In this document: in pieces, positions 1 through 64,000 of the stretch | Layout: each line of letters starts with the position of its first letter | How positions within the stretch are numbered: the stretch's first letter is position 1 | Source of the DNA: Bugula neritina | Taxonomy: Eukaryota; Animalia; Bryozoa | NCBI GenBank assembly: GCA_964035545.1 | Contig: OZ037770.1 | Coordinates: 11,490,463-11,554,462, forward strand | Direction of reading: 5' to 3' | DNA length: 64,000 nt | Notes under the pieces: model-generated | What the model saw: only the letters and a program-made list of their open reading frames with translations | What the model was told of the DNA's origin: nothing | The model's database searches: none | Made by a program: the position numbers and the translations under genes

Positions 1-539
1 GAACGGGAAGATTTGATATTGAGAAGCGTGTACTGTAGGAGTGAACAATTAAACTTTTGTAAAAAATTTTTGCAGTATATTTTTAAAAAAGATTTTTTGC
101 ATCACACAGCCCCTCTGACAGGAGTGGCTGTTATAAACCATTTGAGTTTTATGACCTCCTCAGTAGATCTGAGATTAAATTAAATTAAATCAATGGTAGA
201 GTTTGAGTCAATGTGATATTAAACGATCTGTTTTATTATTGCTTTCAGAATTATTATGTTTTCATAGCTTTTTGTTATGTCATTGAGGAATTAAAATAAC
301 CTTACCTATGTGATAACTCTATCCAGCAGGCTGTAATGCGAAAAATTGTTTCTGTATATAATATTAGTTTGTTGTTCATCCAGTAGTCTTAGCATGTAGT
401 GATATTTCAACTTCTCACTACCTTCTTGTTATGTAGTACTGGTTACTTGACTGTCTAACTACTGTAAGGTTATATTACTGTAGTGCTATCAGGTTATTGA
501 AATGTGGGCTTTTTTCATTTACTTTCATTTAAATTCTAG

Positions 540-3455
540 ATTCTAAACACGACATGGTTAATCTAGATGACTTAATCAAAGAGCTTATCAATATAGATGA
601 TCTTCTCACCACTGAAGACAAGATGTCTGCTTTCTTCAAACACCTTTCTAAAACTGTGTCAGACTTTGAGAATGAGACGGAGGAATTGCTGAATATTCTT
701 CATACACAGCGTGATGAACAGGTTCTGTGTTTATAGAAATACTTTGTGTTAGTCTGTAATCTACATTCTGTAGTCAGGTGTTAGTACAACATTGCAATAC
801 TAATACTTAAGAGTAACAGTTAGGTGACTAGCTACTATTCTGTTTTGACTTTAGAATTTAGAAATGTTAAGCAGAAGATATGTGCAGTTTTTTAACTCAG
901 TTTTGGAAAACTTTTTTCTAATAAGTTGTCAATATTCTACAATGTGATGATACAATGTATGATGTAGTTGACTGAAGTGAGACTAAAGTATGAGAAACTG
1001 GAGATGGAATTCTTAGCTAGTAGAAACAAGACTAAAGAGGAGCTGAACCGATACATGGAAAGAGAAGTTGAAACTGTTTTGTCTCAACTGAGTAACAGTA
1101 GAATGAAGATAGAAGCTCAACTTCGACAAAACCATCAGGTGAGCAGTGTTTATGAAATATATTTATAATAGGTCTTTAAAAATAACTAAGCTTATTATTG
1201 TCATTTATTTCTGTTTCAGATTTACTTCAATATTAAAAAAAAGTGAAAATAAAATAATTTACACAACTTATTGTTTTACATTTGCTGCAACTATCTTCAC
1301 ACCAGCCTTGATTATTCACTTCGTTTACAGCTGTAAAAATGTTAACAATCTGCAAGCTAAGACATCATATCTGTATAGCTATAACATCATATCCGTATAG
1401 TTATGGCATCATATCTGTATAGTTATGGCATTATATCTGTATAGTTATGATATCATAGCTGTATAGTTATGACATCATAGCTGTATAGTTATGACATCAT
1501 ATCTGTATAGTTATGACATCATAGCTGTATAGTTATGACATCATATCCGTATAGTTATGGCATCATATCTGTATAGTTATGGCATCATATCTGTATAGTT
1601 ATGATATCATAGCTGTATAGTTATGACATCATAGCTGTATAGTTATGACAGCATATCTGTATAGTTATGACATCATAGCTGTATAGTTATGACATCATAG
1701 CTGTATAGTTGTGACATCATAGCTGTATAGTCATGACATCATGATTATACAATTTTGTCAGCCCAAGTAAAGTTGTAGAGCTTAAGACTTGGCTTAAAGC
1801 AAGACTTGAATTTGTGAATGTCACAATTTCCACCTCTAAATTCCACATTACAACTACACTTTGAAATAAAATACAATGTATAGTTTATATTTGTATCTGT
1901 TAGTCGCCACATTTGTGTTCCGTGTGTACCATATGTATTATAATTGGTAATGTTGACATTTTTATGCATATCATTATGTAAACATCCACAGGGCTGACAA
2001 CTCTTATTAAATGAAGTTATCTCCACATATCCCTACATGCTGATGCTTAGTGCATACTATGCTATGCTTGTTTACTGTAGGTGGATCTGGTTGAAGGATT
2101 TGCAGAGATTAAAGAAAGAATACAGAGACTGATATCTGTTGAGATACCTAAACTAGAGCTGTGTGATGTCATGTCTCTAAAGGTCAAAGGTTAGCATACT
2201 ACGCTGGAGATTCTAGCACAGTATTATACTACTAATATTTTTAAAAGCTTCTAATAATCATGTATCTGCATTATATAATATAACTTTAACATTTGGCATC
2301 TTATCTGAATATTAACCCCATGTGTGTGAAACTACTGGTTTGAAAATTTGAGTTTCTGTTCAAATAGCCCTGTGTCTAGGTTTACTCAGAGTTTCTATTA
2401 ATATAATTTATACACATACTCACTTTTATATGACATACATATTATATATACATACTCACTTATATATAAGTATACACACATACACACACATTTACATGTA
2501 TATTGTAGAAGAGAAGAGAGACATAGAAGTAGACTTGGTTCCTGCAGCAGACATGATTATTAGTTTAGATCCTCCTGAATCTATCAAACTCTTACAGTCT
2601 GTTGATGTTTCTAGTTACTGTTATTCTGTCTGTAAATATGAGAGTAACACTTATGTAGGGCTGGATAGTGCAGGGATAGACAGAATAGATGAGAGTTTCA
2701 GTGTTTCCAAGTCTTTTATTTCTACTACTAACAATGTAACTGGAGTCACAGTACATAGGAAAAGGCTGTATTCTGTACAGGGTAATACAGTGTCTGTGTA
2801 TGATCTTACTGGGAAACAGGTGACCAGCTGGTCTCACCATGATAACTGTGGGTATATAAACAAACTTGTTATTGTTGATGATCAGGTTGTAGTTCCTGAT
2901 AGAGGCAGTAAAAGGCTTACAATCTACTCTCTTACTGGGAAAGTAATTAAACATGTCTCCTGCCCTCTACTCAGTAAGGATGCTGTAGCAATATGTGCAG
3001 CAGACAGACATTGTGTAGTAGTTTCTGATTATGGTTCCTCTCAAGTATTTAAAATAGACTTGACAACAGCGAAAGTCATCTGGACATGCAAGGATGTATC
3101 TCAACCACTAAGTGTGACCTGCTATAGAAGTAGATATATTCTTGTGACTAACTGCAGCAGTAAAACCACCATCTGGATACTGGGTGTGGAGACAGGTTAG
3201 TTTTACATTGGTTAGTTAACTACTGTTACTAATATAATAGTATTTCTCACAGTCTCACACTATAAAATATACTATGCTATGTACTAGTGATGACACACTA
3301 ATACATCATTTCCTGTTACAGGTACACAACTGTCCAAAGTGGACGATCCAACTGATAGAGCTAGGAGTAGTGTGTGTGATCTCCATGTGTATAAAGACAC
3401 TCTGATTGTACCTAGATACAGTGAGAAGAAAGTTCTGTTTTACCAGCTAAACTAA
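540..3455 (+). CDS. TRIM (RBCC + NHL-like propeller) copy C1, 5'-partial (exons 1-3 lie before the window)
   Basis: Exons 540-721, 968-1138, 2081-2189, 2509-3195, 3322-3455 with GT-AG boundaries and continuous frame ending ...KKVLFYQLN*. Near-identical to C5. Confidence 0.88.
1361..1743. repeat. 22-bp minisatellite (GACATCATAGCTGTATAGTTAT)n, about 17 units, intron 5 of C1
   Basis: Direct tandem repeats with period 22 and no unique spacers. Confidence 0.95.
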
Positions 3456-4623
3456 ACAGGTGTGTGACAGGATATTATTCCATCTTGTGGTACATTTATT
3501 ATATTGTTTATCACACTAGACTCTGTTTGAATACATTTGGTGCTCAACTCTGTGTTTTCTACTAATGTACATATTTGTGATGATATGTCTGAGATGTACA
3601 ACTTCTACATATAGACTGTGCCTGTTATTTCTAGATGATTCTCAAAGTTGACTCGGTAGAATGAGTTCTTCAACACGGAGCTATGATAGAGTGTGGGAAG
3701 CTGTATGACGTCCCAGTAACTAACTTATACACCTAAACCTAACTAATTTCAAGAAATAATTTATTATCACTTGTACCAAACAGCCTTTTCCACACAACCT
3801 GCAAGACTTCACGGTATTAACTGGCCTGTAACTTTATATATCTAACATGATTTGCATTGAATGGTCATGTAGAGATCAATGTGATCCTCATGGTAACTCT
3901 AAGTCTAAGTCTACATTTCCTACAGACTGAAATACTATTATATCACAATGTTTATTGTTTACTATCAAATACTAACCACTACTACTGCATTAATTTTGCT
4001 GTATACTTTATATGCTAGTTTCAATTCACTGTATTTGTATGTCAAGTTATTATTTTATATAATGTATTATATAACCTGTTTGATATTGTGTGATCATCTC
4101 ATCATTTGATTGGCTGTCATGGAATATAATATTCAAAGTGATTAATTATTCCAGTATATTCTATAAACAGTGAATAAATTAGAGTGACTATGGTTACTAA
4201 TGGCAACATATTTTACTATAAACACATCACCATTTCTCATTCCAGTAAAATAGTTTACAGCATTTCTACTCTGTGTAGAGTATAACATTAGCAATGTTGT
4301 AGTTACTTGTAGATGCAGAGTTGTAGATTCTCACTTGAGTTAGAACTTGAGTTATAAGAGAAGTTAGCTTACCTTGACATCTTGCTATCAGCAAATATAC
4401 CATGTAGACCACCTTTTATTCTTGTTCAGTAAAATGTTTATAATGTATAGAAAGAAAATTACTATTAAAATATTGGTACAGCATGTGGATTCTTGCTCAT
4501 GTTGGGTTATTGGACAAGCAAGGTACTTTTACTTCTTGCTATTGGAAAAATTGTCATAAATTGATCATTGCTTTAAAACAGGATGAGTTATGTAATACAC
4601 CACTTTTACACATTTTCAAGTTT

Positions 4624-4678
4624 CAAGTTACCTGTATAAGTTACCTTCATAAGTTACCTGTATAAGTTACCTGTATAA
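4624..4678. repeat. 13-bp tandem repeat (TAAGTTACCTGTA)n; also near 18160-18218 and 51304-51370
   Basis: About four tandem units in each type-A spacer. Confidence 0.8.
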
Positions 4679-5053
4679 ATTCCAACCATACTTACAGGTT
4701 TCTCCTGCATCATGCCAGTGAATTTATATGTTTTACAGCTGCTTAAATGTTTTATATTTAAGCTTAGTGCAAAAGTGCTAAATAAACGAGCAATGGCTCT
4801 ACATATAGTTATTTTAGACTATAAGATGATCACTATAATATTGAAATGAAAATTGAGTTTTGAGAACTTGTTTTGAGAACTTGTTTTGAGTTGTGGGCAA
4901 AGGCTGACTTCATAGCATAACATGTACGAAACTACTTCTATTTGTGACAGTTTGATGCATAAAACGCAGCTGTTTATGCTTGTGTTGTTGTAAGAGTTCA
5001 TTTACATAACACAGAGTGCAAATTATAGTTTTATTTGGAGCTTTACGTCGCTT

Positions 5054-5210
5054 GGTCACGTGACCGTATAACCATAAAGACTTGTCATCGTGATGTGCAG
5101 CTAGAATCATCCCCGAGCAATTATCAATTTTAACTTCAGTAATGTTTGTACGAAAACAAGAGGGGGTAACCCTTAGGACAAAAAATTCAGCTAGTTTGAC
5201 GTCATTTCCG
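5054..5210 (+). promoter_or_regulatory. Putative type-A promoter upstream of C2: palindromic E-box GGTCACGTGACC (5054-5065), kB-like GGGGGTAACCC (5162), CRE TGACGTCA (5197-5204) overlapping ETS-like TTTCCG
   Basis: CpG-containing motif cluster in AT-rich DNA, about 0.8-1 kb upstream of the ATG and conserved upstream of C4 and C7. Function is inferred. Confidence 0.5.
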
Positions 5211-5689
5211 AAAGAGGCGTTTCACTGTTCCAGGCAAAGTTCTACTTTGAGTTTGACTGCAAATCGCGAAAGGAAGCTGTCCTTGGAGTCAAGCTTTTGC
5301 CCGAAGAACAGGGTATCAGTTTAAGATTCTGTCTGTTACAAGACTCCATTGTGTGAGATTGGGAACTTGAGCAAAACGTAGGTTAGTTTGATTTGCTTCA
5401 ATATAATTCTACTACGTGCTACCATAAGTGTGAGGGTGTCATTCAGTTTGACAAAAGAATACTTCTGAATATCTTTAAATACCTTTGAGTTTGAAAACAT
5501 AGAACATTTGGGAACACTCTAGGTTATGGAAGTGTCTCATTTTTTTACTGCGTGGAGGGGTGTTAGGTGATACTTATGTTGATTTTTATTTTATATGCTC
5601 TCTCTGGTGTATCTTATGGTTTCTTGAAAAACTGACTGCCAAGGTGCACTTCTGAGTTTGTGTATTTAGATTTTAGTTAACGCGAGCAG

Positions 5690-5935
5690 CAGACCTAGTG
5701 TTTATTGACATGTTTTGGTGACCTCCTGTGATCTCACCATATGCTATATGCCAAATTTGAGTGTTGTTGTTCTTTGTGTAAAATGAGCATAAGAAGATTG
5801 AGTCGATGAGTCTTTCGTCTCTGTTTGAGAGACTGAAGGTCAAGCTGAGAGCATGCCTCGGTGACACTTTCTCGTCCCTTTAATCCAGTAATATATCTAA
5901 CCACCCTGTGCTGTAGCATTTCTAGAGACTCAATG
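5690..5935 (-). mobile_element. Non-LTR retrotransposon (LINE) RT C-terminal fragment; copies near 19210-19440 and 52350-52617
   Basis: Minus-strand translation QHRVVRYITGLKGRESVTEACSQLDLQSLKQRRKTHRLNLL resembles the Q-R-A-R-F...SVT..L..L.L.SL..RR...RL tail of LINE ORF2. Confidence 0.7.
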
Positions 5936-6023
5936 TCTAAATTCTCTCATTACACTGAACTACATGGGATCTGAATACACTTTATAATATTTTCTCCTGT
6001 TTTATAATATAGAGTTGAGTGAA

Positions 6024-9000
6024 ATGGCTGCAGCAGAAGAAGTTGAGTGTGGATTCTGTTTACTAAAAGAAGGTTTAGAGAATCCCAAGTGTCTACCATG
6101 TGGTCATGTACACTGTTTACTATGTCTTACTCGTAATGTTGATGTGAATGACATGATCAGGTGTCCCTGGTGTAGGTAAGTTAGTTTTGTATAGGCAAAG
6201 CTGAGACATATTGTTGGTAGAAAAATAGTGATTTACATCATGTGTTTAATCTTATACTGAATTTTTACATTACGTTGTATATATTTTTAATTACTACTGA
6301 ATAATTATGTGTCTTGTCACAGAGAAGTGTTTGATGTGAGAGTGGAGAGTCTTCCATCTGCTGATGTAGAGGACAACTCCGTATCATGTGACGTCTGCAC
6401 TAAAAAGGGACTGAACAAAGTACCAGCCATCATATACTGTACTGTGTGCCGTAAACTTTTCTGCAGAAAACATGATGAGGTGATACTTTCATTAAATACT
6501 TCTTCAGTTGATGTCCAACACTGCATACTCTAACTCAGCCTCTGATTACATGTTGTTGTACTTGAATGTTGATTTATAAGAAAGTACTGAGAGATCATGT
6601 TTCACTTTTATCTGTTTTATCTGCTCTCCTGCAAACTGCACATTTATTTTTAGACTTTGTGTTGGTGAGAATTTGTATGTTCCTATAAATATTTGTAAAT
6701 GTTTATAATATCATGTATTTGTAAGTTTCGTTTCTTTTCCACTATATGGATAGTGGAGTTATATTTCTCAGTAAATGTATATTCTGTTATATTCAGTTAC
6801 ATGATGAAATTGGAGATGACCACCAGAAGATGACCATCTCGGACTACAGAATACAAGCCAAGAGACTGGAGAAACGAGTTTGTCCCAAACACACAGCATA
6901 TCCCTACATACAAGGATGTAGAGTCTGTCTTCAGTTATTCTGTATGCAGTGCACATCTCAGACTAACTTTTGTGTTGGAGGTAAGAGGTTCTACTGAAAG
7001 CTATTTGCTAGACATTGGGAAATTTGATAAACTATATTACTATCTCAGTAACTCTTGTAATAAAGCTGCCTCCTCCAGGAATCAAACTTCAGTCCTCCAA
7101 CTAGCAATCTAACGTGCTACCCATTACACTATGATGGCTACTAGGGTATCACAACACTAGAAATCTGAAGCTAGTATAGAGAGATGGTTTACTTACTTTA
7201 CTTATAGTAGAATTTTCTACCTCGTTATTTATAAACTAGAGTTTCAGCAGTAGGCAAATCATTCTTAAATTCTAAAATGTAGTCGATTGAACATTTAAGA
7301 TAAAAATTAGAAATAATGAATGTAGGGCAATAGTAAGGCATTCATGATGATATATAATAATAATTATTTATGTAGCTATTATTATGTCTATTAGTATAGA
7401 TAGAAACTCCCCATTTTGTCAAGTCCGCACACTTAATGCAAAAGCTGTACAAATAGTGGTTATGAGTGCTGTATTCCGTCAAATCTGAGTGAATTTTTGT
7501 AAATTCAAATGTCACTCACTTATACAGCCTGTCTAAGCTTTGTCACGATTTTGCCACGGTGAAGTTTAGTTTTTATTTTCATTTTAGACTCACCACATCA
7601 CATGGTTAATCTAGATGACTTAATCAAAGAGGTTATCAATATAGATGATCTTCTCACCACTGAAGACAAGATGTCTGCTTTCTTCAAACACCTTTCTAAA
7701 ACTGTGTCAGACTTTGATAATGAGACGGAGGAATTGCTGAATATTCTTCATACACAGCGTGATGAACAGGTTGTGTGTTTATAGATAATACTTTCTGTTA
7801 CTCTGTAATCTACATTCTGTATTCAGGTGTTAGTAAAGCATTGTAATACTAATACTTAAGAGTAACAGTTAGGTGACTAGCTACTATTCTGCGTTTATTA
7901 AGACACTGTTTTGACTTTAGAATTTCGAAATGTTATGCGGAAGATATGTGCAGTTTTTTAACTCAATTTTGGAAAACTTTTTCTAATAAGTTGTCAATAT
8001 TCTACAATGTGCTGGTACAATGTATGATGTAGTTGACTGAAGTGAGACTAAAGTATGAGAAACTGGAGAAGGAATTCTTAGCTAGTAGAAAGAAGACTAA
8101 AGAGGAGCTGAACAGATACATGGAGAGAGAAGTTGAAACTGTTTTGTCTCAACTGAGTAACAGTAGAATGAAGATAGAAGCTCAGCTTAAACAAAACCAC
8201 CAGGTAAGCAGTGTTCACCAACTGTTTACTATATACGTTTAGATTATGTTTTTGTGAATCTTTAAGACTGCACCAGCATGCTGTACATACATGAAATGCG
8301 TTGAAAGTTAAAGGAAGTAATATAAGACTTATGTTGACCATCGCCATGCTCAATTACTTATATCCGTTTTAGCTTTATAGTTGTGTGCTTACAGACTTCG
8401 ATGTCCTCCAATATGGTAGTTAAAAGAATTGTTTTATAGTTGTATTGTTCTAAATTTGTAAAGTTCACAACTTTCACCAAAATCGATATATGTTACTAAG
8501 TAGTAGGTATACTAACTATAGTTTATCTAAATAGTTGATTTGGTGCAATATGCTTGTACCAGGCACACCAAGCTTTTTACCCATTTGTTACTTTATTGGA
8601 ACTGTCGCACAAAAGATTAGGAAGTTCTAACTAAAGAGACTGTTTTTTAGTCCCACTGGCCAATGCTATGGTTATGTATTGTAGGTGGATCTGGTTGAAG
8701 GATTTGCAGAGATTAAAGAGAGAATAGAGAGATTGATATCTGTTGAGATACCTAAACTAAAGCTGTGTGATGTCATGTCTCTAGAGGTCAAAGGTTAGTA
8801 TACTAAACTAGAACTGTGTGATATCATGTCTCTAAAGGTCAAAGGTTTGTATACTAAACTAGAGCTGTATGATATCATGTCTCTAAAGGTCAATGGTTAG
8901 TATACTAAACTAGAGCTGTATGATGTCATGTCTCTAAAGGTCAAAGGTTAGTATACTATACTAGAGCTGTGTGATATCATGTCTCTAAAGGTCAAAGGTT

Positions 9001-10310
9001 AGTATACTAAACTAGAGCTGTATGAAGTCATGTCTCTAAAGGTCAAAGGTTAGCATACTAGACTGTAGAATTCTTGTACTAGTGCACCTTTAATAAGATA
9101 TTTAAAATAATCATGTATCTGCATTGCAACTGATAAGTGCTCTTCATGTGTGTGCAACTACTGGTTAGAAAATTTGAATATCAGTTGAAATAGCCCTGTG
9201 TGTAGGAGTCAGAGTTTCTATTAATATAACTTATATACATACTCACTTTTATATGACATACATATTTTATATATATACTCACTTATATATTAGTATACAC
9301 ACATACACACATATTCACATGTATATTGTAGAAGAGAAGAGAGACATAGAAGTAGACTTGGTTCCTGCAGCAGACATGATTATTAGTTTAGATCAAGGAG
9401 TAACAATCCCTACTCTTCCTAAATCTCTCAAACTCTTGCAGTCTGTTGATGTTTCTGGTTACTGTTGGTCTGTCTGTAAATATGAGAGTAACACTTATGT
9501 GGGGCTGGGTAGTGGTGCAGGAATAGACAGAATAGATGAGAGTTTCAGTGTTTCCAAGTCTTTTATTTCTCTTACTAACTCTGTAGTTGGAGTCACAATA
9601 CATAAGGATAAGCTGTATGCTCTAGAGCTTATCGGCAGCACTAGTTGGGCAGTACATGTGTATGATCTTACTGGGAAACAGGTGACCAGCTGGTCTCATC
9701 ATGATAATTGTGGGTATGTAAACGAAATTGTTATTGTTGATGGCCAGTTTGTAGTTCCTGATAGAGGCAATAAAAGACTTACAATCTACCCTCTTACTGG
9801 GAAGGTAATTAAACATGTCTCCTGCTCTTTACTCAGTAACAATGCTGTAGCAATATGTGCAGCAGACAGACATTGTGTAGTAGTTTCTGACTATGGTTCC
9901 TCTCAAGTATTTAAATTAGACTTGACAACAGAGAAAGTCATCTGGACATGCAAGGATGTATCTCAACCACGTGGTGTGACCTGCTATAGAAGTAAATATA
10001 TTCTTGTGACTAACCGCAGCAGTAAAACCACCATCTGGATACGGAGACAGGTTAGTTTTACATTGGTTAGTTAACTACTGTTACCTAGATATTAGTATTT
10101 CTCACAGTCTCACACTATAAAATATACTATGCTAAGTACTAATGATGATACACTAATACATCATTTCCTGTTACAGGTACACAACTGTCCAAAGTAGAAG
10201 ATCCAACTGATAGAGCTATGAGTAATGTGTTAGATCTTCATGTGTTTAAAGACACTCTGATTGTCCCCAGACGTAAAGAGAAGAAAGTTCTGTTTTACCA
10301 GCTAAACTAA
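6024..10310 (+). pseudogene. TRIM copy C2; complete exon set but a 7-nt deletion at the end of exon 7 puts the last exon out of frame
   Basis: Exons 6024-6175 (C3HC4 RING CGFC..CGHVHCLLC..CPWC), 6323-6479 (B-box1), 6797-6980 (B-box2), 7588-7769, 8033-8203, 8685-8793, 9332-10050, 10177-10310. ATACGGAGACAG here versus ATACTGGATGTGGAGACAG in paralogs. Confidence 0.75.
8750..9058 (+). repeat. 51-bp tandem repeat of the exon-6 3' end plus splice donor (6 donors) in C2
   Basis: GT donors at 8794, 8845, 8896, 8947, 8998 and 9049. Confidence 0.92.
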
Positions 10311-11756
10311 ACAGGTGTGTGACAGGATATTCCATCTTGTGATACATTTATTATATTGTTTATCTCACTAGACTCTGTTTGAATACATCTGGTGCTCAAC
10401 TCTGTGTTTTCTACTAATGTACATATTTGTGATGATATGTCTGAGATGTACAACTTCTACATATACACTGTGTCTGTTATTTCTAGATGATTCTCAAAGT
10501 TGACTCGGTAGACTAAGTTTTTCAACACAGAGCTATGATAGAGTGTGGAAAGCTGTGTGACGTCCCAGTAACTAACATATTTAGCTATACATTGTGCGGA
10601 AGGCTGTATGACGTCTCAGTAACTAATTTATACCTCTTAACATAACTAATTTCAAGTAACAATTTGTACCAGGCCTATTCCAAGCAGCCTTCACGACTTT
10701 AATGTATATTTTATTTTGACTTCAATGTATTTGCTAGCATGTCACATTTTATATATCTTACCTGATTTGTATATTTAACCTCATGTAGAGATCAATGTGA
10801 TCCTCATGGTAACTCTAAGTTCACATTTACTAAAAACTAAAATATTGTTATATCACAATGTTTATTATTTACTATCAAATATCCAACACTACTGCTACAT
10901 TAAGTTTACTGTATACTTTATATGCTAGTTTCCATTCACTGTATTTGTATGTCAAGTTATTATATTATATAATGTATTATATAACCTGTTTGATATTGTG
11001 TGATCATCTCATCATTTGATTGGCTGTCATAGAATATAATAGTCTAAGTGATTAATTATTTCAATATATTCTATAAACAGTGAATAAATTAAAGTGATTA
11101 CAGCTACTAATAGCAGATTATTTTACTATAAATACAGATCACCATGTCTTATTCCTGTAAAATAGTTTACAGAATTTCTACTCTGTGTAGAGTATAACAT
11201 TAGCAATGCTGTAGTTACTTGTAGATGCAGAGTTGTAGATTCTTACTTGAGTTAGAACTTGTGTTATAAGAGAAGTTAGCTTACCTTGACATCTTGCTAT
11301 CAGCAAATTTACCATGTAGACCACCTTTTATTCATGTTCAGTAAAATGTTTATAATATATAGAAAGAAAATAACTATTAAAATATTGGTACAGCATGTAG
11401 ATTTTTGCTCATGTTGGATTATTAGATAAGCAAGGTACTTTTACTTCTTGCTATTAGAAACATTGTCATAAACTGATCATTGCTTTAACATAGGATGACT
11501 AAGAGTTATGTAATACACCACTTTTATACATGCCCAGCCAGTTTCAAGGGCATGCATGAGATGGACACAAATCAAAGCTGATGTCAAGTATAACGTTGCT
11601 TTATTACGGCTGGAGACAAAACTGATACTTCGGAATAAATAATTTATATCTCGGACTGATTTTTTTTAAAATAATTAATTAGAGCTCAAAATTTGTACTA
11701 ATATCCATATCATGTAACAGAAATTTAAATCTCTCCATCTCTCTAACTATAATATA

Positions 11757-14700
11757 TGTTATACAGTAATATTGTGGTGGTTCGTGGAACTACCAGCAGC
11801 ACAACGTGTAGGGTCGCGTGATTGACCCGGAACAATGTATTAGCCAATTAGCTAAGCTGTTTGATAAGTAATAGTAGCCGCTTCGCGCTACTAGCTCAGT
11901 TGAGGATAGTGCTGTAAATTAAATAGACGTGCGTATCATTACTGTTGTACATTGGATTTTATTATGTATTCGTGTATTAAATATAACAATATCTACTCGA
12001 CTTAGCTGGTGAAGTTTCTCTAGTATTAAATAGACTCTCTTGGTGGCACATCAACCCTAAATCTGAAAACTATAACAGTGGTGGCAGCGGTGGGATAGTG
12101 TATATCAAAGATGGAGACTGAAAATGCTAGAATGCAACCACCCCCCGTAGAAGGTGAGCGTAGAAATGCTGTTAATCCTGTGAATCGTGAAGGAGAAGAA
12201 GCTTATAGACATTACTTGAAAGCTCCCACCTTTACTGGGTCGGAAGATGTCGAACAATTTATACAAGAATTTAGAGAAGTAATGGAAGTTGCTCAATGGC
12301 CACATAGAGTGGCCCTTATCCAATTGCGGAGGGCGGTGACGGAGCAAGCCAAGCCGTACGGAGTGGGAACGGACGTAGACGGCATACTGGCTGCGCTGCG
12401 GGCCCGTTTTGGCACCTCCGTCATAGACGCTAGGACCAAGCTGGAGAGATTGTGCCGCACCCCGCGGACCTCGCTGCAAGAACATGCCGCGACGGTGAAG
12501 AAGCTGGCGCAGATTGCATATAGCGATCTGCCAGCACAACACCAAGAGCGTTACACCTATGACGCTTTTGTCCAGTCCCTAAACGACCTGGGCCTAGACC
12601 ATCACCTACGAGCTAAAGGGATAACCAGAATAGAGGATGCCCTGAAGGCTGGAGAAGCTTACCTGTTGGCTACCCAAATGCATCGACCACAAAGGAACCC
12701 CCCAGTAGTTGGAGTCAGCGCTGCCAGGGCTACGACAGGCTCCGAAGCCCTCCCGCTGGAAGCCGAAGTGGACCGCATGGTAGAGATGCTGGGACAATTG
12801 GTAACCATTCTGGCCGGTGCTGGCCCCGGTCAGGCCTTGCGGATGCCCCCAACATCTGTGGGGCAGGGCTGGAGTAGCGCTGATCAGGACCAGGGACAGA
12901 AAGGACGACCCCAATACCAGGGGGCGTTAAACTGTCACGGCCCGCGGACACACTCCCTCCCCGCGGGCCGCAACTAAAGGAGTATGGTGGAACGCGCCGT
13001 CGTCTGTCCGTACGGACACGGCGGAACATTCCACCCGAGTGGCAGGTACCACGCAGGACTAGTAGGCCCGCACAACGGCCCAGTACCTTCTCCCTGCCAC
13101 TCGCTAACCGGTTTCACCGGTTACCTCGGGAAGAGGAGCCCGCCACTGAAATGGAGCCAGAAGGCCCAGTGGAGAGGCCCAAACCCCGCCGGCACCAACC
13201 TCGCCGCCGGAAGCCCCGTAAACCACGGGTGAAACCCCCGCCGTCCTGTCAAACCAGGACAGCACATGCGGGGGGGGGTGAAAGTACAACCACATGGAGA
13301 GAGCTATTTCCTACCTGGAAAGGTGGCTGGCAATGCCGTCACTTTCCTGCTCGACTCCGGCTGTACTACCAACCTTCTCAGTCGTAGAGTCTTTGAGGCA
13401 CTGCCCCGCCGGGACAGGGATAGAGTACGACCGTATACTGGAGAACATGGCACCCTGGCAGACGGGTCATGTATCCCCTTTTATGGTATTATCGAGCTCC
13501 CTGGGCGTGTCCGAGATCAGGCTGTACAGGAGACCTTTATCATAGGTCAACTGGAAGAAGATGCTATCCTCGGAATGCCCTTCTTGAAGCAGCACCAGTG
13601 CCGAATAGATTTCAGTAAGTCGGTGGTGCTGATGGGCGGGCGAGAACTCGCCTGTGTGGATAAGTTTGGGCGTCCCCTGGTGGGCGGTGTTCAGGTAGTT
13701 CGGAACTGCACCGTACCCGGACGCTCCAGAGCTACTATCCACTGCCGAGTGAACAGCAACCGGATAGCCAGGCTCGGGGTCGTTGAAAGCGCGCACGAAA
13801 AGATCCAACTCGCCAGTAGTTTAAACCGACTAACTGAGCGAGGGGAGGTCTTAGTGCAGTGCGTCAACCCCTTTACCGAGCCCATTGAGCTCCCAGCTGG
13901 GTCAATGCTGGGCCGGTTCCATTCCGTCCAGGAAGAGGACGTGGGCCCGTCGCTGGGTGATGCGACAGAGGCACCCCCTCGACACCCTATTCAGGGACGA
14001 GGGGCAGTCCCAACACATCTCCGGGAGTTATACGAGACAGCCAGTAACGGCTGCGCGAGTAACAGAGAGCGCCAGGCTATGGCCAAGTTACTACGCGACT
14101 ACGGTGATGTGTTCAGCAGCGGAGAGCATGACGTGGGACTGACTGGAATTGTCAGACACGAAATACCGCTGACTGCAGGGACAGTCCCTGTCCGGCAGCC
14201 CACACGCAGGCTGGGGCCGGAGAAAGAGAAGGAGGTTAGCCGACAAGTACGGGATCTTCTGGACCGGGGACTGATAGAGCCCGCCCATAGTGCGTGGAGC
14301 TCGCCAGTCGTACTGGTCCGGAAGAAAGACGGCAGTTGGCGGTTCTGTGTGGACTACCGCAAACTCAATAGCGTAACCATACAGGACGCCTACCCTCTAC
14401 CTCGTATTGACGAGTCATTGGACGCCCTAGCCGGCAGCAAGTACTTCAGTACGTTAGACTTGCTAAGCGGCTATTGGCAGGTTCCTCTGAGTCCCGACGC
14501 CCAAGAGAAAGCGGCGTTTATCACACGGGACGGTTTGTGGAAGTGGAAGGTGCTGCCCTTCGGGTTAACCTCCGCCCCAGCCACCTTCCAGAGGCTGATG
14601 GAACAAGTCCTTAGCGGACTCCATTGGAAGACACTGCTGGTCTACCTCGATGATGTCATCGTAATCTCTCCAGACTTCGAGACACATGTCATTCGTCTGC

Positions 14701-15372
14701 AGGAGGTTTTCGAGAGACTCCGAGGTGCCGGTCTTAAGCTCAAACCTTCCAAGTGCGCTCTGTTGCAGCCGGAGGTCAAGTACCTGGGGCACGTTGTCGG
14801 TCGAAACGGCGTGGCAACGGATCCCGAAAAGGTACGGGCAGTAGAAGACTGGGTCACCCCCCAAGACTTGACCGGACTCCGGGCCTTCTTGGGGCTGGTA
14901 GGGTATTACAGGCAATACATACCAGACTTTGCGGGCATAGCCCAGCCGTTAAATCGGCTTACCGCAAAGGGAGTGACGTGGCAGTGGACTCCAGTCGAAC
15001 AAGAAGCGTTCGACTGCCTCAAGGGCTGCCTCCTAACGGCGCCCATCTTGGCCTACCCAGACCCCACTCTGGAGTACATCCTAGACACGGACGCCAGTGA
15101 CCAGAATGTTGGCGCTGTGCTGTCACAAGTGCAGGAAGGCCGAGAAGTAGTAGTAGCCTACTACAGCAAGTCTCTCTCTCCCGCTGAACGAAATTACTGC
15201 ACTACCCGCAAGGAGCTGCTGGCAGTAATCAAGTCAGTGAAGCACTTCAGACCATACCTATATGGCAGGAAGTTCCGGCTGCGTACGGATCATGCCTCGC
15301 TGATCTGGTTGTGCAGGAGAGCAGAGCCCTCTAGTCAGGTCGCCCGATGGCTCGAAATCCTAGCTGAATTCT
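11757..15372 (+). mobile_element. 3'-truncated Ty3/Gypsy LTR retrotransposon (5' LTR 11757-12077, tRNA-Leu PBS 12079-12096, gag, PR-RT-partial RNase H)
   Basis: TGTTATA...TATAACA termini, PBS TGGTGGCAGCGGTGGGAT, LLDSGC protease and YLDD RT motifs. Homology to the full-length element stops at RWLEILAEF; no integrase or 3' LTR. Confidence 0.92.
12111..12977 (+). CDS. gag: Gypsy Gag (288 aa), zinc knuckle degenerate
   Basis: PTFTGSEDVEQFIQEF capsid-like motif shared with Gag at 31620; directly follows the PBS. Confidence 0.85.
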   Translation: METENARMQPPPVEGERRNAVNPVNREGEEAYRHYLKAPTFTGSEDVEQFIQEFREVMEVAQWPHRVALIQLRRAVTEQAKPYGVGTDVDGILAALRARFGTSVIDARTKLERLCRTPRTSLQEHAATVKKLAQIAYSDLPAQHQERYTYDAFVQSLNDLGLDHHLRAKGITRIEDALKAGEAYLLATQMHRPQRNPPVVGVSAARATTGSEALPLEAEVDRMVEMLGQLVTILAGAGPGQALRMPPTSVGQGWSSADQDQGQKGRPQYQGALNCHGPRTHSLPAGRN

Positions 15373-15416
15373 TTACACTAAAAGCTTTGTTGCGTATTGT
15401 TTACAAGCACCGTTAA
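13266..15416 (+). CDS. pol: Gypsy Pol fragment (protease, RT, partial RNase H)
   Basis: FLLDSGC, WRFCVDYRKLN, PFGL, YLDD and DTDASD motifs. Frame broken upstream at the G9 run 13270-13278; the last ~14 codons are non-element sequence. Confidence 0.9.
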   Translation: MRGGVKVQPHGESYFLPGKVAGNAVTFLLDSGCTTNLLSRRVFEALPRRDRDRVRPYTGEHGTLADGSCIPFYGIIELPGRVRDQAVQETFIIGQLEEDAILGMPFLKQHQCRIDFSKSVVLMGGRELACVDKFGRPLVGGVQVVRNCTVPGRSRATIHCRVNSNRIARLGVVESAHEKIQLASSLNRLTERGEVLVQCVNPFTEPIELPAGSMLGRFHSVQEEDVGPSLGDATEAPPRHPIQGRGAVPTHLRELYETASNGCASNRERQAMAKLLRDYGDVFSSGEHDVGLTGIVRHEIPLTAGTVPVRQPTRRLGPEKEKEVSRQVRDLLDRGLIEPAHSAWSSPVVLVRKKDGSWRFCVDYRKLNSVTIQDAYPLPRIDESLDALAGSKYFSTLDLLSGYWQVPLSPDAQEKAAFITRDGLWKWKVLPFGLTSAPATFQRLMEQVLSGLHWKTLLVYLDDVIVISPDFETHVIRLQEVFERLRGAGLKLKPSKCALLQPEVKYLGHVVGRNGVATDPEKVRAVEDWVTPQDLTGLRAFLGLVGYYRQYIPDFAGIAQPLNRLTAKGVTWQWTPVEQEAFDCLKGCLLTAPILAYPDPTLEYILDTDASDQNVGAVLSQVQEGREVVVAYYSKSLSPAERNYCTTRKELLAVIKSVKHFRPYLYGRKFRLRTDHASLIWLCRRAEPSSQVARWLEILAEFFTLKALLRIVYKHR

Positions 15417-15627
15417 TTTTTAGACATCAACAATCTTGTTTTTTAACCTCAGCAGCTTTAATCATCCAGATTTGTGAACAAATTATACTATTAAAGTACT
15501 CTTCACTTAAGAGGAGGCAACTCCGTGAGATCGATCTGACACTTCTCATGGAAAAACGATCGATCTGAGAGGTATGCTCAGATCGATCTCAGCGAGATCG
15601 ATCTGAGATCGGTACATGGAAAGCCGG
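15373..15627. mobile_element. Probable single end of a non-autonomous DNA transposon (PIF/Harbinger-like) with GATCGATC palindromes
   Basis: Repeated AGATCGATCT palindromes 15527-15610; terminus CATGGAAAGCCGG abuts TGA inside the exon-6 repeat. The other end is not seen. Confidence 0.4.
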
Positions 15628-16921
15628 TGAACTAGAGCTGTGTGATGTCATGTCTCTGAAGGTCAAAGGTTAGTATACTAAACTAGAGCCTTGTGATGTC
15701 ATGTCTCTAGAGGTGATTAATATTTGGCATTTTATTTGAAAAGTAACCTCATGTGTGTGAAACTATTGGTTTGAAAATTTTAGTTTCTGTTGAAATAGCC
15801 CTGTGTCTAGGTTTACTCAGAGCTTCTATTAATAGAATTTATACACATACTCACTATTATATGACATACATATTTTATATACATACTCACTTATATATAA
15901 GTATACACACACACATATTCACATGTATATTGTAGAAGAGAAGAGAGACATAGAAGTAGACTTGGTTCCTGCAGCAGACATGATTATTAGTTTAGATCAA
16001 GGAGTGACAACTCCTACTCCTCATAAATCTCTCAAACTCTTACAGGCTGTTGATGTTTCTAATGAATGTTATTCTGTCTGTAAATATGAGGGCAACACTT
16101 ATGTAGGGCTGCGTAATGGTGCAGGGATAGACAGAATAGATGAGAGTTTCAGTGTTTCCAAGTCATTTGTTTCTCTTACCAACTCTGTAGTTGGAGTCAC
16201 AGTACATAGGAATAAGCTGTATGCTCTACAGTGTATCAGCAGCACTAATTGGGAGGTACATGTGTATGATCTTACTGGGAAACAGGTGACCAGCTGGTCC
16301 CATCATGATAGTAGTTGGAGTGTAAACAACCTTGCTATTGTTAATGCTCAGATAGTAGTTCCTGATAGACACAGGAAAATACTTACAATCTACTCTCTTA
16401 CTGGGGAGGTAGTTAAACATGTCTCCTGCTCTCTACTCAGTAGTCTCACGGTAGCAATATGTGCAGCAGACAGACATTGTGTAGTAGTTTCTGACTGGGG
16501 TTCCTCTCAAGTATTTAAATTAGACTTGACAACAGAGAAAGTCATCTGGACATGCAAGGATGTATCTCATCCGCAAGGTGTGACCTGCTATAGAAGTAAA
16601 TATATTCTTGTGACTAACCGCAGCAGTAAAACTACCATCTGGATACTGGATGTGGAGACAGGTTAGTTTTACATTGGTTAGTTAACTACTGTTCCTAATA
16701 TATTAGTATTTCTCACAGTCTCACACTATAAAATATACTATGCTAAGTACTAGTGATGACACACTAATACATCATTTCCTGTTACAGGTACACAACTGTC
16801 CAAAGTAGAAGATCCAACTGATAGAACTGTGGGTAGTGTGTATGATCTTCATGTGTATAAAGACACTCTGATTGTACCTAGATACAGTGAGGAGAAAGTT
16901 CTGTTTTACCAGCTAAACTAA
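15628..16921 (+). pseudogene. TRIM copy C3, headless: only exon-6 repeat remnants, exon 7 (15936-16661) and exon 8 (16788-16921)
   Basis: Open propeller exons, but no RING, B-box or coiled-coil exons between C2 and here; transposon DNA lies upstream instead. Confidence 0.85.
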
Positions 16922-18579
16922 ACAGGTCTGTGACAGGATATTATTTCATCTTGTGGTACATTTATTATATTGTTTATCTCACTAGACTCTGTTTGAATAC
17001 ATCTGGTGCTTAACTCTGTGTTTTCTACTAATGTACATATTTGTGATGATATGTCTGAGATGTACAACTTCTACATATACACTGTGTCTGTTATTTCTAG
17101 ATGATTCTCAAAGTTGACTCTGTAGACTGAGTTTTTCAACACAGAGCTATGATGGAGTGTGGAGGCTATATGACGTCTCAGTAACTCACTTATACAGCTA
17201 TACATTGTGCGGAGGGCTATATGACGTCCCAGTAACTAACTCACACACCTAAAAATAACTACTTTCAAGAAATAATTTATCATCACTTTTACCAATTAGC
17301 CTCTTCCACACAACCTGCAAGACTTCATGGTATTAACTAGTCTGTAACTTTTTATATATCTAACCTGATTTGCAATGAAAGTCATGTAGAGATCAATGTA
17401 TTTATAATGGTTAATCTAAGTCTACATTTCCTACAGACTGAAATATTATGATATCACAATGTTTACTACTTGCTATCAAATATCCTCCACTACTGCTGCA
17501 TTAAGTTTGCTGTATAGTTTATATACTAATTTCAATTCACTGCATTTGTATGTCAAGTTATTATTTTATATAATGCATTCTATAACCTGTTTGATATTGT
17601 GTGATCATCTCATCATTTGATTGGCTGTCATAGAATATAATAGTCAAAGTGATTAATTATTTCAGTATATTCTATAAACAGTGAATAAATTAGAGTAACT
17701 ATGGTTACTAATGGCAACATATTTTACTATAGATAACATCACCATGTCTCATTCCAGTAAAATAGTTTACAGAATTTCTACTCTGTGTAGAGTATAACAT
17801 TAGCAATGCTGTAGTTACTTGTAGTTGCAGAGTTGTAGATTCTTACTTGAGTTAGAACTTAAGTTATTAGAGAAGTTGGCTTACCTTGACATCTTGCTAT
17901 CGGCAAATATACCATGTAGATTGTAGACCACCTTTTATTCATGTTCAGTAAAATGTTTATAATATATAGAAAGAAAATAACTATTAAAATATTGGTAAAG
18001 CATGTAGATTCTTGCTCATGTTGGATTATTGGACAAGCAAGGTGCTTTTACTTCTTGCTATTAGAAACATTGTCATAAATTGATCATTGCTTTAAAATAG
18101 GATGACTAAGAGTTATGTAATACACCACTTTTACACATGCCCAGCCAGTTTCAAGTTAACTGCATAAGTTACCTGTATAAGTTACCTTCATAAGTTACCT
18201 GTATAAGTTACTGGTATAAATTCTAACCATACTTACAGGTTTCTCCTGCATCATGCTAGTGAATTTATATGTTTTACAACTGCATAAATGTTTTATATAA
18301 GCTTAGTGCGAAAGTGTTAAATAAACGAGCAATGGCTCTACATATAGTTATTTTAGACTATAAGATGATCACTATAATATTGAAATGAAAATTGAGTTTT
18401 GAGAACTTGTTTTGAGTTGTGGGCAAAGGCTGACTTCATAGCATAACATGTACGAAACTACTTCTATTTGTGACAGTTTGATGCATAAAACGCAGCTGTT
18501 TATGCTTGTATTGTTGTAAGGGTTTATTTACACAATACAGAGTGCAAATTATAGTTTTATTTGGAGCTTTATGTCGCTT

Positions 18580-18725
18580 GGTCACGTGACCGTATAACCA
18601 TAGAGACTTGTCCTCGTGTAGAATCATCCCCGAGCAATATCAATTTTAACTTCAGTAATATTTGTACAAAAACAAGAGGGGGTAACCCTTAGGACAAAAA
18701 ATCTAGCTAGTTGACGTCATTTCCG
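18580..18725 (+). promoter_or_regulatory. Type-A motif cluster upstream of C4 (E-box 18580-18591, CRE 18712-18719)
   Basis: Same motifs as 5054-5210. Confidence 0.45.
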
Positions 18726-21700
18726 AAAGAGGCGTTTTACTGTTCCGGGAAAAGTTCTACTTCGAGTTTGACTGCAAATCGCGAAAGGAAGCTGTCCTTG
18801 GAGTCAAGCTTTTGCCCGAAGAACAGGGTATCAGTTGAAGATTCTGTCTGTTACAAGGCTCCATTGTGTGAGATTGGGAACTTGAGCAAAACGTAGGTTA
18901 GTTTGATTTGCATTAATATAATTCTACTACGTGCTACCATAAGTGTGAGGGTGTCATTCAGTTTCAGTTTGACAAAAGAATACTTCTAGTTCTGAATATC
19001 TTTAAATACCTTTGAGTTTGAAAACATAGAACATTTGGGAACACTCTAGGTTATGGAAGTGTCTCATTTTTTTACTGCGTGGAGGGGTGTTAGGTGATAC
19101 TTGTGTTGATTTTTATTTTATATGCTCTCTCTGGTGTATCTTATGGTTTCTTGAAAAACTGACTGCCAAGGTGCACTTCTAAGTTTGTGTATTTAGATTT
19201 TAGTTAACCGCGAGCAGCAGACCTAGTGTCTTATTGACATGTTTTGGTGATTTCCTGTGATCTCACCATATGCTATATGCCAAATTTGAGTGTTGTTGTT
19301 ATTTGTGTAAAATAAGCATAAGAAGATGAGTCTTTCGTCTCTGTTTGAGAGACTGAAGGCCTCGGTGACACTTTCTCGTCCCTTTAATCCAACAATATAT
19401 CTAACCACCCTGTGCTGTAGCATTTCTAGAGACTCAATCTCTAAATTCTCTCATTACGATGAGCTACATGGGATCTGAATACACTTTATAGTATGTTCTC
19501 CTGTTTTATAATATAGAGTTGAGTGAAATGGCTGCAGCAGGAGAAGTTGAGTGTGGATTTTGTTTACTAAAAGAAGATTTAGAGAATCCCTAGTGCCTAC
19601 CATGTGGTCATGTACACTGTCTACTGTGTCTTACTCGTAATGTTGATGTGAATGACATGATCAGGTGTCCCTGGTGTAGGTAAGTTGGTTTTATATATGC
19701 AGAGCTGAGACATACTGTTCGTAAAAAAATAGTGATTTACATCATATGTTTTACTTTATACTGAATTTTTGCATTCCGTTATATATAGTTTCAATCATTA
19801 CTAAGTAATTATGTGTCTTGTCACAGGGAAGTGTTTGATGTGAGAGTGGAGAATCTTCCATTTGCTGATGTAGAAGACAACTCCGTATCATGTGACGTGT
19901 GCACTAAAAAGGGACTGAAGAAAGTGCCAGCTATCATATACTGTACTGTGTGCCGTAAACTCTTCTGCAGAAAACATGATGAGGTGATACTTTCATTAAA
20001 TACTTCTTCGGTTGATGTTCAACCCTGCATACTCTAACTCAGCCTCTGATTACATATTGTACACTTGAATGTTGATTTATGAGAAAGCAATGAGATTATG
20101 TTTCACTTTTATCTGTTTTATCTGCTCTTATGTAAACTATACATTTATTTTAAGACTTTGTGTTAGTGGGGAATTTTTTTGTTCTTATAAATATTTGTAA
20201 ATGTTTATAATATCATGTATTTGTAAGTTTCATTTCTAATCCACAATATGAATAGTTGAGTTATATTTCTCAGTAAATGCATATTCTGTTATATTCAGTC
20301 ACATGATGAAACTGGAGATGACCACCAGAAGATGACCATCTCTGACTACAGAATACAAGCCAAGAGACTGGAGAAACGAGTTTGTCCCAAACACACAGCA
20401 TATCCCTACATACAAGGATGTAGAGTCTGTGTTCAGTTATTCTGTATGCAGTGCACATCTCAGACTAACTTTTGTGTTGGAGGTAAGATGGTCTACTGAA
20501 AGTTATTTGCTAAACGCTGGAAAATTTGACAAACTATATTACTATCTCAGTAACTCTTGTAATAAAGCTGCCTCCTCCAGGAATCAAACTTCAGTCCTCC
20601 AACTAGCAAGCTAACGCGCTACTCATTACACTATGAGGGCTACTAGGGTGTCACAACACTAGAAATCTGAAGCTAGTATAGAGAGATGGTTTACTTACTT
20701 TACTTATAGTAGAATTTTCTACCTCGCTATTTATAAACTAGAGTTTCAGCAGTAGGCAAATAATTTTTAAATTATTAAATGTAGTCAATTGAACATTTAA
20801 AATAAAAATTAGAAATAATGAATGTAGGGCAATAGTAAGACATTCATGATGATATATATTAATAATTATTTTATGTAGCTAGTATTATGTCTATTAGTAT
20901 AGATAAAAACTCCTCATTTTGTCAAGTCCGCACACTTAATGCAAAAGTTGTACAAATAGTGGTTATGAGTGCTGTATTCCGTCAAATCTGAGTGAATTTT
21001 TGTAAATTCAAATGTCACTCACTTATACAGCCTGTCTAAGCTTTGTCACGATTTTGCCACGGTGAAGTTTAGTTTTTATTTTTACTTTAGACTCACCACA
21101 CCACATGGTTAATCTAGATGACTTAATCAAAGAGCTTATCAATGTAAATGATCTTCTCACCACTGAAGACAAGATGTCTGCTTTCTTTAAACACCTTTCT
21201 AAAACTGTGTCAGACTTTGAGAATGAGACGGAGGAATTGCTGAATATTCTTCATACACAGCGTGATGAACAGGTTCTGTGTTTATAGAAATACTTTCTGT
21301 TACTCTGTAATCTACATTCTGTAGTCAGGTGTTAGTGAAGCATTACAATACTAATACTTAAGAGTAACAGCTAGGTGACTAGCTACTATGCTGTGTGAAT
21401 TAAATCACTGTATTTTGTTTAAAAAGTTGCAACTTTTTAAATCAAATCTGAAAATCTTTCTCTAATTTGTTGTCCACTTTCTGCCATGTGCTGATACAAT
21501 GTATGATGTAGTTGACTGAAGTGAGACTAAAGTATGAGAAACTGGAGAAGGAATTCTTAGCTGGTAGAAAGAAGACTAAAGAGGAACTGAACAGATACAT
21601 GGAGAGAGAAGTTGGAACTGTTTTGTCTCAACTGAGTAACAGTAGAATGAAGATAGAAGCTCAACTTAGACAAAACCATCAGGTGAGCAGTGCTCACCAT

Positions 21701-21927
21701 CTGTTTATGAAATATATTTAGAATATTGTTTTAAAGGTTTTTAAAAATAACTAAGCTTATCTTTGTCTTTTAATTCTGTTTTAGCTTTACTTAAATATTA
21801 AAAAATAAAGTAAAAATGAAATAATTTACACAAGTGAATGTTTTACATTTGATGCAACTATCTTCACACCAGCCTTGATTATTTACTTCTTTCACAGCTG
21901 TAAAAGTGTTAGGAATCTGCAAGCTAG

Positions 21928-22226
21928 GACATCATATATGTATAGTTATGATATCGTAGCTGTATAGTTATGACATCATGCATATCTGTATAGTTATGAC
22001 ATCATATCTGTATAGTTATGACATCATATCTGTATAGTTGTGACATCATATCTGTATAGTTATGACATCATATCTGTATAGTTGTGACATCGTAGCTGTA
22101 TAGTTATGACATCATAGCTGTATAGTTATGACATCATAGCTGTATAGTTATGACATTATAACTGTATAGTCATGATATCATTTCTGTATAGCTATGACAT
22201 CATAGCTGTATAGTTATGACATCATA
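21928..22226. repeat. 22-bp minisatellite, about 13 units, intron 5 of C4
   Basis: Same unit as 1361-1743. Confidence 0.93.
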
Positions 22227-22615
22227 ATTATACAATTTTGTCAGCCCAAGTAAAGTTATAGAGCTTAAAACTTGGCTTAAAGCAAGACTTAAATTTGTGA
22301 ATGTGACAATTTCCACCTCCAAATTTCACCTCGCAACTACACTTTGAAATAAAATACTATGTGTAGTTTATATTAGTATCTGTTTGTCACCGTACATTTG
22401 TGTTCTGTGTGTACCATATGTATTGTAATTGCGTAATGTTGACATTTTTATGCATATCGTCATGTAAACATATAGAGAGATGACGTTTCTAATTAAGGGA
22501 AGTTTTCTCCACATAACTCTGTATGCTGATATTTGTTACATACTGTAGGTGGATCTGGTTGAAGGATTTGCAGAGATTAAAGAGAGAATACAGAGACTGA
22601 TATCTGTTGAGATAC

Positions 22616-22770
22616 CTAAACTAGAGCTGTGTGATGTCATGTCTCTAGAGGTCAAAGGTTAGTATACTAAACTAGAGCTGTGTGATGTCATGTCTCTGAA
22701 GGTCAAAGGTCAGTATACTAAACTAGAGCTGTGTGATGTCATGTTTATAGAGGTCAAAGGTTAGTATACT
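22616..22770 (+). repeat. 51-bp exon-6 donor repeat (3 donors) in C4
   Basis: Donors at 22658, 22709 and 22760. Confidence 0.9.
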
Positions 22771-24667
22771 ACGCTGGAGATTCTAGCGCACACAGTACTA
22801 TGCTACTAATATTTTTAAAAGCTTCTAATAATCATGTATCTGCATTATATAATATAACTTTAACATTTGACATCTTATCTGGAAATTAACCCCATGTGTG
22901 TGAAACTACTGGTTTGAAAATTTGAGTTTCTGTTCAAATAACCCTGTGTGTAGGTTTACTCAGAGTTTCTATTAATAGAATATATATACATACTCACTTT
23001 TATATGACATACATATTATATATACATACTCACTTATATATAAGTATACACACATACACACACATTTACATGTATATTGTAGAAGAGAAGAGAGATGTAG
23101 AGGTAGACTTGGTTCCTGCAGGAGACATGATTTTTAGTTTAAACCAAGGAGTGACAACTCCTACTCTTCCTAAATCAGCAGACATGATTATTAGCTTAGA
23201 TCCCCCTGAATCTCTCAAACTCCTCCAGTCTGTTGATGTTTCTAGTTACTGTTTGTCTGTCTGTAAATATGAGGGCAACACTTATGTAGGGCTGAGTAAT
23301 GGTGCAGGGATAGACAGAATAGATGAGAGTTTCAGTGTTTCCAAGTCTTTTATTTCTCTTACTAAATATGTAACTGGAGTCACAGTACATAGGAACAAGC
23401 TGTATGCTCTAGAGCTTATCAGCAGCACTAATTGGGTGGTACATGTGTATGATCTTACTGGGAAACAGGTGACCAGTTGGTCTCACCATGATAGTAGTTG
23501 GGCTGTAAACAAACTTGCTATTGTTGATGATCAGGTTGTGGTTCCTGATAGACACAGTAAAAGACTTACAATCTACTCTCTTACTGGGGCTGTAGTTAAA
23601 CATGTCTCCTGCCCTCTACTCAGCAATAGTAATACAGCAATATGTGCAGCAGACAGACATTGTCTAGTGGTTTCTGACTCTGGTTCCTCTCAAGTATTTA
23701 AATTAGACTTGACAACAGAGAAAGTCATCTGGACATGCAAGGATGTATCTAGACCACAAGGTGTGACCTGCTATAGAAGTAAATATATTCTTGTGACTAA
23801 CTGCAGCAGTAAAACCACCATCTGGATACTGGATGTGGAGACAGGTTAGTTTTACATTGGTTAGTCAACTACTGTGACCAATATAATAGTATTTCTCACA
23901 GTCTTACACTATAAAATATACTATGCTATGTACTAGTGATGACACACTAATACATCGTTTCCTGTTACAGGTACACAACTGTCCAAAGTGGACGATCCAA
24001 CTGATAGAGCTAGGAGTAGTGTGTGTGATCTCCATGTGTATAATGACACTCTGATTGTACCTAGATACAGTGAGAAGAAAGTTCTGTTTTACCAGCTAAA
24101 CTAAACAGGTGTGGGACAGGATATTATTCTATCTTGTGGTACATTTATTATATTGTTTATCACACTAGACTCTGTTTGAATACATTTGGTGCTCAACTCT
24201 GTGTTTTCTACTAATGTACATATTTGTGATGATATGTCTGAGATGTACAACTTCTACATATACACTGTGCCTGTTATTTCTAGATGATTCTCAAAGTTGA
24301 CTCGGTAGACTGTGTTTTTCAACACGGAGCTATGATAGAGTGTGGGAGGCTGTACGATGTCCCAGTAACTAACTTATACACCTAAACATAACTAATTTCA
24401 AGTAATTATTTATTTTCACTTTATTTTTCACGTGTATCAATCCTATTCTATGCAGCCTGCGTAATTTCAGGGTATTAAGTAGACTGTAACTTTATATATC
24501 TAACATGATTTGCAATGAATGGTCATGTAGAGATCAATGTGATCCTCATGGTAACTCTAAGTCTACATTTCCTACAGACTGAAATACTATTATATCACAA
24601 TGTTTACTACTTGCTATCAAATACTAACCACTACTGCTACGTTCATTTTACTTTATAGTTTACATAT

Positions 24668-24940
24668 TGTTGTGCACAATAGTTACGTGGGTTTTCTAGT
24701 GAGTCCAATTAGTGTTAAGTATACGACAATTCAATGGTAATCTCTATTAGGATCTTTATTGTAACCATATAATATAAAGAAAAAATATATCTATGTATCA
24801 CCGTTTACTACTCTCTTACATCACTGCTAGCAACACTATATATCTAATATCGTTCTGCGTGGCTTAACACAGCCGGAGTACTAATGAGAGTGTTTGATTG
24901 GCAGAGGGCACGTGTGACGTATTTTCCACGCCCCATCACA
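24668..24940 (-). mobile_element. Solo LTR (273 bp) with ATAT target-site duplication
   Basis: TGTTGTG...CATCACA termini flanked by ATAT (24664-24667, 24941-24944); absent from the paralogous site after C6 (near 50675); AATAAA on the minus strand. Confidence 0.75.
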
Positions 24941-26433
24941 ATATGCTAGTTTTCATTCACTGTATTTGTGTGTCAGGTTATTATTTTATATAATGTATTA
25001 TATAACCTGTTTGATATTGTGCGATCATCTCATCATTTGATTGGCTGTCATAGAATATAATAGTCTAAGTGATTAATTGTTCCAATATATTCTATAAACA
25101 GTGAATAAATTAGAGTGATAATGGTTACTAATGGCAACATATTTTACTATAGATAACATCACCATGTCTCATTCCAGTAAAATAGTTTACAGCATTTCTA
25201 CTCTGTGTAGAGTATAACAATAGCAATGCTGTAGTTACTTGTAGATGCAGAGTTGTAGATTCTTACTTAAGTTACGACTTGGGTTATTAGAAAGGTTTTT
25301 GAAAAATTACATGCCATGCCATGGCATCCTGGTTAGTAGATTGTATTGTGCAGCACAAAGTTTGGGGTCACTGAGTGCAATGGCTGGGGACTTCTCAAGT
25401 TTGGATATGAACTTTGGGTGATGATGAGCACTGAACAATGGACTTGGTGACCTTGAACTTTGACTGCATGATTGTTGTTTCACAGGAAGTTTTTGAAAAG
25501 TTACATGTGATAGCACTGATTGATGCAGTACAATGTTTGGGGTCGCTGAGTTCTTTAGCACCCAGGACTGGCACTTAGGCCATCGTGTGTACTGTTTCTT
25601 ACATGCATTTCAAATAATTACTATTATATTATTACAGCAGATATCGTAGCTACAATAAATCATGACACATTTTTTATTATCCATGTAATTAAACCTAATT
25701 AGCCAAATAAATGATAGACCAAGACCATTTTCATCATAAAAATATTAGTGTTTTCAAGGTTGAAAAAATTGAGTATTCTTACGAAGATAAAGGGCATGGT
25801 AACATACACAACATAGTTTGTTGGTCTTTAAACTGTAGATCTAAATGCCAGACCACAATATAATACTACATCTACATTAGTTTGAATACAACTTTATAGC
25901 TTATATGCATATAACATATTGAATGACTAAATTCCACACCCATTTCCATATATCCATCCATATTCCAATTAATATTATTCTTCCCAATAATTGTGGAGTA
26001 ATTCATCTACAGATCGAATACTTTAAAGTTTAAAACCTAGTTTACACTTATAAACAGTATAACAGAAGAGTCACTATACAAGAAATAGTTGTAGTCTGTA
26101 TTGATTAGTAAGGTCATAGCTGCTCCACTGCTAGTACAAACAGAAACTGCACTCAAACCCAAAGATGCCAACATGGTGAGAGCTCCCTTTGTTTTAAAGG
26201 CTGTCATATGGATATCTACTGTATAAAGCATAAAAGTGAGATTCATAAAATGATGGGCAAACTACTTAATGGCATATGAAGCATCCAGCACATTATAATA
26301 TACAATGCTCCCTCTGTATCTCACTAAACTCTAAAACCTCAAACTGTGATATCTTAGAATATGTCAGGTTTCGTTAAAATTGATCATTTGGTCTCTATGC
26401 ACATGTACATCAGCCAAAAAAACAGGGCCCCAG

Positions 26434-26852
26434 TGTAGTGAACTTTTCTGTATAATAATTTAGAGTTGTCTTTCCAACTTTCTATTGTATATAATAACTT
26501 TTGTGCAATCATGTAAGCTGATTTCGGCTGAGAATCGGAGGTGTGAGGATGTCGGGATCGCCGACTGGGTTCGCGACATGCGATCGGACAAGTCGTAATT
26601 CGACATCTTCTCGGTGACCCCGATTTTCGGACGCGGTCGGCAGAAGTTTCTCGAAGGGATTTTTATCCAGTATATAAGGAGGCGAGCTCACAGAGTAGAT
26701 CAGCCTACCACTGAAACTCACAGGATACAGCCAAACACACAGATACTCTTATACCTTGCAATAAAGATTAGTCTACTCAACTTGGACAACCTTGTTTCTT
26801 ATATTACGGAGTTATGCTCCCCACCTAATTGCGTTCTACCCACAACACTACT
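26434..26852 (+). mobile_element. Probable solo LTR
   Basis: Insertion relative to the other type-B spacers; TGTAGTG...CACTAC(T) termini, TATA-like near 26671 and AATAAA at 26760. No clean TSD. Confidence 0.5.
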
Positions 26853-27045
26853 ATATAAGCTGCTTTCGTGACCTACAGAAACTCGTGAGAAAGGGGTCCT
26901 TAAGATACAGGGAACACTGTATCTAATATTAATTGCGCCAGGTTTTGTTTGGAAAGATAACTCTGAAGGAGGTACCCGATACGTAAATGTAGCTGCAACG
27001 CTCATCAATAGTGTTATTATTTTGGATTTACTGCATGCGTTATGA

Positions 27046-27070
27046 GGGAATTCCCCCAGTCCAGGGTAAG
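27046..27070 (+). promoter_or_regulatory. NF-kB/Rel consensus site GGGAATTCCC followed by donor-like CAGG/GTAAG (type-B upstream region, C5)
   Basis: Exact kB palindrome about 1.25 kb upstream of the ATG; conserved upstream of C6 and C8. Confidence 0.55.
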
Positions 27071-28308
27071 TTTTCTTTTAATCTCGCGTCTGCGCAGAAA
27101 GCTCTAACACTAAAAATATCTGTTACTGGTTACTAAGTTACTAAAGTCTTCCGCGTCGAGGTGAAGTTTGTCTCATTAATTGTTTACCGGCAGCAATAGC
27201 TGTAACTCTGTAAGAGTTAGCAAACTTGAAAGTGATATTCACTGTTATAAATTTTCAATTTTAAAGTCAACTTATTATAATTTTATCATCTGTAGTTTCA
27301 TCAAAGTTTCGGTTACACAGTTATACTGATAGTCATACAGATACTCATACTCATACTGTTTCACTCAATCTCACTCTGATTCACTTTACTCATAGTCAGT
27401 GACAGTCACACTGACACTCATTCACAGTACCACACTTAGTCTTGCTATGACAGCAAATGATCTAGTGTCAGTCACCGTGCCACATAGTTTTGAAAATTAC
27501 AATGATTATGATAGCATTTTTAATCAGCAAGATACTTGTGAATTAGTTACTATTGCTCAGTCTCATGATCATCTTCATTTTGAGTTTTTACTTCACGTGC
27601 TCATGATGATGATGATCATAGTCATACTCGTAATGATATTGAAGTTTAAATTATCAAATGATAAAAATTAAAATATTAGTAAAGCATATGTTTTGAAATT
27701 GAATAAAACTGCTCAACAGAACTTATTTAACTTACAGGGCCTCTGCTGTAGACCGTAGAGGTAGATGCAGTAACAGAAGCATTAGAAACTACATATATTT
27801 ATAACTATTTAAAATAGAAAAATTCCAACTTTTCCACATTGTATTGAATGTCAATAAAATGTATCATTTCTTGGGATATTGAGTGAATTGCAAGGAAAAC
27901 CTAATTCAAGGACCTTCATAATTTCTTTGGCTAGAAGTCGGGTTTCTTTGAATAATTTTAAAAAATTGCTCTTGTTACTAATTGATTTATTATGTAATTG
28001 CTCTGGACCATTGTCTGCAGTACACAAGTGTGTATTTACATCATGGTATTACAATATATAGTTTATTATACAGCAAGGGTTCATTATTGAAAAGATCGTT
28101 TTTAAGTTTTAGAGAGTGCTTGAAATACATTATATCAGCACTGCAGTTTTATAGTTGAGTTACATTCTACATTCTTTAAAGATAGTAAGTAGTGAGTCAG
28201 AAGAAACGCAGAAATAAACTATTAAATTCTCTCATTACAGTGAACTACATGGGATCTGAATACACTTTATAATATGTTCTCCTGTTTTATAATATAGAGT
28301 TGAGTGAA

Positions 28309-31300
28309 ATGGCTGCAGCAAAAGAAGTTGAGTGTGGATTCTGTTTACTAAAAGAAAGTTTAGAGAATCCCAAATGTCTACCGTGTGGTCATGTACACTG
28401 TTTACTATGTCTTACTCGTAATGTTGATGTGAATGACATGATCAGGTGTCCCTGGTGTAGGTAAGTTAGTTTTGTATAGGCAGAACTGAGGCATGCTGTT
28501 AGTGAAGAGTTCACGATTTACGTCATATGTCTTAACTTATACTAAATTATTGTATTCTATTATATATAGCTTGAACTATTGCTAAATGATCATGTGTCTT
28601 GTCATAGAGAAGTGTTTGATGTGAGAGTGGAGAATCTTCCATCTGCTGATGTAGCAGACAACTCCGTATCATGTGACGTCTGCACTAAAAAGGGGATGAA
28701 AAAAGTACCAGCAGTCATATACTGTACTGTGTGCCGTAAACTCTTCTGCAGAAAACATGATGAGGTGATACTTTCATTAAATACTTCTTCAGTTGATATT
28801 CAACACTGCATACTCTAACTCAGCCTCTGATTACATACTGTTTTACTTGAATGTTGATTCATAAGAAAACACTGAGAGATCATGTTTCACTTTTATCTGT
28901 TTTATCTGCTCTCATGCAAACTGCACATTTATTTTTAGACTTTGTGTTGGTGAGAATTTGTATGCTCCTATAAATTTTTGTAAATGTTTATATCATGTAT
29001 TTGTAAGTTTCGTTTCTTTTCCACTATATGGATAGTTGAGTTATATTTCTCAGTAAATATATATTCTGTTATATTCAGTCACATGATGACACCAATGATG
29101 ACCACCAGAAGATGACCATATCTGACTACAGAATACAAGCCAAGAGACTGGAGAGAAGAGTTTGTCCCAAACACACAGCATATCCCTACATACACGGGTG
29201 TAAAGTCTGTTTACAGCTGTTCTGTTTAAAGTGTGTCTCTTCAGGCAACTTGTGTGTTGGAGGTAAGAAAATTCTGCTGCAGTTATCTGCTAAAGTTTAG
29301 TAAATTTAACAAACAACAAGACCTCCTTCGTAGGAGAGCAACACTAGTGTAGTCGTTAGAGCACTGGTCAATGGTTTGGAGTCCTAGTGAAGGTCATTGG
29401 TGATGCTAGGAAGAGCGTTTAGTCATAACTATTTAATTGTCACAATAGAAAACAATACTTTAACCTACTTCCATCAGATGTTTGTTTGTTTGTTTTCATC
29501 AATATATATACATACATAAAGTAAAAAAAAATACAAGGGATCACCCAAAGGAGGTAATGATGAGGCCCAATAGTGCGCCATAGCAGAGGCTAGTCAAAGC
29601 CAGAGCCTGAATTGATTAACAATTAGTCAGTTAAGCCAGTCAAGTTATGTGAATTAAGTTAAGTCGGTTAAGTAAGTCAGTAAAGTAAATCAGTTAAGTT
29701 AAGTCATAGCTCTCCGGCAAAAACGCAAAAACTCACACTCGCCCTGAATGCACCGTGATCAGACTGGTTTTTAAGCTCAGGTTTTAACCTGTTCCCTAGC
29801 ACTGACTCCCGATAACATGTACTTCTTTGACCTGCAATGGTAGAGAAAAAGGAACGGGAAGATTTGATATTGAGAAGCGTGTACTGTAGGAGTGAACAAT
29901 TAAACTTTTGTTAGTGCTAGAGTAGTAAAATTTATGGGCTTTTTGCAAAATTTTCAGCTTATATAAATTTTCTATTTGAAGAATGCTAGCTTTTTTTTTA
30001 AAGAGAGGGGCTGTGTGATGCAAAATTTTTTTTAAAAAATATACTGCAAAATTTTTTTTGCAGTATATTTTTAAAAAAGATTTTTTGCATCACACAGCCC
30101 CTCTCACAGGAGTGGCTGTTATAAACCATTTGAGTTTTATGACCCCCTCAGTAGATCTGAGATTAAATTAAATTAAATCAATGGTAGAGTTTGAGTCAAT
30201 GTGATATTAAACGATCTGTTTTATTATTGCTTTTAGAATTATTATGCTTTCATAGCTTTTTGTTATGTCATTGAGGAATTAAAATAACCTTACCTATGTG
30301 ATAACTCTATCCAGCAGGCTGTAATGCAAAAAATTGTTTCTGTATATAATATTAGTTTGTTGTTCATCCAGTAGTCTTAGCATGTAGTGATATTTCAACT
30401 TCTCACTACCTTCTTGTTATGTAGTACTGGTTACTTGACTGTCTAACTACTGTGAGGTTATATTACTGTAGTGCTATCAGGTTAGCGAAATGTGGGCTTT
30501 TTTCATTTACTTTCATTTAAATTCTAGATTCTAAACACGACATCGTTAATCTAGATGATTTAATCAAAGAGCTTATCGATATAGATGATCTTCTCACCAC
30601 TGAAGACAAGATGTCTGCTTTCTTCAAACACCTTTCTAAAACTGTGTCAGACTTTGATAATGAGACAGAGGAATTGCTGAATATTCTTCATACACAGCGT
30701 GATGAACAGGTTCTGTGTTTATAGAAATACTTTCTGTTACTCTGTAATCTACATTCTGTAGTCAGGTGTTAGTAAAACATTACAATACTAATACTTAAGA
30801 GTAACAGCTAGCTAACTAGTTACTATTCTGTGTTTATTAAGGCACTATTTTGACTTTAGAATTTAGAAATGTTATGCGGAAGATATGTGCAGTTTTTTAA
30901 CTCAGTTTTGGAAAAAAATTTTCTAATAAGTTGTCAATATTCTACAATGTGATGATACAATGTATGATGTAGTTGACTGAAGTGAGACTGAAGTATGAGA
31001 AACTGGAGATGGAATTCTTAGCTAGTAGAAAGAAGACTAAAGAAGAGCTGAACCGATACATGGAAAGAGAAGTTGAAACTGTTTTGTCTCAACTGAGTAA
31101 CAGTAGAATGAAGATAGAAGCTCAACTTCGACAAAACCATCAGGTGAGCAGTGTTTATGAAATATATTTATAATAGTGTGGTAAATTTATGTTGTGTGTG
31201 TGTGTCCTTTGTTGCCGAGATCGGTACTTCGGTCCTCCGAAACACCGATATGCCGATTCTCGGCATATCGGAACACCGAAGTACCGAAATGCCGGATTCG

Positions 31301-34300
31301 GCATTTCGGATTCCCGAAGTACCGATATTCGGTATTTCGGGCCTCCGATCTCGGCAAACAAAGGAATGTCTTTGTCCTGCATGTATATAAAAGCCAGCGA
31401 GTTCCAGTATAGTTCAGTCTGCTACTGGAGCTCGCTGGATAAAGACCATTGATTCACTCGGACTATACTACAATAAAGATTATCTACATTTTACCTTATT
31501 TCTCGCCTTGTTTCTCATACAAGCATGTAACAGCACTAGTTTCATTCACAATCCACAAAACTATCACATTGGTGGCAGCGGTGGGATTCTACGAATAGCT
31601 AGTTGCTAAGAGAAATAGGATGGCCCCAGGGGACCCAGCCCCTGAGGCAGCAGCACCACCAGCCCTCACTATTGAGGCGCTGGTCACAGCCCTCCAGGGA
31701 TTGCGGGGGCAAGGACAGGCAGCACCTGGTGACAGGTATCGCCTCCAGCCCCCGACTTTCGGAGGAGATGGAGACGTGGAACAGTTCATCAAGGAGTTCG
31801 AGGACGTGGCCGCCACCGCTGAATGGCCAGTACGGGTGCGCGTCCTCCAACTCCGGGCCTGTCTGACAGGCCGGGCCAGGAACTTCGCACTGGGACCCGA
31901 CGAAGCCCACATCCTGCGGGCTCTTAGGGCCCGGTTCGGGTTGACCACGGAAGAGGCGTCAGACCAGCTACAAGTGATGAGGAGAGACCGAAGGACATCT
32001 CTGGAAGATCACGCTAACGAGGTAGAGCGCCTGGCTCAGGCTGCTTTCGGTCACGCCACTGGCGACGATCGGAAGCGCCTCATTTTTAACGCGTTCTTCC
32101 GGAGTGTGAACCACCCGGACCTCCAGCGGTACTGGCTAGCCGCAAAGGTCAAGAGCCTGGACGAAGCACTAGAGATGGGGAAGGCCTACTTCCAGGTGGA
32201 AGAGCCACGGAGGGCGAACTACGCAGCTCGCCAGGTGGCCGGAGATGCAGAAGAGATACCCCCAACCCCACAAGTGGCAGCAGCAGCTACCCCGTCACCT
32301 GAGCAGACGCAGCTCAACATGCTGATGAGCATGATGAAAGGCCTGCAGGCTACAGTGACGGAGTTGCAGCGCAACCAGACGGACAGGCGGGCTCCCCGCT
32401 CGCGGGACGACCCTGTCCGCCCCCCTATGCCCACTTGCTGGGAGTGCGGGATGCCAGGACATGTGAGAAGGCACTGCCCTAAGGGACAGAAGCCTTTAAA
32501 CACCCGAGGCTCACGGTGAATTCCGCCACCCGTGGGCCCCACGCCAATTCGGTCCGGGATAGGACTCGGAAGACAACAGAAGAGACCTCTCCAGAGTCGA
32601 CCTATATCGAGTGGCACGCAAACCGGAGATCTCGGAGACCGAAAGGCCTACCCGATCCTCCTGCCCTGCCACTCGATACCCGGATGGAACTAGAAGAAAC
32701 CGGATGGCAGGCACCTCGGAGATCTCGGAGGCCGCAAGGTCTACCCGATCCTCCAGCCTGGCCACTCCGTAACCGGTTCGCGGGGTTGCCCGAGGAGGTT
32801 GTGGAGGAGGATTCAGCTTACTCGCAAGAGTATCCCAAGCTACCCTCCCGACCTCAGAAAACCCCCGTTGTCTCTAAGACGAAGAGGAGGCCCGCTGTGC
32901 GGACCCAAGTCGTGTCTCCCCCAGAGACTGACCGCTCCAGGAGCACCCAGCCGTATGGAAGCAGCTACTTCCTGCCCGGAAAGATTTCGGGTAAAGCTGC
33001 CACATTCCTACTGGATACTGGGTGCACTACCAACCTGCTGAGTAGGCGTCTCTTTGACACCCTTGGTGCACGAGAGCGGGCGAGCCTCGAGCCGTATGAA
33101 GGTGCGCATGGTACGTTGGCGGACGGATCATGCATTCCTTTCTACGGCGTCATTTCACTACCTGGACGCGTCCGTGATCAAGCAGTTCACGAGACGTTCA
33201 TAGTCAGCCAGCTGAAGGAGGACGCCATCTTGGGAATGCCCTTCCTGGAGAAACACCAGTGCCACATGGATTTCCAGAAGTCAGTGGTGGTGATGGCTGG
33301 GAAGGAACTTGTCTGTGTTGACAAGTTTGGCAGGCCCTTGGTGGGCGGAGTCCAGGTAGTGCGGGACTGCACAGTTCCGGGGAGGTCCCAGGCGACTCTC
33401 CGATGCAGAGTCAACTGCAAGGAGATCGCCGGCCTGGGGATGGTTGAAGGAACGCACGGAGCCATCCGACTAGCAAACAGCCTGAATCGGCTAGATTGTC
33501 GGCAAGAGCTCCTCGTGCAGTGCATCAACCCCTTCACGGAACCTGTCCAATTATCGGCTGGAGCGCTGGTGGGGAAGTACCACTCCATCCAGGAAGCGGA
33601 TGTGGGTCCGGCACTGGAGACAGTGGCCGACAACCAGGGAAATCCCCCTCACACCAGACGAGAAGCAGTCCCGGAGCATCTGGCTGACCTGTATGGCGGA
33701 GCATGCGGAAACTGTACGAGTAGTACTGAACGCCAAGTACTGGCTCAACTACTCGCGGAGTACAGTGATGTCTTCAGTCGTGGCGATAGAGACATGGGGC
33801 TGACTAAGGTTATCTCTCACGAGATACCCCTGGCAGCCGACACCACTCCCATCAGGCAGCCTACCCGACGTCTGGGCCCGGAGAAGGAGAAGGAGGTGAG
33901 CCGACAGGTACAGGATCTTCTGGACCGGGATCTGATTGAGCCTGCCCACGGTGCGTGGAGCTCTCCAGTGGTCCTGGTCAAGAAGAAGGATGGTAGCTGG
34001 AGATTCTGCGTGGACTACCGCAGACTCAACAACGCTACCATCCAGGACGCCTACCCTCTCCCCCGGATAGATGAGTCTCTAGACGCCCTCGCGGGTAGCA
34101 AGTACTTCAGTACTTTGGATCTGCTTAGTGGGTACTGGCAAGTGCCCCTCAGCCCTGATGCACAGGACAAAGCAGCATTCATTACTCGCGACGGGCTCTG
34201 GAAATGGAAAGTACTGCCATTCGGACTGACGTCCGCTCCGGCAACATTCCAACGACTCATGGAGCAAGTCCTCAGTGGGTTACACTGGAAGACCCTCCTC

Positions 34301-37300
34301 ATCTATCTGGACGACGTCATTGTCATCTCCCCAGACTTCTCGACTCATGTCAGCCGTCTGCGGGAGGTCTTTGACCGTCTCCGGGCTGCTGGACTGAAGC
34401 TGAAGCCCTCCAAGTGTGCACTCCTGCAGCCAGAAGTCACGTACCTGGGCCATGTGGTTGGCCGTGATGGGGTCGCTACCGATCCAGAGAAGGTACAAGC
34501 TGTGAAGGAGTGGACTGTTCCCCGTGACCTCCCTGAGTTGCGTGCTTTCCTGGGCCTAGTAGGGTACTACCGGCAGTACATACCTAGGTTCGCAGGAGTG
34601 GCTCAACCGTTAAATCGGCTGACCGCGAAGGTAGTCCGGTGGCAGTGGACACAGGAGGAGCAACAGGCATTCGACCACCTCAAGCAACGGCTAATGGAAG
34701 CGCCAATCCTGGCGTATCCTGATCCAGCCAAGAAGTACATCCTGGACACCGACGCCAGCGACCACAGCGTGGGAGCCGTCTTGTCTCAAGTCCAGGGTGG
34801 AAGTGAAGTGGTCGTGGCTTACTATAGCAAGACTCTCGCGGCCGCCGAGAAGAACTACTGCACCACTAGGAAGGAACTCCTAGCAGTAGTCAAGGCGGTC
34901 AAGCACTTTCGGCCATATCTGTATGGGAAATCGTTCCGTCTGCGAACAGACCATGCATCACTGATATGGCTGTGTAAACGTGCAGAGCCCTCGAGCCAGG
35001 TGGCTCGTTGGCTAGAGATTCTTGCTGAGTTCTCCTACCGGATAGAGCACCGTGCAGGCCGGAAGCATGGGAACGCCGACGGCATGAGCCGCCGGCCGGT
35101 AGAGGACTGTAAGCAATGCCTACACATTGAACGGCGGGACGGGGGACCCGCTCGCCTTGACGTGGAAGCAGGACTAGTGGAGGGCACCACCTACCAGTGG
35201 GAGCACGGCCATCTTCGGACCGAAACCCACCAGGACGGTGTCCAGGCACTCCACGCCAACCCTACTCTGCACCAGAACGTCAAGGAGCTGTGCCGACTCC
35301 AGGAGACGCTACCCGGCGCGGTAGCAGACATCTTCCGGGCCAAGAAGGAGAGCCGACGGCCTAGCGAGGAACAGCAGCGACAGGGGGACGTTGAGTTCCA
35401 ACTCCTCTGCCGTCGCTGGGATGCCCTCAAGGTCAGTCCCGATGGCCTCCTGATGATAACGTTAGCAGCAGACAACCGCCAGCAGAAGAGGGACCGCGTC
35501 GTCTGTCCACGCGCCCTCCGGCGGGAACTGATCTGGGACACCCATAAGCAGGCTCATGCTGGAGTCAGTCGGGTCATCAGGTGTCTGCGGCTACGTTGGT
35601 ATTGGCCCGGAATGACTCGGGACGTACGACTGCGGGTACGGCAATGCGAGGTCTGCCAAGCTAGCAAGCATGGCCGCTCCACGGAAACCACTGGTCGACG
35701 CCGGCTGTACGCTGGTCGACCGTGGCAAGTAGTGGCGGTAGACCTCGTCGGGCCTATGCCGTTATCCACCAGAGGGAACACCTGGATACTGGTGCTCACG
35801 GACCACTTTACCCGGTGGGCGGACGCTCTGGCTATTCCAGACGCCACCGCCCCCACGGTGGCCCGGACCCTGGACCAACATGTATTCTGTTACCTCGGTT
35901 TGCCCGAGCAGATACATACAGACCAGGGTGCCCAGTTCCAGTCCCAGCTCATGGGAGACCTCTGCCGGATATGGGGGGTGAACCAGAGTCGGACCACCCC
36001 ATATCACCCGCAAGGGAACGGAGTCGTCGAGAGGAACAACAGGATGTTGGGTGACGCGCTCCGGAGCCTGCTGCTTGGTCGAGGTCAGGAAGAATGGGAC
36101 GTGGTGCTGCCGCAGATCATGCGGGCTTACCGCAGCACACCACACTCCGCCACGCAGGAGACCCCAAACTTCCTGATGTTAGGCCGAGAGACGCGGGTCC
36201 CGGAACACCTGACGTACCATGTTCCTGCCCCCGAGTCACCGGTACACGAATATGTGGAGGGTCTGATGGACATCATGGGCAAAGCTCATGATGCGCTGCG
36301 CACCCAGCAGTGGCAGACCCGCACAGAGGACTCAGAGGAGCCCCCGTTGTACCAAGTGGGAGACTGGGTCTGGATGATGAGTTACCGTAGGCGGCGCGGA
36401 CAGTCGGCTAAGCTTCAGCCCAAGTTCGTCGGCCCCTACTGCGTAGTAGAGGTGCTGCCCAACCACACATACCGTGTGGAGCGCTCTGGACAGGTCTCTG
36501 TCCAGAGCGAGCAGCGCCTCAAACCTTACCATGCCAGCCCAGACGCGGTGGGTCAGGCTCCACCCCTCTTTGAGCCCCACCGTCAGCCCAACCGACGTGG
36601 ACGGGCCACCCGGCCCCGTGAGGTGGAGATTATGGTCCCCAGGGAGGCAGACCAGGAGCAAGCCGCCCTGATAGAGCAGCTGGAGCGACAGCAGAGAGCG
36701 GAGCGGGAGCAGGAACAGCAGCAAGCCCTTGGCTCACAACCCTTCCCGGGGGAGGACACCCCCACCCCCGTACGGGGTGAAGACGGGGACCCCCCTACCA
36801 GGGCAGCCCAGGAGCCACCAACACCACCAGAGTCTGTTCCACTTGAGAGGAGCCAGCGGCCAAGAAGACCTCCCAGGTACCTGGCAGACTATGCTGTAGG
36901 ACACCTGGAGGGGCCCCCTCCTGAGGAAGACCCCCCCCACACTGACTGCCACCCCATCTTGGTTGGAAATTCCCTCCATCACCCCGGAGAATTCCACCAA
37001 GAAGAAGAAATGGCCGACCGAATTTCGGAAGACACTCGATCACGCGAGTTGTCTTCTCGAAATCCGGGGGAAATTCCCACGAGTCACGCGACTCGGGCTT
37101 CAGCAGGTAAAACTTCTGAAGCACGAGGTTCGGCCATTTCTCATTCTGACTTCACACAGCTCGCACGGCAGTTGCAACTCAAACTAAATTCTGATTCTAA
37201 TACTCATTTTGACTTTACCACTGTTCTCCGTACGCTATCAGCAGCTATGGGAATTACTCTACCAGATACACAATCAGGTATTTCTTCTAGATTAGATCCT

Positions 37301-40300
37301 CCAGTTGCGGAGTCTAGTCAAATTACAGTAGACTGGTCTTTACTAGACTTACTTGGTTCTGATCTCTTAGAACCGGAGGCCGAGATGGATCTTGGAGATG
37401 ACTCTGCCATTGATACATTGTTGAATCACGATGTAGGCTCAGTCAATTTCTGCGATACACCTCGGCCCTCGGTTTTTAACTTATCTCCATACACACCTGT
37501 GCCGAATAGTGAGACCGGCTTCTCACAGCCTCTACTATCTATTCTAGAGGAGCGAATGGACGTTGAGGAGGCCAGTCGGTCCGACTCCCCTCTCCCACCG
37601 GCCCTTGCTTCGGCTTCTACCAGCCAGCAGGCCGCCACCTCCTCCACAGAGGTGTGTTCCGCCATGGTTGGCCCTGACCCCAAACCGGTCGAGCTTCAGC
37701 TCACGGCCGGGGAGGAGCAGGGCATCCTACACGGCGACCACCTGCCAGCAGGAGAAGATACCTCCCCAATACTGGCCCTGCCTCGGGCCCTGGTCGCCCG
37801 CCAGTATTGGGTGACTGGACCCACCAACCTGAAAATTGGTGATGCTTGCGGTGAGCCGGGCAACCGCATCTGCCATGAGTGTAAGAGGAAATTCTCCTCT
37901 GCACGGCGGTTGCGCGTACACGCCCCACAGCACTACATCAACGTGTTTTGCCCGTGTGGGGAGTTCTCCTACCAGAGAGACTATGTGTTGAGACATCAAC
38001 GCATAGCTCACTGCCACACGGGCTACACGTTTGCTGTAGACCAGGCCTCCTTTCCCGAATTTCGGGACCTGGTGCTGCCACACGTGGCGGATCCCCACAA
38101 ACGGGCTGCTCTCGCCCTGGGATTCCCCGCGTGTAGGCCTGTTCGGGAAGAAGAAGGGGAGCCCGCCGCGACACCCCAACCGGCAGCCACCCAGCCACTT
38201 CGGGTCATGCTGGCACGGGTCGGACCAGGTGCCAGGGCCGATTCATCGGACCTGGGCCCCCGACCCTCGGCGGCGGGCGAGAAGCAGACGCACCGCCAGC
38301 GACGTCCTGCCCGTGGTACTACCGACCGCCCTAGGCACCAGACGTCAGCTCAGTTGGCAGAGGAGGTCCACCAGTTACGCCGGCAGCTCCGCAGATATGA
38401 AGAGGAGCTGGGGCAACTCCGGAGACGAGTTAGCCGCCTGGAGCGGGGTCGATCTGGCGACCGCCGCTGAGACTATTTGTATAGTTTTTTTTTTTCTTTT
38501 CTACTCTTATTCTTTGTTTGTTTATTATATGTGTGTAAGTTCTTCATGTAATGCATGTACCTATTCATGCTCTGTTTTTCTTGTGTGTGCACAAATCTTC
38601 CCTGTTTTTTTTTTGTTGTTATCATTGTATTATTACTATCACTGCATGTTTACCATATTTTTTTTTTTTGTGTGTTAATTTCAACTGTGCGTTTTATTGT
38701 CGTGTCATTCCCTGTTGTGTGTTTGTGTTGTGTACGCCTCTTTATCGGAAAGCATGCTTTCCGATGGGGGGTGTGTGTGGTAAATTTATGTTGTGTGTGT
38801 GTGTCCTTTGTTGCCGAGATCGGTACTTCGGTCCTCCGAAACACCGATATGCCGATTCTCGGCATATCGGAATACCGAAGTACCGAAATGCCGGATTCGG
38901 CATTTCGGATTCCCGAAGTACCGATATTCGGTATTTCGGGCCTCCGATCTCGGCAAACAAAGGAATGTCTTTGTCCTGCATGTATATAAAAGCCAGCGAG
39001 TTCCAGTATAGTTCAGTCTACTACTGGAGCTCGCTGGATAAAGACCATTGATTCACTCGGACTATACTACAATAAAGATTATCTACATTTTACCTTATTT
39101 CTCGCCTTGTTTCTCATACAAGCATGTAACAGCACTAGTTTCATTCACAATCCACAAAACTATCACAATAGGTCTTTAAAAATAACGAAGCTTATTATTG
39201 TCATTTATTTCTGTTTCAGATTTACTTCAATATTAAAAAAAAGTGAAAATAAAATAATTTACACAACTTATTGTTTTACATTTGCTGCAACTATCTTCAC
39301 ACCAGCCTTGATTATTCACTTCTTTTACAGCTGTAAAAGTGTTAACAATCTGCAAGCTAGGACATCATATCTGTATAGCTATAACATCATATCCGTATAG
39401 TTATGGCATCATATCTGTATAGTTATGGCATCATATCTGTATAGTTATGATATCATAGCTGTATAGTTATGACATCATAGCTGTATAGTTGTGACATCAT
39501 AGCTGTATAGTTGTGACATCATAGCTGTATAGTCATGACATCATGATTATACAATTTTGTCAGCCCAAGTAAAGTTGTAGAGCTTAAGACTTGGCTTAAA
39601 GCAAGACTTGAATTTGTGAATGTTACAATTTCCACCTCTAAATTCCACATTACAACTACACTTTGAAATAAAATACAATGTATAGTTTATATTTGTATCT
39701 GTTTGTCGCCACATTTGTGTTCCGTGTGTACCATATGTATTATAATTGGTAATGTTGACATTTTTATGCATATCGTTATGTAAACATACACAGGGCTGAC
39801 AACAATTATTAAATGAAGTTATCTCAACATATCCCTGCATGCTGATGCTTAGTGCATACTATGCTATGCTTGTTTACTGTAGGTGGATCTGGTTGAAGGA
39901 TTTGCAGAGATTAAAGAAAGAATACAGAGACTGATATCTGTTGAGATACCTAAACTAGAGCTGTGTGATGTCATGTCTCTAAAGGTCAAAGGTTAGCATA
40001 CTACGCTAGAGATTCTAGCACAGTATTATACTACTAATATTTTTAAAAGCTTCTAATAATCATGTATCTGCATTATATAATATAACTTTAACATTTGGCA
40101 TCTTATCTGAAAATTAACCCCATGTGTGTGAAACTACTGGTTCGAAAATTTGAGTTTCTGTTCAAATAGCCCTGTGTGTAGGTTTACTCAGAGTTTCTAT
40201 TAATAGAATATATACACATACTCACCTTTATATGACATACATATTATATATACATACTCACTTACATATAAGTATACACACATACACACATATTCACATG

Positions 40301-41257
40301 TATATTGTAGAGGAGAAGAGAGATGCAGAAGTAGACTTGGTTCCTGCAGCAGACATGATTATTAGTTTAGATCCTCCTAAATCTCTTAAACTCTTACAGT
40401 CTGTTGATGTTTCTAGTTACTGTTATTCTGTCTGTAAATATGAGGATAACACTTATGTAGGGCTGGATAGTGCAGGGATAGACAGAATAGATAGAAGTTT
40501 CAGTGTTTCCAAGTCTTTTATTTCTACTACTAACAATGTAACTGGAGTCACAGTACATAGGAAAAGGCTGTATTCTGTACAGGGTAATACCGTGTCTGTG
40601 TATGATCTTACTGGGAAACAGGTGACCAGTTGGTCTCACCATGATAACTGTGGGTATATAAACAAACTTGTTATTGTTGATGATCAGGTTGTAGTTCCTG
40701 ATAGAGGCAGTAAAAGGCTTACAATCTACTCTCTTACTGGGAAAGTAATTAAACATGTCTCCTGCCCTCTACTCAGTAAGGATGCTGTAGCAATATGTGC
40801 AGCAGACAGACATTGTGTAGTAGTTTCTGATTATGGTTCCTCTCAAGTATTTAAATTAGACTTGACAACAGAGAAAGTCATCTGGACATGCAAGGATGTA
40901 TCTCAACCACTAAGTGTGACCTGCTATAGAAGTAGATATATTCTTGTGAGTAACTACAGCAGTAAAACCACCATCTGGATACTGGGTGTGGAGACAGGTT
41001 AGTTTTACATTGGTTAGTTAACTACTGTGACCAATATAATAGTATTTCTCACAGTCTCACACTACAAAATATACTATGCTATGTACTAGTGATGACACAC
41101 TAATACATCATTTCCTGTTACAGGTACACAACTGTCCAAAGTGGACGATCCAACTGATAGAGCTGAGAGTAGTGTGTGTGATCTCCATGTGTATAAAGAC
41201 ACTCTGATTGTACCTAGATACAGTGAGAAGAAAGTTCTGTTTTACCAGCTAAACTAA
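28309..41257 (+). CDS. TRIM copy C5 (about 591 aa), ORF intact, Gypsy element inserted in intron 5
   Basis: Exons 28309-28460, 28608-28764, 29079-29262, 30528-30709, 30973-31143, 39883-39991, 40311-40997, 41124-41257; total 1776 nt, in frame. Confidence 0.88.
29480..30050 (-). mobile_element. 5'-truncated LINE (CR1/L2-like) 3' fragment in intron 3 of C5; remnant also at 1-120 in C1
   Basis: HHTAPLFKK..ILQIENLYKLKIL...HSYSTR matches the typical CR1/L2-group ORF2 C-terminus; short-repeat tail near 29480-29700. Confidence 0.7.
30003..30105. repeat. Near-perfect ~100-bp palindrome at the 5' end of the LINE fragment
   Basis: GAGAGGGGCTGTGTGATGCAAAA...TTTTGCATCACACAGCCCCTCTC. Confidence 0.9.
31620..32519 (+). 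CDS. gag: Gypsy Gag (299 aa) with CCHC knuckle
   Basis: CWECGMPGHVRRHC; follows the PBS. Confidence 0.92.
   Translation: MAPGDPAPEAAAPPALTIEALVTALQGLRGQGQAAPGDRYRLQPPTFGGDGDVEQFIKEFEDVAATAEWPVRVRVLQLRACLTGRARNFALGPDEAHILRALRARFGLTTEEASDQLQVMRRDRRTSLEDHANEVERLAQAAFGHATGDDRKRLIFNAFFRSVNHPDLQRYWLAAKVKSLDEALEMGKAYFQVEEPRRANYAARQVAGDAEEIPPTPQVAAAATPSPEQTQLNMLMSMMKGLQATVTELQRNQTDRRAPRSRDDPVRPPMPTCWECGMPGHVRRHCPKGQKPLNTRGSR
32495..32560 (+). promoter_or_regulatory. -1 ribosomal frameshift signal (T TTA AAC plus downstream stem or pseudoknot)
   Basis: Heptamer is in the gag frame, pol is in the -1 frame; stem GGCTCACGG/CCGTGGGCC follows. Confidence 0.8.
32516..38470 (+). CDS. pol: Gypsy Pol (PR, RT, RNase H, integrase with GPY/F) fused to a long C-terminal extension with C2H2-like zinc fingers and a coiled coil
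   Basis: LLDTGC, YLDD (34304), DTDASD, HHCC (HKQAH..CEVC), D-D-E core and KFVGPY; uninterrupted 1984-codon ORF. Confidence 0.95.
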   Translation: MNSATRGPHANSVRDRTRKTTEETSPESTYIEWHANRRSRRPKGLPDPPALPLDTRMELEETGWQAPRRSRRPQGLPDPPAWPLRNRFAGLPEEVVEEDSAYSQEYPKLPSRPQKTPVVSKTKRRPAVRTQVVSPPETDRSRSTQPYGSSYFLPGKISGKAATFLLDTGCTTNLLSRRLFDTLGARERASLEPYEGAHGTLADGSCIPFYGVISLPGRVRDQAVHETFIVSQLKEDAILGMPFLEKHQCHMDFQKSVVVMAGKELVCVDKFGRPLVGGVQVVRDCTVPGRSQATLRCRVNCKEIAGLGMVEGTHGAIRLANSLNRLDCRQELLVQCINPFTEPVQLSAGALVGKYHSIQEADVGPALETVADNQGNPPHTRREAVPEHLADLYGGACGNCTSSTERQVLAQLLAEYSDVFSRGDRDMGLTKVISHEIPLAADTTPIRQPTRRLGPEKEKEVSRQVQDLLDRDLIEPAHGAWSSPVVLVKKKDGSWRFCVDYRRLNNATIQDAYPLPRIDESLDALAGSKYFSTLDLLSGYWQVPLSPDAQDKAAFITRDGLWKWKVLPFGLTSAPATFQRLMEQVLSGLHWKTLLIYLDDVIVISPDFSTHVSRLREVFDRLRAAGLKLKPSKCALLQPEVTYLGHVVGRDGVATDPEKVQAVKEWTVPRDLPELRAFLGLVGYYRQYIPRFAGVAQPLNRLTAKVVRWQWTQEEQQAFDHLKQRLMEAPILAYPDPAKKYILDTDASDHSVGAVLSQVQGGSEVVVAYYSKTLAAAEKNYCTTRKELLAVVKAVKHFRPYLYGKSFRLRTDHASLIWLCKRAEPSSQVARWLEILAEFSYRIEHRAGRKHGNADGMSRRPVEDCKQCLHIERRDGGPARLDVEAGLVEGTTYQWEHGHLRTETHQDGVQALHANPTLHQNVKELCRLQETLPGAVADIFRAKKESRRPSEEQQRQGDVEFQLLCRRWDALKVSPDGLLMITLAADNRQQKRDRVVCPRALRRELIWDTHKQAHAGVSRVIRCLRLRWYWPGMTRDVRLRVRQCEVCQASKHGRSTETTGRRRLYAGRPWQVVAVDLVGPMPLSTRGNTWILVLTDHFTRWADALAIPDATAPTVARTLDQHVFCYLGLPEQIHTDQGAQFQSQLMGDLCRIWGVNQSRTTPYHPQGNGVVERNNRMLGDALRSLLLGRGQEEWDVVLPQIMRAYRSTPHSATQETPNFLMLGRETRVPEHLTYHVPAPESPVHEYVEGLMDIMGKAHDALRTQQWQTRTEDSEEPPLYQVGDWVWMMSYRRRRGQSAKLQPKFVGPYCVVEVLPNHTYRVERSGQVSVQSEQRLKPYHASPDAVGQAPPLFEPHRQPNRRGRATRPREVEIMVPREADQEQAALIEQLERQQRAEREQEQQQALGSQPFPGEDTPTPVRGEDGDPPTRAAQEPPTPPESVPLERSQRPRRPPRYLADYAVGHLEGPPPEEDPPHTDCHPILVGNSLHHPGEFHQEEEMADRISEDTRSRELSSRNPGEIPTSHATRASAGKTSEARGSAISHSDFTQLARQLQLKLNSDSNTHFDFTTVLRTLSAAMGITLPDTQSGISSRLDPPVAESSQITVDWSLLDLLGSDLLEPEAEMDLGDDSAIDTLLNHDVGSVNFCDTPRPSVFNLSPYTPVPNSETGFSQPLLSILEERMDVEEASRSDSPLPPALASASTSQQAATSSTEVCSAMVGPDPKPVELQLTAGEEQGILHGDHLPAGEDTSPILALPRALVARQYWVTGPTNLKIGDACGEPGNRICHECKRKFSSARRLRVHAPQHYINVFCPCGEFSYQRDYVLRHQRIAHCHTGYTFAVDQASFPEFRDLVLPHVADPHKRAALALGFPACRPVREEEGEPAATPQPAATQPLRVMLARVGPGARADSSDLGPRPSAAGEKQTHRQRRPARGTTDRPRHQTSAQLAEEVHQLRRQLRRYEEELGQLRRRVSRLERGRSGDRR
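39361..39545. repeat. 22-bp minisatellite, about 8 units, intron 5 of C5
   Basis: Same unit as 1361-1743. Confidence 0.92.
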
Positions 41258-44200
41258 ACAGGTGTGTGACAGGATATTATTCCATCTTGTGCTACATTTA
41301 TTATATTGTTTATCACACTAGACTCTGTTTGAATACATTTGGTGCTCAACTCTGTGTTTTCTACTAATGTACATATTTGTAATGATATGTCTGAGATGTA
41401 CAACTTCTACACATACACTGTGTCTGTTATTTCTAGATGATTCTCAAAGTTGACTCGGTAGACTGAGTTCTTTAACACACAGCTATGATAGAGTGTGGGA
41501 GCCTGTATGACGTCCCAGTAATTCACTTACTCAAGCTATGCATAGTGTGAGAGGACATATGACATCTCAGTAACTAACACGTACAGCTTAACATTACTAA
41601 TTTCAAGGAATAATTTACTTTCACTTGTACCAAGCCTATTCCACACAACCTGCATGACTTCACGGTATTAAGTAGACTATAGCTTTTTATATATCCAACC
41701 TGATTTGTATTGAAAGTCATATAGAGATCAATGTATTGATAGTGTCTACATTTCCTACAGACTGAAATACTATTATATTATAATGTCTACTATTTACTAT
41801 CAAATATCAACCACTACTGCTGCATTAATTTTGACTGATGATCATAATATATGATTTATTACTTAATTTTTGTCTTTGCAAAATTTGATTCCATAATGCT
41901 AACTAGATTTTATGTTTGAATTTGGTTTTTATTTTCTTTAAATATTCTGTGAAAATAAATTGCCTTTTTTAGGCTATAAATACTCTTGATTGGACCTCTG
42001 AATGCAACATCACAGAGTTATGTAATAGTTGACTGTATGGTTGTTTTACAGGAAGTTTTTGAAAAATTACATGTCATGGTGTCCTTGTTCGGAAATCGAT
42101 TTAGGCAGCAAAAGCTTGGGGTCACTGAGTGCATTGGCTGAGGACTTCTCAAGTTTTGGTATGGACCTCGAATGATAGTGTTCACTGAACAATGAACTCA
42201 GTGACCTTGAAGTTTGTGCTGCCCTTAACCATAATTTCTTAGTTTCAACCATAGTGCATAGTTTACTACATAGTTATGATGTATACTAGAGGTGTCCAAA
42301 TTCAACTACCAAAGCTACATGTGATGCCTAACCTTTAACCTTTAAATCATGATACTATAAAAGTGTCCAATTTCAATCACAATAGGTCTGTGTGGACCAA
42401 CTAATATCTGCTTGTAAACCAAATGGTAGAGTCTAGAACCAGTAAAGGTTATGATAGCTTTACTTCCTGTTTACCTGGTTTCCAATAGCAACAATGTTAC
42501 ATGAATATCAGTCAGGTATTGTGAGGGTACACGAAACCTGTATAAGTGTAGTTGTTAAGTAATTACTAATGTGACAGTAGTATATAGTATTGGACAGTCT
42601 CTGATATGTTAGTAACATCTTTGAGTTGTTACACCTGACTTCTCCATATGGTGATGGTAAGATTCTTTAACCTCAGGTCTAGTCTACTGACCATTTGTAG
42701 CTCTTTTGGTTTGAGTGACAGTTTGAGATCCTTGAGTGGCAACATAACCATCATAATCATTTGATTGGCTGTGTTAGAATAATAGTCAAAGTGATTTATT
42801 ATTCCAATAATTATATTCTATAAACAGTGAATAAATTAAAGTGGTTACAGCTACTATTAGCAAAATATTTTACTATAAACGCATCACCATGCCGTATACC
42901 TGCAATAAAATTTACAGAATTTATATTCTGTGTAGAGTATAACATAAGCAGTGTAACAGCCTGTTATATAGAGATACTTGGAGACTCTTGCTGGGGTTAT
43001 GTTCAACTTTATTGACTCAGCACTTCGGTTTAGAAAATGGTTGCTTTATTACATTCCCAGACAGTATTTCACATGCTGTAGAGTTTGAAGTAGCTACACC
43101 AGTGTAACTGTTACCAAGTATTCACAACTGTTTCCTGTAAATAGAATAATCACATTGTGATAAGCTGTCAGACTGGTATATCACTAAATACAACTAACAG
43201 GACTAGTTTTATAATGATGCTGGATATAAATAACTCAGACATCCTCTGTGGGGGAGACAACACCCTGTATTATGAACTCATGGTCTTTCTGACAGCATAT
43301 CTTAGTGCTGATGCACTTTCTGCTATATTGGTATCTGTTTCATTTGTATCTCAAAGAGTTGGACTTTATTTTGAATGCATAAAGTTATATATAACAATAA
43401 GGCTCTATGATGCAGTAACTGATTCATGTACATTTTCTTTTTTACATGCATTTCAAATAATTACTATACTATTATTTATTGCAGCAGATATTGTAGCTAC
43501 AATAAATCATGACAATTGTTTTATTATAGATAAAATTAAACCTAATGAGTCAAATAAATGGTGGACCGATACCATTTTCGTCACAAAAAATGTTATTAGT
43601 GTCTCAAGTTTGAAAAAATTGAGTATTCTTACGAAGATAAAGGGCATGGTAACATACACAACATATAGTTTGTTGGTCTTTAAACTGCAAATCTAAATGC
43701 CAGACCACAATATAATACTACATCTACATTAATTTGAACACAACTTTATAGCTTATACATACATATATATTGAAAGACTAAATTCCACACCCATTTCCAT
43801 ATATCCATCCATATTCCAATTAATATTATTCTTCCCAATAATTGTGGAGTAAATCATCTACAGAATACTTTAAAGTTTAAAGCCCAGTTCACACTTATAA
43901 ACAGTGGAGTCACTATTCAAGAAATAGTTGTAGTCTGTATTGGTTAGTGAGGTCATAGCTGCTTCACTGCTAGTACAAACAGAAACTGCACTCAAACTCA
44001 AAGTTACCTACATGGTGAGAATTTTCTTTGTTTCAAGGATTGTCACATGGATATCTACTGTAAAGCATAAAAGTGAAATTCATAAAATGATGGGCAAACT
44101 AAAATGGCATATGAGGCTTTCACAGCACATTATAACATACAGTGCTCCCTCTGTATCTCCCTAAGCGACAGGTGTAAAGCCTCAACTCGTGTCATATTAG

Positions 44201-44952
44201 AATGCCAGATTCAACTCACGGATCAGTTGAAATTGGTGATTAGGTTCCTATACACACATACATCAGCCACAAAACAGGGGTCAAACTGCTTTCGTGACCT
44301 ATAGAAGTTCGTGAGAAAGGGGTCCTTGAGACACAGAGGGAGCACTGTCTCTAATACTAATTGCACACAGGTTTTGTTTGGAAAGATAACTCTGAAGGAG
44401 GAACCGATAAGTACATGGTGCTGCAAAGCTTATCAATAGTGTTATTACCATTGAACTATAACTATAGTTTCAGTTCAGTGTTATTACTGCATGGGTTAGT
44501 AGAGTATTCCCTAATTATCTATTATCCTGCTACTACATTATGAGATTGATTGGATTATTAACAATGTGTTAACTGACTATACACTGATAAACCCCACAAG
44601 AGCAAATTCATAACACTATTGTAAAGCATAGAAGTGAGATTGTAAAATGATGAACAAACATAAAATGATGGGCAAACTACAATGGCCTGAAGCTATCAGC
44701 ACATTATATACAGTGCACCCTCTTTATCTCACTAAGCGACAGGTCTAAAACCTCAATACACACATCAGCAACAAAACAGGGTCTAAGCTGTTCTCGTGAC
44801 CTATAGAAATTCGTGAGAAAGGGGTCCTTGAGATCCACTGTATCAAATCTATTGGGCACAGGTTTTGTTTGGAAAGATAATTCTGAAGGAGGAACCGATA
44901 CGTTAATGATGCTGCAACGCTCATCAATAGTGTTATTACTGCGTGCGTTAGT

Positions 44953-44978
44953 GGGGAATTCCCCCAGTCCAGGGTAAG
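44953..44978 (+). promoter_or_regulatory. NF-kB/Rel site GGGGAATTCCCC plus donor-like CAGG/GTAAG upstream of C6
   Basis: Perfect 12-bp kB palindrome at 44953-44964. Confidence 0.55.
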
Positions 44979-45194
44979 CGTTATTTTAATCCCGCATCTG
45001 CGCAGAAAGGTCTAACACTAACAGGAACTATAGGCTAAGTAGTTCCATAGGTCTTCCGTGACAAGGTAAAGTTTACCAACAGCAATAACTGCAAGTGTTA
45101 GCAAACTTGAAAGCGATGTTCATTGTTTTCAAATTTTAGTTTTAAAATCAACTTATTGTAGTTCTATTATCTCTAGTTTCGGATAGTTATACTG

Positions 45195-45320
45195 ATAGTG
45201 ACACTCATACTCATACTCATAGTCATACTGATACTCATACTTATACTGTTTCACACAGTCTCACTCACTTGGCTCATAGTGATAGTCAGTGACAGTCACA
45301 CTGACACTCACTTACAGTAC
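45195..45320. repeat. Degenerate (ACTCAT)n simple repeat; also near 27330-27420 and 60155-60310
   Basis: Hexamer runs in all three type-B spacers. Confidence 0.75.
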
Positions 45321-46208
45321 CACGCTTGGTCTTGCTGTCACACTCACTGCCACAGTGTTTTGATAATGACAATCACAATGATTATGATAACATTTCTCAT
45401 CATCAGCAACTGCAAGATACTTGTGAATTAGTTACTATTTGTCAGTCTCGTGATCATCTTCATCTTGAGTTTGTACTTTACGTTCTCATGATGATGATGC
45501 TGGTAATCATAGTCATAATCATAATGATGTTGAAGTTTAATTTATCAAATGATACAAATTAAAGTATTAGTAAAGCATATGTTTTGTAATTTTATAAAAC
45601 TGCTCAACAGAACTTATTAAATTTACAGGGCCTCTGCTGTAGACCGTAGAGGTGGATGTAGTAACAGAAACATTAGAAACCACATATATTTATAACTATT
45701 TACAATACAATAATTCCAATTTCTCCGCATTCTATTAAATGTCAATAAAATGCATCATTTTTTGGAATATTGAGTGAATTGCAAGGAAAACCTAATTCAA
45801 GAACCTTCATAATTTTTTTGGCTACAAGTCCCAATTCTTAGAATAATTATTAAGAAAATTCCTCTTGTTACTAATTGATTTATTATGTAATAGCTCTGGA
45901 CTATTGTCTGCAGATACTGCAGTACACAAGTGTGTATTTACATCATGGTATTTCAATATATAGTTTATTATACAGCAAGGGTTCATTATTGAAAAGATCG
46001 TTTTTAAGTTTTAGAGAGTGCTTAAAATACATTATATCAGCACTGCAGTTTTATAGTTGAGTCACATTCTACAATCTTTAAAGATATTAAGTAGTGAGTC
46101 AGAAGAGACAAACATAGACTACTAAATTCTCTCATTACAGTGAACTACATGGGATCTGAATACACTGTATAATATGTTCTCCTGGTTTATAATATAGAGT
46201 TGAGTGAA

Positions 46209-49200
46209 ATGGCTGCAGCAGAAGAAGTTGAGTGTGGATTCTGTTTACTAAAAGAAGGTTTAGAGAATCCCAAGTGTCTACCATGTGGTCATGTACACTG
46301 TTTACTATGTCTTACTCGTAATGTTGATGTGAATGACATGATCAGGTGTCCATGGTGTAGGTAAGTTAGTTTTGTATAGGCGGAGCTGAGACATATTGTT
46401 GGTAGAAAAATAGTGATTGACATCATGTGTTTTAGCTTATACTGAATTTTTACATTACGTTATATATATTTTTAATTACTACTGAATAATTATGTGTCTT
46501 GTCACAGGGAAGTGTTTGATGAGAGAGTGGAAAGTCTTCTATCTGCTGATGTAGAGGACAACTCCGTATCATGTGACGTCTGCACTAAAAAGGGACTGAA
46601 AAAAGTACCAGCCATCATATACTGTACTGTGTGCCGTAAACTCTTCTGCAGAAAACATGATGAGGTGATACTTTCATTAAATATCTCTTCAGTTGATGTT
46701 CAACACTGCATACTCTAACTCAGCCTCTGATTATATATTGTTATACTTAAATGTTGGTTTATAAGAAAGCACTGAGAGATCATGTTTCACTTTTATCTGT
46801 TTTATCTGCTTTCATGTAAACTATACATTTATTTTAAGACTTTGTGTTAGTGGGAACCTTTATGTTCCTATAAATATTTGTAAATTTTTATATCATGTAT
46901 TTGTAAGTTTCATTTCTAATCCACAATATGGATAGTTGAGTTATATTTCTCAGTAAAGATGTATTCTGTTATATTCAGTCACATGATGACACCAATGATG
47001 ACCACCAGAAGATAACCATCTCGGACTACAGAATACAAGCCAAGAGACTAGAGAAAAGAGTTTGTCCCAAACACACAGCATATCCCTACATACAAGGATG
47101 TAAAGTTTGTGTACAGCTGTTCTGTGCGCAATGCACATCTTGCACTAACTTTTGTGTTGGAGGTAAGAAAGTTCTGCTGAAAATTATTTACTAATTATTG
47201 ATAAATCTGATAGGTTGCATAACTACCTCAGTAACTCTTGTAAGATAGCTGCCCTCACCATGAATTGACCTGCAAACCTCTATCATGCAACTTCCACTAT
47301 ATGGGCTACTGGGTAATCACAGCACTACAAATTTGAAGCTAGCATAGATAAAGAGTTTATTTTGAGTAGAAACTCTGTTCAAAAGTATAGTCCATTATTC
47401 ATTGAGAAATTTTAAAATAGGCAAATAATTCTTAAAATATAAAAAATTAATTGAACGTTTAAAATTGAAAAAGAGGTCAGAAGTCAGTGAATTGAAGTGC
47501 CTCTCACTCGCACAGCGTGTCCAAAGTTTTATATTTTGTTTTTCAATGGCCACGCTGGAGTTTAGTTTTTCATTGTCATTTTAATTTTAGACTCACCCCA
47601 TCACATGGTTAATCTAGATGATTTAATCAAAGAGCTTATAAATATAGATGATCTTCTCACCACTGAAGACAAGATGTCTGCTTTCTTCAAACACCTTTCT
47701 AAAACTGTGTCAGACTTTGATAATGAGACGGAGGAATTGCTGAATATTCTTCATACACAGCGTGATGAACAGGTTCTGTGTTTATAGAAAATACTTTGTG
47801 TTGCTCTGTAATCTACATTCTGTAGTCAGGTGTTAGTAAAACATTGCAATACTAATACTTACGAGTAACAGCTAGGTGACTAGCTACTATGCTGTGTGAA
47901 TTAAATCACTGTATTTTGTTTAAAAAGTTGCAACTTTTGTAATCAATTCTGAAAAACTTTCTCGAATATGTTGTCCACTTTCTGCAATGTGCTGGTACAA
48001 TGTATGATGTAGTTGACTGAAGTGAGACTAAAGTATGAGAAACTGGAGAAGGAATTCTTAGCTAGTAGAAAGAAGACTAAAGAGGAACTGAACAGATACA
48101 TGGAGAGAGAAGTTGAAACTGTTTTGTCTCAACTGAGTAACAGTAGAATGAAGGTAGAAGCTCAACTTAGACAAAACCATCAGGTGAGCAGTGTTCACTA
48201 TATGTTAGCATAAGAAATTTAGGCTATGTCTTTTGTGTGAATCTTTAATAATGCACTAGCATGCTGTATAGGCATGAAATGCGTTGAAAATTAAAGGAAA
48301 TAATGTAAGACTCACGTTGACCATCTCCATGCCTAATTATTTATATTCGTTTTAGCTCTATAGTTGTGTGCTTACAAACTTCAATGTCTTCCAATATGGT
48401 GGGTAAAAGAATTGTTTTAAAGTTGTATTGTTCTAAATTTGTAAAATTCACAACTTTTACCAAAGTCTATATGTTCCTAAATAGTAGGTATACTAACTAT
48501 AGTTGATCTAAATAGTTGATTTGGTGCAATATGCTTGTACCAGGCACACCAAGCTTTTTACCCATTTGTTACTTTATTGGAACTGTCGCACAAAAGATTA
48601 GGAAGTTCTCACTAAAAAGACTATCCTTTTAGCCCCACTGACCAATGCTATGCTTGTTCACTGCAGGTGGATCTGGTTGAAGGATTTGCAGAGATTAAAG
48701 AGAGAATACAGAGACTGATATCTGTTGAGATACCTGAACTAGAGTTGTGTGATGTCATGTCTCTAAAGGTCAAAGGTTAGTATACTAAACTAGAGCTGTG
48801 TGATGTCATGTCTCTAAAGGTCAAAGGTTAGTATACTAAACTAGAGCTGTGTGATGTCATGTCTCTAAAGGTCAAAGGTTAGCAAACTAGACTGTAGAAT
48901 TCTTGTACTAGTGCACCTTTATTAAGATATTTGAAATAATCATGTATCTGCATTGCATCTGGTAAGTGCTTTTCATGTGTGTGCAACTACTGGTTAGAAA
49001 ATTTGAGTATCAGTTGAAATAGCCCTGTGTGTATAAGTCAGAGTTTCTATTAATAGAATTTATACACATACTCACTTTTATATGACATACATATTTTATA
49101 CATACTCACTTATATATAAGTATACACACATACACACATATTCACATGTATATTGTAGAAGAGAAGAGAGAAATAGAAATAGACTTGGTTCCTGCAGCAG

Positions 49201-50120
49201 ACATGATTATTAGTTTAGATCCTCCTAAATCTATCAAACTCTTACAGTCTGTTGATGTTTCTAGTTACTGTTATTCTGTCTGTAAATATGAGAGTAACAC
49301 TTATGTAGGGCTGAGTGGTGGAGGAATAGACAGAATAGATGAGAGTTTCAGTGTTTCCAAGTCTTTTATTTCTTTTACTAAGTGGGTAAATGGAGTCACA
49401 GTACATAGAAATAAGCTGTATGCTCTACATTGTATCAGCAGCAGTAATTGGGAGGTACATGTGTATGATCTTACTGGGAAACAGGTGACCAGCTGGTTTC
49501 ACCATGATAGTAATCGGTATGTAAACAAACTTGCTATTGTTGATGATCAGGTTGTAGTTCCTGATAGGCACAGTAAGAGGCTTACAATCTACTCTCTTAC
49601 TGGGGAGGTAATTAAACATGTCTCCTGCCCTCTACTCAGTAATAGTAATACAGCAATATGTGCAGCAGACAGACATTGTGTAGTAGTTTCTAACACTGGT
49701 TCCTCTCAAGTATTTAAATTAGACTTGACAACAGAGAAACTCATCTGGACATGCAAGGATGTATCTCAACCACAAGGTGTGACCTGCTATAGAAGTAAAT
49801 ATATTCTTGTGACTAACCGCAGCAGTAAAACCACCATCTGGATACTGGATGTGGAAACAGGTTAGTATTACATTAATTAGTTAACTACTGTGACCAATAT
49901 ATTAGTATTTCTCACAGTCTCACACTATAAAATATATTATGCTAAGCACTAGTGATGACACACTAATACATCATTTCCTGTTACAGGTACACTACTGTCC
50001 AAAGTAGAAGATCCAACTGGTAGAGCTGGGAGTAGTGTGTGTGATCTCCATGTGTATAAAGACACTCTGATTGTACCTCGATTCATGGAGAAGAAAGTTC
50101 TGTTTTACCAGTTGAACTAA
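46209..50120 (+). CDS. TRIM copy C6 (about 596 aa), intact
   Basis: Exons 46209-46360, 46508-46664, 46979-47162, 47591-47772, 48013-48183, 48667-48775, 49159-49860, 49987-50120; total 1791 nt, in frame. Confidence 0.9.
48735..48885 (+). repeat. 51-bp exon-6 donor repeat (3 donors) in C6
   Basis: Donors at 48776, 48827 and 48878. Confidence 0.9.
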
Positions 50121-51722
50121 ACAGGTATTTGACAGGATATTATTCCATCTTATGGTACATTTATTATATTGTTTATCACACTAGACTCTGTTTGAATACA
50201 TTTGGTGCTCAACTCTGTGTTTTCTACTAATGTACATATTTGTGATGATATGTCTGAGATGTACAACTTCTACATATACACTGTGCCTGTTATTTCTAGA
50301 CGATTCTCAGAGTTGACTCTGTAGAATGAGTTCTTCAACACGGAGCTATGATAGAGTGTGGGAAGCTGTATGACGTCCCAGTAACTCACTTATACACCTA
50401 AACATAACTAATTTCAAGTAATAATTTATTTTCACTTTATTTTTCACGTGTATCAATCCTATTCTATGCAGCCTGCGTAATTTCAGGGTATTAAGTAGAC
50501 TAACGTTTTATATCTTTAACCTGATTTGTATTAATAGTCATATAGAGATCAATGTGACCAATATGGTAGCGCTAAGTCTACATTTAATAAAAACTGAAAT
50601 ATTGTTATATCACATTGTTTACCACTTGCTATCAAATACTAACCACTACTGCTACATTCATTTTACTTTATAGTTTATATATGCTAGTTTTCATTCACTG
50701 TATTTTTATGGCAAGTTATTATTTTATATAATGTATTATATAACCTATTTGATATTGTGTGATCATCTCATCATTTGATTGGCTGTCATGGAATATAATA
50801 GTCAAAGTGATTAATTATTCCAGTATATTCTATAAACAGTGAATAAATTAAAGTGATTAGAGTTACTAATGGCAACATATTTTACTATCAACACATCAGC
50901 ATGTCTCATTCCAGTAAAATAGTTTACAGCATTTCTACTCTGTATAGAGTATAACATTAGCAATGCTGTAGTTACTTGTAGATGCAGAGTTGTAGATTCT
51001 TACTTGAGTTAGAACTTGGGTTATTAGAGAAGTTGGCCTACCTTGACATCTTGCTATCAGCAAATATACCATGTGGACCACCTTTTATTCTTGTTCAGTA
51101 AAATGTTTATAATGTATAGAAAGAAAATTACTATTAAAATATTGGTACAGCATGTAGGTTCTTGCTCATGTTGGGTTATTGGGTAAGCAAGGTACTTTTA
51201 CTTCTCGCTATTAAAAAACTTGTCATGAATTGATCATTGCTTTAAAATAGGATGGCTAAGAGTTATGTAATACACCACTTTTACACATGCCCAGCCAGTT
51301 TCAAGTTACCTGCATAAGTTACCTGTATAAGTTACCTTCATAAGTTACCTGTATAAGTTACTGGTATAAATTCTAACCATACTTACAGGTTTCTCCTGCA
51401 TCATGCTAGTGAATTTATATGTTTTACAACTGCATAAATGTTTTATATAAGCTTAGTGCAAAAGTGCTAAATAAATGAGCAATGGCTCTACATATAGTTA
51501 TTTTAGACTAGAAGATGATCACTATAATATTGAACTGAAAATTGAGTTTTGAGAACTTGTTTTGAGTTGTGGGCAAAGGCTGACTTCATAGCATAACATG
51601 TACGAAACTACTTCTATTTGTGACAGTTTGGTGCATAAAACGCAGCTGTTTATGCTTGTATTGTTGTAAGGGTTGATTTACATAACACAAATTATAGTTT
51701 TATTTGGAGCTTTTCGTCGCTT

Positions 51723-51880
51723 GGTCACGTGACCGTGTAACCATAGAGACTTGTCATCGTGATGTGCAGCTAGAATCATCCCCGAGCAATTATCAATTTT
51801 AACTTCAGTAATATTTGTACGAAAACAAGAGGGGGTAACCCTTAGGACAGAAAATTCAGCTAGTTTGACGTCATTTCCGA
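51723..51880 (+). promoter_or_regulatory. Type-A motif cluster upstream of C7 (E-box 51723-51734, CRE 51866-51873)
   Basis: Same motifs as 5054-5210. Confidence 0.45.
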
Positions 51881-52729
51881 AAGAGGCGTTTTACTGTTCC
51901 GGGCAAAGTTCTACTTTGAGTTTGACTGCAAATCGCGAAAGGAAGCTGTCCTTGGAGTCAAGCTTTTGCCCGAAGAACAAGGTATCAGTTGAAGATTCTG
52001 TCTGTTACAAGGCTCCATTGTGTGAGATTGGGAACTTGAGCAAAACGTGGGTTAGTTTGATTTGCATTAATATAGTTTTACTACGTGCTACCATAAGTGA
52101 GAGGGTGTCATTCAGTTTCAGTTTGATAAAAGAATACTTCTGAATATCTTTAAATACCTTTGAGTTTGAAAACATAGAACATTTGGGAACACTCTAGGTT
52201 ATGGAAGTGTCTCATTTTTTTACTGCGTGGAGGGGTGTTAGGTGATACTTATGTTGATTTTTATTTTATATGCTCTATCTGGTGTATCTTATGGTTTCTT
52301 GAAAAACTGACGGCCAAGGTGCACTTCTGAGTTTGTGTATTTAGATTTTAGTTAACCGCAAGCAGCAGACCTAGTGTTTATTGACATGTTTTGGTGATCT
52401 CCTGTAATCTCACCATATGCTATATGCCAAATTTGAGTGTTGTTGTTCTTTGTGTAAAATGAGCATAAGAAGATTGAGTCGATGAGTCTTTTGTCTCTGT
52501 TTGAGAGACTGAAGGCCAAGCTGAGAGCATGCCTCGGTGACACTTTCTCGTCCCTTTAATCCAGCAATATATTTATTTTTAACCACCCTGTGCTGTAGCA
52601 TTTCTAGAGACTCAATGTCAGAAGAAGCACAAATATAAACTTCTAAATTCTCTCATTACAATGAGCTACATGGGATCTGAATACCCTTTATAATATGTTC
52701 TCCTGTTTTATAATATAGAGTTGAGTGAA

Positions 52730-55700
52730 ATGGCTGCAGCAAAAGAAGTTGAGTGTGGATTCTGTTTACTAAAAGAAGGTTTAGAGAATCCCAAATGTCT
52801 ACCATGTGGTCATGTACACTGTTTACTGTGTCTTACTCGTAATGTTGATGTGAATGACATGATCAGGTGTCCCTGGTGTCGGTAAGTTAGTTTTATATAG
52901 GCAGAGCTGAGACATACTGTTGGTAAAGAGTTAATTATTTACATCAGCTGTTTTACCTTATACTAAACTAAACTTTTATATTTTTCTGTTATAATATAGT
53001 TTCAATAGTTATGTGTCTTGTCATAGAGAAGTGTTTGATGAGAGAGTGGAAAGTCTTCCATCCGCTGATGTAGCAGACAACTCCGTATCATGTGACGTCT
53101 GCACTAAAAAGGGACTGAAGAAAGTACCAGCAGTTATATACTGTACTGTGTGCCGTAAACTCTTCTGCAGAAAACATGATGAGGTGATACTTTCATTAAA
53201 TACTTCTTCAGTTGATGTTCAACACTGCATACTCTAACTCAGTCTCTGATTACATATTGTATACTTGAATGTTGATTTATAAGAAAGCACTGAGAGATCA
53301 TGTTTCACTTTTATCTGTTTTATCTGCTCTTATGTAAACTATACATTTATTTTTAGACTTTGTGTTAGTGGGAATTTTTATGTTCCTATAAATATTTGTA
53401 AATGTTTATAATATCATGTATTTGTAAGTTTCATTTCTAATCCACAATATGAATAGTTGAGTTATATTTCTCAGTAAATGCATATTCTGTTATATTTAGT
53501 CACATGATGAAACTGGAGATGACCACCAGAAGATGACCATATCTGACTACAGAATACAAGCCAAGAGACTGGAGAAAAGAATTTGTCCCAAACACACAGC
53601 ATATCCCTACATACAAGGATGTAGAGTCTGTGTTCAGTTATTCTGTATGCAGTGCACATCTCAGACTAACTTTTGTGTTGGAGGTAAAAGAATCTACTGA
53701 ATGTTATTTGCTAAACATTGGGAAATTTGACAAACTATATTACTATCTCAGTAACTCTTGTAATAAAGCTGCCTCCTCCAGGAACCAAACTTCAGTCCTC
53801 CAACTAGCAAGCTAACGCGCTACTCATTACACTATGAGGGCTACTAGGGTATCACAACACTAGAAATCTGAAGCTAGTATAGAGAGATGGTTTACTAACT
53901 TTACTTATAGTAGAATTTTCTTACCCAAGTCTACCTCGTTATTTATAATCTAGAGTTTCAGCAGTAGGCAAATCATTCTTAAATTTTAAAATGTAGTCGA
54001 TTGAACATTTAAGATAAAAATTAGAAATAATGAATGTAGGGCAATAGTAAGGCATTCATGATGATATATAATAATAATTATTTATGTAGCTATTATTATG
54101 TCTATTAGTATAGATAGAAATTTCCAATTTTGTCAAGTCTGCACAATTAATGCAAAAGTTGTACAAATAGTGGTTATGAGTGCTGTATTCCGTCAAATCT
54201 GAGTGAATTTTTGTAAATTCAAATGTCACTCACTTATACAGCCTGTCTAAGCTTTGTCACGATTTTGCCACGGTGAAGTTTAGTTTTTATTTTCATTTTA
54301 GACTCACCACACCACATGGTTAATCTAGATGACTTAATCAAAGAGCTTATCAATATAGATGATCTTCTCACCACTGAAGACAAGATGTCTGCTTTCTTCA
54401 AACACCTTTCTAAAACTGTGTCAGACTTTGATAATGAGACGGAGGAATTGCTGAATATTCTTCATACACAGCGTGATGAACAGGTTCTGTGTTTATAGAA
54501 AATACTTTGTGTTACTCTGTAATCTACATTCTGTATTCAGGTGTTAGTAAAGCATTGTAATACTAATATTTAAGAGTAACAGTTAGGTGACTAGCTACTA
54601 TTCTGAGTAAATTAAAACTCTATACTTGGTTAAAATATGTGATTTTTACAACTCAATTTTTTATGGAATGTTTTCTCTAATGTGTTGTTCATTTTTTACA
54701 ATGTGATGATACAATGTATGATGTAGTTGAGTGAAGTGAGACTAAAGTATGAGAAACTGGAGAAGGAATTCTTAGCTAGTAGAAAGAAGACTAAAGAGGA
54801 ACTGAACAGATACATGGAGAGAGAAGTTGAAACTGTTTTGTCTCAACTGAGTAACAATAGAATGAAGATAGAAGCTCAACTTAGACAAAACCATCCGGTT
54901 AGCAGTGTTCACCATCTGTTAATGAAATATGTATATAATCTTGTTTTCTTTCTCCCAATCTCTAATCATTTACTATCTTCACACCAGCCTTGATCATTTA
55001 TTTCTTTTACAGCGTCATGGTTTTGTGCAAAAGTGTAAACAATCTGCAAGCTATGACCTCATAGCTGTATAGTTATAACATCATGATTATACAATTTTGT
55101 CAGCCCAAGTAAAGTTGTAGAGCTTAAGACTTGGCTTAAAGCAAGATCTAAATTTGTGAATGTCACAATTTCCACCTCCAAATTTCACCTTACAACTACA
55201 CTTTAAAATAGAATATTATGCATAGTTTATATTAGTATCTGTTTGTTACCACATTTGTGTTCTGTGTGTACCATATGTATTGTAATTGCGTAACGTTATG
55301 TAAACATACACAGCGCTGAGGTCTCTAATTAAGTGAAGTTATCTCCACATAACTCTGTATGCTGTTTGTTATATACTGTAGGTGGATCTGGTTGAAGGAT
55401 TTGCAGAGATTAAAGAGAGAATACAAAGACTGATATCTGTTGAGATACCTAAACTAGAGCTGTGTGATGTCATGTCTCTAAAGGTCAAAGGTTAGTATAC
55501 TAAACTAGAGCTGTGTGATGTGATGTTTCTAGAGGTCAAAGGTTAGTATACTGAACTAGAGCTATGTGATGTCATGCCTCTGCAGGTCAAAGGTAAGTAT
55601 ACTCAACTAGAGCTGTGTGATGTCATGCCTCTAAAGATCAAAGTTTAATATACTAGACTGTAAAATTCTTGTACTAGTGCACTTTTGTTAAAATATTTAA

Positions 55701-56853
55701 AATAATCATGTATCTGCATCGAATCTGATAAGTGCTCTTCATGTGTGTGAAACTGCTGGTTAGAAAATTTGAATATCTGTTGAAATAGCCCTGTGTGTAG
55801 GTTTACTCAGAGTTTCTATTAATAGAATTTATTCACATACTTACTTTTATATGACATACATATTATATATACAGAATCACCTATATATAAGTATACACAC
55901 ACACACATATTCACATGTATATTGTAGAAGAGAAGAGAGACATGGAAGTAGACTTGCTTCCTGCAGCAGACATGATTACTAGTTTAGATCTTCCTAAATC
56001 TCTCAAACTCTTACAGTCTGTTGATGTTTCTAGTTACTGTAGTTCTGTCTGTAAATATGAGGGCAACACTTATGAGAGTTTCAGTGTTTTCAAGTCTTTT
56101 ATTTCTCTTACCAACTCTGTAGCTGGAGTCACAGTACATAGGAACAAGATGTATGCTCTACAGTATATCAGCAGCACTAATTGGGAGGTACATGTGTATG
56201 ATCTTACTGGGAAACAGGTGACCAGGTGGTCTCACCATGATAGTAGTTACGGTGTAAACAAACTTGTTATTGTTAATGATCAGGTTGTAGTTCCTGATAG
56301 ACACAGTAAAAGACTTACAATCTACTCTCTTACTGGGGAGGTAATTAAACATGTCTCTTGCCCTCTACTCAGTAATAGTAATACAGCAATATGTGCAGCA
56401 GACAGACATTGTGTAGTAGTTTCTGACTGGGATTCCTCTCAAGTATTTAAATTAGACTTGACAACAGGGAAAGTCATCTGGACATACAAGGATGTATCTG
56501 AACCACATGGTGTGACCTGCTATAGAAGTAAATATATTCTTGTGACTAACTGCAGCAGTAAAACAACCATCTGGATACTAGATGTGGAGACAGGTTAGTT
56601 TTACATTGGTTAGTTAACTACTGTTACCTAGATATTAGTATTTCTCACAGTCTCACACTATAAAATATACTATGCTAAGTACTAATGATGATACACTAAT
56701 ACATCATTTCCTGTTACAGGTACACAACTGTCCAAAGTAGAAGATCCAACTGATAGAGCTTGGAGTAGTGTGGATGATCTTCATGTGTATAAAGACACTC
56801 TGATTGTCCCCAGACGTAAAGAGAAGAAAGTTCTGTTTTACCAGCTAAACTAA
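52730..56853 (+). CDS. TRIM copy C7 (about 584 aa), in-frame deletion in the first propeller blade
   Basis: Exons 52730-52881, 53027-53183, 53500-53683, 54302-54483, 54727-54897, 55382-55490, 55928-56593, 56720-56853; total 1755 nt, in frame. Confidence 0.85.
55449..55650 (+). repeat. 51-bp exon-6 donor repeat (3 donors plus 1 decayed) in C7
   Basis: Donors at 55491, 55542 and 55593 (GTAAGT); decayed unit near 55644. Confidence 0.88.
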
Positions 56854-59800
56854 ACAGGTGTGTGACAGGATATTCCATTTTGTGATACATTTATTATATT
56901 GTTTATCTCATTAGACTCTGTTTGAATACATCTGGTGCTCAACTCTGTGTTTTCTACTAATGTACATATTTGTGACGATATGTCTGAGATGTACAACTTC
57001 TACATATACTCTGTGTCTGTTATTTCTAGATGATTCTCAAAGTTGACTCTGTAGACTGAGTTCTTCAACACAGAGCAATGATGGAGTGTGGGAGGCTGTA
57101 TGACGTCCCAATAACTAACTTATACAGCTATACATTGTGCGGAGGGCTGTATGACGTCCCAGTAACTAACTCACACACCTAAAAATAACTACTTTCAAGA
57201 AATAATTTATCATCACTTTTACCAGGCCTATTCCACACAACCTGCATGACTTCACGGTGTTAACTAGCCTGTAACTTTATTTATCTAACATGATTTGCAT
57301 TGAATGGTCATGTAGAGATCAATGTATTTATAATGGTTAATCTATGCCTGCATTTCCTACAGACTGAAATACTATTATATCACAATGCTTATTGTTTACT
57401 ATCAAATACTAACCACTACTACTGCAATAATTTTGCTGTTATAAAGTTGTGTATTTTGACTAATGGCCATAATACATGATTTATTACTTGATTTTTGTCT
57501 ACACAAGAATTAACTCCATGTTGCTAATTAGATTGTATGTTTGAATTTGATTTTTATTTTCTTTAAATATTCTGTGAAATAAATTGCCTTTTTTTGTAGG
57601 CTATAAATGTTCTTGATTGGACCTCTGAATGCAACCTCACAGAGTTATGTGATAGTTGACTGTATGGTTGTTTTACAGGAAGTTTTGAAACATTACATGC
57701 CATGGCATCCTTGTTTGGAAATCGATTTAGGCAGCAAAAAGTTTGGGGTCACTGAGTGCATTTGCCAAAGATCCCCCCCCCCCCCCCCCCGAGTTTGAGT
57801 ATGGACCATCGAATGATATTGTTCACTGAACAATGAACTCAGTGACCTTGAGGTTTGTGCTGCCCTTAACCATAATTTTTTAATTCCACCCATAGTGCAT
57901 AGTTTACTACATAGTTATGACCTATACTAGAGGTGTCCAAATTCAGGCACCAAAGCTACACATGATGCCCAACCTTTAAACCATGATAATATAAAAGTGT
58001 CCAATTTCAATCACAATAGGTCTGTGTGGACCAACTAATATCTGTTTGTAAACCAAACGGTGAAGTCTAGAAGCAGTAAAGGTTAGGATAGAATTACTTC
58101 ATGTTTAAACCTGGTTACCAATAGCAACAATATTACATGAATACCAGTCAGATATTGTAAGGGTACATTAAACCCGTATAAGTGTAGTTGTAAAGTAATT
58201 ACTAATGTGGCAGTAGCAGATAGTATTGGACAGTCTCTGATATGTTAGTAACATCTTTGAGTTGTTACACCTGACTTCTCCATATGGTGATGGTAAGATT
58301 CTTTAACCTCAGGTCTAGTCTACTGACAATTTGTATGACTTTCAGTTTGAGTGACAGTTTGAGTTCCTTGTGTGGCAACATAACCATCATAATCATTTGA
58401 TTGGCTGTTTTAGAATAACAGTCAAAGTGATTAATTGTTCCAATATATTCTATAAACAGTGAATTAATTAAAGTGGTTACAGCTACTATTAGCAAAATAT
58501 TTTACTATAAATAAATCACCATGTCGTATTCCTGCAATAAAATTTACAGAATTTATATTCTGTGTAAAGTATAATATAAACAATGTAGCAGCCTGTTATA
58601 TAGAGATGCTTGGACATTCTTGCTGAGGTTATGTTCAAGTTTATTGGTTCAGCACTTCGGTTCGTAAGAAAGTTGTTTTATTACATTCCCAGACAGTATT
58701 TCACATTCTGTAGAGTTTGAAGTAACTACACAGTGTAACTGTTACCAAGTATTCACAACTGTTTTCTGTAAATAGAATAATCACGTTATGATAATAAGTC
58801 ATGCTGGTATATTACAAAATACAACTAACAGGACTAATTTTATAATGATGCTGGATATAAATAACTCAGACATACTCTGTGGGGGAGACAACACCCTGTA
58901 TTATGAACTCATGGTCTTTCTGACAGTACATCTTAGTGCTGTTGTACTTTCTGCTATATTGACATCTGTTTCATTTGTATCTCAAACAGTTGGACTTTAT
59001 TTTGAATGCAGAAAGTTATATATAACAATAAAGCTTAATGATGCATTAACTTATTCATGTACATCTTCTTTTATACATGCATTTGAAAGATAAAGATAAA
59101 GGGCATGTTAACATACACATTATATATAATACTACATCTAAATTAGTTTGAACACAAGTTTATAGCTTACATGCATATAACATAGTGAATGACTAAATTC
59201 CACACCCATTTCCATATATCCATCCATATTCTAATTAATATTATTCTTCTCAATAATTGTGGAGTAATTAATCTACAGAATACTTCAAAGTTTAAAACCC
59301 AGTTCACACTTATAAACAGAAGAGTCACTATTCAAGAAATAGTTGTAGTCTGTATTGGTTAGTAAGGTTATAGCTGCTCCACTGCTAGTACAAACAGAAA
59401 CTGCTCCACTGCTAGTACAAACAGAAGCTGCACTCAAACCCAAAGTTGCCTATTACATGGTGAGAATTTTCTTTGTTTCAAAGATTGTCACAGGGATATC
59501 TACTGTAAAGCATAAAAGTGAAATTCATAAAATGATTGGCAAACTACAATGGCATATGAAGCTTTCGCACCACATTATAATATACAGTGCTCCCTCTGTA
59601 TCTCACTAAGCGACAGGTGTAAAACCTCAACTCCTGTCATATTAGAATGCCAGATTCAACTTCAGGATCAGTTGAAATTGGTGATTAGGTTCCTATACAC
59701 ACATACATCAGCCACAAAACAGGGGTCAAGCTGTTCTCGTGACCTATAGAAGTTCGTGAGAAAAGGGTCCTTGAGATCCACTGTATCAAATACTATCTAT

Positions 59801-59900
59801 TGGGCACAGGTTTTGTTTGGAAAGATAACTCTGAAGGAGGAACCGATACGTTAATGATGCTGCAACGCTCATCAATAATGTTATTACTGCGTGCGTTAGT

Positions 59901-59926
59901 GGGGAATTCCCCCAGTCCAGGGTAAG
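59901..59926 (+). promoter_or_regulatory. NF-kB/Rel site GGGGAATTCCCC plus donor-like CAGG/GTAAG upstream of C8
   Basis: Perfect 12-bp kB palindrome at 59901-59912. Confidence 0.55.
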
Positions 59927-61208
59927 CGTTATTTTAATCCCGCATCTGCGCAGAAAGGTCTAACACTAACAGGAACTATAAGTAGTTCCATAGGTCTTCC
60001 GTGACGAGGTGAAGTTTGCCCCATTAATTGTTTACCAACAGCAATAACTGTAAGTGTTAGCAAACTTGAAAGCGATGTTGATTGTTTTCAAATTTTAGTT
60101 TTAAAGTCAACTTATTGTAGTTCTATTATCTCTAGTTTCGGATAGTTATACTGATAGTGACACTCATACTCATAGACTGAGAGTGATAGTCATACTCATA
60201 GTCATACTGATACTGATACTCAATCTCATACTCATACTGTTTCACACAGTCTCACTCACTTGACTCATACTCATAGTGATAGTCAGTGACAGTCACACTG
60301 ACACTCACTTACAGTACCACGCTTAGTCTTGCTGTCACACTCACTGCCACAGTGTTTTGATAATGACAATCACAATGATTATGATAACATTTCTCATCAT
60401 CAGCAACTGCAAGATACTTGTGATTTAGTTACTATTTGTCAGTCTCATGATCATCTTCATCTTGAGTTTGTACTTATCATCATGAGAACGTAGATGCTGA
60501 TAATCATAGTCATAATCATAATGATGTTGAAGTTTAAATTATCAAATGATACAAATTAAAGTATTAGCAAAGCATATGTTTTGTAATTTAATAAAACTGC
60601 TCAACAGAACTTATTAAACTTACAGGGCCTCTGCTGTAGACTGTAGAGGTGGATGTAGTAACAGAAGCATTAGAAACCACATATATTTCTAGCTATTTAC
60701 AATACAATAATTCCAATTTCTCCACATTCTATTAAATGTCAATAAAATGCATCATTTTTTTGGAATATTGAGTGAATTACAAGGAAAACCTAATTCAAGA
60801 ACCTTCATAATTTTTTTGGCTACAAGTCCCAATTCTTAGAATAATTATTAAGAAAATTTCTCTTGTTACTAATTGATTTATTATGTAATAGCTCTGGACT
60901 ATTATCTGCAGGTACTGCAGTATGCAAGTGTGTATTTACATCATGGTATTACAATATATAGTTTATTATACAGCAAGTGTTCATTATTAAAAAGATCCTT
61001 TTCAAGTGTTGGAGAGTGCTTGAAATACATTATATCTGCACTGCAGTTTTATAGTTGAGTCACATTCTACATTCTTTAAAGATATTAAGTAGTGAGTCAG
61101 AAGAAACACAGACATAAACTACTAAATTCTCTCATTACTGTGAACTACATGGGATCTGAATACACTTTGTAATATGTTCTCCTGTTTTATAATATAGAGT
61201 TGAGCGAA

Positions 61209-63388
61209 ATGGCTGCAGCAGAAGAAGTTGAGTGTGGATTCTGTTTACTAAAAGAAGGTTTAGAGAATCCCAAGTGTCTACCATGTGGTCATGTACACTG
61301 TTTACTATGTCTTACTCGTAATGTTGATGTGAATGACATGATCAGGTGTCCCTGGTGTAGGTAAGTTAGTTTTGTATAGACAGAGGTGAGATATATTGTT
61401 GGTAAAGAGTTCATGATTTACATCATATGTTTTACCTTATACCGAATTTTTGCATTCCGTTATATATAGTTTCAATTATTACTAGATAATTATGTGTCTT
61501 GTCATAGGGAAGTGTTTGATGAGAGAGTGGAAAGTCTTCCATCTGCTGATGTAGCAGACAACTCCGTATCATGTGACGTGTGCACTAAAAAGGGGCTGAA
61601 GAAAGTACCAGCAGTCATATACTGTATTGTGTGCCGTAAACTCTTCTGCAGAAAACATAATGAGGTGATACTTTCATTAAATACTTCTTCAGTTGATGTT
61701 CAACACTGCATACTCTAACTCAGCCTCTGATTACATATTGTATACTTGAATGTTGATTTATAAGAAAGCACTGAGTGATCATGTTTCACTTTTATCTGTT
61801 TTATCTGCTCTCATGTAAACTATACATTTATTTTTAGACTTTGTGTTAGTGGGAATTTTTATGTTCCTATAAATATTTGTAAATGTTTATATCATGTATT
61901 TGTAAGTTCCGTTTCTTTTCCACAATATGGATAGTTGAGTTATATTTCTCAGTAAATATATATTCTGTTATATTCAGTCACATGATGACACGAGTGATGA
62001 CCACCAGAAGATGACCATCTCGGACTACAGAATACAAGCCAAGAGACTGGAGAAAAGAATTTGTCCCAAACACACAGCATATCCCTACATACAAGGATGT
62101 AGAGTCTGTGCTCAGCTGTTCTGTGTGCAGTGTGTATCTCGGACTAACTTTTGTGTTGGAGGTAAAAGAATCTACTGAAAGTTATTTGCTAAACGTTGGG
62201 AAATTTGACAAACTATATTACTTATCTCAGTAACTCTTGTAATAAAGCTGTCTCCTCCAGCAATCAAACTTCAGTCCTCCAACTAGCAAGCTAACGCGCT
62301 ACCCATTACACTATGAGGGCTACTAGGGTGTCACAACACTAAAAATCTGAAGCTAGTATAGAGAAATGGTTTGCTAACTTTACTTATGGTAGAATTATCT
62401 AACTCGTTATTTTTAAACTAGAGATTCAGCAGTAGGTAAATAATTTTTGAATTATAAAATGTAGTCAATTGAACATTTAAAATAAAAATTAGAGATAATG
62501 AATGTAGGACAATAGTAAGACATTTATGATGATATATATTAATAATTATTTTATGTAGCTAGTATTATGTCTATTAGTATAGATAAAAACCCCTCATTTC
62601 GTCAAGTCCGCACATTTAATGCAAAAGCTGTACAAGTAGTGGTTATGAGTGCTGTATTCCGTCAAATCTGAGTGAATTTTTGTAAATTCAAATGTCACTC
62701 ACTTATACAGCCTGTCTAAGCTTTGTCACGATTTTGCCACGGTGAAGTTTAGTTTTTATTTTCATTTTAGACTCACCACACCACATGGTTAATCTAGATG
62801 ATTTAATCAAAGAGCTTATCAAAATAGATGATCTTCTCACCACTGAAGACAAGATGTCTGCTTTCTTCAAACACCTTTCTAAAACTGTGTCAGACTTTGA
62901 TAATGAGACGGAGGAATTGCTGAATATTCTTCATACACAGCGTGATGAACAGGTTGTGTGTTTATAGAAAATACTTTCTGTTACTCTGTAATCTACATTC
63001 TGTAGTCAGGTGTTAGTAAAGCATTGTAATACTAATACTTAGGAGTAAAATTTAGGTAATTAGCTACTATTCTATGTGAATTATACCACTATTTTTTGTT
63101 TAAGGATTTAGGAATGTTATGCGAAATTATCTATGCTGTTTTTTGACATAATTCTGAAACACTTTCTCTAATTTGTTGTCCACTTTCTACAATGTGCTGA
63201 TACAATGTATGATGTAGTTGACTGAAATGAGACTAAAGTATGAGAAACTGGAGAAGGAATTCTTAGCTAGTAGAAAGAAGACTAAAGAGGAACTGAACAG
63301 ATACATGGAGAGAGAAGTTGGAACTGTTTTGTCTCAACTGAGTAACAGTAGAATGAAGATAGACGCTCAACTTAGACAAAACCATCAG
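61209..63388 (+). CDS. TRIM copy C8, 3'-partial (exons 1-5 in window)
   Basis: Exons 61209-61360, 61508-61664, 61978-62161, 62771-62952, 63218-63388. Confidence 0.88.
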
Positions 63389-63679
63389 GTGAGCAGTGTT
63401 CACCATCTGTTTATATTTAGAATATATTTAGAATATATTTAGAATATTGTTTTTATAGGTCTTTAAGAATGGCTATCGTGTGGCCCTATGCTAAGTTTAT
63501 CTTTTTCGTTTATTTCTGTTTCAGCTGTCCTACGATATTGAAAAATAAAATGAAAATAAAAGAATTTATACAAGTTATTATTTTACATTTGCAGCAATTT
63601 TCTTCACACCAGTCTTGATTATTTACTTCTTTTACAGGTCTATGGTTTTATGCAAAAGTGTAAACAATCTGCAAGCTAT

Positions 63680-64000
63680 GACATCATAGCTGTATAGCTA
63701 TGACATCACATATGTATAGCTATGACATCATAGCTGTATAGTTATGACATCATAGCGGTATAGTAATGATGTCATAGCTGTATAGTTATGATGTCATAGC
63801 TGTCTAGTTATGACATCATAGCTGTATAGTTATGGCATCATATCTGTATAGTTATGGCATCATATCTGTATAGTTATGAAATCAGAGCTGTATAGTTATG
63901 ACATCATAGTTGTATAGTTATGACATCATATCTGTATAGTGATGATATCATATCATTTAGTTATGACATAGCTGTATAGTTATGACATCATAGCTGTATA
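63680..64000. repeat. 22-bp minisatellite, at least 14 units, intron 5 of C8
   Basis: Same unit as 1361-1743; runs off the window. Confidence 0.93.

Follow-up and report, generated by a model that had tools for sequence, protein, structure and literature searches.

FinTRIMs combine constant RING and B-box regions with a C-terminal domain under selection, and are induced by virus (PMC2657112). TRIM-NHL proteins (Brat, Mei-P26, Thin/Abba, TRIM2, TRIM3, TRIM32 and TRIM71) make up subfamily C (PMC3503706) and end in a six-bladed propeller, whose ligand-binding top face is made up of the b–c and d–a loops (PMC4015489). TRIM56 restricts viruses through an NHL-like domain, and its antiviral role requires the propeller (PMC13236048). 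In the purple sea urchin, ∼140 genes are annotated as TRIM and many are induced in coelomocytes (PMC13043383). Among the papers searched, none charts positive selection on the face of a propeller of this type or reports the genes from bryozoans.

Our window, a 64-kb stretch of the bryozoan Bugula neritina genome, holds eight tandem copies (A–H) of one 8-exon gene with the predicted layout RING–B-box1–B-box2–coiled coil–propeller (Table 1). Beyond the window, DNA of the 11.43–11.61 Mb cluster and part of a 9.1 Mb cluster was read; the surrounding cluster has 18 copies in all, and at least 150 propeller matches occur across the whole genome. At least three to four of the eight copies in the window are broken. 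A 7-nt deletion at ∼10040, late in exon 7, shifts the frame of copy B and removes blade 6, so this copy is probably a pseudogene. Copies C and D are also broken, and the linker ahead of the propeller in copy D has a 19-codon duplication. Copy G is probably damaged as well, because its 13-codon deletion takes out the tip of the blade 1 b–c hairpin and strand c. The copies are mosaics, and the array undergoes birth-and-death turnover with sequence exchange among its copies. Retroelements have also entered: the truncated Ty3/gypsy element lacks integrase in its protease–RT–RNase H ORF and matches a stretch of the cluster at 9.15 Mb with 97.7% identity. More copies of these elements are present in the 9.1 Mb cluster. 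A 25.2-kb block occurs a second time 56 kb upstream, outside the window, at 99.66% identity; it is the sole part of the array that might have been duplicated falsely in the assembly, and the second, identical version of copy F was left out. The initial annotation mentioned neither the broken copies nor the two Ty3/gypsy elements and this duplication. Assembly artefact was rejected as a source of the diversity, since introns, flanks and in-frame indels differ between copies, as was somatic rearrangement, since every copy is a complete gene.

Table 1. Positions in the window of the gene copies, retroelements, duplicated block and positively selected codons
Feature	Position	Strand	Remark
Copy A, exons 4-8	540..3455	+	open frame; exons 1-3 immediately upstream of window
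Copy A exons	540-721, 968-1138, 2081-2189, 2509-3195, 3322-3455	+	
Copy B, exons 1-8	6024..10310	+	probable pseudogene
Truncated Ty3/gypsy element	11765..15416	+	at place expected for copy C exons 1-6
Truncated element, gag-like ORF	12111-12977	+	
Truncated element, protease-RT-RNase H ORF	13266-15416	+	
Copy C, end of exon 6 and exons 7-8 only	15630..16921	+	5' half missing
Copy C exon 7	15936-16661	+	
Copy C exon 8	16788-16921	+	
Copy D, exons 1-8	19528..24104	+	stop at codon 22, RING exon
25.2-kb block	25510..50682	+	copies E and F and gypsy element
Copy E, exons 1-8	28309..41257	+	open frame; 8-kb retroelement within intron 5
Ty3/gypsy LTR element, copy E intron 5	31177..39167	+	
Copy E element, LTRs	31177-31568, 38776-39167		99.5% identical; 4-bp target-site duplication ATAG
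Copy E element, gag ORF	31620-32519	+	
Copy E element, pol ORF	32516-38470	+	
Copy F	46209..50120	+	intact, 596 aa
Copy F RING exon	46209-46360	+	
Copy F B-box1	46508-46664	+	
Copy F B-box2	46979-47162	+	
Copy F putative coiled coil	47591-47772, 48013-48183, 48667-48775	+	
Copy F propeller	49159-49860, 49987-50120	+	
Selected codons in copy F, first base	49242, 49266, 49272, 49314, 49380, 49383, 49389, 49428, 49431, 49437, 49452, 49515, 49518, 49644, 49647, 49650, 49695, 49767, 49773, 49818, 50028, 50034, 50040, 50082, 50085	+	
Span of the 25 selected codons, copy F	49242..50087	+	
Copy G, exons 1-8	52730..56853	+	open frame, 13-codon deletion
Copy H, exons 1-5	61209..63388	+	open frame; exons 6-8 immediately downstream of window

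The N-terminal half has the marks of a TRIM protein. Exon 1 carries a complete C3HC4 RING pattern (Pfam zf-C3HC4_2, E 2e-4), exon 2 an ANCHR-like B-box (E 4e-4) and exon 3 a zf-B_box match (E 3e-4), all three under the curated cut-offs; the Cys/His columns of the B-boxes are close to invariant across copies. A putative coiled coil of ∼150 E/K/L/R-rich residues stands at the position expected after the B-boxes, followed by a linker of ∼25–45 residues. The C-terminal domain is a propeller, with no B30.2/PRY-SPRY match to Pfam in the array proteins. An AlphaFold model of the Watersipora subatra homologue (P0073:352-626; pLDDT 95) has 24 strands in six blades, and its best structural matches are Brat, Thin, TRIM2, Mei-P26 and TRIM3 (Z 27–28, rmsd 2.2–2.8 Å). 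The family profile matches Brat, TRIM3 and Thin at E 2e-5 to 5e-5. WD40 and PQQ propellers were rejected because their Pfam matches were weak and their structural scores below those of NHL. The array propeller is thus predicted, from the model of its homologue, to have a six-bladed NHL-type fold closest to Brat and TRIM2/3; a single-sequence fold of exon 7 was of low quality (pLDDT 54) and was set aside. At the sequence level the domain is NHL-like, as is that of TRIM56: the best array score was 12.2 bits against the 20-bit Pfam NHL cut-off, and the array is missing from the PF01436 matches of the genome.

Mean pairwise amino acid identity among the window copies was 96.8% for the RING and 94.5% for the putative coiled coil, bearing out the near-constancy that the initial annotation had claimed for these exons. 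Identity was 88.7% for the B-boxes, 91.8% for propeller strands, 87.7% for bottom-face loops and 68.3% for top-face loops. The claim that much intron DNA is also almost identical did not hold: introns diverge by 5–18% between copies (pairwise distance 0.05 for intron 7 and 0.11–0.18 for introns 1, 2 and 4), and variable columns are commoner in introns than at RBCC codon positions 1 and 2. Every series of variable motifs reported earlier was found in translated exons 7–8 of copies A–G, and, as stated there, the patches do return with each blade, lying in the d–a and b–c loops. Multi-nucleotide changes are indeed frequent: they account for 40% of the codons that differ in top loops, compared with 26% for bottom loops and 15% for the RBCC. 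The proposed involvement of Trp, Tyr and Arg stood for the two aromatic residues (selected sites versus other loop positions: Tyr 14.7% versus 0.3%, Trp 4.5% versus 0.8%) and failed for Arg (5.1% versus 6.6%).

Positive selection at the variable sites, also predicted from the sequence, was strong. Site models (our own implementation, with naive empirical Bayes; M0 likelihood –4447.87 versus –4447.94 in IQ-TREE on the propeller codon tree) gave 2dL 240 for M8 versus M8a, with omega 5.7 at 15% of propeller codons. The 25 selected codons comprise 15 in d–a loops, eight in b–c loops and two in strands; the expected restriction to one face was therefore observed, with 23/25 in top loops and none among 37 bottom-loop codons (Fisher P 1e-4). 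The signal was retained with per-blade trees (2dL 141; 111 when multi-hit mutations were modelled) and with intact copies alone (2dL 118; 84 with multi-hit), and neutral recombination simulations with extreme mosaicism reached 2dL ≤38. In a tree-free test, 24% of top-loop second codon positions had at least three nucleotide states; the share was lower in introns (10.6%, P 0.0015) and at fourfold sites (2.3%, P 1e-6). Pooled top-loop codons gave pN/pS of only 1.15 (95% interval 0.78–1.71), and therefore the signal is carried by a subset of sites. The RBCC had omega 0.33, and positive selection on it was rejected as weak (2dL only 5.7, omega 1.7); the RING was under strong purifying selection (pN/pS 0.13). 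Twenty homologues from other samples varied at the same columns (entropy 2.08 versus 0.41 bits), as did an independent Bugula-labelled sample. In conclusion, strong diversifying selection is confined to the top face, and the scaffold is under purifying selection.

This organisation resembles that of finTRIMs (PMC2657112) and primate TRIM5, which are likewise clustered multigene families with nearly identical RING and B-box regions, lineage-specific expansion and positive selection on the loops of a C-terminal binding domain behind a constant N-terminal part. However, theirs is a B30.2/PRY-SPRY domain and that of the array a six-bladed NHL-type propeller in a lophotrochozoan; by analogy, the array would work like these families without being a member of them. 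TRIM-NHL proteins share the RBCC and six-bladed propeller predicted for the array and are the best structural and profile matches, but their genes are few and conserved, and so is their electropositive face, which binds RNA. The array family differs in having at least 100 copies whose face is hypervariable; the linker that joins its coiled coil to the propeller contains no filamin domain, its identity to TRIM-NHL proteins is 14–18%, and its score is under the Pfam NHL cut-off. TRIM56 matches the predicted order of domains, with a RING and two B-boxes ahead of a coiled coil, a linker and a divergent NHL-like six-bladed propeller. It is a vertebrate gene present in one copy, its disordered linker is long, and the likeness considered here is one of architecture. 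The 'TRIM2/45/56-like' expansions of echinoderms, molluscs and W. subatra match in length and architecture: atlas look-alike clusters were found at 0.96–0.97, and RefSeq homologues lie on several W. subatra contigs.

The selection pattern is that of an arms race and does not name the opponent. We consider it probable, though by no means secure, that the array is a germline-encoded repertoire of cytoplasmic receptors for non-self targets that change quickly, such as components of viruses or of other intracellular microbes; the step from a diversifying binding face to immune recognition and ubiquitination is drawn from finTRIM, TRIM5 and TRIM56. Following TRIM biochemistry, the coiled coil would dimerise, pairing two propellers for binding with avidity, the B-boxes would promote higher-order assembly upon a repetitive target, and clustering would activate the RING, leading to ubiquitination of the target or the building of signalling chains. 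Each copy shows a distinct Tyr/Ser/Trp/Asn-rich surface, and heterodimers between copies might form through the near-identical coiled coils.

Among the alternatives, variation of the face might let the proteins evade pathogen antagonists or act as decoys for them, or might diversify the kind of sequence-specific RNA binding seen in Brat and LIN-41; the copies would then be regulators or decoys and not receptors for foreign ligands. The variable face is indeed the RNA-binding face of TRIM-NHL proteins, the propeller is slightly basic in most copies, and TRIM56 is reported to be targeted by a Salmonella effector (PMC5241803). We nevertheless judge this unlikely: net charge of the top loops, as counted from sequence and not from an electrostatic map, is small (–1 to +6 among copies), residue counts revealed no enrichment of basic residues at the selected sites, and a regulator of host RNA is expected to keep a conserved face.

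TRIM5 recognises retroviral capsids, and the opponent could be endogenous: retrotransposons, recognised in the germ line by their Gag/capsid particles or RNA, or else other selfish elements. Young Ty3/gypsy elements in and between the genes, one with LTRs 99.5% identical and others in the 9.1 Mb cluster, fit this idea, as does the frequent action of TRIM-NHL proteins in germ line and stem cells. However, a repeat-rich cluster would gain such insertions without any functional link, and we rate this origin of the selection as distinctly unlikely.

Polymorphic recognition loci exist in colonial animals, and the repertoire might serve self/non-self discrimination among colonies, gamete recognition or control of a bacterial symbiont in place of pathogen defence. 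The best counterparts in this genome of two propellers from the Bugula-labelled sample are at most 83–88% identical, which is compatible with strong differences between individuals. However, introns of that sample are only 74–77% identical, so it may be another species; solitary molluscs and echinoderms carry similar families; and neither a signal peptide nor a membrane segment is evident in the gene models, whereas known allorecognition molecules are surface proteins. Such a role is very unlikely.

Least probable, and already largely refuted, is the view that a tandem array in decay merely imitates selection through relaxed loop constraint combined with gene conversion and mutations of several nucleotides at once: recombination is pervasive (among synonymous site pairs >5 codons apart, 44–53% are incompatible, and a PHI-like test gave P 0.01 and 0.0005), several copies are broken and synonymous distance is also somewhat raised in top loops (0.16 versus 0.11, P 0.11), but bottom loops, exposed to the same degree, hold no selected site, and the signal outlasts the simulations, per-blade trees, multi-hit models and tree-free count, persisting in intact copies beside a strongly constrained RING.

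The preferred reading, a non-self recognition repertoire, has a broader and more doubtful extension. Expanded TRIM-NHL-like ligases could possibly serve marine invertebrates as general intracellular receptors, with the twelve propeller loops acting like antibody CDRs and being reshuffled over at least 100 copies by short-tract gene conversion into individual-specific combinatorial repertoires coupled directly to ubiquitination. The locus itself indicates that the TRIM5/finTRIM design of constant ligase, positively selected binding face and gene clusters arose again, this time on a binding domain of another fold, and the literature searched gave no family of this kind described from the phylum. 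The 25 defined residues are now available for testing, and a propeller scaffold that can vary at twelve loops is also interesting as a natural library of binders. These results suggest that the many 'TRIM2/45/56-like' genes of molluscs and echinoderms merit the same analysis.

Self-comparison of the window revealed a repeat unit of 6–9 kb on the plus strand, and exon mapping resolved eight copies (A–H) of an eight-exon gene; its introns are of the GT-AG type and its exons constant in length (152, 157, 184, 182, 171, 109, 666–762 and 134 nt for exons 1–8). The RING, of C3HC4 type, lies in exon 1 and the two B-boxes in exons 2 and 3 respectively; exons 4–6 specify a probable coiled coil, and exons 7–8 a linker and the beta-propeller. 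The reading frame is open in A, E, F and H (the first and last of these completed with DNA flanking the window). In B the frame shifts at the end of exon 7, D has a stop at codon 22, G lacks 13 codons of blade 1, and C, adjoining a truncated gypsy element, has lost its 5′ half. Joined exon models were used for codon alignments, with the frame breaks in B and D aligned as N or X; database and genome searches and structure prediction took single exons or individual proteins as input. The local cluster (11.43–11.60 Mb of the contig) holds 18 copies, 12 with an open frame and canonical splice sites and six broken or partial. Searching the 216-Mb genome with exon 7 gave at least 150 matches, ∼40 of them with at least 73% identity and grouped in three clusters on the window's own contig, and RING exons were found at places matching exon 7 loci. 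Another contig (G000:C8, 4.2–9.4 Mb) carries dozens of less similar RING exons (36–49% identity) in clusters with few or no exon 7 matches; these possibly represent a second large TRIM-like family. A 25-kb block of the window has a duplicate, either a recent duplication or an unmerged haplotype, in which the propeller of the copy F twin is identical and the copy E twin has lost 15 nt in frame from blade 1.

Repeats and variable segments of the array (window positions)
Position	Feature	Observation
31177-39167	Full-length, young Ty3/gypsy element	LTRs 99.5% identical; target-site duplication ATAG; pol ORF with ∼600 residues beyond integrase and a weak C2H2 zinc-finger match near its end
11765-15630	Truncated gypsy element, then a 260-bp repeat	No integrase
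15371-15630	260-bp repeat	99.6% identity at two other cluster sites
25510-50682	25-kb block	99.66% duplicate 56 kb upstream
e.g. 47120-47162	Exon 3 end (B-box 2 end) of each copy	Small variable patch, up to 4 residues per column; weak signs of selection
e.g. 23083-23200	Exon 7 start	Pre-propeller linker length differs among copies in in-frame steps of 7 to 19 codons
8752-9064, 22616-22771, 48737-48893, 55449-55659	51-bp tandem repeat of exon 6 end and its splice donor	3–6 copies; a later donor, if used, would lead into a stop
1361-1742, 21928-22226, 39361-39544, 63677-64000	Intron 5 minisatellite, 22 bp	8–17 units by gene copy

Among 19 copies, pN/pS was 0.13 in the RING, 0.28 in the B-boxes, 0.31 in the coiled coil, 0.50 in propeller strands, 0.61 in bottom loops and 1.15 in top loops (95% interval 0.78–1.71). 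Top loops exceeded bottom loops in pN (P = 1e-4), with no significant difference in pS (P = 0.11). The initial annotation had proposed site models as a check on the variable propeller patches; M8 against M8a indicated positive selection on propeller codons (2dL 240; omega 5.7 on 15% of codons), as did M2a against M1a (2dL 242), in our own implementation with fixed relative branch lengths, F3x4, naive empirical Bayes and a synonymous rate constant across sites. Of 25 sites with posterior >0.95, 15 lie in d-a loops, eight in b-c loops, two in strands and none in bottom loops. For the RBCC, omega was 0.33 and 2dL 5.7. Allowing multi-nucleotide mutations gave 2dL 161 for the propeller; six per-blade trees gave 141 (111 with multi-hit), copies A–G alone 82 (30) and intact copies alone 118 (84), and 2dL stayed at or below 38 in all 16 neutral simulations, of which 12 used mosaic trees. 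A tree-free count, which cannot be inflated by exchange among the compared copies, put the share of sites with at least three nucleotide states at 24% for second positions in top loops, 10.6% for intron columns and 2.3% for fourfold sites. The columns of the selected sites are also variable among twenty homologues from JGI samples.

The fold was computed on a Watersipora subatra homologue (P0073, residues 352–626) with a 116-row alignment, yielding 24 strands at pLDDT 95. Its best structural matches are TRIM-NHL propellers (Brat, Z 27.7; Thin, 27.2; TRIM2, 27.1; Mei-P26, 27.0; TRIM3, 26.8). Model strands agree with those assigned earlier to copy F from its repeat pattern; in the model, strand a begins some two residues sooner, which places a few of the 'loop' sites on its top rim. 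The top face is by definition that of the b-c and d-a loops, and in Brat it binds RNA (PMC4015489). The proposal of an NHL-type propeller with variable sites in its top loops was thus upheld on a model of the W. subatra homologue, with faces assigned from topology.

The copies also appear to have exchanged sequence. The RBCC and propeller trees differ, site incompatibility in the propeller climbs to a plateau within 16–60 nt, and 44–53% incompatibility was found among synonymous propeller sites. Each loop has 5–16 amino-acid alleles among 18 copies, and the sets of copies sharing nucleotide-identical alleles change from loop to loop; for example, copy C shares its blade-3 d-a loop allele with g14 and its blade-5 d-a loop allele with g18, two further gene copies. 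Tree conflict, site incompatibility and shared alleles support gene conversion or unequal crossing-over, and recurrent mutation can account for part of the pattern at short loops.

The nearest database relatives are in JGI assemblies (up to 85% identity), and full-length relatives at a greater distance are found among the RefSeq proteins of the bryozoan W. subatra. Copy F's joined model is 35% identical to P0073 end to end (local blastp, which also guided the choice of proteins for alignment A2); single exons support the homology by themselves, and none of the conclusions rests on this comparison. A distant relative is transcribed and spliced, because its coiled coil and propeller are joined in one frame on a contig of 1525 nt in a public sequencing run; this evidence concerns that relative only and is silent on the window copies. 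The family is divergent, filamin-less and TRIM-NHL-like, and architecturally similar to TRIM56 (PMC13236048). TRIM expansion in invertebrates is already known (the purple sea urchin has ∼140 annotated genes; PMC13043383), and look-alike clusters are present in molluscs and echinoderms. Selection on the propeller face went unreported in the literature searched, whose coverage excluded most subscription journals.

Selected sites are rich in Ser (16%) and Tyr (15%), with Asn, Thr, Gln and Trp; Tyr, Trp and Gln are enriched relative to other loop positions, and top-loop net charge ranges from −1 to +6. This make-up recalls antibody paratopes more than it does the basic face that RNA-binding NHL domains conserve; judged from sequence, protein or glycan ligands are favoured and RNA is less likely. 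Diversification of the face as a decoy or for RNA binding is an unlikely alternative. Control of retroelements by the array proteins, two gypsy elements lying within the array, is slightly less probable again, and a role in allorecognition or symbiont control would be a long shot. That the propeller is under no selection is very improbable. Our analysis points, with somewhat better than even confidence, to a repertoire of germline-encoded receptors that detect non-self within the cell and are coupled to a RING ligase; it would work like finTRIM (PMC2657112) and TRIM5, yet without their B30.2 domain.
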